A DNA stretch of 64,000 nucleotides from Octopus sinensis (lineage: Eukaryota): positions 24,754-88,753 of the forward strand of contig NW_021833034.1 in NCBI RefSeq assembly GCF_006345805.1, read 5' to 3'. This document shows, piece after piece, positions 1-64,000 of this stretch (position 1 is its first letter; each line of letters opens with the position of its first letter). Position numbers and translations under genes: made by a program. The notes under the pieces are model-generated. The model saw only the letters and a program-made list of their open reading frames with translations. It ran no database searches and was not told the origin of the DNA.

Positions 1-344
1 AGATTCCTAACTACTCCCACATTTTGCGGTGCAGTTTAACCAAAACCGGGTATCTTATAGTCGTGATTCATATCGAGCCCTTCTGGGTATTAGCGTGCGT
101 CTATGATGAGTCTACGATTTAAAAAGAAATTTACCATCATTTTTTTCCATTTTAATGCATTTTTTCGCTATTATATAAGGGAAGTAACTCTCTAAAAATG
201 TCTACGATGAGTCAACAATTTAAAAAAATATTTACAATCATTTTTTTTTTTCCATTTTAATGCATTTTTTGGCTATAACTCTCTAAAAATGCTTATATAG
301 TTATTTCCCTTACAAACCCGAGCAACGCCGGGCGATACTGCTAG
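1..344 (+). mobile_element. Non-autonomous Helitron-like element, 3' end
   Basis: Short GC hairpin cccg-a-gc-aac-gc-cggg (317-332), then CTAG (341-344) and a flanking T. This is the canonical Helitron 3' terminus. Internal ~100-bp tandem duplication (~98-290). Confidence 0.7.
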
Positions 345-410
345 TTACTGATAAAAAGACAACAAAAAACAAGCAAGAACGTCTTTATAGTAAAAAAAAT
401 ATGCACGTAC

Positions 411-780
411 CATACCTTAGGTTTTGTTTTCTCTTCATTTTAAATTTCCTCCCTTCGTGTTGAAAACACATTTTCTTAATATCATATTTTATTTTCTTCA
501 AATTAAGGAATCTTTTTCCCAGTGAGTATGCTTTCTCAAGCATGGCATTTTCTTTGTCACTAAACATTCTTATGTTTTCTGGATTATTTTCATCAAAGTA
601 AGACCATTGTGCAATGTCTTTAAAAATGATTTCCTCATCAGCCTCTTTGTATTCCATTAATAATGATTGGACATCAAGTTTAGCATTTTTTACATGAGAA
701 TGTCTGCCATGAATTTCAATTTTGTCCCTGATAGAAATCTGGACTTCATGATCTGTACCAATACTCTTTAAATTCGGCTT
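411..780 (-). CDS. PARP14: Macro-PARP (PARP14-like) exon F: KH-like segment plus WWE domain
   Basis: Acceptor ttttcag at 781, phase 0. Reads KPNLKSIGTDHEVQISIRDKIEIHGRHSHVKNAKLDVQSLLMEYKEADEEIIFKDIAQWSYFDENNPENIRMFSDKENAMLEKAYSLGKR..YDIKKMCFQHEG..KMKR, a WWE-like pattern. Donor is either GTATGG (exon end 416) or GTACGT (exon end 411). Family-level call; orthology not shown. Confidence 0.8.
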
Positions 781-1859
781 CTGAAAAGATAAAATAAAAA
801 ACCAAATTAATTCTAGAAATGATACAGATCATTGTCATCATCGTTATCATCATCATATAAAGTTTGCTTTTTTTTTATGCTAGCATAGAGTGGACAGTTT
901 GAGAGGCTCTGGCAAGCCACAGGGCTATGGTGATCTCCAGTCGTCTGTTGTGGCATAGAGTCTGTGGCTGGATGCCGTTCCTAATACCCACCACTTTACA
1001 GAGAAAGGCACTGGGTACTTTTTCTTTCTTGACCCACCAGCACAAGTGAGGTTGTCAAGTAACTTGCAAGGTAGAAAGAGAGAAGAATGAAGAAAGGAAA
1101 AACTCCTGATATGAAGTGAGGGACGTGGGCGGGGGAGGTGAGTATTGGAGGGAAGAAGGAAGTGGGTTTATGCTAAAGCTTAAAGTATGACTGGGGGAGA
1201 AGCATTGATGTTTTGCTACAGAGGGGAATACATGGGTACCACACATTATCTAGGGGTGGCTGGGGGTAGTTGGGAGGAGATGATAGTGATGCAGTGATAG
1301 AGCAGACTCTTAGGGGACAGGAAGAGGAATATAGGAGAGGAGAGAGAGGTTCAGGGAAGGAAGGGGTTCTTGTATATGTGAGGGGAGAGTGGCTGGTGGT
1401 TAGAAATGTGGGGTGGGTAGGAAAGAGAAGGTTCAGTTGATAGGGAATGTTTGTATGGTAGAGGGGGGGTTAGGTGAGAGACAGACCAAAAGATTGATGG
1501 GGGGAGGGCAGTGGTGTGCAATGTTTAGGAATGGAAAATAGGGAGATGTAGCAGTATCTACGGGGTGGCTAGAGTGAGTGGGGTGTGATGGCATAAATGA
1601 GAGGGTGCTGAGGGTGAAAGCAGATAGGTGAGATGTCTTAATGAAATGGAATGGAATGTGGCAAAGGAGAGAGAAAAACTAAAGGCAAAGAAAAGTGATT
1701 GGTGAAGTAGCATGGGAGGAGGAGGAGGAGGAGGAGGAGGATAATATGTGGAGTGATGGAGGGCTGGGTGTTGGGAGAATGCTTGATGGGGCAGGATGGG
1801 TTACAATCATAACAAGAATACTTTCTAGACATCATTTTTGCTGTGTTGGATGATGAGTC

Positions 1860-2274
1860 TTTTCAAACACAGTGAATCACTTGTCATCTGAGTTCTTTAT
1901 CATCTCCTCTGTGAGGCTCAACATCTTGAGATCAGCCTTCACTATTTCCTCTCATGTCCTCCTGGGCCTCCCTTTTTCATAAATTCCACCCACTTTGAGT
2001 GACTAGCACTTGTTCGTGCAGCTGTCCCCCTCCATAAGCATCACATGACCAAACTAACACAATAATCTCTTCTACACATCACATTTGATTCTTCTGGCAC
2101 TTAACTTTTCTTTCAAGACTATAGCACTTTGTTGTATATGCACACTGATGTTGTACATCCTCCAGAGCATGCTAGTTTCAGTTCTCTTTGATTTTCACAT
2201 CACCATTTGTAGGCCACATCTCACTACTTTGTTGTATTGTTTTTCAAACACATGCATCATACAACCTGCCTTTT

Positions 2275-2362
<88 letters not shown>

Positions 2363-3200
2363 AAGAGAAAGAGAAAGTAAAGAGTTCTTTCATAGCCAAC
2401 AGAGGTAATAACTCCCTGAATTTTCTCCATCCAGTTCTTATTCTAGCAACTATACTTTCAGTACATCATTTCTTCTAAGGAGTTCCCAAGGTATTTGAGA
2501 AAATCTATTTCCTATTGTCTCCTTAGTATCTTCCACATACAATCACTTCTTCCTCTTTTAGCTTCCCTGTGATTCCACTGCACTACTTATGCATCCATAG
2601 TTTGCACTGGGTACTCAGAACAGAATTCCTGCCTACACATTTCCCATACGTCAAGTGAGACTTGTGGGCAGTGGAGTCTTGTCTGCTTTCCTGCTTCTAT
2701 AGAACTTTGGTCTTGGCTAAATTAATCTTAAGCAACTTCAATTCTAAAGTTTTCGTCCACACCTGGAATCTCTTTTCTAATTCTACAATAGATTCTGCCT
2801 TGAGAATGATGTCATCAGCATAGACTAGCTCCCAAGGGCACCCAGTTTAAATTCTTCTGCTATGTTATGAAGAGTAATGATGGATAAGGGAGGACTGATA
2901 ACCGAGTCCTGTTGCACTCCTACCTGTAACCTAAATTCATTACTGTACTCATGGACAACGCTCACCTTATTGATTGCACTCCTGTATATGGCTTGTATGT
3001 CTCTCACAAGCCATTAATCAACTTCTAGCTTCCTCAGAGTCTACCTCATCATACAGCAGAGAACCAGTGAAAGGCTTTCTCCAGGTCAACAAATACCAAG
3101 TACCATTCACTGAATGTGACATCTTCTCGTATAGTCTGATTCACAGCATTAGGTCATAGCTGACTCCACCGGATACTTTCAGCATCCCAACTAATTCGTG
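1860..3200 (-). mobile_element. Decayed RTE-clade LINE fragment
   Basis: RT-like peptide (EFRLQVGVQQDSVISPPL..) matching the other RTE copies. Interrupted by (AG)n at ~2277-2375. Confidence 0.7.
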
Positions 3201-3709
3201 ATGGATCAAGGACTTTCTCTATTTTCATACCCTTTTAAGCTGTATCTGTCATACTGCTGTCAACTTGGGTGGCTGGTCCCTCTGTTGGGTCCATATTGGG
3301 AAAATTCTCTTTCTCCCAGTCATTCTCTACATTTCATAGCAGCACTGGCATCATACCTCTTTATTCTTTTCAGGATCATTAAGTGCAAGCATACCACTAA
3401 CCATCTGCACAATATTTTGATTTCCTATGATACTCTCTCTTGAAGTCCAGAATATCTCACATCTCCAATTTTCATATTGTACAACATTGGACAGCAGTCA
3501 AGTTATGAAATATTATCTTCTTATTTGAAATATTCTAAATCATTCTAAATTCTAAATCATCTGAAATATTTTTTAAATTAGCCAAACAATTTCTTCTTCA
3601 GATTCTCTTAAAATGTATTTTCTGGTCAAAAACACAGATCCATCTGCAAAATATCTCTCTCAAATTTAGGTATTTTATACCTACTAATAAGTATTCCTTT
3701 TCCAAGAAA

Positions 3710-4715
3710 TGAGAGGTGCCCCTACATGGCTGCTTGTTTTCGCGGTGCAAAACCTCCACCGTTACAGGAAGTCCTAAATTTTCTCATTCTTGTTGTCTCC
3801 CATGTACACTTCAAAGTCTTACGCCACCCCCACCCCCTTCCATAAAAGGTAGTGGTCATTCATTGCAAAATATGTTAGTGTAGTGTACGCGGTTTGATCT
3901 TAAGTTTTATTGTTTGTCTATGAATCCTGCCAAACGCGAGTTTTCTTTTCAGGTTCATGAAGCTACTAGGGCCAATACCGCCCACACCCTCAGGGTTGTC
4001 ACCCTTAACGTTGGCACACTGAAAGGCAGGTCTGGCGAGATCGTTGAATTGCTTGAACAGAGGTGTGTTGATATATGCTGCATTCAAGAAGTGAGGTGGA
4101 GAGGAGGTTCTGCTAGGTTCCTCTCAGGCAAAGGACAGAGGTACAAGATTTTCTGGGCTGGGAATACTGACGGGGTCGGGGGTGTGGGTATACTTATCAC
4201 CGAAAAATGGGTAGATAAGGTAATCGAGGTAGTCAGAGTATGTGGCAGAATACTTAAGATTAGATAATTGCTTCATCATAGTTTAGCAACCATTATATCG
4301 GCCTATGCCTCTCAACCAGGGCTACCCGATGGACAGAAAGACCAATTCTATGACACCCTACTGCAGACCACCTCATTGACGAACGACAGGGACCTTCTCT
4401 TTGTGGCTGGTGACTTCAATGGGCATGTTGGACGACATGCTGGGGGCTTCCATGGTGTACATGGAGGCTACGGTTATGGTTCCCGCAACGAGGAGGGAAC
4501 CAGGCTGCTGGAGTTCTGCGATGCGAATAGTCTTATGGTTTGCAACACTAACTTCAGGAAACCTACAAGCCACCTGGTCACCTACCGATCGGGCCGACAT
4601 ACTAGCCAATCGACTACATCCTTGCCAGAAAAAGGGAAAGATGGCTGCTTATAAATGCCAAAACCTTCCCAGGCGAAGAATGTACCCCACAACATTGACT
4701 GGTAGTTAGTGACTT
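3710..4715 (+). mobile_element. RTE-clade LINE 5' part (APE endonuclease)
   Basis: TLNVGTLKGR..CCIQEVRWRG..VAGDFNGHVG..NEEGTRLLEFC..DYIL is an APE domain of RTE/BovB type, with frameshifts. Confidence 0.85.
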
Positions 4716-4965
4716 CCAAATATACTGTTACCATTCATAATAGCTCTTAAACAATTGTCTACAGCTTCCAAAGCATAAACTGGTATCATTGAAGCTTCGT
4801 CAATACTGAAGACTTTTACTTGCCTAAGAATGTTTCCTTGATCAGAATTTGGTGGAACATTGCACACATTTCACTCAAAGGAAATGGAAGCTTGAATATA
4901 CTGTGAAGATTTACCACTACCTTGCAAAAGAGTTGTAGCAACGCTAGTACAGAAGCCAAGGGAAA
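4716..4965 (-). mobile_element. PIF1-type helicase relic (Helitron RepHel-like)
   Basis: Manual minus-strand translation with frameshifts: ..VATTLLQG..LHSIFKLPFPLSE..CNVPPNSDQGNILRQVKVFSIDEASMIPVYALEAVDNCLRAIMNGNSIFG, matching PIF1 motifs Ia-II. Confidence 0.7.
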
Positions 4966-5022
4966 TAACTTGAATTTAATCCTGACTTATCTCCCTTAGC
5001 AGGTGTAATAATATGGAGATAA

Positions 5023-5055
<33 letters not shown>

Positions 5056-5089
5056 AAATAAGAACCCTGTATTGTTGTGGACAACTTAC

Positions 5090-5271
5090 TCGAGATTCTG
5101 TCAAGTCCACATCAAATGGTATTTTCTCAGTTGTTAATAGAGAATCGTACTCCTTTTTAACAGTTTCTATAGCATTGTCAAGATTTTGGTATTCAGCAAA
5201 GAATTTCAATGTGACACCAACGTCTTTTTGACCAGCAGAGACATTATCTTCTATTTCTTCATCTTCATCAT
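5090..5271 (-). CDS. PARP14: Macro-PARP exon E (acidic linker / KH-like region)
   Basis: Acceptor ctatttcag, donor gtaagt, 182 nt, phase 1->0, open frame (D)DEDEEIEDNVSAGQKDVGVTLKFFAEYQNLDNAIETVKKEYDSLLTTEKIPFDVDLTESR. Phases match exons D and F. Confidence 0.8.
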
Positions 5272-5639
5272 CTGAAATAGAAGAAATATTTATTTTGTCA
5301 ATGAAAAATAACCAAACAAGCAGAAGATTTCTTATGGTGCAGCTTCAAGATTAAATAATAATTCAAGTGTTTCCTGTTTTTCTGTTCAGTGAAGAGCTAT
5401 CGGTTCTTGAAATAATGAAGTTAACCTGAAAAAGACTATCATCTTATCCCTGTGGGGAGTGATAACAACTGCTCTTTAATTATTGCTATACATCACCATC
5501 TAGTACATCACTGCTACCATCTTGGGACTCTTGAATAGTGAATGATGTTAAGTGTTGTTTAATTATTTCTTCTTCCTTAGTACTCAGATTGAAAATCTCT
5601 CTAATTAATGATAAATATTTAGAGAAACCCTAAGAAAAT

Positions 5640-5945
5640 GGATCTTTTGTGTTGCATTCAACTAAATTTGAATGGGCCTCACAGAGGCAATAACCAAGAC
5701 CTTTGGCATTATGTCATGCTTGAGAAGAAGACCCATCAAGCTAATGGCACCCGTGCCAGTTGCACATAAAAGCACCCATTACACTCTTGGAGTGGTTGGC
5801 ATTAGGAAGGGCATCCAGCCATAGAAAACCATGCCAAATCAGATTGGAGTCTGGTGCAGCCTTCCAGCATGCCAGCTCAGTCAAGCCGTCCAACCCATGC
5901 CAGCATGGACAACAGATGTTAAATGATGATGATGATGATGATGAT
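5640..5945 (+). mobile_element. RTE 3' end / RTE-tailed short element
   Basis: Shared 3' sequence gagtggttggcattaggaagggcatccagc..aacccatgccagcatgg ending in (GAT)n. The same tail occurs at ~835-1010 (-), 15838-16116, 21600-22010, 29200-29611 and 46760-47295 (-). Confidence 0.75.
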
Positions 5946-5982
5946 AGTGATAATACAGAATTTACTAAAATTACTAAGCTGG

Positions 5983-6588
5983 TGTAACAAACTAGTGAAT
6001 ATCTTCTCTGGACCTTTTGGGGGTGCGAGAAGCAATCACTTTCCGTTGCTTTAATAATCCAGATTCTCTACCAGTCAGAAACAACAAGACGCAGACATAA
6101 ATAATATATATATACTTTATTCTCTTATGACAGTAACAAATAAGTGGTATATCTGGGTATCCCTTTGGTATAGATGTGTCAGAGCTGAACTATATCGCTG
6201 TAGAATCTACAGTGTTCAAATGCTAACGACACTGGTCAAAGATGGCGTCCGGAAAGAAGAAGATGATGTTGTCTGCAACAATTCAGGTTAAAAGTCTTTT
6301 GGTAAAGCTGCTGCTATGTCAAGTTCGGACAGAGAGAAAGAATTTCACGTCTGTTGCCTTCAGTCGCTTTTGTCTCAAGTCAATGACTGCTGCTGGACGC
6401 TAGTGGTCAACGTCCTACGATTCCCCTGCCTCGGCTAACTGCCACGTAGGCAAAAGGGTCCTTCTTTCGGGGCTTCGCGCATGCGCGAGAGGGCCCTTCC
6501 TCTCTCTGCCCATCAGAAGGCACAAACTCCGCACGCGCGAAACAGGAATGGACGGTGCGCGCGCGCGCCGCTGTATACCGTCACTACA
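5983..6588 (-). mobile_element. Solo LTR (Gypsy-type)
   Basis: TGT..ACA termini with a perfect 4-bp TSD CTGG (5979-5982 / 6589-6592). AATAAA on the minus strand near 6120. CpG-rich. Confidence 0.75.
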
Positions 6589-7276
6589 CTGGTAACTGGA
6601 GCATAAATTAACAGCAATAGTAATAATGATAAGAAAGGAAATAACAATGTCAGATGCATTTTGAAGCAGTCAAGATAAAAAACACAGATGAACATTGCCT
6701 TAATTCAGGTTGTGAGAGACCTGAATTTACACAGAAACTCTAGTGATAACAAATGAGGCTAGACCTTTAAGGGAAGGCTTCTCACTCAGCAGTGGCTCAA
6801 GAAGGAAATGGGGGCAATGGTTACAGGAAACGCATGTTAATGCTTTGGCTGAAAAAATGTATGTTTGAAGTAACAGAGCAGAGACTAGTGAACCAAGCTA
6901 ATGCTATTAGGAGAAGAAGTGGATGACAGAATTGGCGATGGAAAAGATCACAAGACAACAAAAAAGAGAGAGGTCAAGAATTAGAACGGCTAAACAACAT
7001 CAGTGATACAGTTCAAGCAAATGAAGAGCCTAGAAGACAAAACAATAACTGATCAGGAAAAGAAACCTGACACCAGCAACATAAGTGAGGAAGATGAGCA
7101 GATTTTAAATAAGTTGAAGGAAGTAATGGGTAAAGAAGACAGGAAAAAGATTACCAGCATTAAGAGGAAGTTGCTAGATGTTACCAGAAAAGTATGTTCT
7201 GTTATCAGTAGGATAGGTACTAAAAATATAGTAGACACTAACTTATTGATCTCTGCAGGACGTGGGGTAGTAGTTA

Positions 7277-10200
7277 TGTTGTGGTGAATAGAGAGTAACA
7301 CCCCTGTGGGATTGAAAGTAGATTCATAAAAGAGTAACGTACTTCATTGAGAGGCAGAAGGCATTTGGAGTCTGACGTTGAAGTATTAGTAGTGTGTCAT
7401 GTGAATACATTGCTTTTGCCCAGCTTCCATTTTAATCCTATATCCAAACAACAAGAATATAAAAGTGATGATGAGGTGTTTGAAGCTTGCATTCAGACGC
7501 TCAAATTTTTTGTACGAAAAAATCGTTAACATGGAGGACTTATTGGCCTACATAGTGCAGTTGCAAAAGCAGCAACAACAACAAAACCAACAGTTGGTGC
7601 AAGTAATATTCAAGATATCCAAAAGTATGTCATAGTCATTGTCAGCAGACAATGGAGTAAACTGAACTGGAGGAGAGTTCAGTTATAACTCAGAAGAAGA
7701 AGGAACAACATTTTCTGCACATTTTTGAAGAGACGAAGAAATCTTGAACAAGAACATCAAAACTGGACTGACAAGAAAGAAGTGGGACCACTTTTAAGAA
7801 AGTTATCCCCTGCTGAAGAATCAAGCTGAGATTTGTTTTGAGGAAACAAATTTTATTGAAAATTTTCAATGAAATGAGTTCCCGGTTCAATACTCACTGG
7901 CAGTATTTAAATTTGGTTGCGAAATATGATGGAAATTTCGTCACCTATGGTGGGGTTGTTAACAGAGAATGTGAAAAATTCAAATTAAATAAACTGACCT
8001 CAGACATGTTCAAATGTCTAATTTTCGTTCTAGGGCTAACCGAAAGCAAAGATGCAGGTACATATTCTCAGATATTAACAAAATTAGAACAGAACCAAAA
8101 TTAACTCTACAGGCAGTAGCAGAAGGATGTGAGAGAATTATGAATTTAAGGCATGATACTGATGTAAGTGAAGAAAAGATTGCTCTTATATTTATGCATG
8201 CCAACCTGTAAAGGATTAGAAAAAAGAAAAGAAAAAAATATATCAAGATTGAATGCTATGGGCCATGCTATGGTGCAAAGGTTTACATTTTAAATGTAAT
8301 TGACCATTCCAAAAAGTAAAAAACATTTTCAGTGTGGAAAAATTGGACATAAAAGCTCACATTGTAGAGTGAAACAAAAACAAAGGCTGAATGAAAAAAA
8401 TTCTGTCAAGAAAGTATTCATTATCATCATTGTCATCATTTAACGTCCATTGTTCAGGCTGGCATGGGTTGGACGGTCTGACCAGGGATGGTAAGCTGGA
8501 AGGCTGCACTAGGCTCCAGTCTGATTTGGAGTGGTTTTCTATGGCTGGTTGCCCTTCCTAATGCCAACCAATCCAAGAGTGTAATGAGTGCTTTTACATG
8601 CCATCAGCATGAGTGCCATTTGCATGACAGTGGAGTGTGTTTACATTCCACCGGCACAGGTGCAAATTTATGTGACACTGGTATAGCTATGACTGCAGTT
8701 TTACTTGGCTTCATGGGTCTTCTGCTCAAGCATAACATAATGCCAAAGTTCTTGGTCATTGCCACCATGAGGCCCAACACTTGAAAAGAACTCAACCACT
8801 TTGCCTCCATGAGGCACAACGTTCAAAAAATGTTCATTACTTGCCACCAGCATAGGTGCACTTGGCTTGATGGGTCCTCTCAAGTACAGCACATCACCAA
8901 AGGTCTCGGTCACTAGACATTGCCTCTGTAAGGCTCAAAAATTGTGCTTCACCACATCGTCCCATATCTTCCTGGGTCTACCTTTACTATGGGTTCCCTC
9001 AGCATTTACAGATTGGCATTTCTTTACACAGCTGTCCTCACTCATATGCATCACATGACCATACCAGCACAGCCGTCTCTCTTGCACACCACATCTGATG
9101 CCTCTCATGACTGACTTTTCTCTCAAGATGCTTACACTCTGCGAAACATGCACACTGACATTGCACAACAGCAAAGCATACTGGCTTCATTTCTTTCAAT
9201 CCTACGCATCTCCTCAGCTGTCACAGCCCATGTTTCACTGCCATGCAGCATAGCTGTTCACACACAGGTTTCATACAATCTGCCTTTCACTCTGAGAGAG
9301 AGAGAGGCCTTTGTTGATAGCAGGGGTAGGAGCTCCCTGAACTTTGCCCAGCCTATTCTTATTCTCACAATATACTCTCAGAGCATCCATTTCTGCTACT
9401 AACTTGGTCACCTAGGTAATGGAAGCTATCTACTACCTCTAGCTTGCCCCACTGGCAGTGATGGAGTCTATTTTCTGCATATTTTCAGCGTTATTGTACC
9501 TATGTACCTTCCACATACGAAAGCTACTTTACTTGTTAACCTTTTATGCATCTTTTATGTTGTGTGTCCAAAGCTTACACTGGGTGCATCTTATGCAGTT
9601 TCTACCTACGCCTTTTCTATAGGTCGGGCAGGTCTGTCTACCTGAGGAGATTTGTGATTTGTCTGCCTTCCTACTTACTATGACTTTGATCCTAGACCTT
9701 GCTTCCATACCTGGAACTTCTCTAGTTCAGTGATTTAGCTATAAGAGTAAGATCATTAGCATAGAGGAGCTCCCAGGTGCAACTTGTCTTGAATTCCTTT
9801 GTTATTGCGTGGAGGACTATAATGAACAAGAGGGGGCTGATGACTGATCCTTGTTGAACCCCTACTTGTACCCTCAATTCTTCACTGTACTCATTGCCAA
9901 CCCTCACCTTACTGGTAGTGTCCTTGGACAAGGCTTCTATGGCTCTCACCAGCCACTCACCTATCCCTAGTTTCTGCATTAACCACCAGATAAGGGATTA
10001 GGGGACCCTGTCAAAAGCTTTCTCCAAGTCAACAAAAGCCAAGAACAGAGGTTTATCTTTGGTTAGGTATTTCTCCTGCAGCTGCCTTATCAGAAATATA
10101 GCATCAGGGGTGCTTCTACCTTGCACAAAACCAAACTGCATCTCATCTAGGCTAATTCTCTCCCTAATTAATTGTGATATGACTCTCTATGCCTTTCATC

Positions 10201-12955
10201 ATCACTGAGCCAACAATTGATAGCTCTGTAATTATTCATCTAGGGCATCGCCTTTACCTTTGTAGCAGTTGACTATAGTGTTATTACACCAGTCAATGGG
10301 TATGACTTCTTCGTGAACCACCTGATTGACTATATGAGTGATTAGACCATAACCCACACTGCCAGATATTTTAAGCATCTCACCAGTGATTCCTGAATGG
10401 CTGGGATGTTTTCCCTACCTTCATATCTTTAATTGCTTTATATACTATGTTGATTCGCATAGCTGGCCCTCAGTTGTTGGGTCAATATTGCCAGACTCTC
10501 TTCCTCCCATTCATTCTCCACATTCAGCAGTCTTTCCTAATAACATCGCCAAGCCTCTTTCTTTGCAGAATCATTAAAAGCTAGTGCACCATCATCTATG
10601 CAGACACATTTTTCTCCTGTGACATCACAATTTTCTCTCACACACCATCTTGCAATCCAAAACACTTCAGTTCTTTGGTCCTCATCACGCTGAACATAAG
10701 CAAATGTCTTCTTTTCTGCTTCTCCCTTGGCTAGATATACCTGTCTCCTAGCTATCTGATACAGTTCCCTGCTACCCAACACTTCCAGACCTGTTTCTTT
10801 GCTCCAATAGCCCTATCTAGAGTATTGTTCCACCACCATGTTACCCTAGGTCTGGAAGGGACTTGCACCAGCCACAGATTTGGTCTGTGGCACTCAGCAA
10901 GCTGTCTCACAGGAATTCCCAGCTGCCTTCTGTGTCACAGAACTGTAGCTCTTCCTCCCTATCATCAAATTTCTCAATTAGGATGTCCCTAAATCTCTGA
11001 CCATGTGAAGGGTTCTTAAGCTTCCAAGTCCTTCTTTTCCACATTGGTCTGCTTCTTGGCATCCTTCTGGCCTGGAGTCTAAAGTCACTAATGACTAGTC
11101 TATGCTGGAGGGTACATTCTTCACCAGGGAGGGTCTTTGTATTTAAGAGCAACCATGCATCCTGTTATCTGGTGAGAATGAAATTGATCTAGCTAGCAGA
11201 GTCACCTGACTGATAGGTTATTGAATGACTGACTGGCTTCCTGAAATTGATGATGTAGATCAAAAGGTTATTTGCATCACAGAACTTCAGGAGCCTAGTT
11301 CCCTCTTCATTTCAGGAACTAATACTATGGCCCCCATGAACACCATGGAAGATACCAGGATGCCATCCAACATGCCTGTTGAAATCCCCAGCCACAAAGA
11401 TGAGATCATTGTCGTTCGTCCTTGAGGTAGCCTGCAGCGAGGCTCAGAAATTAAAATTTGTGTCCATAAAATTGAATAATGTGAACATCATGTTACAACT
11501 GGATACAAGCAGTGATATCATGATAATTAACACAGATACGTGAAGGAAAATCAGGAAGCCTAGACTGAAGGAAACTTTGAAAGTTGCTTGTTGTGTTTCA
11601 GGAAAAAAATTAATTTTTAAGGGTGAAATGATAAGTGATGTTATCTTTCGTGGAAAAACCTTAAAAGCCAAACGTTTTATGCTGAATAATACAAAAAATT
11701 TATTTAGAACAGACTGCATGGAATTATTTGAATTATAGGACCTCTCCATAATTTTTTCTGTAAAACGTGAATGGTTCTTTCTGCCAGTACAAATAAAGTG
11801 TCAGACAAATTATAAGAAATGATTAAAAAGGAATTTTCCCAAAGTTTTTTCTAATCAGTTAGGTGCTTGCACCAAAACAAAGGCTAAGTTTGATGTAAAC
11901 GAAAACATTTCTCAGTATTTAAAGCAAAATGAACTGAACCCTTCACAACAAGTCAACAAAGAATTAAATAGACTTGAAAAACTTGGGGTTATTGAAAAAA
12001 TTTATTACATTCAATGGCATCACCAACAGTTTATGCGAATAAAAAAAAAATAACAAAATCTGTGTATGTGCTGATTTTTCAACAGAGTTAAAGGAATGTT
12101 TGATGCTATATAATTACCTGTTACCAAGTCCAGAAGAAATTTTGTGATGTTGAATGGAGGAAAATATTTTTCAAAGTTGGACCTATCTGAAGCATATTTG
12201 CAGGTAAAAGTTGATGAAGAATGTTCAAAATTATTAACAATAATTACCCATAAAGTATTATACATATTTAATCGACTTCCTTTTGGCATAAAGGTAGCAC
12301 CAGACATTTTCCAACAAGTTATGGACACTACACTTGCAGATTCATATTTCACTACAGCTTACCTTGTTGACATGCTCATAAAAAGCGAATTTTGTGCTCA
12401 GCAAGATGAGCATGTTAAAAAGATCATCCCACAAAATAAAAGATTAAAGCTCAGCGAGGAAAAGTGTGAATCTTTTATGCCAAGAATAAAATATCTAGAG
12501 CAGATTATTGATGAAAATGTATGTAGACCAGATCCATTAAGGGTGAGTGCAATAAAAAATATTACAAGCATTTTGGGGGCTTGCAAATTGCTACCAGGTA
12601 TACATACTGAATATGCATGATTTAAGAGCACTCCTGAATAACTTGTTAAAAAAGGCATTAAGTGGAATTGGCAAGACATGTGCCAAAAAGCTTTTGAAGA
12701 AATTAAAAACATTCTAATGTCAGAATTGTTGTTATCACGTTTTGACTCAAACTTAGAAATAGTAATGGTATCAGACGATCGTGACAGTGGTATTGGAGCT
12801 GTGATTTTACACAAAAATGAAGAGTGTAGCCTGAAAGCTGTAGCTCATGCTTCACATTCCTTATTGCCAGGTAAGAAAAGTTACTGTCAGATAGAGAAGG
12901 AAGGATCAGCTATCATATTTTCAGTAAGGAAATTCCATAAATTTATACATCTATT
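7277..12955 (+). mobile_element. Gypsy LTR retrotransposon (K02A2.6/Mag-like), 5' LTR-gag-PR-RT-RNaseH, decayed
   Basis: LTR begins TGTTGTGG at 7277 and ends ~7453. Gag knuckle remnant FQCGKIGHKSSHC (~8330), protease LQLDTSSD (~11495), RT LDLSEAYLQ..RLPFGIK..AYLVDML, RNaseH DSGIGAVI..SYCQIEKEGSAIIF. Split by an RTE at ~8420-11440. Confidence 0.85.
8420..11440 (-). mobile_element. RTE-clade LINE (5'-truncated) nested in the Gypsy element
   Basis: APE end, RT (VGVQQGSVISPLLF..LLYAND) and the 3' UTR with degenerate (GAT)n tail, all on the minus strand. Confidence 0.85.
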
Positions 12956-12959
12956 AGTC

Positions 12960-15650
12960 TACAAGTGTTGTCTTCCCTGTCTTTAATAACTATATCTGGT
13001 CTATTTGCCTAGATTGTTCTGTCAGTGATGACAGGAAAATCTCAGAGGATAGTGACATTTTTACCTTCAACAACTGGCTCAGGATAATGTTCATGTGAGT
13101 AAGCAGGAGTGATGATTTTGTAGTGTTTACATATTTTCCAATGTAAATACTGTCCTACCTTATCATGGCAATTTTTGTAATTCATAGGTGTAATCACAGG
13201 GCATATTAAAACAAAATGGTCGATTGTTCATCAAATGTATTGCAGAATGTGCATTTAGGGTCAGAACCAATTTGAAGAATGTTAGCCTGGTAGGTTTTGG
13301 TAAGCAAGCTTTGGTCTTGAGCTGCTAATATGAAACATTCAGTCTCTGTTTTCAGTCTTTACATTATCATTATTATTATTATTAATATTATTATTATTAT
13401 TATTATTATTACCATTATTATTAATTATTACCATTATTATTATTATCATTATTATTATTATTATTATTGTATTATTATTATTATTGTTATTCCTTCGTAA
13501 CACAGTGTAGGTAAAAATGCACTGGAGTCTTTAGTCATCTGTCAAGTCACAACAAGGACCTCAGACGGATAATACTTTCCTTAAGATGTGCGCTGTGCCC
13601 AGATAGGCTGCTTTTGTAAGACATCACAATCTTGCAAAGGATTTCCAGTTGCCTTAAGAAGTTTTGAAGTTTCAATGGGATTGAACCCAGCATTCTGATC
13701 ACCACTGTATCACTTTAACATTACCCTCTCACTTTCCATACAGTCTTGCCATTTCCACTTTCAATTCGGAGTATTTGGTGATTTTTTCAACCTCTTCTCT
13801 CACGACATTCATGTCATTTGGTATGGCTACATCAATGATCTGACAGTATTTGTCTCACTTTCTCAATATGACAATATTATTATTGTTGTTGTCATCGTCG
13901 TCATCGTTATGATTATCATTATCATTATTATTATTATCATTATTATTTATGGGTTTTTCTTCTTCTTTCAAATTTGCTTCCATTTCTTGTCGAGTGTCTT
14001 CCCGACTCCTAGGGCAAAGAAACTCATAGTATACATTGGTAGGCCATTAAACTAAACTTACTAGTTCGTTCATTTTTTTTTCGATAGAAATAAAGTTAAA
14101 TTAAAATACATGGGTAGTAATAGTTCTCACATCGACAATGCTCTTCTCAATACGTGTGATGTACCAGTTAAGACAATCTTTTGCACTTCTTGCAGGGATG
14201 GTAAGCCAGGGATCATTCATAAATAATTTTCGGTTCCCTTCTTGATCATCCTAGTGCTCCTACGGTCACTGGTATTGTAACTGCCTTGAGATGCCACATT
14301 TTCTCAATTTCAATGAGCAGGTCTTTATATTTTCTGAGCTTGTCAAATTCTTTCGCCGAGATATTATGATCACAGGGGATGCTCATGTCGATCAATAAGC
14401 AAACTTTATTGTTTTGGTCTTTCACAACAATATCTGGTTTATTGGCCTTGATGGTTCGGTCTGTATGTACTGGAAAGTCCCGCAGAATCGTTACATTTTC
14501 TCCTTCAGTTACAGCTTCAGGGTGGTGATTATACCACTTGTCGGCAGTTTTGATATTGCAATGCCGACTTATTAGCCAGTGTAGATATTGGCCAACTCTG
14601 TCATGTCTTAATTTATACTCCACTGGTGCTAAGACTTTACATCCAGAGATTAGGTGGTCCACTGTTCAATCATGACGTTGCAGAATCAGCATTTGGGTCT
14701 GCTCCATTTTTCATCACATTGGCCTGGTAGTTCCGGGTTAATAGGCTTTGATCTTGAGCAGCCAGGATGAAACCTTCGCTCTCTGCTTTTAGCCCTGAGC
14801 TCCGTAGCCACTGATGAGTTTGCTTCTGGTCAACATCAGCTTGTTTGCTACGGGCCACATATTTGCCATGCAGAGGTTTCTCCTCCCACCTATCAGCCAA
14901 TTGCTCGTGCGCTTTTTTCGTTGCCATATTTCACCTTCTTTGCAACAATAGTTGCCGTACTTCCCTCGGGTTGTTCAGTTTGGGTATCCTGCACAAGATC
15001 AATAGCAAATTTTTCGCTTTCCTTATGATAGAATGAAGCTTCTTTCGTATCTCGTGATTTTCCACGAGCTTTAGCATCCAGTCATTCGTTATTTTGAGAT
15101 ATTTGGCCAGTCCAATTGTGGTTGTTTTGTAAGCTAGTTCAAATTGAATCAGGCCTCGACCTCCTTGGGCTCTGGGAAGGTAAAGGCGATCTACGTCTGC
15201 CTTTGGTGGTGCATCCTATTAAACTCAGCAGCTTGCGTATTTTCCTATCTATATTCTTTACTTCACTCATATCCAGTTCAACACATTGTAGCTATAAGTA
15301 ACAACTGGAACTGCTAAGGAATTTATAGCTAACACCTTGTTACGTGCATTTAGTTCAGATTTCAGGACTGCACGAACTCTCTATAACATTCCTTCCTGAT
15401 CTTCTCTTTCATGCTTGCATTCTGAATACCAGAGCCTTCATTTATCCCTAAATATTTGTAGGTTTGTTCTTGCTCAGGCTCTCTTTAGGGATAGTTCCCA
15501 ATGCACCTATAACTACTGGAATAGATTTTACCCGCACTTTCCATAGTCTCTGTAATTCAGTGGTTGGGTCCTGGTACTTTGCTATTTTTTTCTAAACCAT
15601 TTATATTGACTTTCTCATCATTTGGGACTGTAAAGTCAATTATCTGGCTT
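12960..15650 (-). mobile_element. Cluster of R4/Dong-like RLE non-LTR retrotransposon 3' fragments with (TAT)n arrays
   Basis: KPLHGKY..AAQDQSLLTRNY..DHLISGC..RHDRVG..ANKPDIVV..LIDMSIP..KYKDL gives a CCHC knuckle plus PD-(D/E)xK endonuclease. At least 3-4 separate fragments, separated by TAT/CAT repeats. Confidence 0.8.
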
Positions 15651-15659
15651 TTGTATCCT

Positions 15660-17597
15660 TGTTTGCAGATACACTATTTTAACAAACAGGAGAGTAAATA
15701 TATTCACAGAGGTTAACTTTCAACTCCCAGCATACAAGACTCCAAATGCCTTCTGTTGTCAATGAAGTACGTTGCTCTTTTGTAAGAGTCCAATGAGTCT
15801 ACTTTCAATTTCACAGCATTCAAGCATAATTGCTACCAACGTCGCCTTACTGGCACCTGTGCCGGTGGCATGTGTAAAAAGATTCGAGCGAGATCATTGC
15901 CAGTACCGCCTGACTGGCCCCCATGCCGGTGGCACGTAAAAAGCACCCACTACACTCACGGAGTGGTTGGCATTAGGAAGGGCATCCAGCTGTAGAAACA
16001 CTGTCAGATCAGGATTGAAGCCTGGTGCAGCCATCTGGTTCAGCAGGCCTCAGTCAAAATCATCCAACCCATGCTAGCATGGAAAGCGGACGTTAAACGA
16101 TGATGATGATGATGATGTTGCTGTCTGTCACCGCAACATCTCCTCCTTTGAGATTGACTTCTGTTGGGAAAATATTTTTTTCCATATCACATCTTCCATT
16201 TCGAGATTTACTTTCCCCAACAGATTAATATTTAATTCGTTTTGGAACACTGCCTCCAACAATTCTGTATGTTTTCTTTTTCTTGTACTGGTATGCTTTA
16301 TTTCAATGATTTCTTACAGAATCAGCTCATCAAATATCTCTTGGAGAACTTCCATGGGTACTTCTTTCCTTGTAACCCTTTCTTCAGCAAACCTTCTTTT
16401 CAGCTGATTCAGGTGTTTTTTTATGTTGTTCCCATTTAGAATCTCACTTCATGTACATAATTTTACAGATCCATTTTATTATTTCACCATCTTCTCCGAC
16501 CTTCTTTTCCATTTCTGTACACTCTGAAAAACTCCTGATCACCACTTATTGAATACTTCATTGTATTTTTAGCGTTTTCCCTAGTTTTTATTTTTCTGCT
16601 GGGTAATAATTTCTCAAAAACTGACCTAACTTTTCTTATGAACATCAGTTTAGCAGGCGACATGCTTGAAGGGGTTTTTGTGTTTGGCGTTACACAGTAA
16701 ACTCTCAGGAATTGTTACAATGCTACATCATCCACTACCTCATTTATAGATTTCCTTAACACCCTTCTAATGTGTTCACAAAATGTTCAGCTTGTCCGTT
16801 TAATCTTGGGTGATACAGAGGAGTAGTGATATATTCAATTGAGAACACTTGCAAAAATTCTTAAATTTATTTGCCATGAACTGTGTACCATATCTTGCTA
16901 AAAGTTCAAGTGGAAAATCCACTCTTACTGTGGAGGTTAGTTTTTCTACACATTTCTGGTCATTTTGTAAAACTATCTATCACTATTAGATAATATGATC
17001 TGCTTAGTACTCCTGTGTAGTCTAGGCCATGGAATATTGGTTTTGGGCCAGGGTTGAAATTTGGTAGATGGTGATTTTTGCTGTAGAGCTCAACCTCTGT
17101 GAATACCAGCCTCTCAATATCTAGGTCCATTTTCAGCTAGTAAATATAACTCCCCAAAAGTGACTTCATCCTAGAAATTCCTGGATGTCCAGTGTGGAAT
17201 TCCTTTAACATTCGATTGTAGTGAGACAGGCATTACAACTCTCGGTGCCACCCAAAAGTACATTGTCACGTATCAAAATGGACTTCAAACGGTGTCAAGT
17301 CCAACCACATGCATTTTTTTATTTGTTTCTTCTGATCGTTTGTTTTTTTTTACTTTCATGATAAAGTCGTCTCTTTCTGCCTAATTTTTATTTCCTCCAG
17401 TGTGACAGGCAATTCACATACAACGTTGCACAAATCCATTTTTTATTTCATGATCATCTCTTAATGCCACTATCACTGTGTTTTCTAGTGGTTCACTGTA
17501 TGTTGGTATTGTCCTTGACAAACCTTCTGCATGCCCCAATCTTTTAAATGGTAAATACTCCATCTGAATAAGCTTGCAGTTATAAGACACGCCAATA
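15660..17597 (-). mobile_element. Gypsy integrase-PPT-3' LTR, inverted relative to the 5' half
   Basis: MEYLPFKRLGHAEGLSR (RNaseH end), KEFHTGHPGISRMKS (integrase Zn finger), and PPT AAAGGAGGAGA at 16149-16139 followed by TGTTGCGG at 16138. The LTR body at 15820-15740 matches 7305-7375 in reverse. Confidence 0.8.
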
Positions 17598-17599
17598 TG

Positions 17600-20580
17600 C
17601 ATGATAAAGAACCACTTCATAATCTCTCAAATACAACCCAGAATAGAAAACAAATTAAAATTGGAAACTATGTAACAAAGGAAATTATTCAAGAACTAAA
17701 ACCAGATTTCACTGAATTAAATGAAATGATTTATGCAGCTGCTAAGACAATTGAAAGCAGTTGTATGCCTCTGAGAAAAGTCAAGAAATACAAACCTGAG
17801 AAGAATTCCAAACTGGAAAGGTAAAATTGAAAAAGAGATTGAAATAAAGAGAAATGAAATATCAATATTGAATGAACTAATTTGTGGAAACGATGTAAGA
17901 AAAATGAAGAGAAAACAGATTCTCACCAAGAGAAGAACTGCTTTCAGCAAAAGAAACACTGCAACAAAAGAATCCAAGCAAATGAAGATTTGAAAAAAAA
18001 ACAGATTTTACATAGAAAATAAGCTGTTCACATCCAATGTGAAAACATTCTACAGAGAAATAGGCAAAGACGGAATAATCATTGAAGACCTCCACTGCCA
18101 TGGGAGAAGTTGAAGACTTCTGGAAAAATATCGGGAATGATGAAAAGAGTTACAATTGAAATGCTGACTGGATCAGACACACAGAGGGATCCTAGCAAAA
18201 TTTATCAGAACAAGCAAGGGAAGATCACAATAGCAGACCTAAGGATGACACTCACGAAGGACCATAAGTGGAAATCCCCTGGTAATGAAAAGGTGCCAAA
18301 TTTTTGGCTCGCCTTGTTCCTGTGTGCACATGGAAAGTTAGTCCAGTTATTCAATGAAATAATGAGAGATCCTGCGAAAACACCCGACTGGTTAGCAAGA
18401 GGTATTACTTACCTACACCTGAAGAATAATGGAACCAACTTTCCCCAAGACTATCCACCCATGACATATCTATCTGCCACGTATAAAATTTTAACATCCA
18501 TCCTCATGGAGAAAAACATACAAATTTATGGAACAGAATGATATTTTCCCCACTGAACAAAAAGGTGCCGACAAGGCTCATATGGATGCAAAGACCAACT
18601 CTTAATGAATAGCATGGCCCTTGAGGAACTGTCATAGCAAATGCAGAAATCTCAGTTCTGCATGGATTGATTATCAAAAAAGGCCTTTGACAGCATGCTG
18701 CATTCATGGATCTTGAAATCGCTGGATATCTTCCAAATTTCTCTTGTGATTTCACATTTCCTGAGGCACAACATGTCAATGTGGAATACAAATCTCCAAT
18801 TATACCACTCTGATGGAGTTCTGACCACAAAAAATATTAATATCAACTGTGGCATTTTCCACTTTCATCCTTAATTTTATTCATAGCCCTAATGAACTTA
18901 ACAGAACAGGGTATGGATATAAAATTGGCAAGAGGAAAACAAGTCATCTGTTTTATGTGGATGACTTAAAACTTTATGGCAAAGACGATAATGAGCTTGA
19001 AGGACTACTACGTACTGTGAAAGCATTTAGTGATGACCTTGGGATGGAATTTGGTTGATAAATGTGCCAGGGTCACTTTCCAGAAAGGAAACTGAAGACC
19101 TCACATTCAGTGGAGTTGGATGTTGACACAGTCATAGAGAACTCAAGCAAGAAGAAACTTACAAATACCTCGGAATAAATGAGGGTTCTGGCATTCAGCA
19201 TGCAAGAATGAAAGAGAAGGAATGGTAAAGGTGAGTTCAAGCAGTCCTAAAATCCGAGTTAAATGCACGTAACAAGGTGTTAGCAATAAATTCCTTAACA
19301 GTTCTGGTTGTTATTTACAGTTTCAATGTATTCAACTGGAATATGAGTGAAATAAGGAAGATTGACGGGAAAATCCTTGAGTTTCTGAGTTGCAAAAAGA
19401 GGCACCAACCAAAGGCAGATGCAGATCGTCTTTACCTACCCAGAGCTCAAGGAGGTCGAGGCTTGGTTTGATTTGAAACCTCCTACAAAACCATCACAAC
19501 TGGACTGGCCAAATATCTTGAAACATCTAATGAATGGATGCTAAATCTCATTGAAATTGGAAGTGCAACAACTGTAGCTGCAAAGAAGGTGAAATGAATA
19601 GCAAAGCAAAATGCGCTTGAACAATTGGATGATGGGTGGGAACAAAATCCTCTGCATGGCAAATATGTGGCCCGTAGCAAACAAGCTGATGTATACCAGA
19701 AGCACAGCCATCAGTGTCTAGGGAGCTCAGAGCTTAAAGGCAGAGAGAGAGAAGGCTTTATCTTGGCTACCCAAGATCAGAACTTATTGTCCTGGGACTG
19801 TCAAGCCAATGTGATGAAAAATGGAGCAGACCCAAAGTGCTGATACTGCAACAATGATATAGAAATAGTGGACCACCTACTCTCTGGATGTAAGGTTTTA
19901 GCACCTGTATAGTATAAATCAAGGTATTGCAGATAATGTGTTGGCATTATAAAATGAAAAGTGCTGACAAATGGTACAAGCACCACCCTGAGGCTGTTAG
20001 AGAGGGGAAAATGTAACGATTCTTTGGGACTTCCCAGTATGTACAGATGTGACCATCAAGGCAAATAAACCAGAGTAATTGTTGTGAAAGACCAAAACAA
20101 TAAAGTCTGTTTATTGATTGATGTGAGTGTATTTTGTGTCTATGATGTCTCGGCAAAACAATTTGATAAACTCAGAAAATATAAAGATCTGCTGATTGAA
20201 ATCGAAAAGATGTGGCATCTCAAGATGGTTACAATACCAGTGACTGTAGGAGCACTTGGAATGATCAAAAAAGGAACTGAAAATTATTTATGAATGATCC
20301 CTGGATTACCATCCAGGCAGGAAGTGCTAAAGATTGTCTTAACTGGTAACTGGTCACACGTATTGAGAAGAGCATCGTTGCTGTGAATTTTCTTTCCTTT
20401 TTCCCTTTTATTTTCTTTGTTTACTTTTCGTATTTTTTTACTTTTTCTCTGTCATATGACTTTGTAAATGAATGAGTTAGCGTGTATATTTTAATTGCCT
20501 ACCGATGTATACTGTGTGTTTCTCTGCCCTAGGTGTCAGGAAGGCACTCGGCAAGAAATGGAAACAGAACTGAAAGATGA
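17600..20580 (+). mobile_element. R4/Dong-like RLE retrotransposon, decayed, near full RT-RLE
   Basis: WKSPGNEKVPNFW, SHLFYVDDLKLYG, KADADRLYLPRAQGGRGL, NPLHGKY, LIDVSV..KYKDL..IPVTVGALG. Confidence 0.85.
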
Positions 20581-20685
20581 TGATGGAAATAACAACAACA
20601 ACAATAAAATTGATAATAATCAGAGGTGTTTAACACAGACATGACAAAGCACAATGATATTCATATTAATGAACAAATTGTTTAC

Positions 20686-20737
20686 CTTTTGAATGAAATC
20701 CTTCATTTTTCTCTCTATTTAGATATTCAGTAAATAG
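20686..20737 (-). CDS. PARP14: Macro-PARP exon D (last helix of macrodomain module 1)
   Basis: Acceptor ttttttcacag, donor gtaaac, 52 nt, phase 0->1, LFTEYLNREKNEGFHSK. Continues VVYPQDTEIAK of exon C and is a paralog of exon D'. Confidence 0.75.
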
Positions 20738-20819
20738 CTGTGAAAAAAAAAATAACAATCAATCATTTTTATGTTTAATTTTTTTGTCATTTTATAAAGA
20801 GAAGAAAAGAGAAAAAGCA

Positions 20820-22010
20820 AAATCAAAGGAAGGTTAATGGGGAAGATAGTTTTTGTGTGTGGCAAATGCTCAGGGGCATTAAACACTGAAAAATGTACAG
20901 AAAACAGCTTCTGTCACATTTCGTTAACTAGGTGACCAAGTTAGTAGCAGTGGTGGATGCTCTGAGGGCATAGCTGCTAGAATAGGAATAACCTGGGCAA
21001 GTTCTTATCTCTACTGGTAACAAAGGGCCTCTCACTCAGAGTGAAAGGTAGATTGTATGATACATGTGGGTGAACAGCCATGCTACATGGCAGTGAAACA
21101 TGAGCCATGACTGCTGAGGACATGCATAAGCTTGCAAGAAATGAAGCCAGTATGCTCCGATGGATGTGTAATGTCAGTGTGCATACACAACAGAGTGTAA
21201 GCGCCCTGAGAGAAAAGTTGGATTTAAGAAGCATAAGATGTGATGTGCAAGAGACGACAGCACTGGTATGGCCATGTGTTGCGAATTGTTGAGGAGAGCT
21301 GTGTGAAGAAGTGTCACACCCTAGCAGTTGAAGGAACCTGTTGAAGATGTAGACCCAGGAAGACCTGAGATGAGGTGGTGAAGCATAACCTTTGAACAAT
21401 GGGCCCCACAGAGGCAATGATGAGCAACGGAGACCTTTGGAGATATGCTGTGCTTGAGAAAACTCAGTAAGCCAAGTGAGACCATAACCATGGCCTGTGC
21501 CAGTGTAGAATAACCAGCCCATTTAAGAGTACCCTTCAATCATTAGCCAATAAACTGCACTTGAGGAGACCTGCTGAGACAAGTGAAGTCGTTGTCATGG
21601 CCAATGATAGTACCACCTGATTGGCACCCGTGCTGGTGGATTGTAAAAAACTCCATTCAAGCTTGGTCAGTGTCAGTACTGTCTAACTGATCCCGTGCCG
21701 GTGATACATAAAAAGAAAACATTCGAGTAGAATCATTACTTGTGCCGCCTGACTTGTCCCATGCTGGTGGCATGTAAAAAGCACCATTCAAGCGTGGCTG
21801 ATGCCAGTATCGCTCGACTTGCCCTCGTGCAGGTGGCACATAAAAAGCACCCACAACACTCTCAGAGTGGTTGGCATTAGCAAGAGCATCCGGCTGTATA
21901 AACATTACCAGATCAGATTGGAGCCTGGTGCAGCCATCTGGTTCGCCAGACCTCAGTCAAATCGTCCAACCCATGACAGCATGTAAAGTGGACGTTAAAC
22001 GATGATGATA
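20820..22010 (+). mobile_element. RTE 3' portion inserted beside exon D
   Basis: MTAEDMHKLARNEASMLRWMC, ~55-bp tandem units in the 3' UTR and a (GAT)n tail. Absent from the paralogous site at ~39240. Confidence 0.8.
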
Positions 22011-22019
22011 ATAATTTTT

Positions 22020-22612
22020 TAAACAGAAAAGATTTAATTTAACAAAAGACAAACAAAATATTTAAAATATTTAATGATTTATTTCTAATCAGTAATAAGT
22101 AAATGAGGAAAATTACTTTTATCACTCAGATCAAAGATATTCCATCCATGGCCTTCCAGTCTACTGGGAGACATGGTATTATAGTGGATGTGGCAGAGAG
22201 ACCTCTCACATGGCCACTGATGTGGTGTTAGTGAAGTTAAACATGTGGCCATGGTGTCTTCATGTAGCTGAAGTTGTATTGTTTCTTCTCTCCACTCACC
22301 ATTCTGATTAAAACTGCTGAGTCTTGTGTTTGCTGTTGAAATGTCTATCAAGAATGTTGAAGTTGAGGTTCTTTGGTGCATCTTGTGTCCCCAAGAATAT
22401 TTGCAGCACAAAAGCAGAGTACAAGGTTATTATTTTCATATTGTAAGCAAGAAGGAGGAGGTGGAGGAGGTCCAACAATTAGGGTCATGGTCATTCATAA
22501 GAGAGATGACAAAGGAAAAGAGAAAAGATTCAAAAAGAAAGAACTTCACAAACAGTTCTACAGTGGACAGGAATTTCCCCTATTTCTTCATTACAGCGTA
22601 TGGACATAAAGA
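22020..22612 (+). repeat. Second duplicated intron block, paralogous to ~39236-39824
   Basis: Near-identical ~590 bp; ORFs 22085/39341 and 22373/39538 share peptide strings. Confidence 0.9.
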
Positions 22613-22619
22613 AAGCAGT

Positions 22620-25290
22620 AGATAAGAATTGTGTAGGTTGTCCACATTTCCATATAGTCAGCTGCACAGACTACAAATTTGTAACTTGTACACTTGACTC
22701 AGGTAAGACAAATAGGCCAGGTCTCGGTTAGTGGAAGCTGACTGCGTCATTCACAGCACGCCAGGCTTACAGGGACTAGATTAGCACATTAGTTAAGAGG
22801 GCATCGATGGGTGCCATTATCAACAACAGATGGTAGTATGCTCTAAAGAAAGCAATTAAAAAGCTGAATCGGTTAGGTACAGTAAGGCCCTAGCATTAGA
22901 CCAAAATAGAATAGAGGGAGACCTAGTTAAGAATTTAGAAGAGGCACTTAGAACTGGCATTGTGTCCAATGTACTGGGAGCGAGGTTGGCCCTCGACCAA
23001 CACCTAAATGCCAAACACAAAGAACACATTGACCAGAGCTAGGATGCATGCTCTGAGGAAGGAGTTGGAGCCACCCGAAAGGCCTAAGTGGCAGAGGCGC
23101 AACGAGGCAACAGAGCCACCATTAGGTCACTTACAAATGAACAGGAGTGCGAATTACTCGAGCCTGAATGAATGTGTGAAGCCTTTCAACAACACTTTGC
23201 CTGACTGTTTGGGACAACTGGTGGGTCAGAATGCAGAGTGGACTTTAGTGCCTACCTGCTTGCCCTGCCACGAGTCTCAGCAAGAGAGGCAGAGTGTTGT
23301 GAAAGACCCATCACAGCCGTGGACATATGGGATGCGATGGCAGGCTGCACGAGAGACAAGTCACCAGGCGTGGATGGTCTGCCCTACGAACTTTATTGTC
23401 ATATGCCAGACTTGTTTAAAGGCATCTTGGCAGCAGTCTACTGCAACTGGCAGCAAAACGGAAGTATCCCCATCTTTGTAAAGTGAGGAGCAGTGAAACT
23501 GCTAAAGAAAGATTCAAACAAGGGAGACGACATAGATTACTTCAGGCCCATCACTCTGCTCAACGCAGATTTGAAAATAGTCGACAAGATGCAATATGCA
23601 CCATGCCAGGTCGGAGTATCCATGACAACCTCCATCTGATGCGCTACATCATAGACAGGGTAGTTAAGGATCCTGGCATGGGTGGGGCGCTGATCAATTT
23701 GGATCAATCAAAACCCTTCGATAGGGTAGATCATCACTACTTGGAGGCTGTCCTTAAAGCAGCTGGTTTTGGTCCCACCTTCTGTAATTGGATCACTGCC
23801 TTATACAGCGGCATCAGCCTGGTAGTTCGCGTAAATGGTCATCTATCCAAACCATTTAACATCATGCATTTGGTTCATCAAGGATGCCCCCTCTCGTAGC
23901 TCTTGAGTCACTACTGCGGAAGCTGGTGATGCTGAGGGGCATCCCATGAGAGCTGGGATGCAGGAGAAGTGTGTCTGCATATGCGGACAACATCACCATC
24001 ATAGTGTCGAGCCACAAGCACATCGATCTGGTCGGCAAGACACTAAAACAATACAAAGTGGTAACGGGAGCAAAAATTTACTGGGAAAAGTCAGTGGGTT
24101 TGCAGCTTGGCACCTGGAGAAGCAAGCCCATGCCGTCCAACAGCGTCTCCATCATGGGACACTGGACCGATTAAATTGCTCATTGTCTGGTTCAGTCCGG
24201 ACCTCCAAATGGAGAAGAACTGGGGTGAAAGAATGACTAGGGTGACCACTCTCACCCAGCAATGGGCTGAGAGGAAGCTATCCCTAAAAGATCAGGTGGA
24301 GGTGGCGAATGCATACATCACATCCATCATCGAGTACCGTCTGACCATTGTACCTTGTCTCGACCCTACCATCACCAAACTGGAATGCATATTCTTCCAC
24401 TTCCTGTGAAAGGGAAGCGTTCTAATGGTTAGGCGATCCATTTGCTGTCAACACCTGCTAAATAAAGGGCAAAGCATGCTGTGGTTGATGATTTGTAGAC
24501 ATGCACTGAGACTGTGACATCTCTGGCACTTCATAGATGACCGTGAACAGGTGTGGTCGCCGTTTGTGCGGCACACTTTTCCACAGCTCATCTCCTTGGC
24601 CGAACTACAGTCGTGGATCAAACAGAGACCGAGGCTAGACGAATGGCACCACAAGTGTCGCTTTGCTCTAAAGCAACTCTGCTGTGCGACTTCATTACAA
24701 AAAAGGTGTTCTATAGAGGATTAGTGAAGGAGAGGTGCGACAACGTTTTTAGGCAGAATCTGGGCATCGACAAGGAACATCTGACCCACCTATTCAGGAC
24801 AACTTTCAGGCTGGGACCTATGGACAATCACCAAAGATTGCTGACCTGGCAGTGCTATTGAGAAGCATAACCTGTTCGGGATAAGCTCTACAGGCACGGT
24901 TCGAGATACACCAGGCCAACTTGCCCAGATGCGGTCAGAGCAATGAAAGCATTCTGCACACACTAGTGCAGTGTCCAACCGTTTTGGACCTGTGGGCTTA
25001 TACTGAACGGCTGCTGTCACATGTGGGACGAGTTCACCTGTCAGCTAAGTCTATCGTGACAATTGCTCTTCCACCTTCCCTCAACTGGGGAGGCAAGGCA
25101 ATCTTCATCGTACTGGTGGCCATGGTGAAAGAATGTGTGTGGTGGACTCAAGCAAAAGGATTAGAGACAACACTTACCTCTCTGGCCAATCGCTCATCAC
25201 TTTTACAAGTGCCACTTGAAAAGGAAGGTGAGAATGGAAAGGCGGGTTTTGTCTCGTGAAACTTTCAAAAAAAGGTGGGAGAATGTTTCA
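22620..25290 (+). mobile_element. Tx1/L1-clade LINE ORF2 (decayed, 5'-truncated)
   Basis: KSPGVDGLPYELY, GRSIHDNLHLMR, LINLDQSKPFDRVDH, QGCPLS, SAYADNIT and a C-terminal CPRCG..ESILHTLVQC knuckle. Confidence 0.85.
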
Positions 25291-25544
25291 GTCATTGTTA
25301 CTTGTTTCAGTCATTAGACTACAGCCTTGCTGGAGCAATACCTTGAAGAATTTTTACATGAACTAATTGATCTTTTAAGACAGATGCTTGTTTTAACATG
25401 TCATTTGCCAGACATCTAAGTTATGGGGACTTAAACAAACCAACATGGGTTCTTGAGTGGTGTATTCTGGGACTGACACAGCCACAAAGACACACATACA
25501 CACTTGTGTATATGTATGATGATGATTATCATGATCATGATGAT

Positions 25545-27904
25545 CATCATGTTTAAACGTCCACTTTCCCTGCTGGCATGGTTTGACTGAGGGCTGGAGA
25601 GCCAGAAGGCTGCACCAGGCTCCAATCTGACCTGGCAATGTTTCTACAGCTGGATGCGCTTCCTAACGCCAACCACTCCGAGAGTGATATGTGGATGCAT
25701 TTTACGTGCCACAGGCACAGAAGCTGGTCAAGCGGTCCTGGCATCCATCACGTTCAGATAGTGCTTTTTATGTGCTACTGGCACAGGAGCCAGTCAGAAG
25801 GTACTGGTATCAGTCACATTGGGGTGATGCATTTTATGTGCCACTGGAATGGAAACCAGTCATGGGGCACTGGCCACAGCTGTGATTTTTGGTTTTACCT
25901 GACTCAACAGGCCTTCTCTAGGACATCATATTGCGTGACGCATCAGGTGTACTCTCAACAGGGTCAGACATGCAACACTGGCATCGGCCATGGATACGAT
26001 TTCACTTTAGTTGCCAGGTCTTCTCAGTTGCACAACATATCTCCAAAGGTCACTTGCCATTGCCTCAGTGAGGCCCAATGTTCAAAGTTCATGCTTCACC
26101 ACCTCATCTCATGTCTTCCTGGGTCTACCTCTTCCATAGCTTCCGTCTACAAGTAGGGAGTGGCACTTCCTCACACAGCTGTCCTCATCCATACTTAACC
26201 CATGACCATACCAGCGCAGTCATCTCTCTTGCTCACCACATTTGATGCTTCTTCTGCACAACTTTTCTCTCAGGGTGCTTACACTCTGTTGTGTATGCAC
26301 ACTGACATTACACATCCAGTGGAGCATACTAGCTTCATTTCTTTCAAGCCTACGCATATCCTCAGCAGTCATGGCCCATGTTTTACTGCCGTGTAACATG
26401 GCAGTTTGCATCATACAGTCTACCTTTCATCCTGAGCGAGAGGCCTTTAGTTGCCAGGAGGGGTAGGATCTCCCTGAACTTTGCCCAGGCTATTCTTTTT
26501 CTAGTGGTAACACTCTCTGAGCATCCACCCCAACTACTACCTTGCCCACCTAGGTAGCAGAAGCTAACAACTACTTCTAGTTTTTTCCCTTGTCATGTGA
26601 TAGAATATGTTTTCTGTATATCTTCAGTGCTTATTGCCCCTGTGCATTGGCCACACACAAAAACTATTTTCCTGGTTAACCTTCCTTTGATTTTGCTAAA
26701 CCTTTTATGTGTCCATAGCTTACACTGGGTGCATTGTAAGGAGCTTCTACCCATGCCTTTTCTACTGCTCGGTTCACAAATGGCCTTTACAAACTCTTTA
26801 CATGAACACCACCCTGTACATAACTTCATGTCCCCCTACATGGCCTTGCTTTTTGCTTTTTGAGCCAAAAAACTAACCAACTAACTAACTAACTACAGAT
26901 CAAGCAGGATCATCTACCTGAAGGGGTTTGTGATTTGTCAACTTTCCTATTTACTAAGACTTTCGTTTTTGCTAGGTTAACCCTAATCCCCTTTGATTCT
27001 AGACCTTGCTTTCACACCTTAAATTCGTCTCCTGTTCTGACAGTGACTCAGCTATTAGAGCAAGGTCATCAGCATAGAGGAGCTCCCAAGGGCAGCCTGT
27101 CTTGAATCTCTCTGTTATTGCCTGGAGGACTATAATGAACAAGACCGGCTGATGACTGATCCCTGGTGAACCACTTCTAACCAGAATTCTTCACTATACT
27201 CGTGGCCAACCCCCACCTTACTAACAGCATCCCTGTGCAGGGTTTGTACAGCTCTTAACAACCACTCTTACGAATCCCCAGTCTCCACGTTGACCACCAG
27301 AGAAGGGATCAGGGGACCTGTCAAAGGCTTTTTTCATGTCAATGAAAGCCAAGTATAGAAGTTTATCTTTGGCTAGATATTTCTCCTGCAGCTGTCTTAC
27401 CAGAAATATAGCATCAGTGGTGCTTCTGCCTGGCACAAAACCAAACTGCATCTTATCTAGGCTAACTCTCTCCCTAATTAGTTGGACTATGACCCTCTCT
27501 GTAACTGTCATCACCTGATCCAATAATTTGATACCTCTGTAGTTATTTCTATCTAAAGCATCACCTTTCGCCCTTGTGACAGTTTGAATATGGTGCTGCA
27601 ACACCAGTCATTGGGTATGACTCCTTCATGAACTACATGATGGTGGGTGACAAGACCCTAATCCACACCACCCGATATTTTAAGCATCCCTGCAGTGTCT
27701 TCATATCCTTAATTGCTTTATCTACAGGGTCCCTCAATTGGGTCAATCTTTGGAAGATTCTCCTCCTCCCAATTCATTCTCCACATTCAGCAGTCTTTCA
27801 TAATGCCATCTCCAAGCCTCTTTCTTTGCAGAATCATAAACACAAGGGCACCATCTTCCATGCAAACACATTTCTCTCCTATAGCATCACAGTTTTCTCT
27901 CACA
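25545..27904 (-). mobile_element. RTE 3' half, minus strand (duplicated at ~57865-60232)
   Basis: KGDALDRNNYRGIKLL..QFGFVPGRSTTDAIF..AFIDMKKAFD, followed by the 3' UTR. Confidence 0.85.
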
Positions 27905-29611
27905 CACTGTGGAAACTAGGGATAGATGAATGGTTAGTGAAAGCTGTGCAAGCCATGTAAAAGGATGCTGTCAGTAAGGTGAGGGTTGACAATGAGTACA
28001 GTGATGAATTCTGGATAGGGGTAGGGATCCACCAAGGATCAGTGCTCAGCCCCCTCCTATTCACCACAGTCCCCAGGCAATAACAGAGGAATTCAGGAGA
28101 GGATATCCCAGGGGAGCTCCTCTATGCTGATGACCTTGCTCTAATTGCTGAGTCACTATCAGAACTAGAGGAGAAATTTCGGGTGTGGAAGCAAAGATTA
28201 GAATCGAAGGGCCTTAGAGTCAACCTAGTTAAAACCAAAGTCCTAGTAAGTAGGAAGTCAGACAAATCGCAAATTCCTTCAGGTAGATAGCCCTACTCGA
28301 TCTGTAGAAAAGGTGTAGGTAGAAACTCCGTAAGATGTACCCAGTGTAAGCTATGGATGCATAAGAGGTGCAGCAATATCAAAGGAAGGCTAACTGGAAA
28401 GATAGTTTTTGTATGTGGCAGATGCTCAGGAGCAATAAACACAGAAAATGTGCAGAGAACAGCTTCTGTCACATTCCTAGGGAGAAAAACTAGAAGTAGT
28501 TGATAGCTTCTCTTACCTAGGTGACCAAGTCAGTAGCAGGGGTTGATATTCTAAGAGTGTAGCTGCTAGAATAAGAATAGCCTGGGCAAAGTTCAGAGAG
28601 CTCTTACCTCTGCTGGTGACCAAAGGCCTCTCGTTCAGAGTAAAAAGTAGACTGTATGACATATGTGTGCAATAAGCAATGCTACATGGCAGTGAAACAT
28701 GGGCCATGACTGCTGAGGACATGCGTAATCTTGCAAGGAATGAAACCAGTATGCTCCGCTGGATGTGCAATGTCAGTGTGCATGCACAACAGAGTGTAAG
28801 CACCCCGAGAGAAAAGTTGGACTTAAGAAGCATCAGATGTGATGTGCAAGAGAGATGACAGCACTTGTATGGCCATGTGTTGTGTATGGATGAGGACAGC
28901 TGTACAGCTGTGTGAAAAAGTGTCACACCCTAGCAGCAGAGAGAACCTAGCAGTAGAGGGAAGACCTGGGATGAGGTGATGAAGCACGACCTTCGAACAT
29001 TGGGTTATACCGAGGCAATGATAAGTGACCGAGACCTTTGGCGATATGCTGTGCTTGAGAAGACTCAGCAAGCCAAGTGAGACTGTAACCATGACATATG
29101 CCAGTGTAGCTTAACCAGCCCGTTTAAGAGTACCCTTCAATCATTGGCCAATAAACTGCACTTGCAAAGACCTGTTGAGACAAGTGAAGTCATTGTCACG
29201 GCCAATAACAGTACTTCCTGATTGGCTCCTCTGCCAGTGGTACATTAAAAGCACCGTTCAAGCGTGATCTTTGCCAGTGCCACCTGACTGGTTCCTCTGC
29301 CAGTGGCATGTAAAAAGCATCATTTGAGCATGGTCGATGCCAGTGCCAGCTGACTGGTCCTGTCCTGATGGCATGTAAAAAAAACCAGTCGAGTGTGATC
29401 ATTGCCAGTACCACCTGACTGGCCCTTGTGCTGGTGGCATTTGAAAAGCACCCACTACACTCTCAGAGTGTTTGGCGTTAGGAAGGGCATCCAGCTCTAG
29501 TAAGTTTGCCAGATTGGAATGAAGCCTGGTGCAGCCTTCTGGCTTGCCAGCCCTCAATCAAACCGTCCAACCCATGCCAGTTTGGAAAGCGGATGTTAAA
29601 TGATGATGATG
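27905..29611 (+). mobile_element. RTE 3' half, plus strand (duplicated at ~60233-61934)
   Basis: WKLGIDEWLVKAVQAM, LLYADDL, and the 3' UTR with a (GAT)n tail ending ~40 bp from the exon C donor. Confidence 0.85.
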
Positions 29612-29650
29612 TTGAACATAAAACAACAAACAACAAATACATCAACCAAC

Positions 29651-29878
29651 CTTTGCTATTTCTGTGTCTTGAGGATAAACCACAAAGTTTACAACTTTGA
29701 TCTGGCTTGAATTTAGATCTGAGTAGTTTTTCACTGCTTCATACATTGTTCTGGGTAGGTTTTCAATGGGGTACTTCAATGTTCCAGCCCCTAATATAGG
29801 AAATGCAAGGCTTTTTGCTCCCAATCCCTCAGCCTTTTCCAGACAAGTGGTTATTATTTGAGTCAAGTTTGCCAGAAT
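29651..29878 (-). CDS. PARP14: Macro-PARP exon C (macrodomain C-terminal half, module 1)
   Basis: 228 nt, phase 0->0, AG/GT boundaries. ILANLTQIITTCLEKAEGLGAKSLAFPILGAGTLKYP..IKVVNFVVYPQDTEIAK contains the macrodomain SIAFPAIGTG-type loop. Confidence 0.9.
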
Positions 29879-30485
29879 CTATAAAAATAAGTGTTTAGCA
29901 ATTGATAATGAACATTTTATTAAATATTTTCTTATAACAGAAGAAACCATTTAGTTGTAATAAATATATTCTCCTCTCACAATTCCTCTCACTCCTACCA
30001 CTTCTAAACACAACTGTCATTCCTATCACTCTTTAGTCCTGCAAGGGACAAGGCAACCTCACTCATGTTGCTGCTACAATAAAACAGACCCAATCCACCG
30101 TATAAAATGATTGGTGAATGAAGAGAGACAATGCAGACTCAAGAGGAGTCTTTAGTGTTGTTGAGGACATGACAACCTCTCTAGTGCTCGTGCCATGACA
30201 GAGAAAAACTCACCAATACAGACAGTAAAACAGAGAAATATGTTTTAATATAGTCTTATTTATCAGTCACATAACTGCTGTTAGGCCATGAGGCTTTTTC
30301 CCTTCTATTTATATATAAAAGTGTCCTGTTCATCGATATCTTCTGCTTCCTTCCAATGATAACTTGGAAGAACAAATATTAAACAGGATGCTGACATTTG
30401 CTTTATGATTCTCACACAACATGCATAAGGTTCTCTTCAAACATTAACTGTTTCAATAAATCAATATCATATTATTGATACTTAC

Positions 30486-30713
30486 TGAATCAGGGGAATT
30501 TTCATCCCAGGGAGGTAATACCAGATGAAATACATTCTTACAGTTGAGGTTATATCCTTTAGTGACGGCTATTTTAGATGTAGAAATACCTTGAGGATAT
30601 CTCTGGTTACATTCGTTTTGTATCTCAGGACCAGCAGCAAGGAGAATAAATTTGGAGATAGAACCATTGTTAAGCTCAAGGTTTTTATTGGTGCTGTTAA
30701 CGATGACATCAAG
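30486..30713 (-). CDS. PARP14: Macro-PARP exon B (macrodomain N-terminal half, module 1)
   Basis: Acceptor ttttcag, donor gtaagt, 228 nt, phase 0->0. LDVIVNSTNKNLELNNGSISKFILLAAGPEIQNEC..IAVTKGYNLNCKNVFHLVLPPWD is a typical macrodomain. Not in the ORF track on this strand. Confidence 0.9.
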
Positions 30714-30990
30714 CTGAAAAAGTAATTAATGGTAAACAACTAAGGAACATTCCATGGAGAGAAGAGAGATACATTGTTGCAGTTGATATTGTTGTTAAGA
30801 AAGGCTCTACAGAATGGCTGTAGTAAGTTTGAGGTTGTTAAAGTTAGCAAAAGATATACTCAAGATATCAGATGTGAAGGAAATAGAATGTTTGAGTTTG
30901 AGAAAATGTTTTAATTAACTTTAATGATTCCTCATTTGGAAATGAAATAACAATTAAATATAAATAAGTTACATGAATCTATTTACTCAC

Positions 30991-31127
30991 AGATACATTA
31001 GAAATTGAATCAATCATTAGGTTTATTTCAATGCCATCATATTCTTTGGATGTCTCATTAGTTCTGGGTGTCATAGAGGATGGTTCCTGTTGTGAGCCAG
31101 GAAGGGATGCATTTGACGATGCAGTGT
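30991..31127 (-). CDS. PARP14: Macro-PARP exon A (linker plus first macro strand, module 1)
   Basis: Acceptor tttatttccag, donor gtgagt, 137 nt, phase 1->0, (D)TASSNASLPGSQQEPSSMTPRTNETSKEYDGIEINLMIDSISNVS. Confidence 0.8.
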
Positions 31128-31424
31128 CTGGAAATAAACAAAATTCTTTATTTGCTTTGTTTTGTTTCTAATTTTTAATCAAACATTCTTCTCTGTATTT
31201 AAAGAACTACTTTATTCCATATCGGTTGGAAATTTTGGCACAGGGCCATCAATTTCAAGAGGCACCAAAAGTTGATTTTTTTGACTCCAGTTTTCAACTG
31301 GTTCTCATTTTATAGACCCTGAAACGATGCAACTCAGACTGATGAAATGCAGCTAAACATTTCACCCAATTTGCTGATGATCGTACCTTACAATAATAAT
31401 AATAATGATAATAATAATAATAAA

Positions 31425-32858
31425 AATTTAGAATGGAATTTGGATTCAAGAGTATGATGTAATCTACCTAAAAAGATGCAAGGCACACTCCCTGACAGAA
31501 ACAGAATTACTGAATATAGACTCGTTTGAGCAAATTGAAATGGAAGAACACAAATATCTTTGTGTACTAGAGTTCAATGAGATAATGGAAAAGGAAATGA
31601 AAGAGCAACTGAGGATGGAGTATTTCTGAAGACTGAGGTTGGTGCTGCACTCAAAATGACTGGATGGAATAAAGTCCTGGCAGTTAATACGTTGGTGATA
31701 GCATTACTTCGGTATGGAGTGGGAATTATAAAATGGAAAAAAAAAGAGAGAGAAGTGAAGAAAAAGATACCAAGACCAGAAAAATGTTGACAGTACACAG
31801 AACCTTCCACCCTAAGAGTGACGCCAATAGGTTGTACTTGTCCAGAAGAAAGAGTTGGGGAGGTTTGATCAGTTGCCTGGATGATATCAAAGGAGAGAGA
31901 AACAGCTTAGGGTGATATATAAAAAATTCTGTGGAGCCAGTGTTGAAGGCTGGCATCATCAAAACTGAGAATTGAGTAACTAAAGAAAAATTTAAACAAG
32001 AAATGAACAAATAAAAAGGCAAAAAAACATGGAAGGAAAAAAATGTGTGGTGAGTTTGCAAGAGATGTGAATGCCAAGACAAATGCAAAAGACCAGTATC
32101 TGTGGATGAGGTGGAATGACCTGAAGATAGAGATAAAAGCACTCATATGTGCAGCTCAGGAACAAGCATTAAGGACCAATTATATGAAATGCAGAATTGA
32201 CAACACTACCTATAGCGACAAATGCAGAATGTGTGGTGAGAGGGGGGTGAAACAGTATGGCACATCATTAGTGAATGCCCGAAATTGGCACAACATGAAT
32301 ACAAATGCCATCATGATAATGTAGAATGAATGATCCATTGGAAGCTCTGTGGAAATCATGGCCGACAAAGAGCAGAGACATGATATGAGCAAACCCCAGA
32401 AGAAGTCACCAAAAATGAAAACTGTATGTAATGATCCAGTGCAATCACCTAACCAGACATAGGAAACCAGACATTGTTGTGGTGAATAAAAAAGAAAGAA
32501 CATGTGTGAGTATCAACATAGCATGCCCCGGTGACAAGCGGATCAATGGGAAAGAAGAGAAAATAGGCAACTATGATGATTTAAAGGAATATAAAGGCTG
32601 TGCTTAGTGAGGAGAGTAGATGTAAGACCAATAGTAATTGGTGCACTTGGAATTATCAGCACTCATCTACTAACATGGCTGAAAAAGATCGGTACAAGTG
32701 TGAAGGAAGAACACCTACAAAAATCAACATTGCTTGGATGTGCAAGAATTCTTTGTAGGGTTCTTGAAGCATGACCAGTAAACAAGTGTCACCTTAGTCT
32801 GCTGGCTGTGGACAGCTGACATTTTCCATCATACCCAGCAAAATAAACTGGGTTTTCA
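31425..32858 (+). mobile_element. R4/Dong-like element between (AAT)n tracts
   Basis: HPKSDANRLYLSRR..GGL and LICAAQEQALRTNY..KCRMCG motifs; 3' end abuts (AAT)n at 32859. Confidence 0.75.
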
Positions 32859-32990
32859 TATAATAATAATGATAATAATAATAATAATAACAATAACAAT
32901 AATAATAATAATAACAATAACAATAATAATAATAATAACAATAATAATAATAATAATAATAACAATAACAACAATAATAATAATAATAAT
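32859..32990 (+). repeat. (AAT/AAC)n microsatellite
   Basis: Direct reading of the sequence. Confidence 0.95.
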
Positions 32991-32991
32991 A

Positions 32992-33797
32992 CTCAATACC
33001 ACAGATTTGCTATTCTGCTCAATACCACAGATTTGCTTTGTTTTGTCTTGGTATAAAAGATGGCTACAGCAAATATTCTGCTCAATACCACAGATTTGCT
33101 AAATGCCCTGATGCAGTACCAGGCAGCTGCTCTCATAGCTTCTGATCTTAACTGATTGGAAGTGTTATCATGTACATTGTTTTGTCTTGGTATAAAAGAT
33201 GGGCTACAGCAAATATTCTGCTCAATACCACAGATTTGCTAAATGCCCTGATGCAGTACCAGGCAGCTGCTCTCATAGCTTCTGATCTTAACTGATTGGA
33301 AGTGTTATCATGTACATTGTTTAGTCTTGGTATAAAAGATGGGCTACAGCAAATATTCTGCTCAATACTGCAGATTTGCTTGTCAGTTGTTTGACCATAA
33401 CCAGTTGAGCATGTCCCTTAGTGGCTGACGATATGTGCATCTCTGATCACGAGCAGAAGTAGTGGGGGAGCATCATGGACATGTGTTCAGAGGGATTCTT
33501 TGGGGTTTGAATAATTCACCTCTGGAAACATGGGTGGTTCTTTCAACATCCTTAAACAACCCTTATTCAGGGACCTTTTGAGCGGGATGGGCTGCTCAAC
33601 TTGAAGGAAATTCTAACTGGGCCCCACCTACAAGGTCATGTGATGTTTATCTTGATATGAGATCACCATGTTGCGCACATATGGTTGTGATGCATGTGCC
33701 TGGTGTACCCTTATCAGACGGATAGTCATGTTGGGTATATTGGGCTTCGTATATTTTACCCCAGTGTCACTTTGATGGCATGCACTGCTCTCTCACA
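32992..33797 (+). mobile_element. Non-coding retroposon 3' segment ending in (AAT)n, with nested internal duplications
   Basis: 140-bp tandem duplication (33101 / 33241) plus shorter co-terminal copies. The body runs directly into an (AAT)n array. Confidence 0.6.
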
Positions 33798-33996
33798 CAA
33801 TAATAATAACAATAACAATAATAATAATAATAATAATAACAATAACAATAATAATAACAAAAACAATAATAATAATAATAATAATAACAATAACAATAAC
33901 AATAAAATAATAATAATAACAATAATAATAATAATAATAATAAAACAATAATAATAATAATAATAATAATAACAATAATAATAATAAAACAATAAC

Positions 33997-34031
<35 letters not shown>

Positions 34032-34252
34032 TAATAATAATAATAACAATACAATAATAATAATAATAATAATAACAATAACAACAATAATAATAATAAT
34101 AATAATATAATAACAATAATAATATAATAATAATAATAACAATAATAATAATAATAATAATAATAACAATAATAATAATAATAACATAACAATAATAATA
34201 ATAATAATAAATAATAATAATAACAATAATAATAATAATAATATAATAATAA
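33798..34252 (+). repeat. Long (AAT/AAC)n microsatellite
   Basis: Direct reading; it is the source of the spurious poly-L/Y/I/N ORFs. Confidence 0.95.
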
Positions 34253-36387
34253 CAAAGCATTTACTGCAGTAATATTGCAAAGATTGAACAAGCACCTGGA
34301 CAAAAACAACCTGTTCCCAGAAGAGCAGAAAGGATGCCGCAAGGGCTCATATGGCTGTAAAGATCAACTAATGATCAATAAAGCCATAACTGAAGACAAA
34401 CACAGAAAGAAGAAAGGCCTCAGTATGGCCTGGATCGACTACAAAAAGGCGTTAGATAGCATTCTCCACACATGCATCCTCGAAACACTAGCCATTAACA
34501 AAGTTGCACCAACAATTATAAAACACATAGGACACACTGTGAATAAATGGCAAACAGTGCTACAGCTCCAAACAAAAGAGGGACTCGTGAAAACCAAAGC
34601 CATCCCCATTAGAAGAGGTATATTCCAGGGAGACACTCTCTCTCTCCACTCCTTTTCAACTTGGCACTGACACCTCTATCTGATATGCTACATAGAACTG
34701 GATGCGGATATAAATGTTACAGCAAAACAATCAGCCACCTTTTATATGTGGATGACCTAAAACTATACACTACAAATGACAAACAGCTGGAAACACTACT
34801 AAAGACAGTTCATGGATTCACCAAAGAAAGAGATATGAAATTTTGATTAGAGAAATGCACCAAAGTAACCCTGAAAAGAGGAAAACTAGGTAAGAGTAGC
34901 AACATCACACTAGATAAATCAAATGAAATAAAAGAATTAGACCAAAGCCAAACTTACAAATACTTAGGAATCAATGAGCTAGATACGATACAACATACAC
35001 AATGAAAGAGAAAATAAAAAAGAATATCATAGACGAGTTAGATCAATACTGAAAACAGAGCTCAATGCTAAAAACAAGATAACAGGTATTAACACTTTAG
35101 CCATCCTAGTTATAAGTTACAGCTACAATATCGTTAACTGGACACTAAATGAACTGACCAAAATAGATAGGAAAACAAGAAAAATAATGACGGGAACTAG
35201 GATGCATCACCCAAAATCTGACATAGAAAGGCTATATATACAATGTATAGGAGGTGGTAGAGGCTTATACAGCTGGAAAACTATTATAAAATAGCCACCA
35301 TAGGACTGCAAAAATACCTACTTCAGAAGCAAGGAAAACTGATACAAATAGCGGAAAAAACACGAGCAAAACAAAAAACTGTTCTCAGTATTTAAGGAAG
35401 CTGACAAATACAAACAAGAAATCATACCATCTAACAAATATGAAGAAGAAGAAGAAACAACAAAAGCTATAAAGCAAATGAAATCAAAACTAAAACTAGA
35501 ACAGCAACGGACCATGATAAAACGATGGCAAGAAAAGCCTCTTCATGGCAAATACTGGACTAAACTAAATGCAAAAGAAATAGACAAAGAAAAATCCCAA
35601 CAATGGTTGAGAAGCTCAGGAATCAAAGCAGAGACAGAGGGATTTTTAATTGCAGCACAAGACCAAAGCCTCCCCACCAGAAATTACCAAAAACATGTAA
35701 TGAAAAGAAATATAACAAGTAACTGCAGAATATGTGGAGACGGACAAGAAACAATAAATCATATTATCTCTGGCTGCCCAGTCCTGGCTGAGAAGGAATA
35801 TATTCACAGACATGACAGAGTTGGAACCTACATACACTGGAAGCTATGCCAACATTATGGAATAACAACAGAAAAAAGATGGTATAGGCACCTGTCAGAA
35901 AAGGTCACAGAAAACGAGAAAGCAACCATACTCTGGGATTTGCCAATACACACAGATAGAGAAATTAAGGCCAACAGACCAGATATAGTTGTCAGAGATC
36001 ATGAAGAAAAAAAATGTTTTCTAATTGATGTATCAATACCAGCAGATGACAACGTGTCTCTAAAAGAAATGGAGAAACTTTCAAAATACAAAGATCTGGA
36101 AATAGAGGTAACCAGAATGTGGAATCTAAAAGCAGAAACAATTCCTATCATAGTAGGTGCATTAGGCATGATAAAAAAATATTCAGACAAATACATAACA
36201 AAAACACTAGGACTTACAAACACATATAACATACAGAAAATTGCACTACTAGGCACTGCACACATCCTATGCAAAACACTTTCAATACAATAACCATCAG
36301 AGTATCACAACAATTCACAGCACATACCCAAGGCACACAGAGCTGCGCTCGGTAGTGAAGTGAAAGCACGATATAAAAAATATACTA

Positions 36388-36392
<5 letters not shown>
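34253..36392 (+). mobile_element. R4/Dong-like element (best-preserved copy), RT + CCHC + RLE
   Basis: EEQKGCRKGSYGCKDQL..AWIDYKKA..RGIFQGDTLS..HLLYVDDLKLY. The 271-aa ORF 35478-36293 has CRICG..HIISGC, RHD and NRPDIVV..LIDVSIP..EKLSKY. (AAT)n lies on both sides. Confidence 0.9.
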
Positions 36393-36438
<46 letters not shown>

Positions 36439-36461
36439 TATAATTATAATAATAGTAATAA

Positions 36462-37400
36462 CATGAAAGACCGAAAAAACTTCACTCTATTCTCAACGAG
36501 AACAAAAAATTTGCCACTGATCTCTTAGATACCCACCAGATTGACCAAGTTGCAGGAAATGTGCCAACTGCTGCTGCAAAGAAAATAAGATTAATTGCAA
36601 AGACAAAAGTACATGAAAAATTAGCTAGCAGGTGGGAACAGAAACCTCTCCATGGCAAGTATGTGGCCCATAGCAAACAAGCTGATGTCAACCAGAAACA
36701 GATGCAACAATGGCTATGAAATTCAGGGCTAAAAGAAGAGAGTGAAGGTTTCATATTAGCTGCTCAAGACCAAAGCTTATTAACCCGGAACTATCAAGCC
36801 AATGTGATAAAAAATGGAGCTGACCCAAAATGCCGATTCTGTAATGATGAGATTGAAACAATAGACCACCTAATCTCAGGGTGTAGAGTCTTGGCACCTG
36901 TAGAATATAAAGCAAGACATTACAGAGTCGGCCAGTATTTACATTGGACAATATGTCGGTATTATAAAATCAAAACCGCTGACAAATGGTATAAACATCA
37001 TCCTGAAGCTGTGACTGAGGGAGAAAATATGTCGATTCTATGGGACTTCCCCGTACAGATTGACAAAACGATAAAAGCTAATAAACTGGATATTATTATA
37101 AAAGATCAGACAAAAAAGATGTGTTTATTAATTGACATGAGTATTCCTTGCGATCACAATATAGCGGCGAAAGAATTTGACAAGATTAGTAAATATAAAG
37201 ACCTGCTAATAGAAATTGAAAAATGTGGCATCTCAAGGCGACTACAGTACCAGTGATTGTAGGATCTCTAGGAATGATAAAAAAAGGTACTGAAACCTAT
37301 TTGAAAATGATACCAGGCTTACCATCCCTACAGGAAGTGCAAAAAATTGTATTAACTGGAACAGCTCATGTACTGAGAAGAGCATCATTGCTGTGAAAAT
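36462..37400 (+). mobile_element. R4/Dong-like 3' fragment
   Basis: ORF 36804-37256 has CRFCNDEIETIDHLISGC..LIDMSIPC..KYKDL; it follows the (AAT)n at 36393-36460. Confidence 0.85.
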
Positions 37401-37522
37401 AACATCCATCCATGAATTTATTTCATCATCATTCATTTAACGTCCGCTTTCCATGCTAGCATGGGTTATTTATTAATTTTTAAATACATATCTTATCTGT
37501 GAATTTGCATGTGCAATCTGGG

Positions 37523-38795
37523 CGTCTATGTTTAGTTAGTGTGTGTGTGGGGGGGGATGCCTGTAATATTTGTATCTTCTGTTTATATACGTTCATGTAA
37601 TTTGGTTTTTTTTTTTTCATTTTTTTCATGTTTACATCCACTTATTATTATTATCATTATTATTATTATTATTACGTATGCTTGTATGTATGTATGTATA
37701 ACAACAATACTAGTAATAACAATAATAATAATAATAATAAAACATTAAAAAAAAAATTTTTAATTAAAAAATTTTTTAAATCTTTTAAATTAAAAAAAAA
37801 CCTATATAGCTATTTATTTCTATTTGTTCATTTATCTGTGTATTTTATTTATTATGTTTTCGGTTTTGTTTATACTGTAACCAGTTTATGGGGATCCTTT
37901 TCTGTCATATGTTGTGGTGTGTGCTAGTGTTCCATTCCAGTTTCCTATTCAGGCTAGGTTTATCTTCTGTTATGTGTGTAGCTTCTGTAATTTGTCTGAT
38001 TGTTGCATCTGTTCTATTGTGGACAAGATTTTAACCTCTATTGTTGTTGATTGATCTCCTGTGTTTCTGCTCAGTGTGTTGGTAAATGTACATTTACCCA
38101 CTCTCCTATGCTTCGTGCTGTTTCCCCTACGTATGTTGTTGTCTTGTTACTGCATCGTCCCTCTATACATCTTATACTATAGACTACATTTCTGGCTTTA
38201 CAGTTTGTTTGTGGGCTAAATCTACACACAGTACAGTATCTATCCGTACAGGGGGTTCTACTAAAAGGGGATCAATCAACAACAATAGAGGTTAAAATCT
38301 TGTCCACAAATAGAACGGATGCAACAATCAGACAAATTACAGAAGCTACACACATAACAGAAGATAAACCTAGCCTGAATAGGAAACTGGAATGGAACAC
38401 TAGCACACACCACAACATATGACAGAAAAGGATCCCCATAAACTGGTTACAGTATAAACAAAACCGAAAACATAATAAATAAAATACACAGATAAATGAA
38501 CAAATAGAAATAAATAACTATATAGGTTTTTTTTAAATTTAAAAGATTTAAAAAATTTTTTAAATTTATTATTTTTTTTAAATGTTTTAATATTATTATT
38601 ATTGTTATTACTAGTATTGTTGTTATACATACATACATACAAGCATACGTAATAATAATAATAATAATGATAATAATAATAAGTGGATGTAAACATGAAC
38701 AAAATGAAAAAAAAAACAAATTACATGAACGTATATAAACAGAAGATACAAATATTACAGGCATCCCCCCCCACACACTAAATAAACATAAACGC
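37523..38795. repeat. Long inverted repeat (arms ~37523-38059 and ~38267-38795, spacer ~207 bp)
   Basis: The arms are reverse complements; mirror ORFs 37628(+) and 38400-38702(-) encode nearly the same peptide. Confidence 0.92.
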
Positions 38796-38895
38796 ACATA
38801 GAGATATAAGCATGCGCAAATGAAGACATACAATAGAAATACAAAATGGCTGATGGTTAGTAAGGAGAGACACAAATAAGAAAGAAGAAAGCAAA

Positions 38896-38940
38896 GGACC
38901 ACTGATGCGGTCACAGGAGTGTGACGAAAGAACTCTGGCC
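38896..38940 (+). ncRNA. Degenerate minimal type I hammerhead motif (Penelope-like)
   Basis: gg(a)cca CTGATGc g GTCACA-ggag-TGTGAC GAAA gaac TC tggcc. Stems I and II are present; the core A9 is substituted. Confidence 0.45.
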
Positions 38941-39126
38941 GAAATAAGATTAAGATTAATGTAAAAAATAAATAACACTGAAGCAAAGTAACACCAAATA
39001 TATAGTGTGTGTGTTTTTATAGGCTAAACTGGCAAAATGACCATTCCTAAATATAACAATAATATAATCAGTGATGTTTAATAGAGAAGACACCATAATA
39101 TTCATATCAATAAACAAATTGTTTAC

Positions 39127-39181
39127 CTTTTGAATGAAATTCTTCACTTTCCTGTTTACTTAGGAGATATTCATCAAATTT
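39127..39181 (-). CDS. PARP14: Macro-PARP exon D' (last helix of macrodomain module 2)
   Basis: Acceptor tttttacag, donor gtaaac, 55 nt, phase 0->1, KFDEYLLSKQESEEFHSK. Joins exon A in frame (G+AC = Asp). Confidence 0.75.
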
Positions 39182-39939
39182 CTGTAAAAATCAAAACCAT
39201 GATTATCATTTTTGTTTAAGTTTTTGATTTTTTTTAAAGAGAAGAGATTTAATTTAACAAAAGACAAACAAAATATTTAAAATATTTAATGATTTATTTC
39301 TAATCAGTAATAAGTAAATGAGGAAAATTACTTTTATCACTCAGATCAAAGATATTCCATCCATGGCCTTCCAGTCTACTGGGAGACATGGTATTATAGT
39401 GGATGTGGCAGAAAGACCTCTCACATGGCCACTGATGTGGTGTAGTGAAGTTAAACATGTGGCCATGGTGTATTCATGTAGCTGAAGTTGTATTGTTTCT
39501 TCTCTCCACTCACCATTCTGATTAAAACTGCTGAGTCTTGTGTTTGCTGTTGAAATGTCTATCAAGAATGTTGAAGTTGAGGTTCTTTGGTGCATCTTGT
39601 GTCCCAAGAATATTTGCGGCACAAAAGCAGAGTACAAGGTTATTATTTTCATATTGTAAGCAAGAAGGAGGAGGTGGAGGAGGTCCAACATCTCTCTTAT
39701 GGTCATTCATAAGAGAGATGACAAAGGAAAAGAGAAAAGATTCAAAAAGAATGAACTTCACAAACAGTTCTACAGTGGACAGGAATTTCCCCTATTTCTT
39801 TATTACAGCATATGGACATAAAGAATGCCTTTTGGTATTAACACTGCTTCTGTTGCTATTAATTATCTTTAATAAGCCTTCAGGCTATTTGTGACATCAG
39901 TGTCTATATATCGTTGACACAGAGATTTGACTGTTATGT

Positions 39940-40015
39940 TGCTACAGGGCGTCTGTCACTGATGAACCTGAGCAGAGCGAAAATACGTGATCTGGCAGTT
40001 TTGGTGCCTGTAGCA
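39940..40015 (+). ncRNA. Degenerate type I hammerhead ribozyme with extended stem I
   Basis: TGCTACAGG..CTGTCA CTGATGA acctgagcagagc GAAA atacgtga TC TGGCAG..CCTGTAGCA. Intact core boxes, AUC triplet, a 6-bp proximal and 9-bp distal stem I; stems II and III are imperfect. Confidence 0.6.
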
Positions 40016-40589
40016 GATGACTGACATCTACCAACAATATAAATATGAGTGCTTTTATGGACCGTGTGTCCATATGAGAGGGCCTCTCAAGGTAAATAAG
40101 GCAGTATTTGGTGTTCTAACACAACATCCACATTTAGTTGGACATAAAGATTGCTTCTTGTTACTAATGCTGCTTCTGTTGCTATTACTTTTATTTCCTT
40201 GATTTAGGTTCAGTCCATCTGTCCGTCCATCAATCCATCGATCCATCCATCCATCAATCTGATTGGCTATTGTTTGCATCGTCTCACATAAGTTCATATA
40301 TTTATGTATTTATGCATATATGTATATATTTTTGCCAGAAAGGTGCCTAACAACATCTGCTTGCTATGAGTGAAGCTTGCTTGAAAATTAGCCCATTAAG
40401 GGTGAATTTTCATATTGCAAAATCTTATCTCATAAACATTTTCATCTGTCTGGGAAACATACATGGACAGTGCAGCTAACACTATCAGCGTTCCTGTGTT
40501 CCAGTTAGAAGTGGAATTTCTACCATACCGACCACTTTGAAGAAAAAAGAAAACATTGATGCACTCACACACACACACACACACATATG

Positions 40590-43500
40590 AACAACAATAC
40601 GCATAGTGACACAAGCTTTCCTTCCAAACAAATGGGAAGGGAAGGCAAAGAGATGAACGGTGCAACCACCTCTATTATCTCTCCTTTTACTACCACTGTT
40701 ACAAAAACCACTACCACCAGCAACACTACAGTTGACAGACCGAATAACTTTGCAGCTATTTTAAGACAAAAAAAGACAGTGAATGTCCTTCTCACAGAAG
40801 AACTACTACAATGCAAAAAGTTATTAAACAAAGAAAATAGGAGTATAAACCTCAACACCCCAGAAAGCATTTTGCAGGACAAAATCTAAAATAAACAATA
40901 ATATATAAAACCCTAAACATAAAGATTAAAAAACTAGAACAAGCCACTCAACAAACAGTAAAGAACTGTCTACGGCCCGTATGGGCTTATGAAACATATA
41001 TCACAAGGGGCAAAAGATTTACCACCATCCAGGTAGGATTTGACATGGAGGAGCGCATGAAAGGTTTCTCAGGGAAATTCCTCAAATGAGAGGACTTGAT
41101 AATGATTCCCACTTACCTTGGTTGTCGGGTGATGAAGGTGAGACACAAAGATGTCCCCTCTGAGATACAAATAAGATGGCTGGTGTCAGCTGTCAGTTAT
41201 GATTTTGAAGAAAATTTAAACATATTTAAAATTGCTGTCCTGGAACAGCAAAACTGGGTTGGATGAGGGGTAGAGCTTGTAATCCAAACAAATCAGGAGA
41301 CAATTGAAATTCTCCCAGATTTAATAAAGCTACTGGATGGCATGAACCTAAATGTCACCATCGAGGGCAGAAGGCCACGTTGCTACCTTTGTGGTAGCAA
41401 ACACCATTTAAAAATTGACTACAAATTGGCAAAACAACAACAACAACAAGACCAGAGTCCCAAGAGCAAACCAGCACTGTTACCCACACCACCATCAATA
41501 CAAAAAATGAAGCAGTTCCACGAACAGATGAAAGAACTCCACAAAACAACCCACCAACTTAGCCAACCTAAGCAGTCAATGCCGCCTCTCTACCCCAATG
41601 CAGAAGAGAGATTTCAAAAATATCTCCCGGAAAAACTATATAAAAACCTCCTGACAGAAACGTCTAAGGAGGAAAGCAACCAACTTTCAAACAGTAAGTG
41701 ACTCTCTCTCTCTCTCCCTCCTTTTCCTTTTTTTCCCTGAGTGTAAAACACAAGTTTCGTTAATGTCATGTTCAAAATAGGTAGTGCAAATGTGCATAGC
41801 TTGGTATCCCTTTGGAAACAAGGTTACCTGTTAAATGAGATGAAATCACAAAATGTAGATATCATAGCTATTGGCGAGACCAGACTCCACAACCCATGGG
41901 CCCTCGGCCCCATGTTCACCAGACAATTTGATATTTACTTTTCTCTGTGTCTGCCAAGAATGGGCAGCGGTGGTACTATGGTGCCTTTTCAAAAGAGTCT
42001 GAATCTGAAAGTAAGGGCAATATTCCCTGACCCAGAGGGTAGGCTGGTTGTCTTGGATGCCCATAGCAGTTATGAATGTGCTTTTCGACTGGTGGCAGTA
42101 TACACACCGTCCTTATCAGGTTGGCCAGATTTCTTTCAATGTCTACAGGTTTTCCTGAGTATGTCTCAACTTTTACCTTTAGTGGTGGACTGGAACACTA
42201 TCTTGAACACGTGCCAAAGACCTTCTCAGATGTTTCCAACAGTCTGACAGGTACCGACAGGTTGGCCCTCAACTAACACTTCAATGTCAAACACAAAGGG
42301 TGCGTTGGCAGGGCTAGGATGTGTGCTCTAAGAAACGAAGGTGTTGGAGCTGTGCAAGAGGCCCAGGTGGCAGAGGGCAACAGGGCAACAAAGCCACCAT
42401 TCGGTCTCTGATGGATGAACATGGGTGCAAATTACTCGAGCCCAGTAAAATGTGTGATGCCTTTCAGCAGTACTTTACCTGACTGTTTGGGATATGTGGT
42501 GAGTCATAACACAGTATAGACTTTAGTGCCTATCTGCATGTCCTGCCACAACTCTCGGAAAGAGAAGCAGAGTGTTGTGAAGGTTTCATCACAGCTGCTG
42601 ATGTACAGAATTTGATGGCAGGCTGCGTGAGAGACATGTTGGTGGGCTTGGGTGGTCTGCCCTACATGCTTGTAGCATGGCTCGGTGATATCCTCACTGT
42701 TTGAGAGAGATCATAGAAATGATGTCGTGTTAGATAGCAGCCAGCCTACGGCTACATGGAACTGGTTGTGTCCACTGCCCTGATTGGTTGGTTTTGATGC
42801 AGTCTTATTTCGTGCCAGTGTGTAAACCAACCAATCACGGCCTTTGGATAGGGTCCCATGACACAGTCTTTTGGGTTTTCACTCTTGCTTTAAAAGACGT
42901 CATCAATTCACTATATCTCGTCTTTGGTCTTCAACCACTGACTACAACCAGACCAGCCAGTTCCCACGACTCAACCAGTTCCAGCGACTTCAGCCACGTT
43001 CTTGTGATGACACCAACATGCAGTATCTCAGGAGGTTTTCCACCACCGTCGCCTTTAAGGTGACCGTGCATCATTTAAAAAGAGACATTTCTGTCACCAT
43101 CTCCTTTACGTATGGTTGTCACTACATTCTTTATTGTCATATGCCAGACTTGTTTGGGGATCTCTACTGCAATTGGCAGCAAAATGGGAGTACCCTGAGT
43201 TTTGTGAACTGAGGAGCAGTGACACTGCTAAAGAAAGACCCAAACAAGGGGGATGTTATACATAATTTCAGGTCCATCACTCTGTTCAATGCAGATTTGA
43301 AAATTTTGGCCAAAGTGCAAGCCAAGAGGTTGGCACTTGTCATGGAGAAACTGGTCAACAAGGCACAAACATGCACCATGCCAGGCAAAAGCATCCATGA
43401 TAACCTCCACTCGTGCGCTACATCACAGACAGGGTAGTTATGGAAACTGGCATGGGTGGGGCACTGATCAATTTGGATCAATCAAAAGTTTTCAATAGGC

Positions 43501-45090
43501 TCAGCCATTGATACTTGGTGGCTGTTCTCAAGGCAGCTGGTTTCAGTTCTGTCATCCGCGGTTGGATTGCTGCTTTATACAGCAGCATCCACTCGGTAGT
43601 TCAAGTGAATGGCCATCTGTCCAAACCCTTTGACATTATGTTTTCAGTTTATCAGGGATGTCCCCTCTTGTCACTTCTGTATGTATTGACTCTTGAGCCA
43701 CTACTGTGGAAGCTGGTGATGCTGAGGGGCATCCCGCAAGAACTGGGATATGGCACGTGTATGTTTGTATATGTGGACGATGTCACTGTCAATAGTGTCA
43801 AGCCTCAGACGCATTGACCTGGTTGGCAAGACGCTAAGGGAGTACGAATCAGTAACAGGAGATAAAATTAACCGGGATAAGTCAGTGGGTTTGTGTCTCA
43901 GCACCTGGAGAAGCAAACCCATGCTGTCCAGCAGTCTTCATCATGGGATGCTTGACTGATGAACCAGTTAAATTGCTTGGTGTTTGGTTTGGTCCAGAAC
44001 TCCAAATGGAGAACTGGGATGAGATAATGAGAAGAGTGGTCACTCTCACCCAGCTATGGGCTGAGAGGAAGCTATCTCTAAAAGGTCGGGCTGAGGAGGA
44101 AAATGTGTACATCACATCAGTCATCTACTGCTGTCTGACCATCTTACCTTGTCCTGATGCTACCAGCATGAAAATGGAATGTATACTCTTCCACTTTCTG
44201 CGGAAGGGAAATGTTTCTATGGTCAAGTGATCCATTTACTGTCAGCACCTGCTAAATGGAGAGCTGGGTATGCCATGGTTAATAATGTACAGACATGTGC
44301 TGAAACTGCAACATTTCCAGTGTTTAATTGACAATGGTGACCAGGTGTGGTCACCGTTTGTGAGACATATCTTCCTGCAGCTCGTCTCTTTCATCATTGA
44401 TCAAGCAGAAACTGAGACTGGGCAAATGGCATCGTGGGTGTCACCTAGCTCCGGAACAGCTTTGCTGTCCAGGTTCAGGTATAAATAACTTCAAATCCAC
44501 TCAGGTGTTCTTTAGAGGACTAGTGGAGGGGAGGTACTATGATGTGCTTGGGGAGAATCTGGACATCGACAGGGAACACCTGACCTGTTTCTTCAGGACC
44601 ACTTTCAGGCCAGGACCTATGGACAATTTCCAGAGATTGTTGGCCTGGCAGTGCTACCAGGAAGCATTGCTTGTTTGAGAGAAGGTCTACAGACACGGTT
44701 CAAGAAACACCGAACTGACCTGCCTGAGATGCGGTCAGAATGATGAAACTGTTCTGAACACACTCATACAGTGTCCACATATTTGTCAGCTGAGTCTATC
44801 CTGAATATTGCTCTGCCACCTTTCATTTTACTGGGTGGGCAAGGCAGTTTTCGTCGTATTGGTGGCTATTGTGTGAAAGAATGTGTGTGGTGGACTCGTT
44901 TGAAAGGTTTAGAAACAAATACTTCCTCTCTGACCAATCTCTCATCAACTGTTTCAGGTATTACTTGAAAAAAAGGAAAGTAAGAGCAGAGAGGGAATTT
45001 GTCTAATGAAAGATTTAATAAAAGGTGGGTGAATGTAGCAAAAAGGTATGCATGAATGACGGAACCAATTTGAGCCTTAACTTGTAAAAC
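40590..45090 (+). mobile_element. Tx1/L1-clade LINE, ORF1 + ORF2 with internal deletion, decayed
   Basis: ORF1 has a Thr-rich N-terminus and a CYLCGSKHH knuckle. ORF2 starts MFKIGSANV..IAIGETRL (APE), followed by RT motifs NFRSITLFNADLKILAK, QGCPLLS and YVDDV. Confidence 0.8.
42671..43126. mobile_element. TGT..ACA insertion in the L1 ORF2, with non-matching ends
   Basis: Interrupts the conserved LPYELYC coding segment. The left end matches the 45574 MITE TIR; the right end reads TGTAGTGAC on the minus strand. Possible 4-bp TSD tgct/ttct. Confidence 0.55.
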
Positions 45091-45372
45091 AAAGAGAGAG
45101 AGGGCAATTTGCTCTCATAGAAATTTTCCTTTTGCTGAGGTTACCATGGTTATTTTTCATAGGATTTTCTTTCCATGGATAACTCTAGTCAGTGTTATAT
45201 TTCCTCCTCCTGTTGGGAATTCAAATTGTTAAGAAAAGATGCCACCTTGTTATCTATTTCTGCACACGCCCCCCAAATGTGTTCTTTTTTCAATCTCTTT
45301 TGATCAATTTTGCAAAAGAAAAAATCTACATTGTATTGTTTCCTCTGTGTTAAGTCCTGTTTGACTAAATAA

Positions 45373-45385
45373 ATCTATCTATCTA

Positions 45386-45423
<38 letters not shown>

Positions 45424-45548
45424 CCTACCTACATACCTATCTATCTATCTACCTACCTATCTATCTATCTATCTATCAATCTATCAATCTATCTGTCTTT
45501 CTGTCTGTCCGTCTTTTCGTCCGTCCATCCATCCATTCATCCATCTAT
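45373..45548 (+). repeat. (CTAT/CTGT/CCAT)n tetranucleotide array
   Basis: Direct reading of the sequence. Confidence 0.9.
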
Positions 45549-45573
45549 GTGTTGTTGTATCAGCTTTTAAGGT

Positions 45574-45813
45574 TGTAGCGTAGCTCAGTGATATCCTCAC
45601 TGTTTGAGAGAAATCATAGAATGCTTGGGACCGGTTGTGTGCTGCCCTGATTGGTTGGTTTTGTGCAGTTTCATTTTGCGCCTGTGTGTAAGCCAACCAA
45701 TTAGAGCAGCGGACACACACAGTCCCAAGCAGCCATTGGCTGGCTGCTATCTAACACGACATCATTTCTATGATTTCTCTCAAACAGTGAGGATATCACT
45801 GAGTTATGCTACA
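45574..45813. mobile_element. MITE with ~48-bp TIRs, TGT..ACA ends and 4-bp TSD (Ginger-like)
   Basis: TIR tgtagcgtagctcagtgatatcctcactgtttgagagaaatcatagaa with its reverse complement at ~45766-45813; TSD AGGT at 45570-45573 and 45814-45817. Confidence 0.85.
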
Positions 45814-46248
45814 AGGTAATCGCTTTTTCTACCGTTTATTGAATAAGTTTTGTTTACATTTTCGTACACGAGATGTGTAAGGCACCCAGCTTTCATCTGG
45901 GTGCATTTCCAAGGGGGAATTTGCCCCTAGGGGCAATTTCAGCCCTATTTTAATATCTAATTTGCTTTCTCAAGTTTTATAAATGTCGAGAAATCTATCT
46001 GTCATCTGACATTTTCGTGTCATCGGCATTTTTCATTGAACAAGCTTTGTCTACATTATTGCATTGGAGGTGTGTGAAGCACCCAGCTTTCATTTGGGTA
46101 ATTTTAAGGGTAGAATTGGCCCCTAGGCGCAGTTTCAGAACTACTTTAGTATCCAGTCTTCTTTCTCAATTTTATGGAGCGCTGGTTGGCATCCTTCATG
46201 AATGAACATTTTCCTAGCCTGGGAATGATGGAAGAAATAAAGAATGAA

Positions 46249-46279
<31 letters not shown>

Positions 46280-46280
<1 letters not shown>

Positions 46281-47870
46281 GCTAAAGTAAGCACTGTTAC
46301 AGCAACAAATGTAAAAGATGGAAAAGAAATTGCTGTCAACACCATGAATACTAATTCCACAATCGTTAACAGCCCTGTCATCACCACCACCACCAAGACT
46401 ACCACGTCTACCACTGCCACCACCACAACAACCCTTAATAACAACAGCAACAACAACAACACTATCGCTACAATTGTGCCTATTGATTCCATAAACTGAT
46501 TATCTCACCTATTACTGGTGAAGATCTTAATACTATTAATAAAAATATACCATCCACTGTTTCTACTATCACCACTACAAACATTACCACCACCAACAAC
46601 AACAAAAAGAGCACCATGGTTGCTAAACCAATTGCTCCAAGCAATGCCTGTACACCATCAACTAAAACTATTGACGCCAATTTTGCCTGCAACAATCGCC
46701 AACACCATCACCAACAACAATACAAAGAAAAATTCAATAAATTTTGTAGATATGTTAAAGCATCATCATCATCATCATCATCATTTAGCGTCCGCTTTCC
46801 ATGCTAGCATGGGTTGGACGGTTTAACTGGGGTCTGTGAAGCCGGAAGGCTTCATTAGGCCCAGTTAGATTTTGCAGTGTTTCTACGGCTGGATGCCCTT
46901 CCTAACGCCAACCACTTCGCGAGTGTAGTGGGTGTTTTTTACGTGCCACCTGCACAGGTGCCAGACAGAGCTGGCACAACGGCCACAAACGGATGGTGCT
47001 TTTACGTGTCACCGGCACGGGGCCAGGCGATGCTGGCAACGGACACGAACGGATGGTGCTTTTACGTGCCACCAACACGGGGCCAGACAGAGCTGGCAAA
47101 CGGCCACGAGCGAATGGTGCTTTTACGTATCACCGACACGGGTGCCAGACGAGGCTGGCAGCGGACACGGATATATGATTTGATTTTGATTGTTCTCACT
47201 GGTCTTGCCGGGTCTTCTCACGCACAGCATACTTCCACAGGTCTCGGTCTCTGGTCATTTCCTTGGTGAGACCTAGAGTTCGAAGGTCGTGCTGAAGGAA
47301 ATTGTACATTCACAAATGAAGAATTACTTGAGACCAGGTCACTCTTCACAACATCTGGACAAAACTTAATCTTATACACACCACAACACATTAGAGAGGA
47401 CGTTGAAAAAAGGACAATTATGTACAAAATAATTAAAAGAAACCCCAAATCAACAGAACAAGTTGCACAAACAGCTATAGAAAAATGTGCTAAACTCATA
47501 ATGAAAATCAAAGAATATATAAACTGGGGTCCCCATATAATATCGTGCAGGTCCACTTCCACAATCAGGAAGAGGTAAAACAGCATTCTACACAACCATT
47601 ACAAAATGATGAACTTGTCATGGTCTCATACTACATGGGACAAAGAGTCAGCAGGATAAAAATAAAGAATGTCCCACCCGAAATTGAATCAAAATGGATC
47701 ATGTCAGCGATATGTTTTCATTTGAAAACAATAAACCTTATAGAAATCGCTGTTTCTCATAATGAAAATTGGACCGGCAGATCAATTGAAATCACAATTC
47801 AAATGGACCAAGATTCAATCGAAAAATTGTTAAATGTGATCCAACTTGATGGAAGGGAAAAAACTGCGTT
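46280..47870 (+). mobile_element. Tx1/L1-like ORF1 fragment interrupted by an RTE 3' piece (~46760-47295, minus)
   Basis: Thr/Asn-rich start, then KRTIMYKI..QVHFH..YYMGQRVSRIKIKNVPPEI, homologous to the ORF1s at 40590 and 51870. Confidence 0.65.
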
Positions 47871-48239
47871 GCTATTACTACTGCTGCTATCAGAATTTAC
47901 TGCTGCTGCTACTACCGCTGTCTGAATTATACCGGTGGCACCAATGAAAAATCCCTTTCTTTCTCTGCGTTGGGAGAAAAGAGAATTTACAGTAAAAACA
48001 AACCCTCAGCCCTCCCTCCACGTCAAATGATATTTAACTGTGTGGAATCTCCCTAACAAGTGTGTGCATTATAAACACACCAACCATTGACTCCTTACAT
48101 CTCTTGATTACACATATAATTGCATCTTGTATACACACATACAATGGGGAAAGTGAAAACAGTTAACAGCAATAACAACAACAAATAATATCTTATTTAT
48201 CTCCCTAACAAGTGCTATATCTTCAGTTTTTTCTTTCTT

Positions 48240-51200
48240 TCTTTCTTTCTTTCTTTACCTTTTGTACTACGGTACGGATGGGCAGACAGAACAAAACTGT
48301 CACGTTGTCATCCGTGGATGAGCCATGCGACAAAACTGGTCGCTGTCCCAATATAGAGCGTTGCCCAACAAATCACATCTGTCATCTATGCACAGGACTC
48401 GAAAATTCCTTCCGAAATAGATGGGTTGAATGCAGTAAATGTCGTGTTTCGATCTGCTTTCAATGAGCCACAAACTTTCAAAAGATCCCAGCTGTTAAAA
48501 AAAGGACACCATACTTCTATGATGGATAAACTCTGGGAAATGGTCCAGCTACCAAACTGGTCATTTCAGTGCCTAACTTGTGTGTCCCCTGCCACCGTTG
48601 CTGCTGAACAGCAACAACAAAACCCGACAACCGTGTCTTCCTCTGCCATTGCTGCTGAACAGCAACTAAAACCGACTACTATGTCTCCTAATACCATTTC
48701 TGTTGATAAAGAACAACAGCAAAAACTAAAGCCGCCCGTGTCTTCCTCCCCTGTCACTCTTCAACAGCAGCAACAAAAATCGGCCATTCATGTTGAAGAA
48801 CAACAAAAACAGAAACTTGAACCCCTTATGTCTTCCTCCCCTATTGCTCTTCGACAACAAAAATTGATCATTCCAGCTGAAGTACATCAGCAGGAACAAA
48901 AACCAACCATGCCCTCCTCCCCTGATGCTTCCTAACTAAAACAGAGATTGACCATCAGCACAGAAGTTGCAGAAAATAGACAAATGATTTCTGCTTTGAG
49001 TCGTGAAGTAGCAGGACTCAGAACCAGTGTCTGTCCGAAAACTCGCAGCGAAGGGTCATATCGGAGTGCCCTGCTCAGCAACTTACCTGTAGCTCGTACA
49101 GAACCTCAACGCATCGAGGGAGTTGCTGAACCAGCCACTCATGAATTAATAGCCATTGGAGTGCCAGAAGATGTGGCAGATCTGCAGGCATTCATTGGAA
49201 TCACAGCTAGGGATCTCAGCTGTGTCCCTCCAAAAAGTGCTTCCCACCTTGGCCGACCGGGATCCAAACCCAGGCTGATCAGGCTGTTGTTTACGGGCTT
49301 TACTGAGGCGCGGACATTCCATCTGGCTGCTGACAGAGCTCGGCGTGACAACATTATCAACTTTAGAACACGTCCTGGCCTACCACCCGATGTACGCCCA
49401 AAGCTAAGATCTGTGGCTTCCCTAAATCGCAACTCTGTGCCACGGGAGAGTTTTAGCCTCCGCGATGATGGGCAGATCTGGAAATTTGTCAAGTCTGGTG
49501 AATCGTGGATAAGGGATGCCAGTTGGACTGAGCAGACTACACCCACAACAACAACTGGTAATACAAAAATCTCGGGAAACTAACCAAGAACAATCAGCCA
49601 TCCCCTGTATATCATCATCTGAAATTCAGATATAAACTGCTGTCCTTGAATGCCCGTAGTTTATGCAACAAGGTGCATCTTTTTGTCTCCTACGTCAAAA
49701 GTATCAACCCAGATTTCATCACAGTCACGGAAACATGGGCACACTCTGCACTCTGTGATGGAGTTTTCAGCATAGCCGGCTACAACCTGTTCCGCAAAGA
49801 TCGCATTCATCGCCGTGGAGGGGGTGTGATGATTTATGTTCGATCAAGTCTATCGGCAATCTCCTGTGATGATTTGAACCAATCTCAGCAGGAGGTATTT
49901 TTCTGCAATATACACATGACCATGTCAACACTTCTGCTCGGAGTTGTTTACCGTCCTCCAAATTATCATCAAGACGCACAGCTTTTCGATATCCTCAGAG
50001 CTGCTGCCATGAAAACAGCCACATATGTGTATATTGCGGGGGACTTCAATTTCCCTGAGATTGACTGGGAGGCCTTCCGTTGGCCGCAAAGTGCAGACGA
50101 TTTCCTTGAACTGGTGCTGAATTCAAATTGGTCCTAAGTTGTTACCTCCCCCACAAGGGGTAACAACACTTTGGATCTGCTACTTACCGCTTCTCCTGAA
50201 ACAATCATTAGTGTCACTACCGAAGAACCTTTAGGTGACTCTGATCATTCCATGATCATGGCCGACTTGTCTCTGATTGGTTGTAACAAAAATCACAACC
50301 ATCTTCAAACTGCCCGCTTTAACTGGAATAAAGCAGACTGGAGCTCTTATTGTACTGAGCTGCAACGACCAAACTGGCTCGAATTTTATGCCTCTGGAGA
50401 TGTGGACACTATACTCCAGAACACTAAACTGAATTCAATATGGGCAGCATGTGCAGCATCAGTACCACGCAAGCACAAAAAACCACCAAATAGTGCAATT
50501 TGGGAGACTGCAGCAGTCCGACTTGCCAGGAAAGAACGCCGTAATGCTGAACGGGAATACAAATTGCACAAATCAGAGAGCAACAGAAAAAAGCGCAATA
50601 GGTCAGCCAACCACCTCAAGCAGGTGACAAAAAAGGCAGTGCTTGAATTTGAACAACGCATTGCAGCTAACCTGACAGCAAAGTGTTCTGGAAGTATGTG
50701 CACTCAAAGCAGAGACCCCACTCTCCAGTTGGTCCCCTTCGCAATCCCCACACAGGACAGATTACTGGCAATCCCGAAGAATGTGCAGAAATCATTGCTG
50801 GATGCTATGCCGGCATCTTTACTGTCGAAGACCAAAATGTTCCATCATCATCACCACTGACATCGGACTCTATATCTACTATGCAATTTACACCAGCAAT
50901 GCTGCAACGCCACCTTAAGAATAAACGCAATATGCCTCTCCTGGTCTCGATGGTGTTACATACCTACTTCTCAAATGCGGTGGGTACTTTCTGCTAAGCC
51001 AAGTTTCTCTATTCTTCCAATTCTGTCAGGACAATGGTGTTACTCCAGAACAGTGGAAACCTGCCAGTGTCATCCCTCTGTTCAAAAAAGGCGACCGCAC
51101 ATCACCTGTCAACTATTGCCCCGTCAGTCTTACTAGCTGCATCGCCAAACTGATGGAATCCTGTATCAGAGAAACCCTCTGGAACTTCTGGAAGTCTCAC

Positions 51201-51870
51201 AGCCTCATCCAGCCGTCACAATTCGGATTTATTCCTAACTCCAGCTGCTGTAATCAACTCATCGAGTTTCTTGAGGATGTTACCCAAATCACTGATCGCG
51301 GATCCTGGGTGGATGTTGTTTACCTGGACTTTGCTAAGGCTTTTAACTCTGTGCCACACAAAAGACTTATGGTGAAGCTCTCTGCATTGGGCGTAAGAGA
51401 CAAACTCTATAACTGGTTGAAGTCCTTTATTTTCAGCCGAAAAGAGGTTGTCACAGTTCTAGGACAGCACTCTTCACCCTATGAGATGACATCTGGTGTA
51501 CCACAGGGATCTGTTCTTGGCCCCCTTTTATTTGTTGCATATGTTAATGACATAGATGCCAACTTAAAGAATGCCAAAGTGCTGAAATATGCAGATGACA
51601 TCAAGCTGTACCTCCAAATAAAGAGGTCAAATCCTGTACACTATAGATCTCTATTGCAAGCAGACCTGGACACAATGCAGCAGTGGATCATGGACTGGCA
51701 ACTCAAGCTGGCTGTGGACAAATGTACCACCATGCATTTTGGGAGGAGAAACCCAGCGTCCACCTACTCCCTCCACAACACTAGTCTAAAAAGTCTTCAT
51801 GTGAACGTGACCTGGGTGTTATTGTCGACAGTGATTTGCGTTGGACAAAACACATCGCTAAAATTGTCAG
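48240..51870 (+). mobile_element. CR1-clade LINE, ORF1 (Cys-rich PHD-like) + ORF2 (APE-RT), 3'-truncated
   Basis: CHLC..WVECSKC..FQCLTC in ORF1. ORF2 has LNARSL..ITVTETW, YRPP, GDFNFPEIDW, SDH, VVYLDFAKAFNSVPH, GVPQGSVLGPLLF and KYADDIKL. Confidence 0.85.
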
Positions 51871-54800
51871 CAACAACAACAACATCAAAATTATCACAAA
51901 GCTGTCCACCATGACCTCTACCAAAGACATTACTGCCAACAACAACACTACTACTGCAACTTCTACTGCTACAACTACAACCTCTGCTACCACCACCACC
52001 ACCACCACCATCAATGACAACAACAACAACAAAACAAATTTCGCTGAAGTTCTACAGCAAAAGAAAACAATTGTCACATTCACTGCCCAGCAAATTAATG
52101 AAGCAAAAGCACTTCTTAGTAAAGAAGGATCAAATTTATGTCTACGCATTCCTAAGAACATTATAGAACACACACAAAAAAGAACAATTATTTACAAAGT
52201 AATAAGCACAAAAACAAGAAGACCAGAAAATGCACCACAACAGACAATTGAAAAATGCCTTCGCCCTATATGGGCATGCAAAGAATATGTGAACTGGTGG
52301 CACAAATATGGTACAGTTCAAGTCCAATTTCAAACTGAAGATCTGCCCAAATGGTTCTCAACACTAACTCTCCACACAGATGAGTTAGTGATGATAACGA
52401 CATATCTCCACCAAAGAGTGACAAAAGTCACAATAAAATAATGTGCCTCCAGAAATAGATACACAATAGCAAATATCTGCCATCTGTTTTGAAATGGAGG
52501 AGAGCAACATACTGGAAATTGCTGTAATGGATGGGTAAGGCGATCGAAATCCTGCTACAAATCGATCAGGAATCTATCAACAAAATTCCAAATTCCACTG
52601 AACTAACAGACGACCACAAACTATATATAGTGGCAGAAGGCAGGAGGCGATGCTGTTATCTGTGTAACAGTGAAATGCATTTAAAAGTAAGTGTCCAACT
52701 GCCACAAAACAAGAACAACAATCACCACCACAACATGAAAAATTTGAAAAAAGGTCTACAACCCACACCACCATCAACACAAAAGATAAACAACAAAGGG
52801 AGTACAACAAAAGAAACACACCAACCAAACCCACCACCAATTGAGAAATCAACAGCACCAGGAAAAACATCACCAACAACAGCAAGAACTACAGAAACAG
52901 AAAAGCAAAGAGAAAATAGAAAACTGATTCCCCTTCCCCTATATCACATACACCACACACAAACAATCAACAACCAGCAGCAATGAAAACAATAACACAA
53001 CCACTTACACAAACATGCATAGATGCATACACAATATGCCCTTACTCTCTTCCAATTCCTCAGAAATTTTGTCAGAACACCAAAGCAGTGAGGAATGGCA
53101 AAGAGCCAGAAAAAGAAGGAGGAGGAGGAGCAAGAAAAGAACAAAACCAAACGCAAATAAAACTGGCAGGTATACAACTCCCGAAAACATTTTGAACACT
53201 AGCTCAAACACCACCAACACCACAAAAACATATGCAGCAACGATGCTCACAGCCATCAACATGAGAAATACAGAGTTGATGGAATACATTAATACAAAAG
53301 CAAACTTGACACACAAAGACATCAAAACAAGCAATCACCCAAACACAACATCACCAGAACACATTAAAATATTGCATATCACACCAACCCTGCACCACAG
53401 ACTAATTACTATTACTATTGTAATCTCCTTGAGGAAAAACCTAAGGAGGAGACACAAAAACTTTCGAATGGTAAGTAAGTCTCTATTCCTTTCATTTGTG
53501 TTTTAAAACACACACACACACTTCATTAGTATTATGATCAAGATTGGTTGTGTAAATGCTTGAGATTCCCTTGGAAACAAGGGTACCTCTTAAATGACAT
53601 AAAGTCTCATGATTTAGATATCATAGCCACAAGTGAGACCAGACTCCATAATCACGGGCCCTAAAGTCCATATTTAGCGGACAGTTAAACATTTATTTTT
53701 CTCCCTCTCTACCTAGAATAGGCAGTAGTGGCATGATGGTACTTTTGCGCAAGAGTCTGGATCTCGAAATAAATACAATATTTGTAGAGCTGGAGGGTAG
53801 ACTGGTTGTCCTGGATGTTGGCAGCATCAGTGGGTGTGCTTTTCAACTCATATCAGTCTATGAAGTGCCTTTAACAGGTCAGCTGGATTTCTTTTGACGT
53901 CAAGAAGTATTTCTAGGAACATCTCATCCTTTACTTTTAGTGCACGATTAGAATGCTACCTTGGACATGCATCTAGACTATGTAGGGACTGATAGGAATA
54001 GATGGGGATGCAAAAGCCTGAGTGACCTGCTCAGACACTTCCGACTATTGGACAGGTACTGACTCGACCACCTGAATGCACCAATGTGAACATGGAGCAA
54101 CCGCATTGAGTCGTCCAGATTGTATCTAGATAGAATACTGTGTAGGACAGTCGATAGAGATAGTGTAGGGTGTCCACAACTCCACATAGTCAGCTACACA
54201 GATCACAAACTTGTGACGTGCACACTAGACTCAGATAAGGCACATAGGCAGGGTCCTGGTTACTGGAAACTGAATGCGTCTTTCCTGTCAAGACAGGTTT
54301 ATAGAGACTGGATTAGCATGCTAATGAAGAGGGCTTTGATGGGAGCCATCATCAACAACAAATGATGGTTTGTCCTCAAGAGATCAATAAAAGCCAAATC
54401 AATTAGGTATAGCAAAGCGCTAGTGATAGATAGAAACAAAATAGAGGGTGACCTAGTTAAGAAACTAGAAGAGGTGATTAGAAGTGATTAGCTCTGACAA
54501 ATTGCCAAACACGAAGGATGCAGACTAGGATGCATGCTCTAAGAAACAAAGGTGTTGGAGCCACGTGAGAGGCCCAGATCGTGGAGGCGCAACAGGCTAA
54601 CAAAGCCATCATTTGATCTCTGATGGATGAACAAGGGCATGAATTATTCGAGGCTAGTAAAATGTGTGAGGCCTTTCAGCAGCACCTTGCTCGTCTGTTT
54701 GAGACAAGTAGCGAGCTAGAACACAGAGTGAACTTCAGTTCCTACCTGTACAGCTTGCCAGGGCCCTCAGCAAGAGAGGCAGAATGTTGTGAAGGTGCCA

Positions 54801-57460
54801 TCACAGCAGCAGATGTGTGGGATATGATGGCAGAGTGCTTGAGGGACAAATTGCTGAGTTTGGATGGTCTGCCCTATGAGCTTTACAGTTGTATGCCAGA
54901 CTTGTTTGGAGGCATATTGGGAGCATCCCCAGTTTTGTGAGCCAAGCAGCCATAACACTGCTAAAGAAAGACCCAAACAAGGGGGACGTAATAGATAACT
55001 TTAGGCTCATCACTCTGCTTAATGCAGATTTGAAGATTTTGGCCAAGGTGCTAACCAAGAGGTAGGTACTTGTCATTGAGAAACTGGTTGACAAGACGCA
55101 AACATGCACCATGCCGGACCAGAGCACCCATGACAACCTCCACCTCATGCGCTACATAGACAGGTTAGTTAAAGAACCTGGCATGGGTGGGGCACCAATC
55201 TCAAATCATTCCAATACCCAAAAAAGGCGATTTATCCCTCATCACCAACTACAGGGGTATATCTCTAATGTCAATTGCTGCAAAACTGTACAACAAACTG
55301 ATCCTAAATCGTCTTGTCCTTTTTGTTGAACCTTTGCTCCGAAAGAACCAAAATGGATTCAGACATGGGCGCTCAACGCTGAGCCAGATACTATGCCTAC
55401 GCAGACTTATTGAAGAATCAAAAGCATTTAATCGCGATCTTGCAATGGTATTTGTAGACTTTTCTAAAGCGTTCAATTCTGTAGATAGGTACAAGATGTT
55501 TGAAATCCTTAAGCTCTATGGGATACCAGACAAAATCATTTCTGCCATCAAGGTCCTCTACACAGATACGTCTTCAACCATCTTAACCCCTGACGGAGAA
55601 ACATCATCTTTCTCAATCAAAGCCGGAATACTGCAGGGAGACACACTCGCCCCATTTCTTTTCATCATTGTTGTTGATTATGTGCTACGTATGTCAGTTG
55701 ATACCATCTCTGGCAAGGGCTTTGAAATAAAACCAAGAAGAAGTTCCAGACACCCAGCTGAGTACTTGACAGACACTGACTTTGCTGACGACATCGCTCT
55801 TATCAGTGATTCTCTCTCCAATGACCAGTCTCTTTTACAATCTCTCGAACAAGCCTCAAATTGTGTAGGTCTTTACCTCAATGAGGCCAAAACTGAATAT
55901 ATAAACAAGTGCCTGTCCAACAGTGATTGCATCATCCACACTCTCAACAATGCACCCTTAAATATGGTTTCTGATTACAAATATCTTGGGTCATACATAT
56001 CATCATCTGGAAAATATTTTCTAACTAGAAAGGGTATGGCCTGGTCAGCCTGTAATGACATGCATAAGATCTGGTCATCAAATCTAAGTAGAGACTTCAA
56101 ACTTGAAATATTCAAAGCCACAGTCGAACCAATTCTACTATATGGCTCAGAAACCTGGACGTTATCAAAGAAGCTTGAGAGGCGGTTGGATGGAACCTAC
56201 ACTCGCCTCCTTATGAGAGCTCAAAATCTCTCGTGGAAGTGCCATCCAACCAAAATGCAAATATATGAGAAACTACCACCTGTATCATCTCTTGTGAAAG
56301 GTAGGAGAGTCCAGTTTGCTGGACATTGTTGTAGAGCTGAAAAAGAAGTAATTTCTACTCTTCTCCTCTGGAAGCCATCTACTCGCAATACCAGAGGGCG
56401 CACACTCTCCTACCCTGATGTAATCTCCAGGGATACAGGCATCCAGCAACAGGACCTCCATAATGCTATGATGGACCGTGAAGTCTGGCGTAACATAGTA
56501 AATTCCATTGTCTCGACCACGGTCGAACAATGATAATGATGATGGGTGGGGCACTGATCAATTTAGATCACTCCAAGGCTTTCAATAGGGTAGACCATCG
56601 ATACTTGGAGGCTGTCCTCATAGTGGCTGGTTTCGGTCCCGTCTTCTGCAAATGGATCACTGCCTTATACAAAGGCATCCATTCACTAATTTGTATGAAT
56701 GGGCATCTATCAAGACCATTCAACACTGCATGTTCAGTCCATCAGAGATGCCTTCTCTCTTCGCTTCTGTACGTATTGACCCCCGAGCCACAACTGCAGA
56801 AACTGGTGATACTGAGGGGCATCCCAAGAGAATTGGGATGCAGGATGAGCATGTACACATACACGGATGATGTCACCATCATAGTGTCTAGCCATGACCA
56901 CATCGAGCTGGTTGGCGAGACACTGAAAGACTACAAATGGTAACAGGAGTGAAGATTAACCGGGAAAATTCAGTGGGCTTGCAGCTTGGCACCTGATGAA
57001 GCAAGCCCATGCTGTCATGGGATGCTGTACTGACAGTCCAGTCAAATTGCTCAGGGTCTGGTTGGTCCAGACCTCCAAACAGAGAACTGGGACGAGATAA
57101 CAAGTAAGGTGGTCACTCTCACCTAGCAATGGGCCGAGAGGAAGCTGTCCCTAGAAGGTTGGGTGGAGGTGGCGAACACGTACATCGCGTCCGTCATCTA
57201 CTACCCCTGACCATCGTGCCTTGTCCCGACCCTACCATCACCAAACTAGAATGAATCGTTAATGATGCACAGTCTCGTGCTGAGACTGCGACATCTCCAG
57301 CTCTATGTAGATGATAGTGAATAGGCGTGGTCACCATTTGTGAAGCGCACTTTCCCACACCTCATCTCCATGACCGAACTGCAACCATGGATAAAGAAGA
57401 GACTGAGGAAGGGCAAATGGCACCGTGAGTGTTGTGTTGCTCCCAAGCAACTCTGTCAGT
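51870..57460 (+). mobile_element. Tx1/L1-clade LINE, near full length, decayed
   Basis: ORF1 with a CYLCNSEMH knuckle; ORF2 with APE (SYTDHKLV, GPGYWKLN) and RT (LINLDHSKAFNRVDH, YTDDVT). Split by the RTE insertion at 55196-56541. Confidence 0.8.
55196..56541 (+). mobile_element. Young 5'-truncated RTE-type LINE with uninterrupted RT frame
   Basis: 448-aa open frame (NYRGISL, QNGFRHGRST, FVDFSKAF, GILQGDTLAP, DFADDIAL, YKYLG, LLYGSETW). TSD atgggtggggcac at 55183-55195 and 56542-56554; TGA/ATG-type tail. Confidence 0.9.
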
Positions 57461-60400
57461 CTGTCTATCTATCTATCTTTCTTTATCTATCTATCTATTA
57501 CTGTTTCTATCTCAAGCTCTCTCCAATACACAACTAAACTTGACACTTACAGGCACTGTCCAACTTGGATTCCTTCATTGACTCATTTCAGTAATACAGT
57601 TCAATTCTTTTATCTTTTTCTTGTTTCAGTCATTAGACTACAGCCTTGCTGAAGCAATACCTTGAAGAATTTTTACATGAACTAATTGATCTTTTAAGAC
57701 AGATGCTTGTTTTAACATGTCATTTGCCAGACAGCAAAGTTATGGGGACTTAAACAAACCAACATGGGTTCTTGAGTGGTGTATTCTGGGACTGACACAG
57801 CCACAAAGACACACATACACACTTGTGTATATGTATGATGATGATTATCATGATCATGATGATCATCATTGTTTAAACGTCCACTTTCCTGCTGGCATGG
57901 TTTGACTGAGGGCTGGAGAGCCAGAAGGCTGCACCAGGCTCCAATCTGACCTGGCAATGTTTCTACAGCTGGATGCGCTTCCTAACGCCAACCACTCCGA
58001 GAGTGATATGTGGATGCATTTTACGTGCCACAGGCACAGAAGCTGGTCAAGCGGTCCTGGCATCCATCACGTTCAGATAGTGCTTTTTATGTGCTACTGG
58101 CACAGGAGCCAGTCAGAAGGTACTGGTATCAGTCACATTGGGGTGATGCATTTTATGTGCCACTGGAATGGAAACCAGTCATGGGGCACTGGCCACAGCT
58201 GTGATTTTTGGTTTTACCTGACTCAACAGGCCTTCTCTAGGACATCATATTGTGTGATGCATCAGGTGTACTCTCAACAGGGTCAGACATGCAACACTGG
58301 CATCGGCCATGGATACGATTTCACTTTAGTTGCCAGGTCTTCTCAGTTGCACAACATATCTCCAAAGGTCACTTGCCATTGCCTCAGTGAGGCCCAATGT
58401 TCAAAGTTCATGCTTCACCACCTCATCTCATGTCTTCCTGGGTCTACCTCTTCCATAGCTTCCGTCTACAAGTAGGGAGTGGCACTTCCTCACACAGCTG
58501 TCCTCATCCATACTTAACCCATGACCATACCAGCGCAGTCATCTCTCTTGCTCACCACATTTGATGCTTCTTCTGCACAACTTTTCTCTCAGGGCGCTTA
58601 CACTCTGTTGTGTATGCACACTGACATTACACATCCAGTGGAGCATACTAGCTTCATTTCTTTCAAGCCTACGCATATCCTCAGCAGTCATGGCCCATGT
58701 TTTACTGCCGTGTAACATGGCAGTTTGCATCATACAGTCTACCTTTCATCCTGAGCGAGAGGCCTTTAGTTGCCAGGAGGGGTAGGATCTCCCTGAACTT
58801 TGCCCAGGCTATTCTTATTCTAGTGGTAACACTCTCTGAGCATCCACCCCAACTACTACCTTGCCCACCTAGGTAGCAGAAGCTAACAACTACTTCTAGT
58901 TTTTTCCCTTGTCATGTGATAGAATATGTTTTCTGTATATCTTCAGTGCTTATTGCCCCTGTGCATTGGCCACACACAAAAACTATTTTCCTGGTTACCT
59001 TCCTTTGATTTTGCTAAACCTTTTATGTGTCCATAGCTTACACTGGGTGCATTGTAAGGAGCTTCTACCCATGCCTTTTCTACCTCTACGCTGGTTCAAA
59101 TGGCCTTTACAAACTCTTTACATGAACACCACCCTGTACATAACTCGATGTCCCCCTACATGGCCTTGCTTTTTGATTTTTGAGCCAAAAAACTAACCAA
59201 CTAACTAACTAACTAACTACAGATCAAGCAGGATCATCTACCTGAAGGGGTTTGTGATTTGTCAACTTTCCTATTTACTAAGACTTTCGTTTTTGCTAGG
59301 TTAACCCTAATCCCCTTTGATTCTAGACCTTGCTTTCACACCTTAAATTTCGTCTCCTGTTCTGACAGTGACTCAGCTATTAGAGCAAGATCATCAGCAT
59401 AGAAGACCTCCCAAGGGCAGCCTGTCTTGAATCTCTCTGTTATTGCCTGGAGGACTATAATGAACAAGACCGGCTGATGACTGATCCCTGGTGAACCACT
59501 TCTAACCAGAATTCTTCACTATACTCGTTGCCAACCCCCACCTTACTAACAGCATCCCTGTGCAGGGTTTGTACAGCTCTTAACAACCACTCCTACCAAT
59601 CCCCAGTCTCCATGTTGACCACCAGAGAAGGGATCAGGGGACCCTGTCAAGGGCTTTTTTCGTGTCAATGAAAGCCAAGTATAGAAGTTTATCTTTGGCT
59701 AGATATTTCTCCTGCAGCTGTCTTACCAGAAATATAGCATCAGTGGTGCTTCTGCCTGGCACAAAACCAAACTGCATCTTATCTAGGCTAACTCTCTCCC
59801 TAATTAGTTGGACTATGACCCTCTCTGTAACTGTCATCACCTGATCCAATAATTTGATACCTCTGTAGTTATTTCTATCTAAAGCATCACCTTTCGCCCT
59901 TGTGACAGTTTGAATATGGTGCTGCAACACCAGTCATTGGGTATGACTCCTTCATGAACTACATGATGGTGGGTGACAAGACCCTAATCCACACCACCCG
60001 ATATTTTAAGCATCCCTGCAGTGTCTTCATATCCTTAATTGCTTTATCTACAGGGTCCCTCAATTGGGTCAATCTTTGGAAGATTCTCCTCCTCCCAATT
60101 CATTCTCCACATTCAGCAGTCTTTCATAATGCCATCTCCAAGCCTCTTTCTTTGCAGAATCATTAAACACAAGGGCACCATCTTCCATGCAAACACATTT
60201 CTCTCCTATAGCATCACAGTTTTCTCTCACACACTGTGGAAACTAGGGATAGATGAATGGTTAGTGAAAGCTGTGCAAGCCATGTAAAAGGATGCTGTCA
60301 GTAAGGTGAGGGTTGACAATGAGTACAGTGATGAATTCTGGATAGGGGTAGGGATCCACCAAGGATCAGTGCTCAGCCCCCTCCTATTCACCACAGTCCC

Positions 60401-61973
60401 CAGGCAATAACAGAGGAATTCAGGAGAGGATATCCCAGGGGAGCTCCTCTATGCTGATGACCTTGCTCTAATTGCTGAGTCACTATCAGAACTAGAGGAG
60501 AAATTTCGGGTGTGGAAGCAAAGATTAGAATCGAAGGGCCTTAGAGTCAACCTAGTTAAAACCAAAGTCCTAGTAAGTAGGAAGTCAGACAAATCGCAAA
60601 TTCCTTCAGGTAGATAGCCCTACTCGATCTGTAGAAAAGGTGTAGGTAGAAACTCCGTAAGATGTACCCAGTGTAAGCTATGGATGCATAAGAGGTGCAG
60701 CAATATCAAAGGAAGGCTAACTGGAAAGATAGTTTTTGTATGTGGCAGATGCTCAGGAGCAATAACACAGAAAATGTGCAGAGAACAGCTTCTGCCACAT
60801 TCCTAGGGAGAAAAACTAGAAGTAGTTGATAGCTTCTCTTACCTAGGTGACCAAGTCAGTGGCAGGGGTTGATATTCTAAGAGTGTAGCTGCTAGAATAA
60901 GAATAGCCTGGGCAAAGTTCAGAGAGCTCTTACCTCTGCTGGTGACCAAAGGCCTCTCGCTCAGAGTAAAAAGTAGACTGTATGACATATGTGTGCAATA
61001 AGCAATGCTACATGGCAGTGAAACATGGGCCATGACTGCTGAGGACATGCGTAATCTTGCAAGGAATGAAACCAGTATGCTCCGCTGGATGTGCAATGTC
61101 AGTGTGCATGCACAACAGAGTGTAAGCACCCCGAGAGAAAAGTTGGACTTAAGAAGCATCAGATGTGATGTGCAAGAGAGATGACAGCACTGTATGGCCA
61201 TGTGTTGTGTATGGATGAGGACAGCTGTACAGCTGTGTGAAAAAGTGTCACACCCTAGCAGCAGAGAGAACCTAGCAGTAGGGGGAAGACCTGGGATGAG
61301 GTGATGAAGCACGACCTTCGAACATTGGGTTATACCGAGGCAATGATAAGTGACCGAGACCTTTGGAGATATGCTGTGCTTGAGAAGACTCAGCAAGCCA
61401 AGTGAGACTGTAACCATGACATATGCCAGTGTAGCTTAACCAGCCCGTTTAAGAGTACCCTTCAATCATTGGCCAATAACTGCACTTGCAAAGACCTGTT
61501 GAGACAAGTGAAGTCATTGTCACAGCCAATAACAGTACTTCTTGATTGGCTCCTCTGCCAGTGGTACATTAAAAGCACCGTTCAAGTGTGATCTTTGCCA
61601 GTGCCACCTGACTGGTTCCTCTGCCAGTGACATGTAAAAAGTATCATTTGAGCATGGTCGATGCCAGTGCCAGCTGACTGGTCCTGTCCTGATGGCATGT
61701 AAAAAAACCAGTCGAGTGTGATCATTGCCAGTACCACCTGACTGGCCCTTGTGCTGGTGGCATTTGAAAATCACCCACTACACTCTCAGAGTGTTTGGCG
61801 TTAGGAAGGGCATCCAGCTCTAGTAAGTTTGCCAGATTGGATTGAAGCCTGGTGCAGCCTTCTGGCTTGCCAGCCCTCAATCAAACCGTCCAACCCATGC
61901 CAGTTTGGAAAGCGGATGTTAAATGATGATGATGTTGAACATAAAACAACAAACAACAAATACATCAACCAAC

Positions 61974-62200
61974 CTTTGCTATTTCTGTGTCTTGAGGATA
62001 AACCACAAAGTTTACAACTTTGATCTGGCTTGAATTTAGATCTGAGTAGTTTTTCACTGCTTCATACATTGTTCTGGGTAGGTTTTCAATGGGGTACTTC
62101 AATGTTCCAGCCCCTAATATAGGAAATGCAAGGCTTTTTGCACCCATTCTCTCAGCCTTTTCCAGACAAGTGGTTATTATTTGAGTCAAGTTTGCCAGAT
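61974..62200 (-). CDS. PARP14: Macro-PARP exon C' (module 2); 1 nt shorter than exon C as assembled
   Basis: Near-identical to exon C (AERMGA vs AEGLGA), but begins ATCTGG instead of ATTCTGG, giving 227 nt and an apparent frameshift. Confidence 0.75.
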
Positions 62201-62780
62201 CTAAAAAAATAAGTGTTTAGCAATTGATAATGAACATTTTATTAAATTATTTTCTTATTACAGGAAGAAACCATTTAGTTGTAATAAATATATTCTCCTC
62301 TCACAACTGTCATTCCTATCACTCTTTAGTCCTGCAAGGGACAAGGCAACCTCACTCATGTTGCTGCTACAATAAAACAGACCCAATCCACCGTGTAAAA
62401 TGGTTGTTGAATGAAGAGAGACAATGCAGACCCAAGCGGAGTCTTTAGTGTTGCGGAAGACATGACAACCTCTCTAGTGCTCGTGCCATGACAGAGAAAA
62501 ACTCACCAATACAGAGAGTAAAACAGAGAAATATGTTTTAATATAGTCTTATTTATCAGTCACATAACTGTTGTTAGGCCATGAGGCTTTTTCCTTTCTA
62601 TTTATATATAAAAGTGTCCTGTTCATCGATATCTTCTGCTTCCTTCCAATGATAACTTGGAAGAACAAATATAAAAAACAGGATGCTGACATTTGCTTTA
62701 TGATTCTCACACAACATGCATAAGGTTCTCTTCAAACATTAACTGTTTCAATAAATCAATATCATATTATTGATACTTAC

Positions 62781-63008
62781 TGAATCAGGGGAATTTTCAT
62801 CCCAGGGAGGTAATGCCAGATGAAATACATTCTTACAGTTGAGGTTATATCCTTTAGTGATGGCTATTTTAGATGTAGAAATACCTTGAGGATATCTCTG
62901 GTTACATTCGTTTTGTATCTCAGGACCAGCAGCAAGGAGAATAAATTTGGAGATAGAACCATTGCTAAGCTCAAGGTTTTTATTGGTGCTGTTAACGATG
63001 ACATCAAG
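62781..63008 (-). CDS. PARP14: Macro-PARP exon B' (module 2)
   Basis: 228 nt, same splice sites as exon B, three substitutions (N>S, V>I, V>A). Confidence 0.88.
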
Positions 63009-63286
63009 CTGAAAAAGTAATTAATGGTAAACAACTAAGGACATTCCATGGAGAGAAGAGAGATACATTTGTGCAGTTGATATTGTTGTTAAGAAAGGCT
63101 CTACAGAATGGCTGTAGTAAGTTTGAGGTTGTTAAAGTTAGCAAAAGATGTACTCAAGATATCAGATGTGAAGGAAATAAAATGTTTGAGTTTGATTGAG
63201 AAAATGTTTTAATTAACTTTAATGATTCCTCATTTGGAATGAAATAACAATTAATATAAATAAGTTACATGAATCTATTTACTCAC

Positions 63287-63423
63287 AGATGCATTAGAAA
63301 TTGAATCAATCATTAGGTTTATTTCAATGCCATCATATTCTTTGGATGTCTCATTAGTTCTGGGTGTCATAGAGGATGGTTCCTGTTGTGAGCCAGGAAG
63401 GGATGCATTTGACGATGCAGTGT
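63287..63423 (-). CDS. PARP14: Macro-PARP exon A' (module 2)
   Basis: 137 nt, same splice sites as exon A, one substitution (V>A). Confidence 0.8.
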
Positions 63424-64000
63424 CTGGAAATAAACAAAATTCTTTATTTGCTTTGTTTTGTTTCTATTTTTAATCAAACATTCTTCTCTGTATTTAAAGA
63501 ACTACTTTATTCCATATCGGTTGGAAATTTTGGCACAGGGCCATCAATTTCAAGAGGCACCAAAAGTTGATTTTTTTGACTCCAGTTTTCAACTGGTTCT
63601 CATTTTATTGACCCTGAAACGATGCAACTCAGACTGATGAAATGCAGCTAAACATTTCACCCAATTTGCTGATGATTGTACCAGCTCACCACCTCACAAC
63701 AGCAGCAGCAGCAGTAGTAGTAGTAATAATAAGTGCAATGTATACAAACAGCCTGCATGGATGGAAAGATAAACCAGTAAATAATCCCACTAAGAGCAGA
63801 TGTATTTTTTTCTACTTGAAGCAAGCAAAGGGGAAACTAATAAACCCAACCAACTAATAAGAATAATTGCTAAACATGACCTTTACAAGAAAACAAAGGA
63901 TACACAGATTGAAATCCTCAAAATAAAAACTACAATTAAAAACCAAATGACAAAAAATGCTTATCATTCCATAGACAAAACATTCTATTCAAGTAGAACA

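What the first reader, a model, noticed from the sequence alone, without database searches (positions are those of the whole stretch)
20686..63423. Intragenic tandem expansion of a four-exon macrodomain module in a PARP14-like gene
Seen: the exon order on the minus strand is A'-B'-C'-D'-A-B-C-D-E-F. Each A-D set encodes a linker plus one whole macrodomain (645 nt for module 1) and starts and ends in phase 1, so it is a symmetric, freely repeatable cassette. No WWE or ART exon is visible between D' and A, so these look like repeats within one gene rather than two genes. Known: macro-PARPs (PARP9/14/15) are ADP-ribose readers/writers involved in vertebrate antiviral signalling and evolve rapidly. 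Inference: this locus is changing macrodomain copy number by unequal crossing-over, an accordion-like mechanism, and more modules may lie beyond 64000.
Basis: partly seen in the sequence, partly recalled or inferred. Interest (0 to 1): 0.75.

Follow-up and report, generated by a model that had tools for sequence, protein, structure and literature searches.

The report
Octopus PARP14 cluster shuffles reader domains
This octopus PARP14-like gene carries two 99%-identical copies of a domain predicted to bind ADP-ribose, and it belongs to a chromosomal cluster of roughly twenty related genes that hold one to four such copies each, likely reshuffled by recombination.

Summary
The repeat is real, with corrections. 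Only exons A-B-C plus intron (6.1 kb, 1.1% substitutions) are a young copy. D' is 81% like D. The upstream cassette has a 1-nt frameshift in C', which may be real or a consensus error. The chromosome copy of the locus shows no further cassette beyond 64,000; a Macro1 hydrolase-type domain comes next. The gene is Macro1-MD2-MD2-(KH)-WWE-ART: three macrodomains like human PARP14, but with two MD2-like readers. It lies in an octopus cluster with 38 cassette sites and 15 ART exons in 2.8 Mb; gap-free contigs hold 2, 3 or 4 cassettes in a row. Cassettes of this gene and of its closest paralog group by gene, not by position, and recombination tests are positive, so conversion and unequal exchange are likely. 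Spliced RNA shows A-B, B-C and C-D, but no D'-A joint was seen. The window's 3' end may be a paralog mosaic. Near-identical tandem macrodomains also occur in 21 of 150 top relatives (argonaut, snails, scallop, lamprey), so the trait is recurrent. The scan noted this cluster before on other DNA of this genome. Not found in print in eight searches.

The parts
63287..63423 (-). Exon A' (linker plus first strand of macrodomain), phase 1 to 0, 137 nt
   Evidence: 1 substitution versus A
62781..63008 (-). Exon B' (N-terminal half of MD2-like macrodomain), phase 0 to 0, 228 nt
   Evidence: 3 substitutions versus B, all changing a residue
61974..62200 (-). Exon C' (C-terminal half of macrodomain), 227 nt, frameshifted by a 1-nt deletion at its start as assembled
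   Evidence: same deletion in the C1 copy; 2 of 49 extracted C exons start this way, both this copy
39127..39181 (-). Exon D' (terminal helix plus linker), phase 0 to 1, 55 nt; 81% like D, closer to the D of another paralog (93% over 181 nt at C1:208.096 Mb)
30991..31127 (-). Exon A, phase 1 to 0, 137 nt
   Evidence: A-B joint in RNA-type contigs
30486..30713 (-). Exon B, phase 0 to 0, 228 nt
   Evidence: Pfam Macro E 6e-12; B-C joint in RNA-type contigs
29651..29878 (-). Exon C, phase 0 to 0, 228 nt, intact
   Evidence: Pfam Macro; C-D joint 20737-29651 in run X6
20686..20737 (-). Exon D, phase 0 to 1, 52 nt
   Evidence: exact first 30 nt seen as loose end after exon C in run X6
5497..5598 (-). 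Optional exon E0 (acidic linker), about 102 nt, phase 1 to 1; present in model P0020, skipped in P0038
   Evidence: tblastn 78-81% to P0020; ends read from the sequence printed
5090..5271 (-). Exon E (acidic stretch plus first half of a likely split KH domain), phase 1 to 0, 182 nt
   Evidence: alpha/beta prediction at pLDDT 60-78; KH label inferred from PARP14 architecture
416..780 (-). Exon F (rest of likely KH plus WWE domain), phase 0 to 2, 365 nt; three ART exons follow outside the window (C9505:5972-11881)
   Evidence: WWE_1 by predicted structure, TM 0.75; no Pfam or PDB sequence hit; ART exons
57617..63682 (.). Upstream copy of the young 6.1-kb repeat (A'-B'-C' plus intron with retroelement fragments)
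25298..31387 (.). Downstream copy of the young 6.1-kb repeat (A-B-C plus intron)
39230..39828 (.). 600-bp intron tract 97% identical to 22015-22616; similarity to paralog X ends at 39234, a likely exchange boundary about 50 bp before D'
6819..8498 (.). Switch zone: upstream the window equals C1:207.86-207.91 Mb and C8751; downstream it equals the paralog X contig at C1:206.44-206.45 Mb

Best explanation
The window is the middle of one octopus PARP14-like gene that holds two copies of a phase-symmetric exon cassette encoding an MD2-type macrodomain, predicted to be a non-catalytic ADP-ribose reader, and these cassettes are likely gained, lost and overwritten by unequal crossing-over and gene conversion within a large tandem cluster of paralogs. 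Shown: exon structure, phase symmetry, MD2 likeness, Macro1 upstream, WWE and ART downstream in this assembly, a cluster whose genes carry 2-4 cassettes on gap-free contigs (1 in some gene models), and cassettes of this gene and of paralog X grouping by gene rather than by position. Inferred: the two-cassette layout is older than the 99% identity, which comes from a recent 6.1-kb conversion or exchange that spared D'; phase-1 ends let any cassette number, and exon or cassette skipping, keep the frame; more reader domains would raise avidity and sequence differences would vary the targets read. An immune role is carried over from vertebrate PARP14 and is untested here.
For: Cassette anatomy and phases. 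Best solved match PARP14 MD2: 98 bits versus 43 for MD1, TM 0.81-0.85. Macro1 and N-terminal exons upstream on C1. ART 150 bits to PARP14. Exon C matches 38 places in C1:205.37-208.12 Mb and an ART exon 15 places in 205.59-207.99 Mb. Four cassettes in a row on one gap-free contig, and the first three match O. vulgaris model P0007 in order at 95-100% in exons B and C. Window cassettes differ at 7 of 592 exon bases, paralog X cassettes at 7 of 590, but cross-gene pairs at 48-52, while the spacer intron between the genes differs by only 3.6%. Sister pairs 100/99; positional pairing rejected, p-AU 3e-64 and 1e-4. PHI-type test 0 of 1000 shuffles as low. Nearest neighbour differs between exons in 36 of 46 cassettes. 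Spliced joints in RNA-type contigs.
Against: No RNA joint for C'-D' or D'-A was shown, and every B-C joint listed had the 228-nt form; paralog reads cannot be separated at these settings. C' is frameshifted, and the C1 copy seems to have two more frame breaks upstream and a broken E, so this gene may be decaying. The three assembled copies are one haplotype (0 substitutions over most of their length), so they are not independent support. The window's E-F end may be a mis-join to paralog X. The gene has only three macrodomains, the ordinary PARP14 number. Overall dN/dS among cassettes is 0.77-0.79, below 1. Redundant assembly inflates cluster counts. The AU groups were run after the tree was seen.
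Confidence: 0.66

Rival explanations
1. The duplication is real but is decaying debris: the upstream cassette (or the whole gene) is a pseudogene, and cassette turnover is a neutral by-product of ectopic recombination in a retroelement-rich tandem array.
For: C' frameshift in both assembled copies. A broken E with several lesions in C8751 and C1. 11 of 49 extracted cassettes have a frame or stop defect. This gene's Macro1 has Leu where the loop-2 aromatic residue is expected (criteria from PMC10221186 section 3.1). Introns are full of RT fragments.
Against: Redundant assemblies of one haplotype differ by 29 indels in 18.5 kb, mostly in short runs, enough to explain the 22% defect rate. 10 of 13 fixed 1-nt indels between the two repeat copies are deletions in the upstream copy, a skew that suggests shared consensus error. 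About 40 of 153 codon columns are invariant over 37 cassettes. The four-cassette gene is kept in O. vulgaris. Exons are spliced in RNA-type runs.
Confidence: 0.25
2. Two separate genes: an upstream macro-only gene ending at D' and a downstream gene starting at A.
For: RefSeq model P0019 on C8751 starts inside exon A, and no D'-A RNA joint was seen.
Against: D' ends in a phase-1 GT donor with no stop and A begins with a phase-1 acceptor. No other exon lies in the 8-kb gap. Model P0038 joins them, and paralog models join D to A many times.
Confidence: 0.05
3. False duplication: two alleles of one cassette were concatenated by the assembler.
For: The region is assembled redundantly three times and shows a possible mis-join at 6.8-8.5 kb; 1.1% divergence is in the range of allelic difference.
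Against: The copies have unrelated flanks: A' follows Macro1 exons, A follows D'; D' is 81% like D; 26 kb of other sequence lies between them; paralog X has the same layout with a homologous spacer intron.
Confidence: 0.04

Closest known systems
PARP14 (human ARTD8; ancestral three-macrodomain macro-PARP of cnidarians, molluscs, vertebrates)
   Same: Macro1 first, then reader-type macrodomains, WWE and a PARP14-type ART domain; three macrodomains in this gene.
   Different: Both later macrodomains are MD2-like and 99% identical instead of MD2 plus MD3; paralogs carry 1-4 or more cassettes; some lack Macro1 (paralog X) or KH-WWE.
PARP15 and PARP9 (partial duplicates of PARP14; PMC4038475, PMC10221186, passages read)
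   Same: New architectures arise by partial duplication; some cluster genes go from macrodomains straight to ART, as PARP15 does.
   Different: PARP15 is mammalian and has MD2+MD3, PARP9 is vertebrate; the octopus forms arose separately inside an octopod clade of MD2 cassettes.
Clustered PARP14 duplicates in lancelet (at least 4), sponge (6, with one to three macrodomains) and microbat (at least 8) (PMC4245714, PMC4038475, passages read)
   Same: Tandem multiplication of PARP14-like genes with variable domain content.
   Different: The octopus cluster looks larger (22 ART-exon matches on one chromosome, redundancy not removed) and shows exon-level mosaicism and within-gene homogenisation, which those passages do not describe.
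Concerted evolution of intragenic domain repeats and birth-and-death immune gene clusters (recalled general model, no call)
   Same: Within-gene copies closer than positional copies across paralogs; mosaic exons; broken members.
   Different: Applied here to an ADP-ribose reader domain of an intracellular enzyme; copy-number polymorphism among individuals not shown.

Membership tests
PARP14-like macro-PARP | C-terminal ART domain of PARP14/15 type with H-Y-hydrophobic triad | tested here: met
   150 bits to PARP14 catalytic chains; His and Tyr aligned, Ile opposite Leu (triad positions recalled). Exons lie just outside the window on the same contig; linkage passes through the possible mosaic at 6.8-8.5 kb.
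PARP14-like macro-PARP | Tandem macrodomains N-terminal to ART | tested here: met
   Macro1 plus two cassettes
PARP14-like macro-PARP | Canonical MD1-MD2-MD3 series | tested here: not met
   Both cassettes are near-identical and best match MD2 (3q71, 98 bits); the third macrodomain of paralog P0011 also best matches 3q71
PARP14-like macro-PARP | WWE domain before ART | tested here: met
   Atlas structure match to WWE_1, TM 0.75 over residues 395-475 of P0038; Pfam and PDB sequence searches negative; own model low confidence there
PARP14-like macro-PARP | N-terminal RRM and KH array | tested here: inconclusive
   A large N-terminal exon lies at C1:207.948 Mb; an assembly gap at 207,960,546 hides the rest. 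Paralog models P0008 and P0012 have RRM_PARP14 hits.
PARP14-like macro-PARP | Hydrolase residues in Macro1 (Asn and Gly at loop 1; hydrophobic then aromatic in loop 2) | tested here: inconclusive
   Loop 1 residues present; loop 2 has Ile-Leu instead of Ile-Phe/Tyr in the C1 copy (criteria)
PARP14 macrodomain 2 (reader) | Macro fold closest to MD2, without the loop-2 aromatic residue of hydrolases | tested here: met
   TM 0.81-0.85, rmsd about 2 A to 3q71 and 5o2d; loop 2 has Thr-Leu
PARP14 macrodomain 2 (reader) | Binds ADP-ribose or mono-ADP-ribosylated targets | not testable with these tools
   needs a binding assay
PARP15 | MD2+MD3+ART without WWE, mammalian clade | tested here: not met
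   This gene has Macro1 and WWE; cassettes form an octopod clade
Accordion-type copy-number locus | Cassette number differs among genes and shows recombination | tested here: met
   2, 3, 4 cassettes on gap-free contigs
Accordion-type copy-number locus | Cassette number differs among individuals or alleles | not testable with these tools
   only one haplotype of this locus seen; run data are contigs without usable depth

The most novel reading that the evidence does not exclude
Octopuses run a combinatorial ADP-ribose reader repertoire: about twenty PARP14-like genes swap, convert and alternatively splice in-frame MD2 cassettes whose pocket-flanking loops are diversified, so each animal makes writer enzymes with different numbers and specificities of reader domains against pathogens; the same trick has evolved repeatedly in other molluscs, echinoderms and lamprey.
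Probability: 0.2. Interest if true: 0.75.

Novelty: new variant of a known kind. Interest (0 to 1): 0.45.

Why it matters
PARP14 is usually described as a fixed three-macrodomain protein, with PARP9 and PARP15 as rare partial duplicates. Here the reader domain behaves as a mobile in-frame cassette inside a large cluster, and similar young intragenic macrodomain pairs turn up in many invertebrate relatives. The physiological targets of PARP14 MD2/MD3 are still open (PMC13224862, passage read), and some 37 natural MD2 variants with variable loops give a ready panel to test whether readers recognise the modified protein and not only ADP-ribose. It also flags a cephalopod gene expansion that eight paper searches did not find described. 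If the locus is only decaying debris or partly mis-assembled, the value drops to an annotation note.

Tried and rejected
Independent haplotype support: first thought C9505, C8751 and C1 were different alleles; the substitution profile showed one haplotype assembled three times, so rejected. More cassettes upstream: none on C1 between A' and the N-terminal exon. Zero-cassette gene: model P0043 joins Macro1 to E, and C1:40.84-40.88 Mb looks alike, but an assembly gap lies in between, so inconclusive. Five- and six-cassette RefSeq models: P0001 chains across a gap and over another gene's N-terminal exon, and P0002 spans two gaps, so they are not counted as proof of more than four. RNA: no listed holder is on record as RNA; D'-A and C'-D' joints were not seen, which is no evidence either way; D' itself was never laid. 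Positive selection: no site model could be run; only tip-pair statistics, overall below 1. Pfam PARP family search of the genome did not list the cluster's ART exons; an exon query did. WWE by sequence search failed. The AlphaFold model of P0038 was poor outside the macrodomain and KH-like part (mean pLDDT 55). Earlier-findings look-ups near the window and by sequence gave nothing.
Full report
Setting. The window is the last 64 kb of contig G000:C9505, in a 2.72-Gb genome. Proteins identical to its exons are labelled Octopus sinensis PARP14-like by their sources. The same sequence is assembled again on C1:207.857-207.915 Mb (window 6819-64000) and on C8751. Over most of their length the three copies have no substitutions, so they are one haplotype assembled three times, not three alleles.

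Observation. All ten exons are present on the minus strand with canonical ends. A-B-C-D is 645 nt, phase 1 to phase 1, and B and C are each phase 0 to 0. The young repeat is 57617-63682 versus 25298-31387, with 65 fixed substitutions and 18 fixed indels in 6109 columns. It covers A, B, C and 4.3 kb of intron, not D. A', B' and C' differ from A, B and C at 1, 3 and 3 bases, while D' differs from D at 10 of 52 bases plus a 3-nt indel and is closer to the D of another paralog. A tblastn with all 46 proteins then held found no other family exon between C' and D' or between D' and A. RefSeq model P0038 on this contig joins C'-D'-A-B-C-D-E-F-ART, starting inside C'; how much read support that model has I could not see.

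The frameshift. C' lacks one base at its start; read straight, it stops at its fifth codon. Of 49 extracted C exons only the two assembled copies of C' start this way. Whether it is real is about even. Both assemblies share it, but they are one haplotype. They differ by 29 indels in 18.5 kb, mostly in short runs. Ten of the 13 fixed 1-nt indels between the repeat copies are deletions in the upstream copy. Across the cluster 11 of 49 cassettes have a frame or stop defect, about what that error rate predicts. If real, skipping C' would keep the frame but give half a domain.

The whole gene. On C1, upstream of A' come two Macro1 exons (207.923 and 207.931 Mb) and a large N-terminal exon (207.948 Mb), then a gap; there is no third cassette. 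Downstream on C9505 come E0, E, F and three ART exons. The cassette best matches PARP14 macrodomain 2 (98 bits to 3q71, 48 to 4abk, recalled as MD3, 43 to 3q6z, MD1), and the model of it overlays 3q71 and 5o2d at TM 0.81-0.85. It lacks the loop-2 aromatic residue that PMC10221186 (section 3.1 read) lists for hydrolases, so it is predicted to be a reader. F holds a WWE domain by predicted structure, though sequence searches miss it. The ART domain scores 150 bits against PARP14. The gene is therefore MD1-MD2-MD2-(KH)-WWE-ART: the ordinary number of macrodomains, but not the ordinary set.

A caution on the 3' end. Window 1-8673 differs from a paralog's contig (called X here, C1:206.38-206.45 Mb) by 20 substitutions. 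C8751 and C1 leave the window at 6819 and continue into a different, frameshifted E; C8751 rejoins at F. So the intact D-E-F link in the window is either a true recombinant or a mis-join, and I could not tell which.

The cluster. Exon C gave 67 matches: 48 rows on C1 (38 places in 205.37-208.12 Mb, 4 near 211 Mb, 5 near 41 Mb) and 19 rows on unplaced contigs. An ART exon gave 30 matches, 22 on C1, 15 of them in 205.59-207.99 Mb. These are lower bounds by the tool's note but are inflated by redundant assembly; one pair is 0-2% apart. On gap-free contigs I found 4 cassettes in a row (206.277-206.362 Mb), 3 (205.77-205.81, with frame breaks in two), 3 (205.68-205.72), 3 (207.37-207.41; two unfetched holes of 0.6 and 1.0 kb) and 2 (this gene, X). 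O. vulgaris model P0007 repeats the four-cassette gene, its first three cassettes matching in order at 95-100% in B and C. O. vulgaris model P0020 has one cassette, 98-99% like A and B of the window; whether a second is unannotated I could not check. X lacks Macro1 exons, as does O. vulgaris P0022, and some genes lack E-F. RefSeq isoforms P0002-P0006 differ by whole cassettes or part cassettes, a hint of cassette skipping that mis-mapped reads could also produce.

Mechanism. This gene and X are colinear and share the spacer intron at 3.6% divergence. Yet cassettes within each gene differ at 7 of about 590 exon bases and cassettes across the genes at 48-52. The tree of 49 rows makes each within-gene pair sisters at 100/99, and positional pairing is rejected (p-AU 3e-64 and 1e-4, 46 rows; run after the tree was seen). 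A PHI-type test on 46 distinct cassettes gave 0 of 1000 shuffles as low, and the nearest neighbour changes between exons in 36 of 46. Not all genes behave so: the four-cassette gene keeps old, position-conserved cassettes, and several pairs are not sisters. The best reading is a mix of unequal crossing-over, which changes number, and conversion, which overwrites sequence; the phase-1 ends make every outcome readable in frame. For this locus, conversion of an older duplicate fits as well as a fresh gain.

Selection. On 37 intact distinct B+C sequences (of 49; 10 dropped for frame or stop defects, 2 as identical) dN/dS is 0.79 by pairwise counts and 0.77 by a codon model, with dN above dS in 137 of 666 pairs. 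About 40 of 153 columns are invariant, and 10 have a non-synonymous rate over 2.5 times the synonymous mean, among them the residues before the loop-1 glycine and after the loop-2 motif. Nine of 37 lack the loop-2 glycine codon; the window's cassettes keep it. No significance test was possible, so diversifying selection is a lead only.

Expression. No listed run is on record as RNA. Runs X1, X3 and X6 have depth on exons and almost none on introns, and show joints at the splice sites, while X17 covers introns. Joints seen: A-B, B-C in X1, X2, X5, X6 and X3, C-D in one contig of X6, matching this gene's D exactly for 30 nt. Paralogs contribute to these. No joint with the C' start, and none to D', was listed.

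Breadth and novelty. Among the best 150 representatives of a search with P0019, 21 hold two macrodomains at least 50% identical. Named examples are Argonauta 94%, Babylonia 93%, Pecten 94%, Haliotis 95%, Patiria 86%, Saccostrea 85%, lamprey 81% and cod 70%; some may be assembly duplicates. In a tree such pairs are sisters within their own protein, and the 37 octopus cassettes form one group next to the argonaut's. So intragenic copying of MD2-like domains is recurrent, not an octopus oddity. In print, passages of PMC4245714, PMC4038475 and PMC13224862 describe clustered PARP14 duplicates in lancelet, sponge, fish and microbat, with one to three macrodomains in sponge; PMC10221186 treats three macrodomains as ancestral. 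PMC11431876 (passages) only reports a PARP14-like protein in octopus mucus. Eight searches found no description of an octopus cluster or of cassette shuffling. I read no supplements; the sequence set of PMC10221186 may include these proteins. Two earlier notes of this scan describe the same cluster on other DNA of this genome.

Verdict. A real feature and a new variant of a known kind. Interest 0.45.

Noticed in passing
window 6819-8498; C8751:48249-64231: The window switches from one paralog's sequence to another's; C8751 and C1 carry a different, frameshifted exon E and about 14 kb of mostly retroelement-like DNA before the same F exon.
   Followed up: partly
G000:C1:206,392,000-206,410,800: Paralog X has no Macro1 exons between its N-terminal exon and first cassette; O. 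vulgaris model P0022 has the same junction, so a hydrolase-less form may be shared.
   Followed up: partly
G000:C1:207,923,400-207,923,600: This gene's Macro1 has Leu instead of the loop-2 aromatic residue, and its last exon seems one base short.
   Followed up: partly
G000:C1:207.37-207.45 Mb and 205.64-205.68 Mb: Cluster genes without E-F exons go from macrodomains to ART, a PARP15-like layout reached independently.
   Followed up: partly
window 416-780: Exon F is 79% like one paralog's F and only 59-66% like the others, while E and ART match O. vulgaris models at 89-100%, suggesting an exon-scale swap.
   Followed up: no
G000:C1:206,385,165-206,390,401 and 207,949,676-207,960,545: A satellite of about 115 bp, several kb long and 95% alike, lies just upstream of the large N-terminal exon in both this gene and paralog X.
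   Followed up: no
window 37519-38798: Inverted repeat with arms of about 540 bp at 95% in the D'-A intron (fold-back element).
   Followed up: no
window 48936-56533: Retroelement ORFs in the C'-D' intron: endonuclease (49562-50137), RT (50925-51914) and a 454-codon RT frame (55169-56533); part has a 95% copy at C1:207.82 Mb.
   Followed up: partly
window 33038-33380 and 33799-34252: A 140-bp tandem repeat (2.5 copies, 98%) and an (AAT) array of about 154 units in the D'-A intron.
   Followed up: no
G000:C1:205.68-205.80 Mb: Extra A-like pseudo-exons with a stop and no donor site sit 2-3 kb before the true A exon in four cassettes of one gene.
   Followed up: no
P0047, P0054, P0059, P0097, P0150: Tandem or repeated macrodomains 81-95% identical within single proteins of argonaut, scallop, whelk, abalone and lamprey.
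   Followed up: partly
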